DNA from: Eledone cirrhosa
Lineage: Eukaryota
Length of the DNA: 64,000 nt
Assembly (NCBI GenBank): GCA_964016885.1
Contig: OZ024743.1
Location: 268,212,001-268,276,000 of the forward strand
Direction: 5' to 3'
Shown: piece after piece, positions 1 through 64,000 of the stretch
Layout: every line of letters begins with the position of its first letter
How positions within the stretch are numbered: position 1 is the stretch's first letter
Translations under genes and position numbers: made by a program
Notes under the pieces: generated by a model
What the model saw: the letters and a program-made list of their open reading frames with translations, nothing else
Told to the model about the DNA's origin: nothing
The model's database searches: none

Positions 1-2799
1 CACGGCGACGGCGGCAACAGAAAAAAAACCACGCTTCCATGAAAATTAAACTAACCACAATAGTAGTCCGTTGAAACAAGGAGGTGAAAATGGGATAGAA
101 ACATGGATGAGTATTTATATATATAAAAACATTCCCAGTTAATACAATCCTCCTCTATCACTGGAAGGCACAAGGCCAGCAATGATCATAGCATTCAGTC
201 CCAACCACAGTGGCAACAATACTATCAAAAGGGCTGTTAGGCCATGGAAGAGATTTACGGGAAGCGAAAGTAGGAACAGGAACAAATAGTCCTCTCCTTA
301 TTTAAGGTTTCATCATATCTGACTTTCACATCCAGTCCAGAATAGCTACAGTTTTCACTTCATTGCGGAGGTTGTCTCGTCGCGCTGTCCATTTTCTGAT
401 TTTCAGAAGAGGGCATACATTTTAGTTTTATTTTCAACAACACACATTTCGTCGTATCAAATTTCACTCTAAAGTCTAAAGAAAATTGGTTAATGACGTA
501 TAATTGGCTTTATGGTCATCAACAAAAAAAGATCGAAGATTCTTCTGGCTCCACTCTATGACACATATGTTTGGTGAGTAAGTATGATATGACCGTGGGT
601 TAAATGAGAGGACGAAGAGCAGCATTGGCAAGCTATCATCATAAAATATGCATTTTTGGTTAAGAAAGAAATCAGACTAAGAGTGGTTGCGGGACTTGGA
701 CAAATGTAAAGACTTCGTAATCAAGTAATCCAGGCGCACAACATTAAGCTTATGCGATTCCTTTCTGTTTTCTCATAGACCGTTTTGCTAATTAGTAGCT
801 GCTCTATACTGTCCACATCTACCTCTTTTCCTCAGCTTGTTCAGGCATTATAATGTTGTCGGTTGTACAATGATCCAGATGGAGGTATCTAGTGTATAAC
901 TTTGCATTATGTTTTACCCTTTTGTTAAGTGGTAAATTTTAGCAAGGGTAGTTTGGCTATTCTGGCGTATAAGGAGAGTAGTAATTTTCAGACAAAATGT
1001 TGATGTATGATTTTGGTAGAGAAGGAATATGTTTCATTGTAAATTTCACTGTCATCAAAATTACCAAATTCAATGTTGTCGCAGGAATAACTAGCAATAA
1101 CATTCCCAGCAGCAACAACAGCAACATAACTAACAGTTAAGCAAGAAAAGGATAGAAGCTAGTTTTTAGGTGCAGCAAAAATAGTTGCTGATCGATATAC
1201 CATGTATTTATTTCATCATTAGCTAGTAATAGAACCTACGCACGAAATAGTTTTAAAAAATAATATATATTTGTATATATCTAATTATATAAAATATATT
1301 GTTTTCCCTTGCAATAATGTGGTTTGTATTAACTTTTTTGTTGTGATTAGTATATATTCTTTTAATTTATCGATGTTTTTTTTTTATATCTGCCTTGCTT
1401 GTTTTCACCCTGTTTATCAAAATTGGACACTGATGGGTGTTGGGAGAATGGAAAATTACTAAATGTGTCTTAAGATGTGATATTCTCCACCGTATTTGTA
1501 TTCAGCACAATGTCTTTATAAAAGTTATTGTAGCTGATATTTTAAAGTAAATCTATTTGTTAACGTAATACAAAAATCTAGAAATAAAATATCTTTATTG
1601 TTACAGATGTTTTCCCATCTTATAGAAATTGATATGCTCTTTTATACTTTTTTGAATGAACATATTATTTGTAATTCCTTTATTCTTTTATCTCTAAATG
1701 TTTACAGACATTAAACAGCACTCTTCTATAACATTTGTAGCCCGGAGGGACTGAACCTGAATTCATGTGGTTGCGAAGCGATTTCCTGCACCTGTGACTA
1801 CACTATTTCGCTATATTTTGTTTAAATGATGGTTGTCTTGAATGGTATCAGTCCGATTCGCATTTAATTGATGTAGGATTTGATAATATGATTGCTACTT
1901 TGTTATGATTGTACTCTTCATCCCTAGAATGGAATAAAACATTCAAATAATACATTCAAATATATCTTACAAATGATTGTCATTTGAATTTTTGTTTTGA
2001 CTGTTTTGTAATGGAGGCGAAATTAGTACAGAGGATCCTTTTCAGAGCCTACAAAACAGTTTGAAGACAGGAAGGACGGAACGAAAATATACACAAACAA
2101 GAGATGTAGACCAAATTGGACAAAGCTAAAGAGCCAGTTGGCTGTTTTAGAACGGGTGCCAGACCAAATCTACTATTCATTCCAATTAAGTTTCACGAGT
2201 AGGTTTCATGTTCAATATATGATAACATGATAGACGTATATATCTCGCGATGTAGGTACGTTATTGACGGCGTATGAGCTGATTTGGAGCGTTAAAGATT
2301 TAAGGTTATTTTTCTTATTGATACTTACCATCAGAAACTCCTAGTTGAAAACACTTATTATCCCAGGCCTTCCAAGCGTGAGCATGCCTTCTTATATTCA
2401 AACATAGTGTATAGAAATTTCTAAATATGCTTTAAGGGAAGTTTGACCCTTGAGTTCAGCGAAGATGACCCTGGAGTTCTGTATCTTTTGTTTGTACTTT
2501 TACTTTCAAAAAATATTTTCTTGTGGTTTCCCTTTTAAAAAAATGTTTTTTGTTTTGCCTTGTTTTTTGTTTTATCTTTGTATCATTTTTACGATCGGGG
2601 AAAACAACGTGTACGAATTCTGAAGAAACAAATCAAAACAACCTGAGTTATCACCCTTTTTTTAACGCGGGTATGAATGTAATTAGCGCTTGTGGCCCGC
2701 CTGCTGATGAGCCATATCTCATGTGCCTGCTTCTCAAAAAAGGTTGCCCTTGCCTGCCTTAGAGCATCAGAAAATGTGTAGCTGTATTTTGGGGTGTTG

Positions 2800-2948
2800 T
2801 TTACGTTCTAAGTTCAAATCACGCCAAGGTCAATTTTACCTTTCATCTTTCTGCAGTCTATGAAATATAGGACCAGTTAAATATTGGATTCGTTGTAATC
2901 GACTTCCCTCTGCCCCAAATTACTGGCATTAGAAAGAATTACTATTAT
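2800..2948 (+). mobile_element. Degenerate copy of the tRNA-derived SINE family seen at 25726
   Basis: AAGTTCAAATC B-box-like motif followed by 'tttacctttcatcttt...' and an 'agaaagaattactatt' end, aligning by eye to the 25726-25920 copy. Confidence 0.55.
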
Positions 2949-3429
2949 GATCATTATCATAAATAGTAACATCCTCATTTCTCAATGCCCTCTGTCATTG
3001 ATACCATTGTTGTTATTATAATTAATATTTTAATATTCACTAATCATATGGTGAATCCGAATTAAAACTGTTATAACTAGATGCCACCATCCAAGGATTC
3101 AATAGATTAATATTATCAAATGAAATATGAATTTATTTTCTATATATTTAAATTGCACGACTTTTCAAAGCATGCTAATGTATCAATTATATATTGTTGA
3201 CCGTTCATCAAAAGATATAAATTGTACCAAGTCTGTTTATTAATTACATTTATTTTTCTTTTATTACAAAGGATGAAACATAAAATCTAAACGATGAAAT
3301 AGTAACAGTTAACAAAACGAAAATAAATTAAGGGAAAGCAAAACTACAACAGACAAGCAAAAAAAACTAAAAACAGTTGTCTATCGCAATTACTAATTAA
3401 GAAGAAGGAAATTATTAAAAAAATATGCT

Positions 3430-4654
<1,225 letters not shown>

Positions 4655-5241
4655 GTTTCTTTATTAGCCACAGGGGCACAAGAGAAGGGGACAAATACAA
4701 AGGGGAAAGTTTACATACAATAAAAACGTGTAAAATATTATCACAAATGCAATTTTAAAAATTAGTCGATTTTCCCCAATAGGGGGAGGCAGTTCATATG
4801 GGTAACACATACCCCCGAAAAAATGTGCAACCCTCATCTCCAGGAGTACGAAGAGTTTGTACTCCTTTCCTCTCCTCCTCCTTTTCCTCAACCTACAGGC
4901 TGATATAGAGAGAAGGCCAATTCACTCGGGCCATTCTCGCCACTTTCACCCACCTTTCATAAAACTTGCTGGGGTACAGCACCTCTCTCTCCCTCCTGAT
5001 TCTTCTTCCAAAGTGGTATTTGAAAAAAAGAATCAGTTGTTGGCCGGAGAGAAAGGTGTCTGACCTCAGTCCTTTCAACCTTGTCCACCATACAACCTCT
5101 TTCGCCATAGCTATCACACAAAGGAAAACCGCCTCCCCTTCGTTTTTGAAGGAGGGTGGGGGTTTGATCATGACAATGGACTCGGTGGTCAACCGGATTG
5201 GTCCCACCCGCGACAATAGTCGTTCTACATAACCCCACAGG
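4655..5241 (-). mobile_element. Tx1/L1-clade LINE, 5'-truncated 3' fragment (copy G) with (ATCT)n tail
   Basis: ORF 4893-5270 contains the ORF2 C-terminus (AMAKEVVWWTRLKG...FFKYHF...RWVKVARMARVN), homologous to 32067-33110; AATAAA precedes the (ATCT)n tail on the minus strand. Confidence 0.85.
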
Positions 5242-5278
5242 TAGATAGATAGAAAGATAGATAGATACATAGATAGAT

Positions 5279-8200
5279 GTTTTTATTTGCCACAAGGGCG
5301 CACAAGAAAAGGGGACAATACAAAGAGATGCCTGGGATTTTACATACAATCGTGTAAAAAAATATAAAAGAAACAATTATAGCAATCGAAATCCCCAATA
5401 GTTGGGAGGCGCCACAAATGGGTTGTTTAATACCCCGTCGATAGAACAACCCTCAACTTCAGGAGCGTGTTGTGCAAGTGCTCCTTCCTTTTGCTCTCTT
5501 CTTCAACCTACAGGTTTATATACAGAGGAGACCCAATCACTCGGGCCATATTTGCCACATTCACCCACCTTTCAGTAAATTTACTGGGGTGCAGTGCCTC
5601 TCTCTCCACTCTGATTCTCCTTCTAAAGTGATACTTAAAGAAGGGAATCAATTGTTGTCCGGAGAGAAAGGCATATGTCCTCAGTCCTGTCAATCTCGTA
5701 CACCGTATAACCTCTTTCACCACAGCCACTATACAGAGAAAAACCGCCTCTCTTTCGTTTTTGAAAGAAGTTGGCGGTTTGATCCTTACTATGGACAGTC
5801 AACTGGATTTGTCCCATACGCGACAGCAATTGTTCCGCGTAGTTCGACAGGTCGGTTACGCCCCGGCAGTGTACAATTGCATGCAGGACGGTTTCAATGT
5901 CCTGCGCGCATCTTGGACACGTCGTCTTCGAAGGATCCCTGCCGGCGTGTCCGTGCCAGTAGATCTTGTCACGAACTGGTAGAGCTCCTCGGTAGCACTG
6001 CCAGACTAGGGACCTCTGGAAGTTGTCCATGGATCCCGGGCGGAATGTCCTACCAAACAGACTGGTGAGTCTTCGACGCCTAGAGTCTCTCCGAGCACGT
6101 CGTCGCCCTTGTGACGTACAAACCCTCTATAGAATGTCGAAGTGGAATCTCCACTGATTGCCATGCCCTCTTGAGAGAGGACTGTGAGCGCCTGAGCGCA
6201 TTCAATGTGCCAGGCGCCCATCTTCTTCGGTCTTCGCTTGACCCAGGACTGCAGCTCCGTCAGCGAGACAAGTTGCGCGAAGGTCTGTCTCACAAACGGT
6301 GCCCACACCGGTTGGGGGTCGGTGAGGAATCCATGTAGATGCCGTAGCCTCAACGCATGCTTGCGCATCATCAGCCACGGCATTCCCAGCCCTCTGTTGG
6401 AGCCTGCTTCTTCCACAGGAACTGGAAGAGCATACGTTCCATCTTGGTGAGGTGTTCACGGGGACAAGGCACGACAATCAAGCGGTAGTAGATTACGGAG
6501 ACTATGAAAGTGTTCCCCACCACCGCTCCACCTTTCAAGGATAGTTTGCACTCTGCCCACTTCTGGGTGAGCGCAAATACCTTGGCCGTGACGTCATTCC
6601 AGTTTTACTCCACCTGGAGGTCTGGACCGAACCAGACCACGAGCAATTTCACCCGATCCGTCCGTCCAGCATTCGACGAGGCTGTCGGACGGCATCCTGT
6701 TTGCCTCTCCACGTTCCGAGTTGCAAACCGACAGACTTGTCCGGGTTCAGTTTTGCTCCTGTGAGCCTTTCATATTCCTGAAGTAAGTTGCCGATCGCCC
6801 CGATTTCGGAGGCTTCCGACACCATTACCGTCACGTCGTCGGCAAAAGCCGACGCCGCTTTCAGCAGTCCCGGTTCCAACGGAATGCCCTGCAGCAGCTC
6901 TAGCTTCCGCAGTAGTGGCTCTAGAGTCAGTACGTACAGAATGGAGGAGAGAGGGCATCCCTGTCAGATGGAACGAGTGATTGCGAACGGCTCAGATAGG
7001 TAGCCGTTCACATTGACAATCGAGCAGATGTTGGTGTGCATTAGGCGATCCAGACTCCGAAGACGAGTCCGAAACCGACCGCCTTGAGAACCGCTTCCAA
7101 GTATCGATGGTCGACCCTATCGAAAGCCTTAGACTGATCTAAATTGATCAGAGCCCCACCAAAGCCGGGTTTACACCCACCCTCTCTATGATGTATCGCA
7201 TGAGGTGGAGGTTGTCGTGTATGGAACTGGTCGACATAGCACACGTTTGCACCTTCCCTACCAGGTTCTCGACGACAAGCGCCAACCTCGTTGCCAACAC
7301 CTTGGCCAAAATCTTTAACACTCTGTTGAGCAGAGTTATGGGCCTGAAGTTCCTTAGTTCATCTTCCTTGTTCTCGTCTTTCTTGATCAGCATTACTACG
7401 CCTCTGCCTGCAGAACTGGGAATTCTCCTGTTCTGTTGCCAGTTGCAGTAGACGGCCTCGAGGACGCCAGAGAACAAGTCCGGCATGCCTATGTAAAACT
7501 CATACGGTAGACCATCTAGACCGAATTATTTGCGTTTCCCGCAGTGGCTGTGATCGGTCTTTCGCAGAACTCGGCGTTCATGCTCGAGAGACGCGGCAAG
7601 CTGTCGAGGTATGAACCGAAGGCCATTGCCCGTTCGACGCACCGCCACTCTGCCCGAACAGTTGCGCAAAGTGCCGCTGAAAGGCCGCGCAAAGTGCCAC
7701 TGATAGGCCGCGCACATCGCTTGGGGTCAAGTAGCACGCGTCCGTTTTGGTCTTTCAAAACAGAATCGTGGACTTGTTGCCACTCGGGCCCAGCTAACAG
7801 CTTTCGCTGCCTCGTTTCCTAGAGCACGTGATTTACTTCTGACCCCGCAGCCTTCGTATTTCGCGTCGAAGAACTGGTTCAGTGCCGTTCTCGTTGCTAA
7901 AACTCTAGCTACGTTGCCACTCCTAAGCGCCTCGTCTACCTTGGTTACTATTTCCCTTTCTGTTTTGTTTCTCTCTAAGGTTAACTCTCTGCTAAAGTCT
8001 ATCGACTCTAATTGCTTTCATGAGGGAGTACCACCATCTGTTGTTGACGATGGCTCCCGTCAATTGTTACTTAACTAATCTACTTATCCGTTCAGTGTAG
8101 TCTTTACATGTCGGTAGCGACACGTTCAGCTTCCAGTATCCGGGTCCTTGCCTGTGTATTCTATCACGGTTGACTATGCAGAGGACTAGTTTGTGATCTG

Positions 8201-8810
8201 AATAGGCAACCATGTGATTTTGTGGACAGCTTAACATCTTCTTGTCCTTCTCTCTAATGAAAAACCTATCTAAATATGATATATATGTCCCGCTGCGGTT
8301 TGCCCACGTCAACTGTGGTGCAGTCGGGAAATCTAGTCGATAGCTCTCGGCCAGTTGGAATTGGACGATTAGATTTTTGAGGCTGTTGCACCCCCTCTAC
8401 TGGGACAGGCTCCCACAGAGTCCCATCGTGCATCTATGATATCATTCCAGTATCCCCACTTAAAGTAAGGAGCGAGACGTTCCCAGAAAAGACTCTAGAC
8501 GCTTAAATAAGTCTGGCCGCGATTGCGATTGCCCGGTCGGGGCATAAGCGGCCACCAATCTGAAGGCTCCACCTTCAATACTGTTCACGTCTAGGACTAC
8601 CAGTCTATCCTGCGGGTCCAGGTGTACTTGCTGTATTTCGACGTCCAGGTTTTTCTGAAACATGACAGCCACTCCCCCTCCACTTCCTGGCTGACAGAGA
8701 GATGCGTAGATATCAAAGTCATTGAAGATGTGGGTTAGTTGCTGCTTGTTGTGGATCCTGGACTCGGTGGTGGCTATCACATCCATACCGTGTGACCTAA
8801 GGTCGTGTAA
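5279..8810 (-). mobile_element. Tx1/L1-clade LINE, degenerate ORF2 (APE-RT-zinc finger), 5'-truncated (copy H) with (ATCT)n tail at 5242-5278
   Basis: Fragmented ORFs: APE (SYLDRFF, YSDHKLV, GPGYWKLN), RT (NFRPITLLN, LDQSKAFDRVDH, AFADDVTV), C-terminal CPRC...ETVLHAIVHC; many frameshifts. Confidence 0.92.
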
Positions 8811-9478
8811 ATTTTCTATTTTCATTTCTTCTAGTTTTCTCTCCTTCATCCATCTTAATTTCTTATTGAAATGTCTATTGCATTCGTTTTGAGCATATTT
8901 TGTTTCATGTCAAATGATGCTTATTTATCTCGTTTGGTGTGGTGAGATTTTGAATTCGTTAACGTTAACGCGTTTCTGTTTGCAAAGTTCGTTAACACGA
9001 TTTTATTCTAAAAAAACCTCGCATAACAAATTCATCGCCGTCAAGGCATTAGCTTCTGCCAAGCTGAAATGTTATTGAAAGTCACTGTTTTCTGTTATAT
9101 AAAACCGACAATAACAACAGGACAAATGCGCTTCTTGAAACATTGTGTTTCCTTCATAATATACACGACAAACATATCAAAACAAGTAAATAATTTATTA
9201 TTAAACAAAACACATTAACAGTCTAAAACACATATTAACGACTAAAACACATATTAACAGTCAATATGAAAAGAATAACATATACAAAAGTTAACGAACT
9301 TTAGACTTAGACATACCTATGATACCGAATACCTAGAGAGCTTAGCCGTTTCTGCCCCAGTATACCCATAAGATGTAGACCCCCATCATAACCTCAATGG
9401 CAAAAAAGACTCCAATGGGAAAGTGAATTGGGTGGACCAAAGCCATACGAACCCCCAAAACAATAATCAGGTAAGAAA

Positions 9479-11010
9479 ATGGTCGCGCATGCAATAGGGG
9501 CTAGTATGAAAACTAACCTAAAGGGCCACATATACAAATTCAACGAAAAGATCTACACCCATAATGAGGGAGCAGCCATTGGCGTCAGAATAGCTGCTGA
9601 TGTTGCCAAACTTTTTATGGTATGGTGGGAAAGGAGACTCAAAGATCTCCTTGAAGTGAGCTCCATAGACCTCATCATGTACTCTCGTTACGTAGACGAT
9701 ATTAAAATAGTAATAAGGACGCCCCCACAAGAGAGTACTAACAAGTATGATTTAGAATGTAGCACAATGGAAAGCGTCCAGCAGATAGCTAACTCCATAC
9801 ACCAGAGTATAACTGTAACTATCGACTACCCTTCCAAATACCCTAACAATAGACTACCTGTATTAGATAAGGAACTCTGGATTAACACTATAGACGAGAG
9901 GGCCCAAATTCTCCACTCACACTACGCTAAACCCATGGCCTCCAAATACCTGATATTCAAAAAGTCAGCCATGTCCCGTAGTCCTAAGTTTAATATTCTG
10001 ATCGCAGACTAGGTAAGAGTGATGAAGAACGTGTCCCACATGTGCGACCCAAAAGAAATGGAAAGACACATCCAACACTTCATCAGCCCCATGTAGTTCT
10101 CTGGCTACAACCAAAGAGACAGAATCAGAGTATACGAAGAAGTCACGGAGAAGTATAAGACGCTCATAGAACTGGACATGAAAGGAATTTGCCAATTATA
10201 CAGGAGTAAATGATGGAATAGCTTAGATAGGACAAAAACATAAGATAGGTAAAGCCACCTTATGGTACGACAACCAGAGATACCAGAGTGTCATGTTCGT
10301 GGACGCCTACCCTGGAGGGAAATTAGCTAATCAGTGTAGAAAGGCCTTGAGAAAGACCCACTTAAAGATAAAAGTGGTAGAAAAGCGAGGAACTAGCATA
10401 AAATCTCTGATCAGCAAAACATACCCTTTTAAGAAAACCCACTGTACTAATAGGAAATGTATTATATGTAAAGTAAACCTCCAGTTAAACTGTAAAACTA
10501 GAAACATAATATATAACATAAAATGTACAGAGGGTACTTGCAGAAACATGACAACAACGTACATACATAGGCGAGACAGCTCGTAGCATAGGAGAAAGGA
10601 TAGACCAACACTGGGGGAATCTAAAAGGACGAAAAAACGGTTCAGTACTATACGAACACACCAGACAACAACATGACGGTAACATAGACAACATAGAAAT
10701 TAAAATAATATCTAAACATAGAAATGACCCAGCAGATAGGTAAATCAGAGAGGCAAGTGAAATAGAGCTAAGAACGCCAAAGCTAAACAGAATAAATACA
10801 ATAACCAAAACAGTCACCCAAACGCGAACACACACCAAACACTATACACACACGTAAACGCCAGCGCAGCAAACAAGACAAAAATAAATAAATAAATAAA
10901 TAAACAGATAAAATAAAAATTGCGTAGACATACAATACATCAGGAGGAACATAATAGTACCCCTGATGATGTTGCAGATGTGCAACGAAAGAACTTTATT
11001 AGACTATATA
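9479..11010 (+). mobile_element. Degenerate Penelope-like element (RT + GIY-YIG pseudogene and 3' UTR)
   Basis: RT motifs EGAAIG, YSRYVDD and LPVLD; Cys-rich linker and NIIYNIKC..TC..YIG-like nuclease segment; stops and frameshifts; hammerhead core downstream. Confidence 0.85.
10954..11008 (+). ncRNA. Minimal type I hammerhead ribozyme (degenerate stems I/III) in the PLE 3' UTR
   Basis: CTGATGA (10963-69), helix II GTTGCA/TGCAAC, GAAA (10987-90). Confidence 0.65.
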
Positions 11011-11177
11011 TATATGTGTTTATATCTAATATTATATCTGTATTTTTGACCGTTGGTCAGTCAATGGTAAACATTGAGGACCGAATGAATTAACTGATAT
11101 AAAAGATACAGAAGCGAAAACCAACCAAACAGTGAGTGTTTTCTGTCAATATTATTACAAAAATACGGTCCTTGTCA

Positions 11178-11298
11178 TTCTGAGATCAAATCCCGCCGAG
11201 GTTAACTTTGCCTTTCATCCTTACGGGGTCGATAAAATAAAGTACCAGTAATGCACTGGGTAATTGCTGGCCTTGTGCCAAAAGTAGAAATAATTATT
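11178..11298 (+). mobile_element. tRNA-derived SINE, 3' part
   Basis: Near-identical to 25800-25920; ends TGGC-CTTGT-GCCA-AAAGTAGAAATAATTATT. Confidence 0.85.
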
Positions 11299-11380
11299 AC
11301 AACAATATGACCTCCCCAAGTATAAAAATATATCTCTATATATATATATTTATATATATATATATATATACATATATATA

Positions 11381-12400
11381 TACTAGCAGCAGTACCCAGC
11401 GTTGCCTGAGTGGGTAAAATAATATCTGATTTGTTGAAAAGGTGTTGATCTTAGCGACTGCTTCTCGATGACTCATATATGGCAACACACAGGCCATGCG
11501 ACGGAGGGTGGTGATGACCTCTATCACTGAGAAACGCAGTTGACTGACGAAGAGGCATGCTGGGTGAGGGAGGTAATGACCTCTAACACTCAGCCAAATT
11601 TCCTCACGCTACTTGATTGGAAACCGATGAATTCTCAAATACACAACTAAAAGCTCAGACGACGTCAGTTGCCATCGTTTTGCCTTTATCCATCTATAAG
11701 ATGTGCAATGATTCTATATATAAGATGTGCAAATAGATTCTATTGTAGTATAACAGTTGAACCAAATAAATTGATTTATGTGTGAGGTGGAGCCGAAGTT
11801 TCGAATTTGAACGAAGTCGGTTGAAAAATGTGGGAGCGAGAGCCGAAAAGGCGGAAATTTGAGCGAAAAGGTGGTATTTTCGAATATTTAAGCGGTTGCC
11901 ACGCCGTTCCTGAACAAAAAATCCTAAATGTAAAGCCAGTTTAAGACGTGGAATAATCAAATCTAGCGTAGTGTAAAATTTGAACAAAGTAGGTCGATTA
12001 ATGTGGGAGCTAAAGCCGAAAAAGTGGAAATTTGAGTCTAAAAGTTTTATGTTTGAATATTTAAACGGCTGCCACGCCGTCCCTGAACAACAAATGCAAA
12101 ATATAACGACATTACAAGATGTGCGATGATAAATTTTATTTTGCTTTAAAATTTGAACGAAATATGTAGCAAAATGTGGGAGTTAGAGCCAAAAATCTCA
12201 TTTTTCGATACCTTAAAAAATGTGATTTTTATCTGCAGAATAACCCCGAAAGAAAAAAAGGACGATACGCTGATACATAGAAAACATACCCCGGTGACTA
12301 ATCTATGAGCCTGTAAAGTTTCATGAAAATCGGTCGTAAGATGTAGACCCCGTATAGGTAATACATAGACGCACGTACTTACTTTTATATATATACAGAT
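11381..12400 (+). mobile_element. Probable non-autonomous Helitron-like element with ~175-bp internal subrepeats, inserted in (TA)n
   Basis: Start TACTAGCAGCAGTACCCAGCGTTGCCTGAG and end AAAGTTTCATGAAAATCGG...CTTTTATATATATA resemble Lep1-type non-autonomous Helitrons; the repeat 'atttgaac.aa...atgtgggag..a.agcc.aaa' occurs at ~11805, ~11978 and ~12151. Confidence 0.5.
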
Positions 12401-12436
12401 ATATATACATATATAGATATATATACATATATATAA

Positions 12437-12519
<83 letters not shown>

Positions 12520-12521
<2 letters not shown>

Positions 12522-13268
12522 AATACATTATCGGAGAACGCTAATAACGATACTCAGCCCAAATCCCAACTCACTCAACAAACATTACGAAATAAGTGAG
12601 TATATTCCTAATTAAACGTTGGGTGTGCTAACTAATTGTATTGTGTGGAAAATTGGCTGTATTATTTCATATGATATGGACGTCTCGTTTCATTATAAGA
12701 TTCCTACAATTTGGGTGAAATTATACCAATTTATGTAGAAGCTTGTATAAGATCAACAGATACTTATTCAAGTGGGCTCTTATAATTCTTCAGTGGGTGT
12801 CCAATAATACTAATATTGATAATCAAATCAACATTAGTATTTAGCGATAATCACCATCAGTGCTTGAGGTAGCTGCCAGGTTGCCAGTCCAGCAGTTCTA
12901 AAGAAAATCTCAAACTGATTCAAAAATGATGAAGAAGCTTACCGCCAAAAAAAACAATACATGAGCAGGACAATGAATTCTAAAAGGAATTCAAGCCACG
13001 TGCTAGAACTCAATTGGAATTTGAAAAAATATACATATGTGTACATCATTTGATGACACACATAGATATTTTCTCGGGCAAAATAACAGAATGAGATACA
13101 AGAAACAATCAATATTCATATATAAAAATAAACAAAGAGAGTCAAACCTTATATCGGGAAGTTCATATCTGTTGCTCCAAGAGTAAATATATAAATACAT
13201 TATCGGAGAACGCTAATAGCGATACTCCGGCTAAATTCCAGCTCACTCAACAAACATTAGGAAATAAT
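12520..13268. repeat. ~670-bp interspersed element with a ~75-bp terminal direct repeat, flanked by (TA)n; second copy at ~23112-23390
   Basis: 'aaatacattatcggagaacgctaata.cgatactc' at 12521 and 13193; the same sequence and its continuation recur from 23112. Confidence 0.75.
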
Positions 13269-13470
13269 GTATATGTATATATATATATATATATATAAAT
13301 ATATATATATTCTTTTTTTTTTCAGTGTGGTATACCTCTGGTGGTAGGGTCCGTACCGCATATATGTCAATAAATATATCGTAAAACAATATGTATAGAA
13401 TTTAATACCTATATATATATATATATTAAAATACAAATATTAATAAAATAGATGCTCTTTTGATCAATTA

Positions 13471-13530
13471 CATTTTATTATACATATTTCGGATGTACAA
13501 CAGTGCGTCCTCATCAGACAAAATATAATG
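13471..13530 (-). ncRNA. Degenerate type I hammerhead ribozyme, probably at a PLE 3' end
   Basis: Minus strand reads CTGATGA-GGACGCAC-TGTT-GTACATCC-GAAA; helix II has two A-C mismatches; a weak LEAL-like GIY-YIG tail remnant lies at ~13660-13760. Confidence 0.5.
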
Positions 13531-13783
13531 ATACATGACATACCCTGAGATGTTAAATGTTTAAGATTTAATCAAGGTAGTGATTAACCTAAGAGAAAGT
13601 TTAACATTTATACCCTAATAATGAGAAAATGTGAAAACGTAATAAATTCAATAGAGATGACTCATAAATTCAATAACTCTGGCAAATTATTCTTCATAGA
13701 GTGCTTCCAATCTACTGTAAAATTCATTCTTTGATATACCCATTGAATCTTGTTTAACTCTTTAATATATATATATATAGGAA

Positions 13784-13953
13784 CGTTTCGACGGCTAATT
13801 CTGGACTAAAATTTAGTCCAGAATTAGCCGTCGAAACGGCTTGAGCTCAGCCGTCGGGGTCCTACTCGTTTCTATTACCCACTCTAAAACCTTAAGTATT
13901 GAGTACTTTGGTGCGTTATGGTCCACCTGGTTCCTTACCACATTTCCTTCGTT
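13784..13953 (+). repeat. Fold-back element: perfect 27-bp inverted repeat followed by a family-specific body
   Basis: CGTTTCGACGGCTAATTCTGGACTAAA-A-TTTAGTCCAGAATTAGCCGTCGAAACG; body 'gagctcagccgtcgg...ggtccacctggtt.cttaccaca' shared with 15869-16065. Confidence 0.85.
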
Positions 13954-14260
13954 ATATATATATATATATATATACACAGAGATATCCGCTGTAAGTTGTG
14001 CGGTCTAGTCTGCATGAAGAACTCAATGTAATCGTTATGTTGAAAATGTTGTAGGTTAAAATAGCTGGTTATATGCATGTAAGTAAATATTCGCTTTAAC
14101 AGATATTGTTTAACTAACCTTACATAGATCGATATCGAAGTATAGTTACGATGTATTATCATCACCTCGAAACTTATATATATATATAAGTTAAAACAAT
14201 GAAATAAAAAATCAAGTCATTAGAAATATACTTCACTGCTTTACGATCGTTTCTAGGTGA

Positions 14261-14336
<76 letters not shown>

Positions 14337-14453
14337 TTAAAACAATGAAATAAAAAATCAAGTCATTAGAAATATACTTCACTGCTTTATGATCGTTTCT
14401 AGGTGATGATAATACATCGTAACTATACTTCAATATCGATCTATGTATATATG

Positions 14454-14599
<146 letters not shown>

Positions 14600-14910
14600 T
14601 GGAGATATAGAGTATATATTTAGATTTATATATGCAGATTTAGTGTATATAGACATGCATGTAAACAAGTCAAATATACGTATTTCTAAATAAATCGAAA
14701 CAAAATGATATATTGAATGATCTTTAGATCAATTTGGCTTTCGTATCAGATTATATGTATATTATCTAATCAACCACATGAGGCATATATATCAACCTCG
14801 AGGGGCATATATATATATATATAGTAATAATAATAAATTTGAAGACTAAAATCCAAAGAGGGCTCGATACGGAAAAATATATATCAAATATATAAGAATC
14901 TGTTATTTTA

Positions 14911-14991
<81 letters not shown>

Positions 14992-15192
14992 TTCATGCAT
15001 GCATTTGTGCATACGAAGATATATTCATACATAGATATAAATACATGTGCATACATTCATTGATGCATACACACATATATCCTCACATGCGTTCATGCTT
15101 TCTTATAGCCCTACATTCATACATACATGCACATATATACATTCATACAAATACCCATACATATATACATACATTCCTGCGTACCTCTGTTT

Positions 15193-15234
<42 letters not shown>

Positions 15235-15868
15235 TGTGTGTGTGTGGAGTGCGTGTGTGTGTAGTGTTTGTGTGTGTGTGTGTGTGTGTGTATGTGTGTG
15301 TGTGTGAATGTGTGTGTGTGTGTGTGCCTCTGTCTGTCTGTATGTGTGCATGTGTGTGTGTGTGTGTGTGCCTGTATCTAAGCGTGTGCGCCGATATATC
15401 TCTGATTCAAATATATAATCCCCCATAATACCACTGCAATCCCCAAAATACGATAGTTGAACACACAGATCAATTTGTCTTTGTCATTGATTGTTATCAT
15501 TTTGTTCGATTATAATCACTGTTCAATCGATTATTTCGTTCTTTCCTCCTTTTACATTTTCGCCCTCGCCATTTCTCTTCTCTCTTTCTTTTTCTATCTC
15601 CCTATTTCTACCTTTTCTCTCCTTTTCTCTCCATATTTCTTTCCCTTTATCTCCCTTTCTCTTCCTTTCTCTCCCTTTCTTTCACTCGCTCGCTTTCCTT
15701 GTCACTCTGTCTCGCATTTTATCCTCGTCTCCATATTTCTTTTACTGCTATTGTTTATTTCCCGTCATGTCTTCTCTAACTTTCGGAACACACCATATTC
15801 TCTTACTTAATTTTCTGCACAGACATAGCACTCAGTTACACGCACATACCAATCCCTATATATATATT

Positions 15869-16065
15869 TAGGAAAAGAATCAGAACCCCGACGGCTGAGC
15901 TCCGACCGTTTCGACAGTTGGATCTGTTCGGATCCAGCTGCCGAAACGGCCGGAGCTCAGCCGTCGGTGTCCTGACTCTTTTCCTATTAGTCACTCTACT
16001 ACCCTAAGTATCGAGTACTCGGTGCGTCATGGTCCACCTGGTTACTTACCACACTTTCTTTGTTT
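15869..16065 (+). repeat. Second fold-back element of the same family, with ~55-bp imperfect arms (15869-15986)
   Basis: Inverted arms around 'tgttcg'; body homologous to 13840-13953; flanked by (TA)n. Confidence 0.85.
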
Positions 16066-16428
16066 TATATATATATTTTCCTGAGTCAGTTTTCTCGTTG
16101 CTTTGGTCCCTGCGGCTGCCTTACCGGTCGCAATCTTCAATTTGTAAAGTTGTCTAAACGTAATGTTATTACTCTAACGTAACATACCTTATTGAGTGCT
16201 TAGATGACATTCCGATTGCATTCGTTAGCTTAGCTGCAGCCAGAGCTTCGATTATGCTGTACCTTTGTATTATATATATATATATATTATATATTATATA
16301 TATTATATATACATATATATGTATATATAAAAGGAACGATCGACTTTCGTCAAATCGGACCGAGGGAACAATGTTTCCGTTGGTCTTTCCAATTGCTAAT
16401 ACTATCTATCGGTCGCAACTCCAGGTAG

Positions 16429-16546
16429 AAGGAGCAACGTGAAATAAAGTGTCTTGCTCAAGGACATAACGCATCGCCTGGTCCAGGAATCGAACTCACA
16501 ACCTTACGATTGCGAATACAATTCTCAAACCACTCAGCCACACGCC
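16429..16546 (-). mobile_element. tRNA-derived SINE with a CORE-like domain (a different family)
   Basis: Minus strand: A box TGGCTGAGTGG, B box GAGTTCGATTCC, then TGTCCTTGAGCAAGACACTT resembling the CORE domain. Confidence 0.75.
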
Positions 16547-16548
16547 AT

Positions 16549-16629
<81 letters not shown>

Positions 16630-17248
16630 CAAACCATCCATCTCAACTTTACTTTTGGCAGGCATAAGAACTGGGAAACCGGTAAAGTAAGTAAATAAAT
16701 ATTCCTAAAAGACTCCATTTTCATTTTCAATTTCTTCTGCCTATATTTCAGCCGTATGGGGCATATTGTTTTTTTTATAAAAACCTCATTTTCTTATATA
16801 TATTTACACAGACGAGAAAACTATATATTCTCGCGGGTTGTCAGAGTCCAGCAGTTGCAAGAGCGGGAAGGATCGTCCTGATGAGAAACATTTCAGTTTG
16901 AAATGCATCGACGCTTATCCCCCTTGCTTCAGCTGGACACCACCAGGTGGCGTCAGCTGCCGGTGTTTTTGCATAGCTACGGCTTTCTAAATGTTTAGTT
17001 ACAAACATACTGTATTTCTTTAGAAGTACGAAATTCCAATACATATCTGTATACAACTATGCCAGAAGCTAAATTCTAATTCTCTCTCTCCCTCTCCCTC
17101 TCTCTATATATATACATATACATATATATTTTGTATATATATATACATATACATATATATTTTGTATATATATATAAATATATATATTTTTTAAATTTAA
17201 TTATATAATAAACAAAAGATAATTATATATATACATATATACACATAT

Positions 17249-17279
<31 letters not shown>

Positions 17280-18791
17280 CATACATATGATATGTGTGTG
17301 GGGGGGGGGGGGAATGTGCGTCTGCTTGTTTTGTGTGTGTGTATGCTTAGCTATACGGTAATAGATAAAAAATACACCATATATTTAGTGAAATTATTCA
17401 TATACTCGAGAGTAAAAGATCCCCTTTATCGCAATTTCAATAAATTTGGGTTCTTGTACATTTAAATATGCTATTGTTTTGAGGTTCAAAATATTACCGA
17501 GCACACATAGCAAAGATTTCCTATCTTAATGTCAATTATCTGTTGTTGCTCAATTCTAGAATTTTAATAATATAATTAGATGATGTTGACACAGTAAGTG
17601 TTTTAGCAGTTATATCCTGCATGAAATAGATTTCTTTCTGCTGGGATTTAGGTATTCTTTAAGACTTGTTTGTCTTTCCTGTCTGCAGATTGATGTCAAT
17701 TATTGGATTGTATTCTGCATCAAAAAAGATAGCGTGAGGATTTTATGTTTCAGAATTAGACAAAGGGCGCACATGTTTGGTCGGCTGACGAAAAGTATAG
17801 CTGCCCTTACAATTATAAAGCGCTTATTGAATTCATCAAAACTGCACTGGTAGTTTGATGTGTGATTCAGTCCCCCCCCCCCCCATATATATATATATAT
17901 ATACGTATGTAAAAGGTAAACAGAAATAACAACACAATCGGTACAGTATATGGAAGGGATATATTAGGTTAACGCTTGATATAGCAGGAAGAGGGACTTA
18001 ACGTTTGGGACGCTAGTCCTTCATCAGAAGAAAGAATGAAAAATAAGATACATTGAGGGGACGGGCGGGATGGAATTGGAAAAAATGGCTTTAGATAAAA
18101 ATAACAGGTCCATTCATGTTTACATCTCTTACAAAACTGTTGGTGCTGGCATTTTGTGTATGATTTATTTTTTAGAAAACTCGATGATCGAGCACGTCTA
18201 CCTGAAATCGAAAGAAAAAAACATTTTGTAAAAAGAGCTATACTAGAGCACGTGTAGATATGATGCATCAAATAAAATCGTAATTGACAATATATAATAC
18301 ATAGAAATTGAACGAAGACTGCGTTTCACTGGCGTATGTAATCAGTAATGTAATCCATGATACATTTAAAAAAGACGATATTATATCTGCTAGGCTAGCA
18401 TGTGTAGTGTGTATATTGATATTATACGTAAGTATATATGCATGTAGATATGATCAAATAAAATCGTAATTGACAATATACACAGAAATTGAACGAAGAC
18501 TGTGTTAAACTGTCTTATGTAATCAGTAACGTAATCCATTTAAAAAAAGACGATATTATATATAAACTGCATTAGGAGAAAATTACTATGTTTATTTAAG
18601 CGATCGCCAACCGTAAGTGTTTACATTTGAAAATTTTAAAGAAGTGAATCTTTAAATAGATAATAACATATATTTAATGAACAGCCGCGAAATTTAGTAG
18701 ATAAATTATATAATATTCATTCATTATTTATTCAAAGTAATCCAACTTATTTTACTAATAGGATAAAAAATCATAAACCGTACGCAATTCC

Positions 18792-19170
18792 GCGCTTCTT
18801 ACTTTATTATAGTTTAGATACTGCTATATATATTTCTGTTACAGCCATCATTGGCTGTGACCTCTTCAGTCAGTCCGAATTGGTGTGTGAAAGGCAGGTA
18901 CACAGTTGTTGAAGTGTGTTACTCCGTCAATACATCGATATGTCCAGCTCTTTGTTGTTTTTTATTTCTCTGATTCCAGTTCCTCAGAGAAATAACAACA
19001 CAACCAGGAGCTTGAGATATCGATGTATTGAAGGAGTAAAACACACTTCAACAACATGTGTACCTGTCTTTTCCACACCAATTCGGACTGCCTGAAGAGG
19101 TCACAGCCAATGATGGCTGTCACCGAAATATATATAGGAGTATATCTATAATTTATAATAAACGAAGCCA
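18792..19170. repeat. ~380-bp imperfect palindrome with two divergent hammerheads
   Basis: Arms meet at a 10-nt spacer (18974-83); hammerheads at 18820-18874 (-) and 19087-19141 (+). Confidence 0.9.
19087..19141 (+). ncRNA. Type I hammerhead ribozyme
   Basis: ACTGC-CTGAAGA-GGTCACAGCCA/TGGCTGTCACC-GAAA-TATATATA-GGAGT; the opposite arm has GCAGT, which restores helix I. Confidence 0.75.
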
Positions 19171-19196
19171 AATTTTACATATTTGACTTAATTATT

Positions 19197-19265
<69 letters not shown>

Positions 19266-19294
19266 GTATATATATATATATATATATACAACAT

Positions 19295-19354
<60 letters not shown>

Positions 19355-20310
19355 GAAAAAATGAGAGGAACAATTTGTTTTAGAAAATGTATATAAAATA
19401 TTTTAAATATTACAGGTTTCGATATATCGGAGTAATCCATTTTATCAAATGTTGAATATTACAATTAAGAAAAGAACTAAAAATTAAAAATTTTACATTA
19501 TGTGTTGAAGGAAGTCTGTTAATCTTTCTTTTTAAGAAGAAGACTGGGTCTAAAGTAGAACTTCATATATATATAGAGAGAGAGTTAGCCGTAGTAGTAG
19601 TATTAATAGTGGTGGTTATTGCAACTTTTCACAGAACAAAATTATTTTTAGGTAGAGTAATGTTTCTGTATATATCTGTATATCTCAATTGTGTTAAAGG
19701 ACTGGTCAAGAGGGGTGGCGAAGAGGGGGAAATATAAACTAGAGACAATTGCTATGTTTTGTATAGAACATTTCTCCCTTTTCAAATATATATATATATG
19801 CATTGCCTGCATTTTGTTTGGGCAGTTATGAGACTATAAGACTGTCAATTGGTAAACGAGGTGAAACAGTTTTATCCACTTCTATCACATGTTACCATTT
19901 CCTTATTTTTACTAAGTATTGAGTTTTTCTAAAGTCAGCTTTCACAACCATGTTGTCAACTTAATTTCATTTTAATAATCAGATCATTGCATGGATAAGC
20001 ACACACAATTACTACTTCAAGCAGGCTTGAAATGTTTAGTTTACCATTTAGGTAATTCGAGATATTATCAGTAGCTATAAAAAAAAAACGGAAAGAAGTA
20101 TATTTGCTATCAAATATATGGGTTTATAGCACGTATTTCCTTGTAGGAGTTTTGAGTGCATTTTGTACCCAGATGTGACATTGATTAACCATATGTCTCG
20201 TATGTTGCAGTTTTTAATAGAATGAATTAAAACCCGTACCCAAAATGAGTTACGCGTCGATCGCTAAGCTTATCTTTATCTATACAGGACTGGTAACATG
20301 AAAGGAATAC

Positions 20311-20369
<59 letters not shown>

Positions 20370-21104
20370 CGTGGGCATGAATGTGTGTTTGTATGTGCAT
20401 ATGTGTATATATATATATATATATATATGTTTTTCGCTAATTTCCAATAGCCGAAATGCGATTCTCGCTAATTTATATTTGTATTAATCTCCAGAGTCTA
20501 GCTTTTAACCAGTTAATTTTTTAGTTAATTCTATTGACTGTTTAATAGCTTATGTTAATTTTAAAAACTATTCTGTTCAGAGTTTAATTCGTTTTGTGAT
20601 ATTTTGCAATTTTGCGATAACCACACATACTGAATTGATACGCCAGGACTAGGGGTTGTCTCCCTTCTAACCCCCACGTGGATTCAGTTAACGGTCAGTC
20701 CTTAGCTTTGCATAGAATTAAATACCTGTTGAAAAAGTTACTTCCTTGTTCGATCATCATACCAAAAGCTTAACATTATTTGTTTAAGCATACAATACCT
20801 GATTTAGGAGTTGCAGAAACCCCACATTGGATTTTACCACGGCTTCTAGGGGTCCGGGTATAATTTTACCTCATATTTTATTTTTTGTTTGAACCAAATA
20901 GCTTGGTCGTTTCTATGGCTTTACGGATAATGGTTTAACCATCGTCTCAGTGTGTTTGGCCTTTTAACGTACGTTGTTTCTCTAGTTCACTAGTTTCTAT
21001 GGAGCACTTGCCACGCATCTCGGAAGTTGTTTTCCCTAATTTCCAATAGCCGAAATGCGATTCTCGCTAATTTATATTTGTATATATATATATATATATA
21101 TATA

Positions 21105-21821
21105 ATTAGAATTGGTGGTCTGAAATAGCTATATATATATATATGAATGTATATATAGTGTGTTTTACAATACACTGTATGCTTAATTAAAAGCATTTCG
21201 AAGACCTTATGCTATTGTTTTAGAGTAGTGATAGTCTCACTTAGTTTAATTTTCAGCAAACAGGGGACATTAAGCCGGCAGAGCCATGTTTCGCATTTGT
21301 TGATGCTTATCAAGGCTAACTACTCCTCCTGTGTGCCGAAAATCATGGATGTTTGATGATTATAGAATTCTAATAAATAATCAGGAACTGATTATACAGA
21401 TCGGTTGCCGGTCAAGCAGAAATTGAAAATTAGATTTGTGCTCTAAAATAAATATATATATATGAATGTATATATAGTGTATTTTGCAATACACTATATA
21501 TACATTGATATATATATAGCTATTTCAGAGCAATTCTAATTTTCAATTTCTTCTTGACCGGCAACCGCTCTGTATAATCAGTTCCTGATTATTTACTAGA
21601 ATTCTATAAGAATCAAACATCCATGATTTTGGGCAAACGGAAGGAATAGTTAGCCTTGATAAACATCAACAAATGCGAAACAGGGCTCTGTCGGCTTTAT
21701 CTCTCCTGTTTGCTGAAAATTAAAGTAATTGAGACTATCACTACTCTAAAACAATAGCATAAGGTCTTCGAAATGCTTTTAATTAAGCATACAGTGTATT
21801 GCAAAATACACTATATATACA

Positions 21822-21830
<9 letters not shown>
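21105..21830. repeat. ~700-bp palindrome built from a ~320-bp hammerhead-bearing monomer
   Basis: Centre near 21485 (tatagtgtattttgcaatacactata); 'tatatgaatgtatatatagtgt' directly repeated at ~21140 and ~21460; hammerheads at 21273-21317 (-) and 21652-21696 (+). Confidence 0.9.
21652..21696 (+). ncRNA. Type I hammerhead ribozyme, U3:A8 core variant, GUC cleavage triplet
   Basis: AGCC-TTGATAA-(A/G)CAT-CAACAA-ATGC-GAAA-CAG-GGCT-CTG-TC-GGCT; all three helices form in the consensus of the two arms. Confidence 0.75.
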
Positions 21831-21904
<74 letters not shown>

Positions 21905-21955
21905 TTCTGAATTTGTTTAGCAAGATTCTTTATCTGAAAACGTGTGTTGAAACCG

Positions 21956-22139
21956 ATATTGTTATACTTTGGGAGGGTCATGTTGCCAATAAGAAACACA
22001 CGCACCAGATTCTTTCACTTCAATTTATTATAATAAATTTACAAATTTAGGAATTTATAAATTTATTATAATAAATTGAAGTGAAAGCAACTGGTGCGTG
22101 TGTTTCTTACTGGCAACATGACCCTCCCAAAATATAACA

Positions 22140-22142
<3 letters not shown>
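21956..22142. repeat. ~190-bp palindrome (fold-back element); related fragments at ~23783-23851 and ~25540-25580
   Basis: Arms 'atattgttatactttgggagggtcatgttgcca...' and '...tggcaacatgaccctcccaaaatataacaatat'. Confidence 0.85.
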
Positions 22143-22172
<30 letters not shown>

Positions 22173-22185
22173 CATATATATATAA

Positions 22186-22271
<86 letters not shown>

Positions 22272-22272
<1 letters not shown>

Positions 22273-23011
22273 TAGATAGATAATTTAATATATCAACTAA
22301 CATAAGCGCACAGATGCACGTCCATGCCAGCAAATACACAGGTTATGTCATAGTACCTAGGTGGTTCAATACAGGAGGATGCAGAACAATAATATAAAAG
22401 ACGTAAAATAAGAAAATATTTTTTAAAAAAAATTTTTTTTTAATTTTTTTACTTACTTACTTAAATTTTCACTCCAACTAATTAGTTTCTGCAATGGGAT
22501 AAAGACAGTTACGTAATCCAACTGTCGAGAATTCATTGCGTCATCAGGGAGTCTATTCTCAGCTGAGTCTCCAGGCAATGCGCGGACACTGGCGGCTCAT
22601 ATAAAAATAATAATAATAATTCGGTAGATAGAACAGCTGGCGAGGACTGGATTCTATGTACTGAAATTCTCACTGCTTCTAGTCAAATGGCCGATTCTAA
22701 AGAATCAATCACGTGACACAGAGGCTAGTTAGAAGGAATGGGATGGTAAGATGACTGACGCCTACTAACACCCCAAAAATTTAGAAGTGGTTTTGGCAGG
22801 TTTGCTCGACAAATCAGTGATTTGGAGATAAATATAGATAATTTAATATATCAACTAACATAAGCGCACAGATGCACGTCCATGCCAGCAAATACACAGG
22901 TTATGTCATAGTACCTAGGTGGTTCAATGCAGGAGGATGCAGAACAATAATATAAAAGAGGTAAAATAAGAAAATATTTTTTTTTTTTTTTTTTTTAATT
23001 TTTTTACTTAC

Positions 23012-23015
<4 letters not shown>
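22272..23015 (-). mobile_element. Non-coding ~560-bp monomer plus ~190-bp direct repeat with an internal hammerhead (retrozyme-like or PLE pLTR-like)
   Basis: 22272-22463 is repeated at 22833-23015; (TA)n flanks; hammerhead at 22471-22552. Confidence 0.75.
22471..22552 (-). ncRNA. Type I hammerhead ribozyme with extended helix II and palindromic helix III
   Basis: Minus strand: ACTCC-CTGATGA-CGCAATG...GACAGTT/AACTGTC...CATTGCA-GAAA-CTAATTAG-TT-GGAGT. Confidence 0.8.
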
Positions 23016-23106
<91 letters not shown>

Positions 23107-23721
23107 ATATACATAATCGGAGAGACCTAATAGCGATACTCCGGCCAAATCCCAACTCAGTCAACAAACATTACGAAATAAGTGAGTATATTCCTAATTA
23201 AACGTTCGGGGTGCTAACTAATTGTATTGTATGGAAAATTGGCTGTATCATTTCATATGAGATATATCAAATATATCCCTTCCCAGACGGACGTCGCGTT
23301 TCATTATAAGATTTCTACAAGTTGGGTGAAATTATACCAATTTATGTAGAAGCTTGTATAAGATCAACAGATACTTATTCAAGTGGGCTCAGATATATAT
23401 ATTTATTAAAATAACAGATTAAGCGATTCTTTGCTTAAACTTTAATCTGTTATTTTAAGAAATATTTGCTCTACGGTTCTTATATATCTGATATATATTT
23501 ATCCTTATCGAGCCCTCTTTGGATTTTAGTCTCCAAATTTATTATCACTATATATATATATATATATACAAATGAATATATGATAGGGATAAACACTGAT
23601 ACAAGTATACATGTGTTTGCATTGCAAATGACCAAGTTAGGTAGATTGAAAAATACTAATTAAAATAATAATGTTCGCCTCTCTCGATTTAATTGTAAAA
23701 TACTATTTGAGTTTATAACGC

Positions 23722-23783
<62 letters not shown>

Positions 23784-23847
23784 CGTTTCTGAATTTGTTT
23801 AGCAAGATTTTCTATCTGAAAACGTGTGTTGAAACCGATATTGTTAT

Positions 23848-23904
<57 letters not shown>

Positions 23905-23908
<4 letters not shown>

Positions 23909-24751
23909 CAGGACAAAATCAGGACAAAATTTTACTGTAAAAAATCACTTCACTTGCTCATCAAAAAATCTACTTTATGCCATTAAATGTAAAGGATGCA
24001 ATGAAGATTATATAGGACAAACTAAACTCACACTCAGAAACAGAATGACAGTTCATCGCCAACAATTACGAGATCCAACCACGAGACAGATACCACTAAG
24101 TGCACATCTAGACATTTGCGCAAGTAATAAGACACCCAAATTCCAAGTCTTCCCATTTTACCTTTGCGCTAACAATACAACAGAACAAATGCGAATAAAT
24201 AAGGAAAATATGTTTATTCAAAAATATAGACCAACATTAAATAAGGTTTAATATACATTATGTCAACACCACAATATGACATACACACACATAACACCTT
24301 CTACTTTAGAAAATAAAAACCCGAACTAAATAAACCCTAACATACGTTTGCACTGGCAATACAACAGCAAACACGAAAAAGTAAGGAAAATATGTTCATT
24401 CAAAAATATTCCTACTAAAGGAATCACTTTCCTACACACACGCATACACACACACACAATATATATATATATATATATATATATTCTCTTAATCTTAACA
24501 TGCTAACCATACTCCCACACACATAACACCCATACACACACATAACAACCCCCACACCTACAACTCCCTCCCCATTTCTACTAATAGAACCACTTTCCTA
24601 CACACATATATATATATACACACATCTTAACATACTCGCACACACACACACATAACACCATCTTAACATACTCGCACACACACACACATAACACCCATAT
24701 ACACACACACACAACTCCCTCCCCCATCTCTACTAATAGAATCATCTTCCA

Positions 24752-24807
<56 letters not shown>

Positions 24808-25500
24808 ACACACAAGCACACAAATATACATACATATCTTCAGTCTCAATAGAAAATCTGAACTCTGACACCCCGGCGAGCTGGCCATATTCACTGAACC
24901 AGAACATTTCTCCCAATCCCTTTTCTCTTGACCACTATCTCTCCATTGTCATAACATTCACTATAAAGACTACAGAATAGTTTTCCAAATAAGGGCGCAA
25001 AAATGTAATAAAAACATGTTCACGTGACAGCCAAATTTCATTTATAACCAACCCAAAAAAAGCCTTCGTGAGCCTCCTTTTTTCAAGTAAAAAGAAATTC
25101 AAACACTCATATATGAAAAAACAACCTGTGACAACCCCCCCCCCCCCCTCTCTCTTAATTGAAGAACTATTGTAACGCGAACTGGCGCGAAATTTATTAT
25201 AATTATTGACAAACCAATCAAATTACTTCTCGAAAAACCTGGAATTTCGAGCCACTTTTTCCATATAAAACAAGTAACATTCAGAGACCAACCAGATGTG
25301 AGAAAAACCACAGACCCTCCATCTCAACTCACCTTTTGAAAAGCAGAAGAACTGCGAAACCGGTAAAGGAACCAAATAAATATATATATTTTAAAAAAAA
25401 GTAAGACTTCAGTTGCATTTTCGATTTCATCTCTTTTTCTTTATACTTTCACTCGTGTAGGACACCTCGGTTATTTTTCATTTTGTAAAAAAAACCTCAC

Positions 25501-25508
<8 letters not shown>
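23905..25508 (+). mobile_element. 5'-truncated Penelope-like element: GIY-YIG C-terminus plus a long 3' UTR ending in a hammerhead
   Basis: Translation from ~23946: [40 protein letters not shown]...KENMFIQKYRPTLN; hammerhead at 25332-25369; (TA)n on both sides. Confidence 0.85.
25332..25369 (+). ncRNA. Minimal type I hammerhead, U3:A8 variant; further copies at 16651-16688 (+, decayed), 26761-26798 (-), 28764-28801 (-) and 28897-28934 (+)
   Basis: CCTT-TTGAAAA-GCAG-AAGAA-CTGC-GAAA-CCGG-TA-AAGG; palindromic helix III ACCGGT. Confidence 0.75.
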
Positions 25509-25543
<35 letters not shown>

Positions 25544-25725
25544 GTATAACAATATCGGTTTCAACACACGTTTTCAGATATGATTTTCTGGATATAGATA
25601 TATAGATATATTTTCTTTAAGATGAAACTAATTTATATAACTATGCATAATTTGTCGATAGGTATTCTTTATTCATCTCAGCCTAGTAACGAAATACAAA
25701 ATCAACCCATATTATTATATATTTC

Positions 25726-25920
25726 AAGGGCGGTGGATTGACAGTATCGGTAGAGGGTCGGACGCCATGCTTTCTAGCATAGTTACATCCCTTTACAGTC
25801 TGAGTTCAAATCCCGCCGAGGTTAACTTTGCCTTTCATCCTTAGGGGGTCGATAAAATAAAGTACCAGTAATGTACTGGGTATTTGCTGTCCTTGTACCT
25901 AAAGTAGAAACAATTATTAT
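25726..25920 (+). mobile_element. Full-length tRNA-derived SINE (central domain resembles the Meta-SINE type), (ATT)n tail
   Basis: B box GAGTTCAAATCC (25802-13); central GCCTTTCATCCTT..GGGGTCGATAAAATAAAGTACCAG; at least 6 copies in the window; the superfamily assignment is from memory and uncertain. Confidence 0.85.
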
Positions 25921-26619
25921 ATATTTCTTACGACTTAATTATTCTCCGTCCAAACCCGCATTGTCGAGGCTTTCAAACTTCGAATTCTTTATACCATCTA
26001 CAATACTTCAAGTAAACTACAAATTCCTTATATATTTATACGTTTTATATATAAATATGATTTTAGATTCTTAAATGTTAATATCCTGTGCGTTTACAGT
26101 GTTGTTTAAGATCTCAGCTCTAATTAATCTTTCTCTTGTGGAAAACCAATAAAAACATTACATAATGCGTGCTGAATGTTTATGATGGTGAGGCTGTGAT
26201 TAAAATATCTGGATAATACTTCTTGCAAATCAACTAATCATAAACACTACCAATTCTTCGCTCCGTCATTCTCGTATGTTTTTTTCATGTGGACACGTTA
26301 AACATCGTATCTGCATATGATTACTAGAAATGTAAGATTTTGAAATTTTCTTTAGTTTTGATAAATATAGATAGAAAACCGCCCTAAGGACAGTGTTTCT
26401 TCTAATAATACGAACTCCCACCGATATATTTCATTTAGAGGTTTATCTAATGTAACTTTATACTTACTCTACACAAGTCAAACATAGCTATCATGTTTTA
26501 ATCATATATAAGTAAATTTGATTCACCGTTATATTTACTCGAAACACATTTATTAGATTATTTCCAGGATATTCAGGATAGAGATATACACAGTCGCAGA
26601 AACATCATATATATTTTTA

Positions 26620-27437
26620 TTATATTAGAAAGTGACGTTTTTTACAAAATGAAAAATAATGGAGGTGTCCTACACGAGTGAAAGTATAAAGAAAAAAAGA
26701 TGAAATCGAAAATACAACTGGAGTCTTATTTAAAAAAAATATATATGTATTTATTTGGTTCCTTTACCGGTTTCGCAGTTCTTCTGTTTTTCAAAAGTAG
26801 TGTTGAGATGGAGGATCTGTGGTTTTTCTCACATCTGGTTGGCCTTTGAATGTTACTTGTTTTATATGGAAAGAAGTGGCTCGAAACGCCAGGTTTTTAG
26901 AGAAGTAATTTGATTGGTTGGTCAATAAGTATAATAAATTTCGCGCCAGTTCGCGTTACAAATTTCTTCAAACAAGGGGGGCTCAGGTTGTTTTTTTCAT
27001 ATATGAGTGTTTGAATTTCTTTTTACTTAAAAAAGGGGGCTCACGAAGGGTTTTTTTTTTAAATGTAATTTGATTGGTTATAAATGAAATTATGGCTGTC
27101 ATGAACAAGTTCATTAAATTTCGCGCCCGTATTTGGGAATGTATTTTGTAGCCTTTCAGAGAATTTTATGACAATAAAGAAAGTGGCTCACGAAGGCTTT
27201 TTAAAAAAAATTCAATTTGATTGGTTATAAATGAAATTATGACTGTCACGTGAACAAGTTCATTAAATTTTACCCCCGTATTTAGGAATTTATTTTGTAG
27301 CCTTTTAGAGAATTTTATGACGGGCAAAAGAATGGTCAAGAGAAATGGGATGGGAGAATTGTTCTGGTTCAGTGAATATGGCTAGTTCGCTGGGTGTCAG
27401 AGTTGAGATTTTCTATTGAAATAAAGAATGTTTATTT

Positions 27438-27504
<67 letters not shown>

Positions 27505-27618
27505 TGTATAGGAAGATGATTCTATTGGTATAAATCGGGGAGGGAGTTGTATGTGTGTGTATATGGGTGTTATGTGTGTGTGTGTGGGAGTATGTGAAGA
27601 TGGAGAGAATATATATAT

Positions 27619-27671
<53 letters not shown>

Positions 27672-27915
27672 AGGAAAATGATTCCGTTCGTAGGAATATT
27701 TTTGAATGAACATATTTTCCTTACTTATTCGTATGTTCTGTTGTATCGTCAGCGCAAACGTATGTTAAGGTTTATTTAGTTCGGGTTTTTATTTTCTAAA
27801 GTAGAAGGTGTTATGTGTGTGTGTGTGTGTCTGTTTGGATGGTTAGCATGTTATGGTGTTGACATAATGTATATTAAACCATATTTTATGCTGGTCTATA
27901 TTTTTGAATAAACAT
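26620..27915 (-). mobile_element. Second copy of the 24207-25508 PLE 3' region, inverted (tail-to-tail)
   Basis: Reverse-complement match along ~1.3 kb, including the ORF end, (CA)n blocks and hammerhead; internal ~120-bp duplication at 27010-27320. Confidence 0.85.
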
Positions 27916-27934
27916 ATATATGTATATATGAAGT

Positions 27935-28548
27935 AAGGGATTTTCCATGATTTTGAACATTATGTATATCCCCTTTCAGAAACTAATTAGTTGGAGTGAA
28001 ACTTAAGTAAGTAAGTTAATTATTATAATTTTCTTATTTTACGTCTTTCATATAATTGTTCTACATTTTTGTATTGAACCACAAAGTTACTAAGACAAAA
28101 CCTCTATCGTGTAGCATAAGTATACTTCTGTATAAATATGTTGGTAAATATACTAATTCTTTATAATTAACTCCAAATTATTTGTTGAGCAAAAATTTGC
28201 CTGAATTACTGCTATGATTCATAGTAATATTTTGGCTACTGTCTTTTTAACACCTCACTCCTCACTGATTAACCTCGATGTCACGTGATTGATTCTTTTG
28301 AATTTGCCACTGACCGGGAAGATGGTGAAATTTTCAGTGTCTTGAAATTTGGTCAGCGCGTGCTTCTTTTCCATTCACTTTGAGATCCCTGTGTCCGCCT
28401 ATCTTAGCAGAGAATTGACTCCCTGATGAAAAAAGGAATTCTACATGGTTTTGAAAACACTATGTATATCCCCTGTCAGAAACCAATTAGTTGGAGTGAA
28501 ACTTAAGTAAGTTAATTATTATAATTTTCTTACTTTACGTCTTTCATA
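27935..28548 (+). mobile_element. Diverged relative of the 22272-23015 hammerhead element (~520-bp monomer plus direct repeat)
   Basis: 'cagaaac.aattagttggagtgaaacttaagtaagt' at ~27977 and ~28477; ACTCC-CTGATGA at 28418; helix II decayed. Confidence 0.7.
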
Positions 28549-28582
28549 TATATATATATATATATATACAGAGAGAGAGGGA

Positions 28583-29148
<566 letters not shown>

Positions 29149-29714
29149 TGTCGAAGACCTGGAAATGCTTTACGCCAACGAACGAATCTTAAATAATAAA
29201 TCTGAGGAAATTTCGCCCTGTCAGAATAATTTCTACATTACTTTCTTGTATTACAGCCTGGCATAACAGATAATACGGACACTATGCTGATAATATCGTT
29301 CATTATTTGGTAGCTAATTTTATACCAAAATGGATTTATTTATATTTGTATATGTATGTATGTGTGTATGTATGTATGTATATGTGTATATGCGTGTATG
29401 TATATGTGTGTGTGTTTATGTATGGATATATATGTACGTATGTATTTATGTGTATAAGTATATATATATATTTATATATATATATGTGTGTATGTATACA
29501 TTTGTGCAGTGATAGTTTTGAGCTCTGTTCATCAGATACTCGGACCATCACAATAACTTCATGTGTATGTTTACTGGGTCCACCATATTTGATAGGACGA
29601 TTCTTAGACATTGTTTGGAGATGTTTCACTGTCACATAAGCTTTAAACATCCTACATTTGTATATTGTCTTTGAAGAAGGATGTGTCTGTTCTAAAACAT
29701 GGATGAAAGGCTAT

Positions 29715-31752
29715 GTTATTAACTCTAGGTCTATCACATGTCTGTCGGTAATGTGGAAACTGTTAACAAGCATTCTGTCTGAGCAAATCTACTATCACCT
29801 CCACATAAACAACTTGTTACCGGACGAACAGAAAGGATGCCGAAAGAAGTCCCGTGGTACCAAAGACCAGTTACTTGTTGATAAGATGGTAATGAGGAAT
29901 TGCAAGAGGAGACACAATGGTCTTGCCATGGGATGGATGGATTACAAAAAAGACATTCGACATGGTACCCCATTCTTTGATAACCAAAGACCTAGAGATC
30001 TTCAAGGTGGCAGATAACATCAGAAAGTTGTTGAGCAAAAGTATGAAGTCCTGGAAAACAGAGTTAACATCGGGTGGAGAATCCTTGAGAGGCGTGAAGA
30101 TCAAGAGACGTATCTTCCAGGGAGATAGTCTGTCCCTTCTGCTGTTTGTCCTTGCCCTGATAACCCTGATCATTATATTGCGAAAGGTAAGAGCTGGATA
30201 CAAGTTGGGAAAAAGAGAGCTTACCATCAATCACCTCCTCTTCATGACCGATCTTAAACTCTTTGGGAAGAGTGAGAAGGAGTTGGATGTATTTGTTGAC
30301 ACTGTCCGTATTTTCAGCAATGATATATGTATGGAATTTGGTGTTAATAAGTGTGGAGTCCTAGTGATGAAGAGTGGTAAATTGAGCAGAAGCAACGGAA
30401 TCCAGATACCAACAGGTGAGATGATAAAGGAAATTGACACTGAAGGATACAAATATTTAGGTGTTCTGGAGGCAGAATACATCAAGAACAAAAAAAAATG
30501 AAGGAATTGATAAGATCTGAGTACATTAGGAGAGGAAGGAGCGTATTAAATTCACATCTAAATAGAAGGAATGTCATAAGTGCAGTGAACTCCCGAGCTG
30601 TATCTATTATTATGTACATTGCGGGAATTCTGAAATGCAATGTTTCTGAACAAAAAGAAATGGATAGGAAGACTAGGAAGCTATTGACTATCTACAAAAT
30701 GTTCCACAAGAGGAGTGATGTCGATAGATTCTACTTAAAGAGATCTGAAGTTGGAAGAGGTTTATCGGCATAGAGGACTGTGTTCAGATGGAGAAAAACA
30801 ACCTACACAAATACGTGACTGACAGTAGGGAGCCACTGCTCAAAATTGTACTGAAGGAGAAGACCACAGACCATGGGATGCCCAAGGAGGAAATAACAAC
30901 AAGGAGGAAGAGCAACCTTCATGAAAAATCCCTTCATAGTACCTGCTTTAAGAAAACTAAATTTAGAGATTCACAGACATGGAACAGGTTAAAAAGAAGA
31001 GACCTTAAAAAAGCTACAGAAGGAATGCTAATGGCTGCGCAAGAGCAAGCCCTCAGAACAAAGTGAGTGAAACACCATATTTACAAGGAGGATGCTAGCC
31101 CACTGTGTAGGATCTGTGGAGAGAGAGAGGGGACTGTGGCTCACATTGTATCCGAGTGTAAACACCTAGCCCAGACTCACTATAAAGGCTGGAGACATGA
31201 TGTGATGGGCAGGGTGATTCACTGGCACCTATGCAAAGTAAACAATTTACCACATTCTGAGAAGTGGTATGAGCATAGGTCAGAGTCGGTGATAGAAAAC
31301 GAGCAGGTGAAGATGCTATGGGATTTTAGGATACAGACAGACAATAAATTAGAACACAATAGGCCTGACCTGGTGGTTTTGGACAAGGAAAAAAGATCGT
31401 GCGTGATTGTAGTTGTAGCCTGCCTATTTGACACGAGAGTGCCAGAGAACGAGAGGGAGAAAATTAACCGATAGCAGGATTTAATGTAGGAGGTAAAAAG
31501 GATTTGGAACTGCCATGAAGTCAAGGTCGTCCCGATTGTCATAGGCGCACTAGATACCACCTCAAAGAGTTCCAACCATGGTTAAAGAAGATTAGACCAG
31601 CGCCGCTTTTTGGAACACTTCAAAAGGCATGCTTGATGGGAACAGCAAGAACCCTCCGATACGTCCTGAATATCTGAGGCTGCATGTAGCGGCTTGATAT
31701 TCATTTCAACAAACTTTCCAGTTAAATAACATCAATGTTTGAAACTCAAAGA

Positions 31753-31757
<5 letters not shown>
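29715..31757 (+). mobile_element. R4/Dong-clade non-LTR retrotransposon (RT + CCHC + RLE), 5'-truncated and degenerate (Dong-1)
   Basis: ITCLSVMWKLLTSIL, EQKGC, IFQGDSLS, HLLFMTDLKL, YKYLG, CRICG..TVAHIVSEC, RPDLVVLD; (AAT)n tail at 31758-31805. Confidence 0.9.
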
Positions 31758-31807
<50 letters not shown>

Positions 31808-32066
31808 TTTCTTTATTAACCACAAGGGTTTACATAAAGTAGACATTAAGGACAGTGCAGGACAATGCAGGACGGTACAAATGGGCATTTCTGCGTGTAA
31901 AAAACAAAAACAGAGGATGTAACAAAAATAACAATGAAAATAACAATGAAAAATTCCCCAATAGGGGGGAGACTTCGGAGGGACATTTGTGGAGAAAGCC
32001 CAGTAAAAAGCCACAATGACCCTGACCTCCAAGGCAAGTGCCCTCTCCCAGTTTTCCACCTTTAAT

Positions 32067-35000
32067 TTACAGATATATACTCAGAGTAGGCCCATTCACT
32101 CGGGCCATTCTTGCTTCTCTCACCCGTCTTTCAACAAAATGCTGGGAAGAGAGCATTTCCCTCTCTACTCTGATTTTCCTTTTCAAATGAAATTTGAAAA
32201 AGTCAATCAGACCATCACCGAAGAGGTAAGTGCTCGTCTTCAGCCCTTTCAAACGTGTCCACCATACTATCTCTTTCGCCATGGCCACCAGACAGATAAA
32301 AACTGCCTGCCCTTCCCGGCTAAAGGAGGAGGGCGGGGCAATCCTCACGATGGACTCAGATGATAGCCGGATCCGTCCTAAACGCGACAGCAGGTGTTCG
32401 ACATAAACCCACAAGTCAGCAATTTTCGGACACTGGACGAGTGCGTGCAGGACGGTTTCGTCGCCCTGTGCGCATCTCGGACATGCCCGGCTGACGGCAC
32501 CTCCATGCCTGTAGAGTTTATCCCGAACTGGCAAGGCTCCTCGGTAGCACTGCCAGGCCAGAGATTTCTGGAAGTTGTCCATAGGCCCTGGCCCGAAAGT
32601 TCTTCCGAAGAGATTAGCTAGTTGATTTTCGTCGACGCCTAGAGTTTCCCCAAATACGTCGTCGCTCTTCCCCTCCACTAATCCTCTATAGAACGCCGAG
32701 GTGGAGTTTCCACCGATCACATTGCCCGATTGGTCGAGGGCTGTGAGCGCCTGAAGACATTCCAGTCTCCAGGCGCTCCCTCTCGGTCTTCGCTTGACCC
32801 AGGACTGCAGCTCCGTCAAGGAAACGAGCTTGGGAAATACGTGTCTAGCAAACGGCAACCACACCTGATCACCGTCGAGGAAGAGGTGGAGATGTCGTAG
32901 CTTGAGCGCGTGCCTGCGCATCATCAGCCACGGCATGCCCAGCCCTCCACGTAGCGGGTGTTGACAACAGATGGACCGCCTGACCATCGGAGCGCGTCCC
33001 TTCCACAAAAAGCGAAAGAGCAAACGCTCCAGCGCAGTCAGGCGAGGCTTAGGACAAGGTACGACGGTCAGGGGGTAGCAGATGACAGAAGCGATGTACG
33101 CGTTAGCCACCTCCGCTCAACCTTTCAGGGATAGCTTCCTCTCCACCCATTTCTGGGTGAGAGAAGCCACCCTGCTCGTCACCTCGTCCCAGTTTTTGTC
33201 CGTCTGGAGGTCCGGACCGAACCAGACCCCTAGCAATTTAAACGGTCCGTCCGTCCAGCGTCCGACGACGCTGTTGGACGGCATGGACCTGCCTCTCCAG
33301 GTGACGAGCTGCAGGCCCACTGACTTTTCCTGGTTCATCATTGCTCCTGTCACCGCTTCGTATTCTCTTAGTGTAGTGCCGAACGCCTCGATGTGTTTGG
33401 CGTTCGACACCACTACGGTGACATCGTCCGCATATGCTGACACGGATCTTCCGCATCCTAGTTCGCGCTGGACGCCCCTCAACGTCTTCAGTTTGTGCAG
33501 TAATGGCTCGAGAGTCAATACGTACAAGAGGGATGAGAGGGGACATCCTTGGCGGACCGAGCGCATGATGTTGAACGGTTCCGACAGGTGACCGTTCACT
33601 CTCACCACAGAGCAGATGTCGCTGTGCATGGCAGCGATCCAGCCTCTGAAGACGGGCCCAAAGCCAGCCGCCCTCAGGACTGCCGCTAGGTAACGATGGT
33701 CGACCCTATCGAAAGCTTTTGACTGATCTAAATTGATCAAGGACCCACCCGTGCCAGGTTCCCTAGCTACCCTCTCTACGATGTATCGCATGAGGTGGAG
33801 GTTGTCGTGGATGGATCTGTCGGGAATGGCGCATGTCTGTGCCTCTCCCACCAGACCACCAACGACAAGCGCCAACCTCTTTGCTAGCACCTTGGCCAAA
33901 ATCTTGAACTCTGTGTTTAATAGAGTTATGGGCCGGAAATTATCTATGTTATCCCCCTTGTTCGGATCCTTTCTCAGCAGTGCCACCGCTCCTCGGCTCA
34001 CAGAACTGGGAATTCTCCCGTACTGTTGCCAGTTGCAGTAGACGTCCACCAAGAGGCCTCCGAACCAGTCTGGCATCTGTACGTAAAGTTCATAGGGCAG
34101 ACCATCCAAACTAGGCGATTTACCCCTTGTGCAGCCAGTCATTGCCTCCCTTACTACAGCGGTTGTTATCAGCTTTTGGCAACACTTCACCTCAGTGGCC
34201 AAGAGCCGCGGCAGTCCGTCGAGGTAGACACTAAAGTCCATTCCTCGACCCGGCCCACCGCTGCCCCCGAACAGCTGAGCGAAGTGTCGCTGAAAAGCTT
34301 CACACATATGCCCGGGATCGAGTAGCATGCGCCCGTCGTGGTCCACGAAAGACCGGATCGTGGCTTTGATGCCACGACGCGTCTCCGCCACTCAGGCCCA
34401 TTGAACGGCTTTCGTCCCCTCGTGTCTGAGAGCACGCACCCTTGCTCTGACAACGCAGCCTTTCTTCTTTGTATTGAAGAATTGGTCAAGGGCCAATTTC
34501 GCCGCAAGCACGTCGGTCGCAATGCCTTTGCTAAGCGCTTCGTCTAATTTTCTAACTACTTCTCCCCCTGCTCTATTTTTCTGTATTGCTAAAGCCTTAC
34601 TAAACCTAATGGATTCTATTCTAATCGCTCTTTTCAGAGCAAACCACCACTTGTTGTTGATGATGGCCCCCATCAACGACCGCTTAACTAGTTCGCTAAT
34701 CCGGTCTCTGTAGGCCTTGCGCGCTGGTAAGGACGCGTTTAGCTTCCAGTAGCCGGGTCCTCGTCTATGAAGCCTATCTAAGTCAAGCACACAGATCACG
34801 AATTTGTGGTCCGTGTAGCTGACTATCTTGAATTGTGGACAGCCTATGCTAGACTTATCTATTTCCCTACAAAATACTCTATCTAGATATGATCTGGATG
34901 ACCCTATGCGATTTGTCCAAGTCCACATTGGCACATTCGGGAAATCCAATCGGTACCTGTCAGAGAGTTCAAAGCGCCTGAGCAGGTTGGTGAGGCTCTT

Positions 35001-35486
35001 GCAGACTCCACCCCTATCCGCTAATCCCACACAGTCCCAGCGTGCATCTAAGATCCCGTTCCAGTCGCCCACTAACACTAAAGAGCGGGACGTTCCAAAG
35101 AAGGTCTCCAGACGCCGGAAGAAATCAGGCCGCCCTGCTCCTGTCGTGGCATAGACGGCCACTAGCCTGAAAGCTTGCCCGTCTCCGCTGGTCACGTCCA
35201 GCACCACCAGCTTACCCTCTGGGTCCAGGAAGATGGCCCGTATGGCGAGATCCAAACCTCTCCGAAAAAGCACAGCAACTCCTCCCCCCGATCCAGGACG
35301 GCTGGGAGGTGCGTACATATCGTAGCCGCCGAAGATTGGTGCGAAGACCCGTGCTTCGGAGATTCTGGTCTCGCTGATGGCCACTACATCTATGTTTAGT
35401 GACCTGAGGTCGTTGAGCAGATGACCCTGCTTCCATGACGACCCCAAGCCACGCGCATTTATGCTGCCTATTCTGAGTGAGGTCAT
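32067..35486 (-). pseudogene. ORF2 of copy A: APE endonuclease, RT and C-terminal Cys/His motif; one frame with two TGA stops
   Basis: ORFs 34392-35486, 33117-34391 and 32067-33110 are in the same frame; SINARGL, ISET, GDWN, YLDR, TDHK, RQGCPLS, YADD, CPRC..ETVLHALVQC. Confidence 0.95.
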
Positions 35487-35521
35487 GTTTAAAATAGAGT
35501 GGAAAAGATGGGAAAGACCAC

Positions 35522-37620
35522 TTACCGTACTTTTCGTAGAGGAGGGATGGTTTTTACATCCCTTTTCACTTGATCGTCTGGTGAAGGGACCGTTGAATCG
35601 TCCCTTCGGCTGGTCGTCGGCTCTTCTATGAGTATGTCCGAATATACTCTTCGATTGATAGTTCCTCCTAGGTCTCTGAAATCACCAACTGCGTTGGGGA
35701 ATTTCGTTTTAATGTTTGTATTGTTTCTGTGCTATTTTTAGCAGTCTTATGTTAGTTGGCGTTTTGATTGGTGCTGGTATTATGTAGTCGTGTTGTGAAA
35801 TGTCTGTGTGTTCAATTATGTAAGTCATTAGTTTCTTGTTGTGTGTATTTATTGCCGTGCATTTGTTTTTCTGGGGGTGGGGTGTGGTTCTGCTATATTA
35901 TTGTCGTTGTTGCTGGGTGTGTGTGTTTTGTTGTTGTGTTTGCGATGTTGGTGCTTGTGGTGGTGGTGTTGAAGGTGTTGTTGGCGGTGGGGTTGTCGCC
36001 GGTGGTGATGGTGGTGCTAGTGTGGGTGGTGATGGTGTTGGTGGTGTTGCTGCTGTGAGTCTCTTTGCAGTAGACTTTACCCTTTTCTCATTTCTTTCCT
36101 CCTTTTTCAAAGGCGACGATGCGCTGCTTCTGCGGTTGTGCCTTCTTACGACCTTTTGCCATCCCTCTCCCACCTCACACTCCATGTCTGATTCTGTGAG
36201 GTCGGGGAGGGGTACCAGCTCCACTCTTTCACTTGTTGTTGTTGGTGATGTTTGCACTGGAGTCAATGTTGCAGCTGCATTTGGTATTGCTGTTGTTGTT
36301 GTTAATATTTCCACTGCTGCTGCTGTTTTTGGTTTCCGTGGCGTGGGTATGGGTGCCACGGACCTATCGTTCCTGGTTGCCGCTTGTCCTGTTGCTGGTG
36401 GCCGTGGAGCCGGTTTCGAAAGGAGGCGGGTTTTCTCCTTTCTCAGGGTCTTCTCGTTGCAGAAGGTCCTGAGGGGAGTCTTCGATCCACAGCGAAAGCA
36501 TTTCGGGCGTTTGCCCTCAACACTTATGGGCAGTTGAGTGCCGTTATCGAAGTCTATCACATCCGGGATAGCTTCGATGCACTCCTGGTTGGTTTGGATT
36601 AACATTTCAATGGAGGTGCCGACCCAATCTTCTCTTACTTTTTTCTGTACTTGCAGTACAGTTGTTTTGTCCTCGATTGCGACGAGGACAGATGCGGCCA
36701 GCCAAGAAGGGGCCATCCCGGGGGGGGGACGTGGGTCAGTTTGACCCTCACAATTTTTTGCCCGCAGTAGGAGGGCACCAACACCATTTCCTCGCTCCTT
36801 AGGGTCACTACGGATTGAGCCTTTGCTTCTTGGGGTGTGGCAAAAAGTACGTCTACGGTGGCATATTTTTTGCCTCGGGTGATGTGCGTTTTCCGCTGCC
36901 GCACATACCCCAAGGCTTTTTGTATTTGAGCCTCTGTGGCTCTTTCAACCCTACGGGATTTTGTACTTACTGTACGGTACGTGACCGTACAGTGCTGTTG
37001 GGTTTCGAAAAATTTTCCGCTGCCTTGCAGATTGCTCGGTGTCCAGTCTTTGTCACCATCTTCTTCGCTTCCTCTAATTCCTCATTTGTTATGAGGATTG
37101 TTTCCAGGTTCTTCGCGATACCTGCAAACGAGATTGGTTTTTCTTTGCTGCTGTTGTTGTTGTTGTTGTCGTCAGAGCTGCTGTTACTTTTGTTGTTGCT
37201 GCAGGTACTACGACTACTGCCTCCGCCGCTGTTGCTGTGGTTGTTGTTGGTGTTGCTGCTGCTAATGCTGTTGTTGTTTATACTGCTGGTGATGCTGTTG
37301 CGGCTTCTACTGTTGTTTTCATTGTCACTGTTGCTGTTGTTATTACGGCTGCTACAGCTATTATTCCTGACGTCAGACGAATGAAATGGGTTTTCGTATT
37401 TCCCGCACACCTGTTTCGTCGTTGTCGTCGTGGAGAAACCTTGCACGCTTTGCACGAGACTTTTCTTTTCTGTCGTCGCTTGCGAAAGAGAAGTGAGAGA
37501 GAAAGACACATTTAAAGAAGGGAGGGAGAGAGACAATCTTCTCTCTGCTGTAGTGATGATTGAGGAAGAAGAAGACGGAATGAGTGGGAGTGACCTATGA
37601 AACTTCTTTTTCGTAGCCAT
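35522..37620 (-). pseudogene. ORF1 of copy A (poly-Asn N-terminus, RRM-like core, zinc knuckle, Pro/Thr-rich tail), frameshifted
   Basis: Fragments 36967-37656, 36635-36913 and 35898-36716; RPKCFRCGSKTPLRTFC (CCHC in copies C and D). Confidence 0.8.
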
Positions 37621-37836
37621 GTCGTTTTTTTTGTTTAAAATAAATATTGGGCACAAAACCCCAATAAGCAGTTATTTAACCCCGAAGGGCCAAATAACGG
37701 GCAGAAAAACCCCTCTCACGAGGAGGAGGGTATTTTTGTCTACAAGTTCGTTAAAGTTTTAAACAATTTACAATTGTTATAGCGTTCAAAATTTACAATA
37801 CCTTACAGAGCCGAGCCTCCGTCAACCATAGCATTC

Positions 37837-37866
<30 letters not shown>

Positions 37867-37867
<1 letters not shown>

Positions 37868-40800
37868 CTTTCTTTATTAACCGCATGGGTTTACATAAAG
37901 TAGACATTAAGGACAGTACAGGACAATACAGGACGGTACAAATGGGCATGTCTGCGTGTAAAAAAACAAAAACTGGATGTAACAAAAATAACAATGAAAA
38001 ATTCCCCATTAGGGGGGAGAATTCCGAGGGACATTTGTGGCGAAAGCCCATTAAAAGACAACAGTGACCCTGACCACCAGGGCAAGTGCCCTCTCCCAGT
38101 TTTCCACCTTTAATTTAGAGACACATACTCAGAGTAGGCCCATTCACTCGGGCCATACTTGCTTCTCTCACACATCTTTCAACAAAATGCTGTGAAGAGA
38201 GCACTTCCCTCTCTACCCTGATTTTTCTTTTCAAATCAAATTTGAAAAAGTTAATCAGGGCATCACCGAAGAGGTAAGTGCTCGTCTTCAGCTCTTTCAA
38301 ACGTGTCCACTATACTATCTCTTTCGCCGTGGCCACGAGACAGATAAAAACTGCCTGCCCTTCCCGGCTAAAGGAAGAAGGCGGAGCAATACTCACGATG
38401 GACGCACCTGACAGCTGGATCCGTCCTACACGCGACATAAACCCACAAGTCAGCAATGCTCGGACACTGGATGAATGTGTGTAGGACGGTTTCGTCGCCC
38501 TGCGCGCATCTCGGACACTCCCGGCTGACCGTACATCCATGCCTGTAGAGTTTATCCCGAACTTGCCATGCTCCTCGGTAGCACTGCCAGGCCATTTCTG
38601 GAAGTTGTCCATAGGCCCCGGCCCGAAGGTCCTTCCGAAGAGATTGGCTAGTTGATTTTCGTCGACGCCTAGAGTTTCTCCTAGTACGTCGTCGGTCTTT
38701 CCCTCCACTAATCCTCTATAGAACGCCAAGGTGGAGTTTCCACTGATCACATTGCCCGATTGGTCGAGGGCTGTGAGCGCCTGAAGACATTCCAGTCTCC
38801 AAGCGCTCCCTCTCGGTCTTCGCTTGACCCAAGACTGCAGCTCCGTTAAGGAGACGAGCTGGGAAAGACGTGTCTAGCAAACGGCGACCACACCTGATCA
38901 CCGTCGAGGAAGAGGTGGAGATGTCGTAGCCTGAGCGCGTGTCTGCGCATCATCATCCACGACATGCCCAGCCCTCCACGTAGCGGGTGTTGACAGCAGA
39001 TTTACTTCCTGACCATTGGAGCGCGTCCCTTCCACAAAAAGCGAAAGAGTAAACTCTCCACCGCAGTCAGGCGGGGTTTAGGACAAGGTACGACGGTCAG
39101 GCGGTAGTAGATGACGGACGCGATGTACGCATTAGCCACCTCCGCTCGACCTTTCAGGGATAGTTTCCTCTCTGTCCATATCTGGGTGAGAGAAGCCACC
39201 CTGCTCGTCACCTCGTCCCAGTTTTTGTCCGTTTGGAGGTCCGGACCGAAACCAGACCCCTACCAATTTAACCGGTCCGTCTGTCCAGCGCCGACGATGC
39301 TGTTAGACGGCATGGACCTGCCTCTCCAGGTTCCGAGCTGCAGGCCCATGACTTTTCCTGGTTGATCATTGCTCCTGTCACCGCTTCGTATTCTCTTAGT
39401 GTAGTGCCGATCGCCTCAATGTGTTTGGCGTTCGTCATCACTAAGGTGACATCGTCGGCATATGCTGACACGGATCTTCCGCATCCTAGTTCGCGCCGGA
39501 CCACCCTCAACGTCTCCAGTTTGTGCAGTAATGGCTCGAGAGTCAATACGTACAAGAGGGACGAGAGGGGACATCCTTGACGGACCGAGCGCATGATGTT
39601 GAACGGTTCCGAAAAGTGACCGTTCACTCTCACCACAGAGCAGATGTCTCTGTGCATGGCAGCGAACCAGCCTCTGAAGACGGGCCCAAAGCCAGCCGCC
39701 CTCAGGACTGCCGTTAGGTAACGATGGTCGACCCTATCGAAAGCTTTCGACTGGTCTAAATTGATCAAGGACCCACCCGTGTCAGGTTCCCTAGCTACCC
39801 TCTCTACGATGTATCGCATGAGGTTGAGGTTGTCGTGGATGGATCTGTCGGGAATGGCGCAAGTCTGCGCCTCTCCCACCGACCACCAACGACAAGCGCC
39901 AACCTCTTTGCTAGCACCTTGGCCAAAATCTTGAACTCTGTGTTTAGCAGAGTTATGGGCCGGAAATTATCTATGTTATCCCCCTTGTTCGGATCCTTTC
40001 TCAGCAGCCCCACAGCTCCTCGGCTCACAGAGCTGGGAATCCTCCCGTTCTGTTGCCAGTTGCAGCTGACGTCCTCCAAGAGGCCTCCGAACAAGTCTGG
40101 CATTTGTACGTAAAGTTCATAGGGCAGACCATGCAAACCAGGCGATTTACCCCTTGTGCAGCCAGTCATTGCCTCCCGTACTTCAGCGGCTGTTATTGGC
40201 TTTTCGCAACACTCCGCCCCAGTGGCCGAGAGCTGCGGCAGTCCGTCGAGATAGACACTAAAGTCCATCCCTCTATCCGATCGCCGCTGCCCCGAACAGC
40301 TGTGCGAAGTGTCGCTGAAAAGCTTCACATATTTTACCGAGATCGAGTAGCATCCGCCACTCGGGCCCATTGAACGGCTTTTGTCCCCTCGTGTCTGAGA
40401 GCACGCACCCTAGCTCTGACAACGCAGCCTTCGTGCTTTGCATTGAAGAATTGGTCAAGGGCCAATTTCACCGCAAGTACGTCGGTCGCGATGCCTTTGC
40501 TAAGCGCCTCGTCTAATTTTCTAACTAATTCTCCCTCTGCTCTATTTTTCTCTATTGCTAAAGCCTTACTAAACCTAATGGACTCTTTTCAGAGCAAACC
40601 ACCACTTGTTGTTGACGAAGGCCCCCGTAAACGCCCGCTTAACTAGTTCGCTAATCCGGTCTCTGTAGGCCTTGCGCGCTTGTAAGAACGCGTTTAGCTT
40701 CCAGTAGCCGGGTCCTCGTCCATGAAGCCTATCTAAGTCAAGCACACAGATCACGAATTTTTGATCCGTGTAGCTGACTATCTTGAATTGTGGACAGCCT

Positions 40801-43597
40801 ATGCTAGACCTATCTATTTCCCTACAAAATACTCTATCTAGATATGATCTGGATGACCCTATGCGATTTGTCCAAGTCCACATTGGCACATTCGGGAAAT
40901 CCAATCGGTACCTGTCAGACAGTTCAAAATGCCTGAGCAGGTTGGTGAGGATTTTGTACCCTCCTCCTCTATCCGCTGATCCCACACAGTCCCAGCGTGC
41001 ATCTAATATCCCGTTCCAGTTGCCCACTAACACTAAAGTGCGGGACGTTCCAAGAAAGGTCTCCAGACGCCGGAAGAAATCAGGCCGCCCTGCTCCTGTC
41101 GGTGCATAGACGGCCCCTAGCCTGAAATCTTGCCCGTCTCCGCTGGTCACGTCTAGCATCACCAACTTACCTTCTGGGTCCAGGAAGATGGCCCGTATGG
41201 CGAGATCCAAACCTCTCCGAAAAAGCACAGCAACTCCTCCCCCCGATCCCGGACGTCTGGGAGATGCGTACACATCGTAACCGCCGAAGATCGGTGCGAA
41301 GGCCCGTGCTTCGGAGATTCTGGTCTCGCTGATGGCCACTACATCTATGTTTAGTGACCTGAGATCGTTGAGCAGGGGGCCCTGCTTCCATGATGACCCC
41401 AAGCCACACGTATTTATGCTACCTATTCTGAGTGAGGTCATGTTGAAATGGAGTGGAAAAGATGGGAAAGACCACTTACCTTACTTCTTGTTGAGGAAGG
41501 ATGGTTTCTCCATCCTTTTCACTGCTTGTGGCTTACTCCGAAAGGATGTCCTTATAAATCCTCCTGGAGAGTGTTTGTCGGAAGTCTCCGATGTATTTCG
41601 GGAATTTTTGTTTTAGTGCGTGTACGTTTTCTGTGTGATGCGAGTGATTTGTATGTGTGGAGGCGGCGTGAACTTTTGGGTTGTTGTGTAGCCATTTTCT
41701 GTGATGCTGGTGTTGTGTTGGATGCAGTTGGATGTAATTGGTTGTTGTTCAAATGTAAAGCTGTGTAGTGTGTATCGTTTTGGTTGTTTTGTTTTGATTG
41801 CGTTTGTTGTGGGTTTGTTTCCGTTTCGCTTTTTGGTGACTTTTGTGGTGTAGGTGATGGTGGTGTTGGGGTTAATGATGGTGATGGTGTTTGTGTTTGT
41901 GGTGATGGGGTTGGTGATGCTGGTTGGGATTGTGGCATATCTGTCCTAACTTTTAGTTTGATAGTTTATTTGTTTCCCTATGTATTTTGTTTTTGGAGGG
42001 GGAGGGAAGATAATTTTTTTTCTTTTTTGGTTTCTTTTTTTCTTTTTTCCTGATACCGTTTACCACTCCTCGTCGTCACAATCTGTCTCCAGTTTTGATA
42101 GGCCGGGGAGTGGAGGATCCTCCACAGGCGTTGGTTTTGGTTGTGGCGTAGTGGATGGTGTAGGCGCTGGTGCTAGTTCTGGCGCGTTGGGTGGTGGTGT
42201 TGTTGGTTTTGCTACTGTTGCTGGGGTTGTTGCAGTTACAGTTGCTTCTGTTGTTGCTGCTACAGTTGTTGCTGCCATCTCTGCTGCTGGAGGTGTTGAT
42301 GATTGAATCACTGTGGTGGGTAAGAGAGGTGGCCTCAACCTTTTAGCCTGAGGGCAGAAAGCCCTTAGGTGGGTTCCTTCACCACAAACGACATACGATT
42401 ACGGCGAGGTGACTGCCGTCAGTGAGGTCTATTACCTCTGCGATCTCCTAAATGCTTTTTTGGTCCGCTTGGATCAGGATCTCCATGAGTGATCCGGACC
42501 AGTTCTCCTGCTTTTCTTTCGCTATCTCGATTATCTTGGTGTTGGCTTCGATGCCGGCGAGGACGGCAGAAATTAGCCAGGGAATTTCGATGGCCGGTGG
42601 AACGTGGGTCACCCTCATCTTTACGAGTCTCTGGCCACAATAGCTTGGGACGAGTGTGAAGTCGTCACTTCTTAATGTGGCCATGGAGTGTTCTCTAGCC
42701 TCCTGTGGTGTTTCAAAGAACACGTCCACGGTTCCATATTTCTGCCCACGTCTGATGTGGGTTTTTTTGCCCACACATGTCCCAAAGCTTTTTGGATTTG
42801 GGACTCGGATGCCCGTTCCACTCGGCGCGATTTTATATTAATTGTTCGATAAGACACGGTGCATAGGCGCCGATGCTCCATTTTATTAAGTGTGGGGGGG
42901 GGTTAAGGCTGAGAGTGTAGCCATCTTCTTTACCATTTTTTTGGCTTCTTCTAATTCCTCCTGAGTTACCTGGAATGCTTCGCACTTTTTTGCTACTCTG
43001 GCAAAACTCAGGGTGGTTTTATTAATTTCATTGTTGCTGTTGTTGTTATCGTTATTTTTGTTAGTGTTAATTATAGTTTCAGTTGAGGTGGTGGTGGCGT
43101 CAGTGGTGTTCGGTGTGGAAGAGTTCATTTTGGTTGAATTCATTTCGATATCACGAGTTAATTTATTTTTTCTTTTGTTTCTGTTGTCGCTGTGGTGGTG
43201 GTGGGGTTGCGGCTTTAACACCTGCAGTCATTGGTAATGGCGGGAAATGAATGTCTGCCTGAGACAAATTAAAAATATTGCTACTGCTTATACTTTTAGT
43301 GTTGGCAAACGTAGTAATATTTACAATGGTGGTGTCGGTGTGAGGTTTTAGTTTGTTAGGAAGGACTGACTCTGAGTCCTCCATGATTTTTCAAAGAAAA
43401 ATTTTTGTTTGATAATTATAAAAGTTTAAATTTTGGGCTCAAGGCCCCTATCTTTTTGGGTGTCCTTTTCAGATAATAATGTATGTGCACTTATATACAG
43501 TTAACAATAAAAATATTCCATAAATGGCAATTTTAAACAACTGAAAATAACAAACCTTTGCGAAGCTCACGATGATACGATTTACTACGTAGGTCGC
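37867..43597 (-). mobile_element. Full-length Tx1 LINE (copy B), frameshifted; ORF1 ~43384-41476, ORF2 41441-38115
   Basis: ORF2 fragments nearly identical to copy A; ORF1 and 5'UTR match copy D; (AAT)n at 37837-37866 and 43598-43646. Confidence 0.95.
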
Positions 43598-43598
43598 C

Positions 43599-43646
<48 letters not shown>

Positions 43647-43649
<3 letters not shown>

Positions 43650-45018
43650 CAGAAGTAACGGGATCCAGATACCAACAGGTGAGATGATAAAGGAAATTGA
43701 CTCTGAGGAAGGATACAAGTATTTGGGCGTTCTGGAGGCTGATGGCATAAAGAACAAAAAAATGAAGGAATTGTTAAGAACTGAATACATTCGGAGAGTA
43801 AGGAGCGTATTGAAGTCACATCTGAACAGCAGAAATGCCATAAGCGCAGTAAATTCCCGAGCTGTGTCTATTATTAGGTACAGTGCGGGAATTCTGAGAT
43901 GGAATGTTGCTGAACAAAAAGAAATGGATAGGAAGACTAGGAAGCTATTGACTATCTACAACATGTTCCACAAGAGGAGTGATGTCGATAGACTCTACCT
44001 AAGGAGATCTGAGGGTGGAAGAGGTCTTATCAGCATAGAGGACTGTGTTCAGATGGAGAAAAACAACCTATACAAATACGTGACCTATAGTAAGGAGCCA
44101 ATGCTCAGAACTGTACTGAAGGAGGGGACAGTAGGCCAGGGGATGTCCAAGGAGGAAATAACATCAAGGAGGAAGAGCAGCCTTAAGGGAAAATCCCTTC
44201 ATAGTACCTTCTTTGAGAAAACTGAATTTAGAGATCCACAGACATGGAACTGGTTGAGAAGAGGAGACCTCAAAAAGGCTACAGAAGGAATGCTAATGGC
44301 TGCGCAGGAGCAGGCCCTCAAAACGAAGTGGTTGAAGCACCATATCTACAAGGAGGAGGCTAGCCCACTGTGCAGGATCTGTGGAGAGAGAGAGGAGACT
44401 GTGGCTCACATTGTGTCCGAGTGTAAACACCTAGCCCAGGCCCACTATAAGGGCTGGAGACACGATGTGATGGGCAGGGTGATCCACTGGCACCTGTGCA
44501 AAGTAAACAATTTACCACATTCTGAGAAATGGTATGAGCATAGGCCAGAGGCGGTGATGGAGAACAATCAGGTGAAGGTGCTGTGGGATTTTAGGATACA
44601 GACGGACAAAAAACTGGAACACAATAGACCTGACCTGGTGGTTGTGGACAAAGAAAAAAGATCGTGTCTGATTGTGGATGTGGCCTGCCCGTTCGACACG
44701 AGAGTGCAAGAGAAGGAGAGGGAGAAAATTAACCGATACCAGGACCTAAAGTGGGAGGTGAAAAGGATTTGGAACTGCCATGAAGTCAAAGTGATCCCGA
44801 TTGTCATAGGCGCACTGGGGACTATCTCCAAAAGTTTCCAGGGATGGTTAAAGAAAATCGGCCCCTTCACGCTTTTTGGAACGCTTCAAAAGGCATGCTT
44901 GCTTGGAACAGCAAGAACCCTCCGATACGTCCTGAATATCTGAGGCTGCAGGTAGTGGCTTGATATTCAATCCAACGGACTTTCCAGTTAACCAACATCA
45001 ATGACTGAGATTCAAGGA
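43647..45018 (+). mobile_element. R4/Dong-clade element, 5'-truncated with an uninterrupted C-terminal frame (Dong-2; ORF 43645-44943)
   Basis: YKYLG, GGRGL, CRICGEREETVAHIVSEC, RHD, RPDLVVVD..IVDVACP..EKINRYQDL (PD-(D/E)xK); (AAT)n on both sides. Confidence 0.95.
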
Positions 45019-45026
45019 ATAACAAC

Positions 45027-45074
<48 letters not shown>

Positions 45075-45248
45075 TGTTTCTACTTTTGGCACAAGGCCAG
45101 CAATTATCCAGTGCATTACTGGTACTTTATTTTATCGACCCCGTAAGGATGAAAGGCAAAGTTAACCTCGACGGGATTTGAACTCAGACCGTAAAAGGGA
45201 CGTAACTATGCTGGAAAGCATGGCGTCCGACTCTCTACCGATACTGCC
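45075..45248 (-). mobile_element. tRNA-derived SINE inserted in the Dong-2 tail
   Basis: Reverse complement of the 25726 family; (AAT)n on both sides. Confidence 0.9.
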
Positions 45249-45260
45249 AATAATAATAAT

Positions 45261-45520
45261 GCTTTCTTTATTAACCACAAGGGCTTGCACAAAGTAGACA
45301 TTAAGGACAGTACAGGACATTAATGACAGTACAGGACATTAAGAAAGGTACAAAAGGTCATTTCTGCGTGTAAAAATACAAAAAACAGAGGATGTAATAA
45401 AAAAAATAATAATAATAATAATTGTTTCTACTTGTGACACAAGGCCAGCAATTAACCAGTAGATTACTGGTACTTTATTTTATCGACCCCATAAGGATGA
45501 AAGGCAAAGTTAACCTCAGC
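45261..45520 (-). mobile_element. Tx1 3'UTR fragment (45261-45405), (AAT)n, then SINE 3' fragment (45422-45520)
   Basis: Matches 31806-31930 and 45075-45170 respectively. Confidence 0.8.
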
Positions 45521-47594
45521 GATTTCATTTATTGGCCACAAGGGCCGACATATAGGGGACAATGCAAAAGACTGGGTCAGTGGGGTTTTACAGTAAAATC
45601 GAGTAAACAATATGAATCACAATAACAAAGTAACAATAAAATTACAACAAGAAAAAATTCTCCAATAGGGGGATGATCACCCTGGGTTCGCTCAGGTACC
45701 TCACCAATCCTCAACGACCCGACGCTTCGAGAGCAGCCTGGAAGGGTACCCCCTCTATTCCTTAAATTTACCTACCTACAGCTGCATGACAAGAGTGGGC
45801 CCACTCACACGGGCCATTCTGGCCACATTCACCCACCTTTCAGAAAATGTACTGGGGGGCAGCAGTTCTCTCTCCACGCTCACCTCCCTTTCCAAGTGAA
45901 ACTTGGAAAAGTTGGTGAGGGATTGGCCGAAGAGAAAAGTGTCTGTCTTCATTCCTTTCAACCTCGTCCACCATACAACCTCTTTCGCTACTGCCACCAG
46001 AGGAAAATTGCCTGCCCTTCCTGGCCAAAAGATAGCCGGATCCGTTCTACACGCGACAACAGCTGTTCAACATAACTCCACAAGTTAGTAATGCACGGTC
46101 ACTGGGCAAATGCGTGCAGAACGGTTTCGTCGCTCTGCGCACATCTCGGGCAGGTCCGTCTGACAGCAATTCCACGCCTGTTGAGTGGTGGTCTTTCTAT
46201 TTGTGTTGTTGTTGGTGGTTTTGCAGGTGCTGGTGTTAGTTTGGTCCTCGCTCCGGCGTCGGCAGCAGTGGAGCCTTTCGTCCCCTTGCCTCTTTCAGTA
46301 ATTGAGGGCAGAAGGCTCGCAAATGGGTTTTTTCCCCACAAACAAAACATTGCGGCCTTTTGCTTTCGGTCATAATGTGAATGACCATCCCATTCTGAAG
46401 GCGGATGTGGTCCGGGATTGTCTTCACATTCTCGGGCCTGATCTGGAGAAGGATCTCCAGGACATCCCCGCTCCAGTCCTCTCTGGCCATTCTGGTCACT
46501 TCTATAGGGACGGTATCCGTCCCCTCTACAATCACACATCCCAGAAGCCACCACATGTCAAGTCCTGGTGGGATTCTGGAAATGTGGAGACGGGCCGTTC
46601 TTTTTCCCATGTGGGAGGGGTACACTATGATCTTGCTGGTTTTGCAAGGAGTCATAGCGTGTTTCATAGCGAGGGCTTCTAACTTGAACAACACCGAAAT
46701 TGTGCCGTACTGTCTGCCCCTCTATATGTATTGATTGTCTTCTCTGATGCACCTCAGCGCGACTTCGACACCTTCTTGTGGGATTAAGCTGCTCTTTTGG
46801 TTTGTGCTGAGATGCATCTATAATGCACCGTTCTGCGCTCCACTGCCTCAATAGCTTCTAACGGGACAGTTAAGTTGGCCCAGTTTTGCTCTTACTTGAT
46901 GAGCTTCCATGCCTGAGCCAACTTTTCATCTTTGTTTGAGAGGTCCATGTAGAAGCATGGCCTCTTTTTTGCTGCTACCGCAGCGAAAGTGATCTTGTTT
47001 TCGTTGGGGGTGTTGTTGTCGTTGTTCTTGTTGGTGTTGTTGTTATCACTGTCGCTGTTATCGTTGTTGTCTTTGTTTCCACCGTTGTTCTCGGTGCAGT
47101 TGGTATTGTTGCTGTTGGAGTTGTCGCTATTTGTATTCATGTTAGTGGTGTTGATATTGTTGTTGCATTTGTCATTTATTTTTTGTTTATTTTTTGTTAT
47201 CTGTATTTTCGTTGTCGCTGTTACTGGCATTTTTTTCAAAATTAGAGTTCTCACTGATATCATTGGTGACTTTGTTTACATTGTTTGTGTCATCAATTTG
47301 TGTTAATTTCGCTGTTGCGCTCCTCTCAACTTCTACGTCGTTGTGGCACGACAGCAGACATATGGCTGGGGGGCGTAGCTCAGCCATGTTTTTTTGTTTT
47401 TTTTTCCGTAAATTTTTTCAAATGTAAAAAAAGTTCAAATATTTGGGCCGAAAGGCCCAAATATTATACTTTCCCCTTCACAGGGCAAAGTGTAAGGGCT
47501 TATATCCCTTACACAACAAGAAATATTTAACAACAAATAATTATAACAGGCAAATAAAGCGACTTACTGTGAGCAAAATACGTCCGATTAGACC
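45521..47594 (-). mobile_element. Internally deleted Tx1 LINE (copy C): distinct 5'UTR and ORF1 joined to the ORF2 C-terminus
   Basis: ORF1 core RPQCFVCGEKTHLRAFCP; junction at ~46180 to GIAVRRTCPRCAQSDETVLHA; ORF2 end at 45776-45997. Confidence 0.85.
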
Positions 47595-47618
47595 AATAAT
47601 AATTTATAATAATAATAA

Positions 47619-47649
<31 letters not shown>

Positions 47650-47651
<2 letters not shown>

Positions 47652-50600
47652 ATTCTTTATTAACCACAAGGGTTTACATAAAGTAGACATTAAGGACAGT
47701 ACAGGACAATACAGGACGGTACAAATGGGCATTTCTGCGTGTAAACAAAAAACAGAGGATGAAATAAAATAACAAAGAAAAATTCCCCAATAGGGTGGAG
47801 ATTTCCGAGGGACATTTGTGGAGAAAGCCCATTAAAAGACCACAGTGGCCCTGGCCACCAGGGCAAGTGCCCTCTCCCAGTTTTCCACCTTTAATTTACA
47901 GACACATACTCAGAGAAGGCCCATTCATTCGGGCCATACTTGCTTCTCTCACCCATCTTTCAACAAAATGCTGGGAAGAGAGCACTTCCCTCTCTACTCT
48001 GATTTTCCTTTTCAGATGAAATTTGAAAAAGGTAATCAGGGCATCACCGAAGAGGTAAGTGCTCGTCTTCAGCTCTTTCAAACGTGTCCACCATACTATC
48101 TCTTTCGCCATGGCCACCAGACAGATAAAAACTTCCTGCCCTTCCCGGCTAAAGGAAGAGGGCGGGGCAATCCTCACAATGGACTCAGCTGATAGCTGGA
48201 TCCGTCCTACACGTGACAGCGGGTGTTCGACATAAACCCACACTGGACTAGTGCGTGCGGGACGGTTTCGTCGCCCTGTGCGCATCTCGGACATGCCCGG
48301 CTGACGGCACCTCCATGCCTGTAAAGTTTATCCCGAACTGGCAAAGCACCCCGGTAGCACTGCCAGGCCAGGGATTTCTGGAAGTTATCCATAGGCCCCG
48401 GCCCGAAAGTCCTTCCGAAGAGATTGGCTAGTTGATTTTCGTCGACGCCTAGAGTTTCTCCAAGTACGTCGTCGCTCTTCCCCTCCACTAATCCCCTATA
48501 GAACGCCAAGGTGGAGTTTCCACCGATCACATTGCCCGATTGGTCGAGGGCTGTGAGCGCCTGAAGACATTCCAGTCTCCAAGCGCTCCCTCTCGGTCTT
48601 CGCTTGACCCAGGACTGCAGCTCCGTCAAGGAGACGAGCTGGGGAAAAACGTGTCTAGCAAACGGCAACCACACCTGATCACCGTCGAGGAAGAGGTGGA
48701 GATGTCGTAGCCTGAGCGCGTGTCTGCGCATCATCAGCCTCGGCATGCCCAGCCCTCCACGTAGCGGGTGTTGACAGCAGATGGACCGCCTGACCATCGG
48801 AGCGCGTCCCTTCCACAAGAAGCGAAAGAGCAAACGCTCCAGCGCAGTCAGGCGGGGATTAGGACAAGGTACGACGGTCAGGCGGTAGTAGATGACGGAC
48901 GCGATGTACGCGTTAGCCACCTCCGCTCGACATTTAAGGGATAGGTTCCTCTCGGCCCATTTCTGGGTGAGAGAAGCCACCCTGCTCGTCACCTCGTCCC
49001 AGTTTTTGTCCGTCTGGAGGTCTGGACCGAACCAGACCCCTAGTAATTTAACCGGTCCGTCTGTCCAGCGCCCGACGACGCTGTTGGACGGCATGGACCT
49101 GCCTCTCCAGGTGCCGAGCTGCAGGCCCACTGATTTTTCCTGGTTGATCATTGCTCCTGTCACCGCTTCGTATTATCTTAGTGTAGTGCCGATCGCCTCG
49201 ATGTGTTTGGCGTTCGACACCACTACGGTGACATCGTCGGCATATGCTGACACGGATCTTCCGCATCCTAGTTCGCGCGGGATCCCCCTCAACGTCTCCA
49301 GTTTGTGCAGTAATGGCTCGAGAGTCAATACGTACAATAGGGACGAGAGGGGACATCCTTGGCGCACCGAGCGCATGATGTTGAACGGTTCCGAAAGTGA
49401 CCATTCACTCTCACTACAGAGCAAATGTTGCTGTGCATGGCAGCGATCCAGCCTCTGAAGACGGGCCCAAAGCCAGCCGCCCTCAGGACTGCCTCTAGGT
49501 AACGATGGTCGGCCCTATCGAAGGCTTTCGACTGATCTAAATTGATCAAAGACCCACCCGTGCCAGGTTCCCTAGCTACCCTCTCTACGATGTATCGCAT
49601 GAGATGGTGGTTGTCGTGGATGGATCTGTCGGGAATGGCGCATGTCTGTGCCTCTCCCACCAGACCACCAACGACAAGCGCCAACCTCTTTGCTAGCACC
49701 TTGGCCAAAATCTTGAACTCTGTGTTTAGCAGAGTTATGGGCCTATAGTCATCTATGTTATCCCCCTTGTTCGGATCCTTTCTCAGCAGCGCCACCGCTC
49801 CTCGGCTCACAGAGCTGGGAATCCTCCCGTTCTGTTGCAGTAGACGTCCGCCAAGAGGCCTCCGAACAAGTCTGGCATTTGTACGTAAAGTTCATAGGGC
49901 AGACCATCCAAACCAGGCGATTTACCCCTTGTGCAACTAGTCATTGCATCCCGTACTTCAGCGGTTGTTATCTGCTTTTCGCAACACTCCGCCTCAGTGG
50001 CCGAAAGCCGCGGCAGTCCGTCGAGGTAGACACTAAAGTCCATCCCTCGATCCGGCCCGCCACTGCCTCCGAACAGTTGAGCGAAGTGTCGCTGAAAATC
50101 TTCACACATTTGCCCGGGATCGAGTAGCATGCGCCCGTCGTGGTCCACCAATGACCGGATCGTGGCTTTGTTGCCACGACGCGTCTCCGCCACTCGGGCC
50201 CATTGAACGGCTTTCGTCCCCTCGTGTCTGAGAGCACGCACCCTAGCTCTGACAACGCAGCCTTCGTGTTTTGCATTGAAGAATTGGTCAAGGGCCAATT
50301 TCGCTGCAAGTACGTCGGTCGCGATGCCTTTGCTAAGCGCCTCATCTAATTTTCTAACTAGTCCTCCCTCTCCTCTATTTTTCTCTATTGCTAAAGTCTT
50401 ACTAAACCTAATGGACTCTATTCTAATTGTTCTTTTCAGAGCAAACCACCACTTGTTGTTGACGATGGCCCCCATCAACGCCCGCTTAACTAGTTCGCTA
50501 ATCCGGTCTCTGTAGGCCTTTGGCGCTGGTAAGGACGCGTTTAGCTTCCAGTAGCCGGGTCCTCGCCTATGAAGCCTATCTAAGTCAAGCACACAGATCA

Positions 50601-53525
50601 CGAATTTGTGGTCCGTGTAGCTGACTATCTTGAATTGTGGACATCCTATGCTAGACCTATCTATTTCCCTACAAAATACTCTATCTAGATATGATCTGGA
50701 TGACCCTATGCGATTTGTCCAAGTCCACATTGGTACATTCGGGAAATCCATTCGGTACCTGTCAGACAGTTCAAAACGTCTGAGCAGGTTGGTGAGACTC
50801 TTGCACCCTCCTTCCCTATCCACTAATCCCACACAATTCCAGCGTGCATCTAAGATCCCGTTCCAGTCGCCCACTAACACTAAAGAGCGGGACGTTCCAA
50901 GAAAGGTCTCCAGACGCCGGAAGAAATAAGGCCGTCCTGATCCTGTCGGGGCATAGACGGCCACTAACCTGAAAGCTTGCCCGTCTCCGCTGGTCACGTC
51001 CAGCACCACCAACTTACCTTCTGGGTCCAGGAAGATGGCCCGTATGGCAAGATCCAAACCTCTCCGAAAAAGCACAGCAACTCTTCCCCCGATCCCGGAC
51101 GGCTGGGAGATGCGTACACATCGTAGCCGCCGAAGATCGGTGCGAAAGCCTGTGCTTCGGAGATTCTGGTCTCGGTGATGGCCATTACATCTATGTTTAG
51201 TGACCTGAGGTCGTTGAGCAGGTGGCCCTGCTTCCATGACGACCCCAAGCCACGCGCATTTATGCTGCCTATTCTGAGTGAGGTCATGTTGAAAAGGAGT
51301 GGAAAAGATGGGAAAGACCACTTACCTTACTTCTCGTAGGGGAAGGTCGGTTTTTTCCATCCTTTTCACTGCTTGTGGCCTCCTCAGGAAGGATGTCTTT
51401 ATAAATCCTCCTGGAGAGTGCTTGTCGGAAGTCTTTGGGGAATTTTTTGTTTTAGTGTCATGTACGTTTTCTGTGTGATGCGAGTGATTTGTATGTGTGG
51501 AGGTGGTGTGAATTTTGGGGTTGTTGTGTAGTCTTTTTCTGTGATGCTGGTGTTGTGTTGGATGTAGTGTAATAATTGCTTGTTGTTCAAATTTAATGCT
51601 GTGTAGTGTGTATCGTTTTGGTTGTTTTGTTTTGTTTGCGTTTGTTGTGGGTTTGTTTCTGTTTCGCATTTTGGTGACTTTTGTGGTGTAGGTGATGGTA
51701 GTGTTGGAGTTAATGATGGTGATTGTGTTGGTGTTTGGGTTGATGGGGTTGGTGATGCTGGTTTGGATGGTGGCATATCTGTCCTAACTTTTTTGTTTCT
51801 TAGTTTATTTGTTTCCCTCTGTATTTTGTTTTTGGAGGGGGAAGGAAGAGAATTTTTTCTTTTTTGGTTTCTTTTTTTTTCCGGATATCGTTTCCCACTC
51901 CTCGTCGTCACAATCTGTCTCCAGTTGTGATAGGCCGGGGAGTGGAAAATCCTCCACAGGCGTTAATTTTGGTTGTGGCGTTGTGGATGGTGTAGGCGCT
52001 GGTGCTAGTTCTGAAGCGTTGGGTGGTGGTGGTGTTGGTTTTGCTGGTGGTGGTGGTGGTGTTGGTTTTGCTACTGTTGCTGGGGTTGTTGCTGTTATAG
52101 TTGCTTCTGTTGTTGCTGCTACAGTTGTTGCTGCCATCTCTGCTACTGGTGGTGTTGATGGTTGTGTTACTGGGGTGGGTAGGAGAGGTGGCCTCAACCT
52201 TTTAGCCTGAGGGCAGAAAGCCCTTAGGTGGGTTCCTTCACCACAAACGACACACCTAGGTCTTCTGCCCTCGACAATTACCGTGAGGTGGCTGCCGTCA
52301 GTGAGGTCTATTACCTCTGGGATCTCCTCAATGCTTTTTTGGTCCGCTTGGATCAGGAGCTCCATCCCAGATCCGGACCAGTTCTCCTGCTTTTCTTTTG
52401 CTATTGCTATTATTTTTGTGTTGGCTTCGATGCCGGCGAGGACGGCCGCTATTAGCCAGGTAATTTCGATGGCCGGTGGAACGTGGGTCACCCTGATCTT
52501 TACGAGTCTCTGGCCACAATAGCTTGGGACGAGTGTGAAGTCGTCACTTCTTAATGGGGACATGGAGTGTTCTCTAGCCTCCTCTGGTGTTTCAAAGAAC
52601 ACGTCCACGGTTCCATACTTCTGCCCACGTCTGATGTGGGTTTTTCTTGCCCACACATGTCCCAAAGCTTTTGGGATTTGGGACTCGGATGCCCGTTCCA
52701 CTCGGCGCGATTTTACATATATCGTTCGATACGACACGGTGCATAGGCGCCGATGCTCCATTTTATTAGGTGGGGGAGTGAGGCTGACCCTGTACCCATC
52801 TTTCTTTACCATTGTTTGGCATTTTCTAAATCCTCCTGAGTTACCGTAAATGCTTCGAACTGTTTTGCTACTCTGGCGAAACTGAGGGGGGGGGGTTTAT
52901 AATGTCATTGTTGTTGTTGTTGCTATCGTTTTTTGTGTTAATATTAATTTTAGTTTCAGTTGTGGTGGTGGTGACGTCAGTCGTCTTTGGTGGGGAAGAG
53001 TCCATTTTGCTTGATTTCATTTCGACATCACGAGTTAATTTATTTTTTTCTTCTTTTGTTTCTGTTGTCGCGGTGGTGGTGGTGGTGGTGGTGGTTGTCG
53101 CGGTGGTGGTGGTGGTGGTGGTGGAGGCTTTAACACCTGCAGTCATTGGTAATGGCGGGAAATGAATGTCTGCCTGAGACAAATTAAAATATTTCTAGTG
53201 CTTATATTTTTTTTAGTGTTGGCAAACGTAGTAACATTTACAATTGTGGTGTCGGTGTGAGGTGTTAATTTGTGAGAAAGGCTTTCAGCTGCTTGGTGCA
53301 GAGGTGAATTAGCCATTTTTTTTTAAAGAAATTTTTTGATAATAATAAAAGTTTAAATTTTGGGCACAAGGCCCCAATCTTTTTGGGTTTCCTTTTCGGA
53401 AAACATTGTATGTGCGCTTGTATATGGTTAACAATAAAATTTTTCCATAAATGGCAATTTTTAACAAACGGAAATAACAAACCTTTGCGGAGCTCACGAT
53501 GATACGATTTACTACGTAGGTCGCC
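47650..53525 (-). mobile_element. Full-length Tx1 LINE (copy D), frameshifted; ORF1 ~53316-51322, ORF2 51287-47896
   Basis: APE, RT and zinc-finger fragments; ORF1 RRPRCVVCGEGTHLRAFC; 5' end GGCGACCTACGTAGTAAATCG identical to copy B; (AAT)n on both sides. Confidence 0.95.
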
Positions 53526-53558
<33 letters not shown>

Positions 53559-53559
<1 letters not shown>

Positions 53560-54462
53560 TGTACTGCGAAAAGTGAGAGCAGGATACAGGTTGGGAAAGG
53601 GAGGGCTTACCATCAATCACCTCCTCTTCATGGACGATCTTAAGCTCTTCGGGAAGAGTGAGAAGGAGTTGGATGTGCTTGTTGACACTGTCCGTATTCT
53701 CAGCAATGATATATGTATGCAATTTGGTATTAGTAAGTGTGGAGTCATTGTGATGAGGAGGGGTAAGTTGAGCAGAAGTAACGGAATCCAGGTACCAACA
53801 GGTGAGATGATAAAGGAAATTGACTCTGAAGAAGGATATAAGTATTTGGGTGTTCTGGAGGCTGATGACACCAAGAACAAAAAAATGAAGGAATTGATAA
53901 GAACTGAATACATTCGGAGAGTAAGGAGCACATTAAAGTCACATCTGAACAGTAGGAATGCCATAAGTGCAGTAAATTCCCGAGCTGTGTCTATTATTAG
54001 GTACAGTGCGGGAATTCTGAGATGGAATGTTGCTGAACAAAAAGAAATGGATAGGAAGACTAGGAAACTATTGACTATCTACAACATGTTCCACAAGAAA
54101 AAAGATCGTGCCTGATTGTAGATGTAACCTGCCCATTCGACACGAGAGCGCAAGAGAAGGAGAGGGAGAAAATTAACCGATACCAGGACTTAAAGTGGGA
54201 GGTAAAATGGATTTGGAACTGCCATGAAGTCAAAGTGATCCCGATTGTCATAGGCGCACTAGGGACTATCTCCAAAAGTTTCCAGGGATGGTTAAAGAAA
54301 ATTGGCCCCTTCACGCTTTTTGGAACGCTTCAAAAGTTATGCTTGCTGGGAACAGCAAGAACCCTCCGATACGTCCTGAATATCTGAGGCTGCAGGTAGT
54401 GGCTTGATATTCATTTCAACAAACTTTCCAGTTAACTGACATCAATGACTGAGACTCAAAGA

Positions 54463-54463
<1 letters not shown>
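53559..54463 (+). mobile_element. R4/Dong-clade element, 5'-truncated with a ~680-bp internal deletion at ~54097 (Dong-3)
   Basis: HLLFMDDLKL, YKYLG; jumps from MFHK to the region just after RPD; same 3'UTR as Dong-1/2; tail at 54464-54511. Confidence 0.9.
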
Positions 54464-54511
<48 letters not shown>

Positions 54512-54512
<1 letters not shown>

Positions 54513-54700
54513 TGTTTCTACTTTAGGCACAAGGCCAGCAATTACCCAGGGCATTACTGGTACTTTATTTTATCGACCCCGTAAGGATGAAAGGCAAAGT
54601 CAACCTCGGCGGGATTTGAACTCAGATCGTAAAGGGACGTAACTATGCTGGAAAGCATGGCGTCCGACCCTCTACCGATACTGCCAATCCACCGCTCTTA
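54512..54700 (-). mobile_element. Full-length tRNA-derived SINE in the Dong-3 tail
   Basis: Reverse complement of the 25726 family; (AAT)n on both sides. Confidence 0.9.
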
Positions 54701-54726
54701 AATAATAATAATAATAATAATAATAA

Positions 54727-54881
54727 GGACTAGATAAAAGCGCCAAAGCAACGTTCACCAGAGGAAAGCTGCTGAAAAGTTCAGACATTAATCTTGATCG
54801 AGGGAATGTGATAAGAGAACTTGAACAAGAGGAAACTTACAAATATCTAGGCGTTTGTGAAGGAGACGGAATCAAGCACTC
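54727..54881 (+). mobile_element. Fragment of a second, diverged R4/Dong family
   Basis: GLDKSAKATFTRGKL...IRELEQEETYKYLGVCEGDGIKH aligns to GISKCGV..RGKL..IKEIDSEEGYKYLGVLEADGIK; starts at (AAT)n. Confidence 0.75.
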
Positions 54882-56866
54882 GACTTACCTTCTGGGTCTA
54901 GGAAGATGGCCCGTATCGCGAGATCCAAGCCTCTCCGAAAAAGGACGGCAACCCCTACCCCCGATCCTGGACGGCTGGGAGATGCGTATATATCGTAGCC
55001 GCCAAAGATCGGTGCGAAGGCTTGTGCTTCGGAGATTCTGGTTTCACTGATGGCCACCACATCTATGTTTAGTGACCTGAGGTCGTTGAGCAGGTGACCC
55101 TGCTTCCAACATGACCCCAGGCCACGTGCATTTATACTGCCTATTCTGAGTACCGCCATGTTTGATGAGAAACGGGCAAGTGAGAAAGAGTCACTTACCT
55201 TGTTCGTGTGGTGAAGGGTGAGTAGAACCGTCCCTTTCGCTGGTCATGGGTGTTTCCAAGAGGATGTCAGTGTATATCCTCTTGGTAACCGACGCTCTGA
55301 AGTCTCCAACTGCGTTGGGGAATTTTAGTTTTAAATGTTTGTACTGTTCTATTTTAATTTCAATGATGCTTATGTTTGTCGGGAGAGTTCTTGGTGTTGG
55401 TGGGGTGTAGTAGTTGTTTTCTGTGATGACTGTCTGTTGCTTTATATATTGTATGAGTTCTTTTTTTGCCATGTTTATGGCTGTGTACTTTTTGGAGAGA
55501 GGGGTGATGTTGTTGCTGTTTCGTGTGTATGTCTCGTTGTGTTTGCGTTGTTGGTGTTTTTGGTGATGCTGGTGGTGGTGTGGTTGCTGTTGTCAGTGGG
55601 GCTTGTGGTGGTGTTGCTGCAAGTTTCCTTGCTGCATTTACCCTTCTTTGTATGCCTTCGCTTTTGGAGGGTGAATCTAAGAGTTTTTTTTTTTTGTTTT
55701 TTGTGGCAGACCGTTTGCCACTTTACTCCTGCCTCAAACTCTATGTAGGATTTTGTGGCGTCTGGGAGGAGTATGTGCTCCACGGCTGTTGGTGGTGGTA
55801 GTGGAGCCCTCTTCGGCAATTTTGTTGCTGGTGTAGCTACTTCAAATGTAGCTATTGGTGTTGCCGGCACCGATGCTGCTGCTTTAGTTGTCCGTGGCCT
55901 TGGTACGGGTGCTACGGACGTTGCCCTCCTACTCATCGTGGAGGGGGCTTCTTCGTTTGTTGCCTGCCCTGCTCTTGGTAGCAGTGGACCAGCTATTGGA
56001 AGGAGAGGGGCCTTCTTCGCTGTCTTCTGCGGACAAAAGGCGGCCCTGAGGTGACCCTTCGACCCAGAGAAAACATTTTGGCCGTCTTCCTTCTACACTT
56101 ATAGGGAGTTGGAGTCCTTCCGCGATGTCTATGATATCGGGAATAGCGTCGATACATTCCTTGTCAGTTTGTATAAGCATTTGCATTCCTATACCTGACC
56201 AGTTCTCTCTCCCTATTTTTTCTACTTGCAGCATGGTCGTCCTGTTCTCGATTCCAGCAAGGACAGACGCGGCCAGCCAAGGTATGGGCACGTCGAGTGG
56301 GACCTGGGTCACTCTGACCCTCACAATTTTCTGCCCGCAGTAGGAGGGCACCAAGACTATCTCCTCACTCTTTAGGGTTTCCAAAGAGTGAGATTTTGCT
56401 TCCTGGGGGTGGCGAAAAGTACGTCTACTGTGGCGTACTTTCTGGCTCGGGTGATGTGGGGTTTGTGTGCCCAGACGCACCCCAAGGCCTTTTGGATTTG
56501 AGCCTCCTTGGCTCTCTCCACTCGATGTGAGATTTTGCTAACGGTGCGGTAAGTCACCGTCCGTAGCTGCTGGTCCTTGAAAAAATCGGGTGGAGGTTTC
56601 AGGGAAACTCTATTTGCGCTTCTTGTCACCATGGCCCTTGCGACTGACATCTCCTCCTCTGTGACTAACACTGTCTCGATATTTTGGGCGACAGGTGCAA
56701 AAGAAGTGGTCCCGTTTTCAGCAGCACCACTATTGCTACCGAAACTGGTCTTACTGATGATGCTGAGATCGCTATTACAGGTATCGGTGTCATTGTTGTT
56801 GTTTTCGTTGGTACAGTTGTTGGTGTTTTGTTGTTGTTTTCGTTGATACTGTTGCTGTTGTTACTG
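54882..56866 (-). mobile_element. Tx1 LINE copy E: A-like ORF1 plus the first ~90 codons of ORF2; 3' part lost
   Basis: KYATVDVLFATP, SEEIVLVPSYCGQKIVRV; ORF2 start MAVLRIGSINARGLG at 55159; (AAT)n at 56867-56888. Confidence 0.9.
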
Positions 56867-56888
56867 TAATAATAATAATAATAATAAT

Positions 56889-57503
56889 GATTTCTTTATT
56901 AACCACAAGGGTTTACATAAAGTAGACATTAAGGACAGTGCAGGACAATACAGGACGGTACAAATGGGAATTTCTGCGTGTAAAAAAAAACAGAGGATGT
57001 AATAAAAAAATAACAATGAAAAATTCCTCAATAAGGGGGAGACTTCCGAGGGACATTTGTGTAGAAAAGCCCATTAAAAGGCCACAGTGACCTTGACCAC
57101 AAGGGCAAGTGCCCTCTCCCAGTTTTCCGCCTTTAATTTACAGACACATACTCAGAGTAGGCCCATTCACTCGGGCCATACTTGCTTCTCTCACCCATCT
57201 TTCAACAAAATGCTGGGAAGAGAGCACTTCCCTCTCACTGAAGACGAGCACTTACCGAAGAGGTAAGTGCTCGTCTTCAGCCCTTTCAAACGTGTCCACC
57301 ATATTATTTCTTTTGCCATGGCCACCAGACAAATAAAAACTGCCTGCCCTTCCCGGCTAAAGGAAGAGGGCGGGGCAATCCTCACAATGACCTCAGCTGA
57401 TAGTTGGATCCGTCCTACACGTGACAGGAGGTGTTCGACATAAACCCACAAGTCAGCAATGCTCGGACACTGGACGAGTGCGTGCAGGACGGTTTCGTCG
57501 CCC
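56889..57503 (-). mobile_element. Tx1 LINE 3' fragment (copy F)
   Basis: 3'UTR and ORF2 C-terminus match copies A, B and D. Confidence 0.9.
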
Positions 57504-57737
57504 TCGATAAGGATAAATATATATCAGATATATAAGAACCCTAGAGCAAATATTTATTAAAATAACAGATTAAAGTTTAAGCAAAGAATCGCTGCTTTCA
57601 CCCTAACGGGATCTTCTGTGATAATACATGTAGGATGGATGATGATATGCATAACGTAGAGTATTTTAATTTATTATATCATTGTATACTTACCTGTATG
57701 ACCAGTTCTACTCATTGGTAAACCACGAAACATAGAT

Positions 57738-57776
<39 letters not shown>

Positions 57777-58397
57777 GTGAGGATTTTTTACAAAATGAAA
57801 AATAACCGAGGTGTCCAACACGAGTGAAAGTATAAAGAAAAAAATCTGAAATAGAAAATGCAACTGGAGTCTTATTTTTAAATAAATATATATATATTTT
57901 TTTAAATAAGTCTCCAGTGCATTTTCGATTTCATCTTTTTCTCTCTCTATATATATATATATAATAATTGTTTCTACTTTTGGCACAAGGCCATCAATTA
58001 CCCAGTACATTACTGGTACTTTATTTTATCGACCCCGTAAGGATGAAAGGCAAAGTTAACCTCGGCGGGATTTGAATTCAGACCGTAAAGGGAGGACGTA
58101 ACTATGCTGGAAAGCATGGCGTCCGACTCTCTACCGATACTGCCAATCCACAGACTAAAATCCAAAGAGGGCTCGATAAGGGTAAACATATATCAGATAT
58201 ATAAGAACGATAGAGCAAATATTTATTAAAATAACAGATTAAATAATCGCTGCTTTCACCCTTAACGAGATCTTCTGTGATAATACATTAGGATGGATGA
58301 TGATATGCATAACGTAGAGTATTTTAATTTATTATATCATTGTATACTTACCTGTATGACCAGTTCTACTCATTGGTAAACCACGCAACATAGATGG

Positions 58398-58428
<31 letters not shown>

Positions 58429-58594
58429 GTGAGGTTATTTTTTACAAAATGAAAAATAACCGAGGTGTCCAACACGAGTGAAAGTATAAAGAAAAAAATA
58501 TGAAATAGAAAATGCAACTGGAGTCTTATTTTTAAATAAATATATATATAATTTTTTAAATAAGTCTCCAGTTGCATTTTCGATTTCATCTTTT

Positions 58595-58645
<51 letters not shown>
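57503..58645 (+). repeat. ~460-bp direct duplication (57503-57960 and 58172-58645) separated by a SINE
   Basis: 'ctcgataagg.taaa...ctcattggtaaaccacg...tagaaagtgagg...ttttcgatttcatc' occurs twice; each unit includes a small fold-back of the 25380-25508 PLE end. Confidence 0.85.
57966..58151 (-). mobile_element. tRNA-derived SINE
   Basis: Reverse complement of the 25726 family. Confidence 0.9.
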
Positions 58646-58646
<1 letters not shown>

Positions 58647-58841
58647 AGAGGGTGTTAAAGTTTGCTTGAAGCATTGTGAAATGTGTAAAAATACGTATTT
58701 AAGAAAGCCACAACAATGCAAAGGGAAATCTCGAGGTAGGAAGTGAAATATAGATAGGAAAAACAGGTGAAAGTGAAAGTTGAGAGAGACAAAGATGAAA
58801 ACAAAACAAAGGTAGAAGGGTAACCGTAGTAGAGATTTTAA

Positions 58842-58877
58842 TCCCAATATTTCGGGCTCACGCCCATCAACGGGGGA
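58842..58877 (-). ncRNA. Minimal type I hammerhead-like fold with a non-canonical core in the PLE 3' UTR
   Basis: Minus strand: TCCC-CCGTTGA-T-GGGC-GTGA-GCCC-GAAA-TA-TT-GGGA; helices I and II perfect, palindromic AATATT helix III. Confidence 0.6.
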
Positions 58878-59485
58878 AAAGTTCCAAAAGGGGGGAAAAC
58901 AGGCCAAGCGGAGAAAGTGGTGATGTCGTTAAGACAGGAATGCCGTTATGGGGAGAAAAATATTTAAAATTTAAACGAGGGAGAGAATGCGCGTGCGCGT
59001 GATAAGCTGTGGCAAAAGCTACTGACCAAATGGGTTAAAACAAGAGGGTGCGTTAGCGTGTGAAAGCCGTAAGATATGTATATGTAAATATATATGTGTG
59101 TGTGACTGTGTGTGTATAAGTGTAAGTGTGTATATGTGTGAGTGTGTGTGTGTGTGAAAGATAGTGGGCTGTAGAAGTTGGAAATCAAAGGGTGTGAAAG
59201 GTGGTAGGTTGTAAAATATGTGTGCGTGTATAAATATAGATGTGTGTGTGTGTAAGCGTATGGGTATACATGTGTGTGTGTAACTGTGTATGTATATGTG
59301 TGAGTGCGTTTGTGTGTGAAAGATAGTGGGCTGTAGAAGCTGGAAATCAAAGGGTGTGAAAGGTGGTAGGTTGTAAAAACATGTGTGCGTGTAAAATATA
59401 GAAGTGTGTGTGCATGCGTATGGGTATGCATATACGTGCGTGTGTGTGAAGATAGCAGGCCGTAGGCTGTGAATGGTCATTATGG

Positions 59486-61387
59486 TTAAGTTAGCCATGT
59501 CAGCTCATTTCTCTCAGCCCGGTTGTTAAGTGGGGGTCTTAGGTTCTTAATAACAAGTGCTTCTTTTATCCTTAAGGATCCGATGCTGCGTTCAGTCGCT
59601 AGGACTGTGACCAAGGGTCTACCCTGTGGGTTTCCGCATTTGAGGATATGTTTACGGAAGGAAGATGCGTTGGTGTTGATATGTTCCTTGATACGAACAT
59701 GTAGGGGTCGGATGGTGCTACCTATGTAAAACTTGTTACATTTATCGCATTGAATCTTATATACGACATAGGTGCGTAGGCAATCTGCCCCCCGTATCGG
59801 GCAGTTGCTGAGGGAACAAGTCCTAACTGCCTCGTAGGGTTTGTTGGAGAGGCATCTTCGCAGCGAAGGTCCTGTGTGGGCCAAATGTATGTCAAGTCCC
59901 TCCGTACGTATGGCCCTGCGGATGGCGTTCGTGGTATATTCACTCAGGTGGGGGATTTTAAAGAAGCACCTGCTAATATTAAGTTTTCTAGTGGGTGTCA
60001 GTCTACTGGGTCTGGGGTCTCTAATTCCGTTAATCAGTCGCTTGGGATAACCATTAGATCTGAGTAGATTACGGAATTGCGTGGTATGGGTGAGACCACC
60101 CATCGGGTCGCTGCATCTGTTAGTGATCCGTGTCAGTTCATTTAGGACATAGCCTCTCTTAGCGTTGTTGGGGAGGGCTGAGTTATAATGCACAAATAGG
60201 TCCTTGCACGCTGCTTTGCGGTAGAAAGTGGTGTTTATGTCTCCTTGTTCCGAGATGTTGATACGGAAGTCGAGGAGGGCGAGTGACCCGTCTTCTCCCG
60301 GGTGTTCGATGGTGAAATCGATGTGTTGGTCAGTATCGTTGAAGATTTGGTGAATTTCATTCGCCATCTCCCGGGAAGAAGTAAGTATCAGGATATCATC
60401 AACGTATCTGGAGTAGAAGGCGACGGCGTTGGGTTGGCAGGTATTGAGTGCCTTGCGTTCCAGGTGGTCCATGTACGAGATCGCAAGTATGCCGGACAGA
60501 CTAGAGCCCATAGGTAGCCCAGAGATTTGTTTGTACGTGTGGCCGAGGAAATTGAAGAGTGCATTATCCACAACGAAGGAGAGGAGTTGGTGGATGTCCG
60601 TGTGTGTGAGTCCGAAGCAGTGTAAGTTAGATGCTCGGACTCGTTCGGTCAACAGGTCGACAGCTGGGGATGCTGGTACGGAGGTATAAAGGGCGACCAC
60701 ATCAAGACTGAAGGCATAACCGTTGTCCTTTCTGGTGTTGGGCGCCAGATGGTGTAGTCGCTCCAAGACTTCCTTTGAGCTGCAGACGTGGGCTGGTAGT
60801 GTGTGTAGAATAGGTTTCAGTAGTGTGGAGAGCAGCCACGATATTTTATAGAGTGGGCCCTCCACGCTAGAGACAATGGGCCTGATTTTCAAATCGGGTC
60901 CTTGTTTATGTGTTTTGACCAGGTGGTAGAAGGTGGGTAATTTGCTGTTTCGAGTCATTATGTTGTTTTTTACCTTCTTTGGCAGTTTTCGTTGGACACA
61001 GATGTTAGTCCATATGGTGTTAATGCCTTCCTCGATTAGAGTCGAGGAGGTCCCTGTGACTTTCGAGTAGAGGCTGTGGTCATTAAGATGTTGGAGAGCT
61101 AAGTTGTTGTAGGTCTCTCTCGAGATGACACAGAATTCTTTCCCCTTGTCAGAGGGAAGGTACACAAGGTTCCTGGATCTTAGGTTGGTGAGAGTATTAA
61201 ATTGTGCATTGGTGAGGTTGCGTTTATTGTGTGTGTGTGTGTGTTGGGAAAGGATGTTAGAGATAGAATGTTTCAACCTGAGTAGTTTAGTGTCAAGTTC
61301 GTGGTTGGTGGGTGGGGGGTGGAGTGGGTTGTATATGGAGTCGCAGTTGGTGGTGGTGGTGTCATCTATATTTATACACGCACACAT
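59486..61387 (-). CDS. PLE reverse transcriptase + GIY-YIG endonuclease (633 aa, chimeric N-terminus)
   Basis: SDKG, KTHK, IRPIVS, SLDVVALYTSVP, GLPMGSSLS, YSRYVDD, LALLD, VVYKIQCDKCNKFYIGST, KEAL..PPLN; uninterrupted. Confidence 0.9.
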   Translation of the reverse strand: MCACINIDDTTTTNCDSIYNPLHPPPTNHELDTKLLRLKHSISNILSQHTHTHNKRNLTNAQFNTLTNLRSRNLVYLPSDKGKEFCVISRETYNNLALQHLNDHSLYSKVTGTSSTLIEEGINTIWTNICVQRKLPKKVKNNIMTRNSKLPTFYHLVKTHKQGPDLKIRPIVSSVEGPLYKISWLLSTLLKPILHTLPAHVCSSKEVLERLHHLAPNTRKDNGYAFSLDVVALYTSVPASPAVDLLTERVRASNLHCFGLTHTDIHQLLSFVVDNALFNFLGHTYKQISGLPMGSSLSGILAISYMDHLERKALNTCQPNAVAFYSRYVDDILILTSSREMANEIHQIFNDTDQHIDFTIEHPGEDGSLALLDFRINISEQGDINTTFYRKAACKDLFVHYNSALPNNAKRGYVLNELTRITNRCSDPMGGLTHTTQFRNLLRSNGYPKRLINGIRDPRPSRLTPTRKLNISRCFFKIPHLSEYTTNAIRRAIRTEGLDIHLAHTGPSLRRCLSNKPYEAVRTCSLSNCPIRGADCLRTYVVYKIQCDKCNKFYIGSTIRPLHVRIKEHINTNASSFRKHILKCGNPQGRPLVTVLATERSIGSLRIKEALVIKNLRPPLNNRAERNELTWLT

Positions 61388-61394
61388 ATTTTAC

Positions 61395-63782
61395 TACGAC
61401 ACCACCACCACCAACTGCGACTCCATATACAAACGCTTTCTGAGCACTTAGATCGTATAGCTCCAATCCTCACCCCTGACCACCAGGTCCAGGAATTACG
61501 CAAAGCTATAGATCATTGTTACCACACCAGAGTCAAATTTGATAAACAGCGCCTTGTACGGAAATACGAATGGACTGTAAACAAATACTACATTGACAAC
61601 ATCCGCTCCCACAGACGGACCGACTACAACCACACCAGGGGCAACAGCTGTACAACACCCTCCGCTACACCCCCCAACATCGATCTACCTACCAACGATG
61701 CTTCACACCTCGTTACCGACTTAACCGGTACCCTCACCAACGACGAACTCGAACTTCTGCGCCTCGGACCCAAGTTCATCATTACACAGCGTCTCGATGA
61801 TAGACTGAAACTCGACATCGAAACCAACTTCTGTCGGACAGCTTATCAACTGAAATGGCTAACAAGCCATCCAAAACAACACCGAGATCGATTACAACCC
61901 CACAACCCACCCCACACTCCCCACGTATCACCTCGACAACCCACTCCACCCCCCACCCACCAACCACGAACTTGACACTAAACTACTCAGGTTGAAACAT
62001 TCTATCTCTAACATCCTTTCCCAACACACACACACACACAATAAACGCAACCTCACCAATGCACAATTTAATACTCTCACCAACCTAAGATCCAGGAACC
62101 TTGTGTACCTTCCCTCTGACAAGGGGAAAGAATTCTGTGTCATCTCGAGAGAGACCTACAACAACTTAGCTCTCCAACATCTTAATGACCACAGCCTCTA
62201 CTCGAAAGTCACAGGGACCTCCTCGACTCTAATCGAGGAAGGCATTAACACCATATGGACTAACATCTGTGTCCAACGAAAACTGCCAAAGAAGGTAAAA
62301 AACAACATAATGACTCGAAACAGCAAATTACCCACCTTCTACCACCTGGTCAAAACACATAAACAAGGACCCGATTTGAAAATCAGGCCCATTGTCTCTA
62401 GCGTGGAGGGCCCACTCTATAAAATATCGTGGCTGCTCTCCACACTACTGAAACCTATTCTACACACACTACCAGCCCACGTCTGCAGCTCAAAGGAAGT
62501 CTTGGAGCGACTACACCATCTGGCGCCCAACACCAGAAAGGACAACGGTTATGCCTTCAGTCTTGATGTGGTCGCCCTTTATACCTCCGTACCAGCATCC
62601 CCAGCTGTCGACCTGTTGACCGAACGAGTCCGAGCATCTAACTTACACTGCTTCGGACTCACACACACGGACATCCACCAACTCCTCTCCTTCGTTGTGG
62701 ATAATGCACTCTTCAATTTCCTCGGCCACACGTACAAACAAATCTCTGGGCTACCTATGGGCTCTAGTCTGTCCGGCATACTTGCGATCTCGTACATGGA
62801 CCACCTGGAACGCAAGGCACTCAATACCTGCCAACCCAACGCCGTCGCCTTCTACTCCAGATACGTTGATGATATCCTGATACTTACTTCTTCCCGGGAG
62901 ATGGCGAATGAAATTCACCAAATCTTCAACGATACTGACCAACACATCGATTTCACCATCGAACACCCGGGAGAAGACGGGTCACTCGCCCTCCTCGACT
63001 TCCGTATCAACATCTCGGAACAAGGAGACATAAACACCACTTTCTACCGCAAAGCAGCGTGCAAGGACCTATTTGTGCATTATAACTCAGCCCTCCCCAA
63101 GAACGCTAAGAGAGGCTATGTCCTAAATGAACTGACACGGATCACTAACAGATGCAGCGACCCGATGGGTGGTCTCACCCATACCACGCAATTCCGTAAT
63201 CTACTCAGATCTAATGGTTATCCCAAGCGACTGATTAACGGAATTAGAGACCCCAGACCCAGTAGACTGACACCCACTAGAAAACTTAATATTAGCAGGT
63301 GCTTCTTTAAAATCCCCCACCTGAGTGAATATACCACGAACGCCATCCGCAGGGCCATACGTACGGAGGGACTTGACATACATTTGGCCCACACAGGACC
63401 TTCGCTGCGAAGATGCCTCTCCAACAAACCCTACGAGGCAGTTAGGACTTGTTCCCTCAGCAACTGCCCGATACGGGGGGCAGATTGCCTACGCACCTAT
63501 GTCGTATATAAGATTCAATGCGATAAATGTAACAAGTTTTACATAGGTAGCACCATCCGACCCCTACATGTTCGTATCAAGGAACATATCAACACCAACG
63601 CATCTTCCTTCCGTAAACATATCCTCAAATGCGGAAACCCACAGGGTAGACCCTTGGTCACAGTCCTAGCGACTGAACGCAGCATCGGATCCTTAAGGAT
63701 AAAAGAAGCACTTGTTATTAAGAACCTAAGACCCCCACTTAACAACCGGGCTGAGAGAAATGAGCTGACATGGCTAACTTAA
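61395..63782 (+). CDS. PLE RT + GIY-YIG ORF, 5'-truncated, with one frameshift near 61861
   Basis: The N-terminal frame (LTNDELELLRLGPKF, QLKWL) shifts +1 into QAIQNNTEIDYNP...NHELDTKLLRLKH and continues open to 63782. Confidence 0.9.
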
Positions 63783-64000
63783 CCATAATGACCATTCACA
63801 GCCTACGGCCTGCTATCTTCACACACACGCACGTATATGCATACCCATACGCATGCACACACACTTCTATATTTTACACGCACACATGTTTTTACAACCT
63901 ACCACCTTTCACACCCTTTGATTTCCAGCTTCTACAGCCCACTATCTTTCACACACAAACGCACTCACACATATACATACACAGTTACACACACACATGT

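What the first reader, a model, noticed from the sequence alone, without database searches (positions are those of the whole stretch)
31818..56913. Covarying CUUGU stem-loop shared by Tx1 3' ends and the SINE 3' end: a candidate Tx1-SINE partnership by structure
Seen on the sense strand, about 12 nt before each tail: AACC-CTTGT-GGTT (A 31818-30, D 47662, F 56901), AGCC-CTTGT-GGTT (45273), GGCC-CTTGT-GGCC (C 45534-46), GCC-CTTGT-GGC (H 5289-99), GCC-CCTGT-GGC (G), and in the SINE TGGC-CTTGT-GCCA (11268-80, 45087-99). Stems change compensatorily while the loop is retained (B has loop changes). The SINE also shares the Tx1 orientation and (ATT)n tail. Established: stringent LINEs such as L2/CR1 recognise 3' stem-loops that partner SINEs copy, whereas mammalian L1 relies on poly(A). 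Inference: this L1-clade lineage is stringent-type and mobilises and targets the SINE.
Basis: partly seen in the sequence, partly recalled or inferred. Interest (0 to 1): 0.75.

Follow-up and report, generated by a model that had tools for sequence, protein, structure and literature searches.

The report
SINE borrows Tx1 retrotransposon tail hairpin
A very abundant short jumping element in this animal genome ends much like the microsatellite-seeking L1-group (likely Tx1) retrotransposons beside it and leaves a similar insertion footprint, so their enzyme likely copies it, possibly by recognising a small RNA hairpin predicted at the shared end.

Summary
The hairpins are real. Across 19 clusters of L1-group (likely Tx1) 3' ends a 3-4 bp stem precedes the poly(A) hexamer; one pair covaries cleanly, and the loop is not constant. 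The SINE's last 25 nt match seven Tx1 families at 14-18/25 in register, eight other LINE ends at 10-14/25 off register. SINE copies carry 10-20 nt target duplications starting like an (ATT)n run (41 of 52); an (ATT)n-tailed CR1 rival does not (1 of 16). Young (ATT)n-type Tx1 with open ORF2 abound. So Tx1 likely mobilises this SINE. Against: the hairpin is predicted in few full SINE folds (pair probability 0.05-0.17), no LINE shares an extended tail, and Tx1 targets (ATT)n or (ATCT)n runs, not the SINE. Stringent recognition is untested. A Tx1-SINE pair (SINEU) and stringent plant L1s are published; a shared Tx1-SINE hairpin was not found in seven searches. This scan noted the same pairing twice before on other DNA.

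The parts
31790..37836 (-). L1-group (likely Tx1) element A, full length, ORF1 + ORF2 with stops; (ATT)n on both sides
31818..31830 (-). terminal hairpin of A (4 bp stem, 5-base loop), directly before the poly(A) hexamer
   Evidence: pair probability 0.62-0.83
37850..43598 (-). element B, decayed; hairpin 37879-37891 with two loop changes
45262..45393 (-). short Tx1 3' fragment with hairpin 45273-45285, between two SINE pieces
45525..47590 (-). element C, internally deleted; hairpin 45534-45546
   Evidence: pair probability 0.95-0.99
47650..53525 (-). element D, decayed; hairpin 47662-47674
53362..53374 (-). 5'-UTR hairpin of D that resembles the SINE 3' end (similar one in B near 43440)
54880..56860 (-). 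5' part (ORF1, start of ORF2) of a further Tx1 copy
56890..57504 (-). 5'-truncated Tx1 copy F; hairpin 56901-56913
5270..8810 (-). Tx1 copy H, (ATCT)n-type; hairpin 5289-5299
4645..5240 (-). 5'-truncated Tx1 copy G, (ATCT)n-type young family; hairpin 4667-4677
45075..45255 (-). SINE copy, hairpin 45087-45099, in an (ATT)n run
45423..45521 (-). 5'-truncated SINE copy directly behind the end of C
54513..54700 (-). full-length SINE copy with (ATT)n on both sides
57970..58152 (-). full-length SINE copy
11170..11292 (+). 5'-truncated SINE copy, hairpin 11268-11280, opposite strand to Tx1
25725..25913 (+). full-length SINE copy with about 14 nt target duplication, hairpin mutated
29896..31750 (+). 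Dong/R4-like RT element (clade name recalled), ends in (AAT)n shared back to back with A
43646..45017 (+). Dong/R4-like fragment, ends in (AAT)n shared with the SINE at 45075
53562..54463 (+). Dong/R4-like fragment, ends in (AAT)n shared with the SINE at 54513

Best explanation
The SINE's last 25 bases resemble the 3' end of this genome's L1-group (likely Tx1) retrotransposons and were likely taken from one, and the ORF2 protein of the (ATT)n-targeting families likely copies the SINE, probably by binding the small terminal hairpin predicted in both RNAs. Shown: the shared end in register, the hairpin-compatible pairs in Tx1, the SINE's 10-20 nt target duplications that begin like an (ATT)n run, young intact (ATT)n-type elements. 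Inferred: ORF2p nicks at the start of ATT runs, the short AUU tail pairs with the primer, target-primed reverse transcription follows; hairpin recognition is by analogy with L2 (stem general, loop specific). The nested array in the window results from Tx1, SINE and, on the other strand, Dong-like elements all entering the same ATT runs.
For: Terminal identity 14-18/25 in register (offset -1 to 2) for 7 of 7 Tx1 families, against 10-14/25 at best offsets of 3-38 for 8 of 8 other LINE ends; null for 17 or more: 13 of 2,354,336. Anchor chosen without regard to the hairpin found 111 of 121 ORF2 ends; in 19 usable clusters of 20 the three inner pairs are all pairable, pair 3 being A-U in 7, G-C in 10, G-U in 2 (counted by eye). 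Tx1 hairpin probability 0.76-0.99 in A, C, D, H (inner three pairs). SINE duplications of 10 nt or more in 18 of 24 evenly sampled and 23 of 28 young copies (permuted 2% and 7%); 37 of 41 start with the same five bases as an (ATT)n run. Truncated Tx1 copies show 15-22 nt duplications with non-repeat bases (L193, L195, L017, L055, L069, L078). CR1 has 1 of 16 (a tandem-repeat flank), median 5 nt. At least 50 of the 150 best A-family hits lie in open frames over 1,160 aa; 20 full-length copies are 98.5% alike; young SINEs are 97-99% alike. Of 86 SINE-tail-like matches in 590 kb, 80 had a SINE body, 1 was a clipped SINE, 3 were Tx1 (one 3' end, two 5' UTRs), 2 chance; none another LINE.
Against: In full-length SINE RNA the hairpin has pair probability about 0.05 (25 young copies), mean 0.17 in 124 and 0.10 in 12 copies of two subfamilies; it wins only in the last 45 nt (0.75). 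G-family 0.17. No fold beats shuffles (z -1.85 to 0.88). The pair invariant in all 19 Tx1 clusters (pair 2, C-G) is reversed in the SINE, and no Tx1 carries the SINE-type stem before the hexamer (13 of 13 genome hits were SINEs). Shared stretch is only about 25 nt at about 70%. The seven A-U clusters are one lineage, so independent compensatory events are few. Loop varies in 8 of 19 clusters and is six bases in an older family. Tx1 duplications as a set do not exceed the permuted control (10 of 18 vs 51%; 12 of 15 vs 64%) because flanks are microsatellite. Only 6 of 28 young SINEs sit in three or more ATT units, whereas full-length Tx1 nearly always do. RTE also makes 15-18 nt duplications in some copies (L269, L291). 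A similar hairpin occurs in some Tx1 5' UTRs, where no priming role is expected. Low-copy LINE families were not surveyed.
Confidence: 0.55

Rival explanations
1. Tx1 mobilises the SINE, but not through the hairpin: the shared end is inherited sequence, the Tx1 hairpin serves 3' processing next to the poly(A) hexamer, and priming rests on AUU tail pairing with the nicked target.
For: Hairpin disfavoured in SINE folds; it abuts the poly(A) hexamer in every Tx1 family; loop varies; the published Tx1-SINE pair has no shared 3' end (PMC4494074).
Against: The SINE lost the hexamer yet keeps a pairable stem, the loop and the spacing in both subfamilies; its stem change is on both arms.
Confidence: 0.25
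2. An RTE family or an unsampled low-copy LINE moves the SINE; the likeness to Tx1 ends is old or convergent.
For: RTE copies can have long duplications; survey covered 590 kb, the best Pfam RT hits and their flanks only; a look-alike arises in Tx1 5' UTRs, so such motifs can recur.
Against: RTE ends match at 11-12/25 off register and carry (ATG)n or other tails that the SINE lacks; no non-Tx1 element among 86 tail-like matches.
Confidence: 0.12
3. The abundant young CR1 family, which also ends in a hairpin and (ATT)n, is the partner.
For: Same tail unit, own terminal hairpin, very young copies.
Against: 10-11/25 terminal identity; duplications median 5 nt, 1 of 16 at 10 nt or more, against 41 of 52 for the SINE.
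Confidence: 0.04
4. Tx1 specifically targets the SINE as its insertion site.
For: SINE pieces lie just behind Tx1 ends in 6 of 28 A and 9 of 29 C copies, against about 1% expected from SINE density and 0 of 29 G, 0 of 17 CR1, 0 of 28 RTE.
Against: Upstream neighbours of 20 young full-length copies: 9 Tx1 ends, 1 SINE end; insertion is in ATT runs, not at a fixed site in the SINE; G/H families use (ATCT)n. The adjacency fits SINEs entering Tx1 tails.
Confidence: 0.04

Closest known systems
SINEU / Tx1-Mar in crocodilians (PMC4494074; passages and section 16 read)
   Same: A SINE assigned to Tx1 machinery by shared target preference and overlapping age.
   Different: SINEU has a poly(A) tail and snRNA head, and no LINE sharing its 3' end was found there; here the SINE has a tRNA-like head, shares about 25 terminal nt and a possible hairpin, and the target is an ATT run.
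Stringent L1-clade pairs LINE1-1_ZM / ZmSINE2, ZmSINE3 and L1-1_CR / SINEX-3_CR (PMC3472496, part 1 of 3 read; PMC3747384, passages)
   Same: L1-clade LINE and SINE sharing a 3' hairpin with compensatory stem changes and conserved loop.
   Different: Plants and algae, about 50-80 nt shared, poly(A)-ended; here an animal, target-specific families, about 25 nt, microsatellite ends.
Stringent L2 LINEs ZfL2-1, ZfL2-2, UnaL2 (PMC4176376, passages)
   Same: Model for stem recognised generally and loop specifically by ORF2p.
   Different: Shown by assay there; longer stems; different clade. Here the stem is 3-4 bp and nothing is assayed.
Microsatellite-targeting Tx1 families Kibi and Koshi (seen only as cited in PMC4494074)
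   Same: Tx1 families inserting into microsatellites.
   Different: Those use (TC)n and (TTC)n; these use (ATT)n and (ATCT)n.
Octopus tRNA-derived CORE SINEs OR1/OR2 (seen only as cited in PMC4824008 and PMC4758252)
   Same: Abundant tRNA-type SINE with a central domain in an octopus-like genome (likeness recalled).
   Different: Identity with OR1/OR2 not tested; no partner LINE is named in the passages read.

Membership tests
L1 group of non-LTR retrotransposons | ORF2 with APE endonuclease, RT and C-terminal zinc-binding domain, closest to L1 ORF2p | tested here: met
   Pfam Exo_endo_phos, RVT_1, zf-RVT in intact A and G ORF2; best solved relative human L1 ORF2p, E 1e-51, R2 1e-21
Tx1 clade | RT/EN tree placement with named Tx1 references | not tested
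   43 homologues returned carried no names; no named reference available
Tx1 clade | Target-sequence preference | tested here: met
   20 of 20 full-length A copies end in (ATT)n and 18 of 20 print an ATT run directly upstream; G/H families in (ATCT)n
tRNA-derived SINE | Short, non-coding, high copy, target duplications, 5' truncations | tested here: met
   about 190 nt; 41 3' ends in 400 kb; duplications
tRNA-derived SINE | tRNA-related head with A and B boxes | tested here: inconclusive
   box-like motifs seen by eye against a recalled consensus; ARAGORN and Rfam gave no hit
CORE or Deu SINE superfamily | Central domain homology | not tested
   no reference domain available; 82 copies of a shared central block, 64 with this tail and 18 without
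Stringent SINE-LINE pair | Shared 3'-terminal sequence | tested here: met
   14-18/25 in register, short
Stringent SINE-LINE pair | Shared stem-loop with compensatory changes | tested here: inconclusive
   pairable in all 19 Tx1 clusters and SINE but disfavoured in SINE folds; no tree-aware covariation statistic computed
Stringent SINE-LINE pair | Same insertion signature | tested here: inconclusive
   SINE signature clear; Tx1 signature agrees in single informative copies but does not exceed permutation as a set
Stringent SINE-LINE pair | 3' structure required for movement in cis and in trans | not testable with these tools
   needs a cell assay

The most novel reading that the evidence does not exclude
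An animal L1-group (Tx1) lineage that selects its template by a minimal 3-4 bp terminal hairpin rather than poly(A), and that drives a SINE of roughly 300,000 copies, a main part of this genome's SINE expansion; template recognition (shared hairpin) and target choice (ATT versus ATCT runs) evolve separately across the families.
Probability: 0.4. Interest if true: 0.65.

Novelty: new variant of a known kind. Interest (0 to 1): 0.45.

Why it matters
It would name the enzyme behind one of the largest SINE families of an octopus-like genome and give an animal case of stringent 3' recognition inside the L1 group, bearing on whether poly(A)-dependent mammalian L1 is the derived state (PMC3472496). 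Many intact young ORF2s and sister families with the same hairpin but different targets make both questions directly testable.

Tried and rejected
ARAGORN and Rfam: no hit in the window. Search for a Tx1 family with the SINE-type stem before the hexamer: 13 hits, all mutated SINEs. Pfam RT search of the genome gave mostly one CR1 family and short LTR-type hits, so it was a poor survey of clades. Two seemingly divergent L1-group hits (L084, L089) proved to be old copies 70-77% like other family members; the L089 relatives gave the six-base-loop family. Dong-like elements rejected as partner: followed by (AAT)n on their sense strand, the opposite strand to the SINE, and 11-14/25 off register. 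Set-level Tx1 duplication test uninformative. Homologue search gave no names. One of 20 clusters (L199) was dropped from the pair count as mis-anchored; 10 of 121 ORF2 ends had no anchor. A formal pair-count on an aligned panel of ends was not computed; pair tallies are by eye. One of 60 requested sample stretches did not exist. Seven paper searches found no report of a shared Tx1-SINE 3' hairpin; Repbase entries, the 1994 octopus SINE paper and supplements (SINEBase table, the 58-pair table of PMC3472496) were not seen and may bear on novelty.
Full report
Setting. The window is G000:C4:268,212,001-268,276,000 of a 3.0 Gb genome. The repeat mix (L1/Tx1, CR1, RTE, Dong-R4, Penelope, very many SINEs) matches the list for Octopus vulgaris in PMC13282606 (passages with Table 1); 'octopus-like' is my inference and was not tested. 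Between 29.9 and 58.2 kb lies a nested array of L1-group elements on the minus strand, Dong-like fragments on the plus strand and SINEs, joined by ATT runs. Two further elements (G, H) lie at 4.6-8.8 kb.

Observation. All hairpins are at the stated places. Two of six SINE copies are on the plus strand, G and H end in (ATCT)n, and the SINE tail is mostly its target duplication.

The LINE. Intact ORF2s (1,139 aa for A, 1,150 aa frame for G) carry endonuclease, RT and zinc-binding domains and are closest to human L1 ORF2p among solved structures. Tx1 is the likely sub-clade because of target specificity; no tree was made. Both types are young: at least 50 of the 150 best A hits lie in frames over 1,160 aa, 20 full-length A copies are 98.5% alike, G hits are 97-98% alike, and a third (ATT)n-type family is 94-98% alike. 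All 20 full-length A copies end in (ATT)n and 18 print an ATT run upstream; 9 follow another Tx1 end and 1 a SINE end. The target is the microsatellite, not the SINE.

The hairpin in Tx1. With an anchor blind to the hairpin, 111 of 121 ORF2 ends were placed and fell into 20 clusters, 19 usable. Counted by eye from the loop outward: pairs 1 and 2 are C-G in 19 of 19; pair 3 is A-U in 7, G-C in 10, G-U in 2; pair 4 is A-U 7, U-A 3, G-C 1, G-U 1, unpaired 7. The loop is the one named in the finding in 11 of 19. An older (ATT)n-type family has a six-base loop (4 loci). So covariation is real but thin: the A-U clusters are one lineage. In whole 3' UTRs the inner three pairs have probability 0.76-0.99 in A, C, D, H and 0.17 in G; no 81-nt fold beats its shuffles.

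The SINE end. The SINE is about 190 nt; 41 3' ends in 400 kb extrapolate to roughly 300,000 copies. Its last 25 nt match seven Tx1 families at 14-18 positions with the tails in register; two CR1, three RTE and three Dong-like ends reach 10-14 at offsets of 3-38. A score of 17 or more occurs at about 6 per million positions in masked or shuffled DNA. The best match (18/25) is between the longer SINE subfamily and an (ATT)n-type family. The SINE keeps loop, closing pair and 12-nt spacing, reverses pair 2 on both arms, and has lost the poly(A) hexamer. No Tx1 has the SINE-type stem before the hexamer (13 of 13 hits SINEs). Among 86 tail-like matches in 590 kb no other LINE appeared. Against structure: the hairpin has probability 0.05 in 25 young full-length copies, 0.17 and 0.10 on average in 124 and 12 copies, 0.75 in the last 45 nt alone, because an upstream segment competes.

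Insertion signature. One algorithm with permuted flanks: SINE duplications of 10 nt or more in 18 of 24 sampled and 23 of 28 young copies (controls 2% and 7%), 37 of 41 beginning with the first five bases of an ATT run, one base after the body. The young CR1, which also ends in a hairpin and (ATT)n, has median 5 nt and 1 of 16. Tx1 sets do not exceed their controls because flanks are repeats, but six copies with non-repeat bases show 15-22 nt duplications. RTE copies carry an (ATG)n tail and sometimes a long duplication, so length alone does not exclude RTE; the end sequence does. SINE pieces follow Tx1 tails in 6 of 28 A and 9 of 29 C copies, 2 of 20 young A, and 0 of 29 G, 0 of 17 CR1, 0 of 28 RTE (by eye; the CR1 and G sets are younger, so not matched controls). 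Only 6 of 28 young SINEs lie in three or more ATT units, so the SINE's target is looser than that of full-length Tx1.

Mechanism. Most likely the (ATT)n-type ORF2p nicks at the start of an ATT run, the short AUU end of the RNA pairs with the primer, and reverse transcription starts there; the SINE took the Tx1 terminus and is copied in trans (inferred). Hairpin binding is inferred from L2, where stem and loop swaps were assayed (PMC4176376, passages). I put 0.55 on Tx1 with hairpin recognition, 0.25 on Tx1 without it, 0.12 on RTE or an unseen LINE, 0.04 on CR1.

Known work. SINEU/Tx1-Mar is a Tx1-SINE pair by target, poly(A)-ended, with no shared 3' end found (PMC4494074). Stringent L1-clade pairs with compensatory hairpins are known in monocots and a green alga (PMC3472496; PMC3747384). 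Passages of PMC4824008, PMC4758252, PMC3531059, PMC10294476 and PMC8967140 name no partner for octopus SINEs; PMC6007223 was seen as a listing only. Seven searches found no shared Tx1-SINE hairpin; Repbase and supplements were not seen. Two earlier notes of this scan reach the same pairing on other DNA; they are AI notes, read after my reading was set, and are not independent support.

Verdict. Real observation, likely correct partner, unproven structural recognition, unsupported SINE targeting. New variant of a known kind; interest 0.45.

Noticed in passing
window 53340-53390 and about 43430-43460; L034, L085, L120: B/D-type Tx1 5' UTRs hold a hairpin about 40 nt before ORF1 that resembles the SINE 3' end closely; A, C and G 5' UTRs have a hairpin at the same place with other loops. 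Possible capture of a SINE end or a second binding site.
   Followed up: partly
window 59268-64000: Two Penelope-like copies (RT + GIY-YIG, 634-639 aa frames) as a 2,065 nt inverted pair at 99.95% identity.
   Followed up: no
L043, L049, L096, L224: A second SINE-like family shares the central block but has a different, longer 3' part; its partner is unknown and it would be a control.
   Followed up: no
L002, L005, L114, L115, L293-L312: Tx1 families form head-to-tail chains of different families through the microsatellite; G copies often follow the same other (ATCT)n family.
   Followed up: partly
L356, L304: A SINE end abuts an ATT run in the opposite orientation, against the usual strand rule.
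   Followed up: no
window 31960-31975 and matching places in C, G, H: A second conserved small inverted repeat lies in the Tx1 3' UTR about 150 nt before the end; absent from the SINE.
   Followed up: no
window 13784-29100: Many short inverted-repeat, MITE-like elements around (TA)n runs.
   Followed up: no
L044, L042, L085, L229: At least three Dong-like families, all ending in (AAT)n and often back to back with Tx1 or SINE ends.
   Followed up: partly
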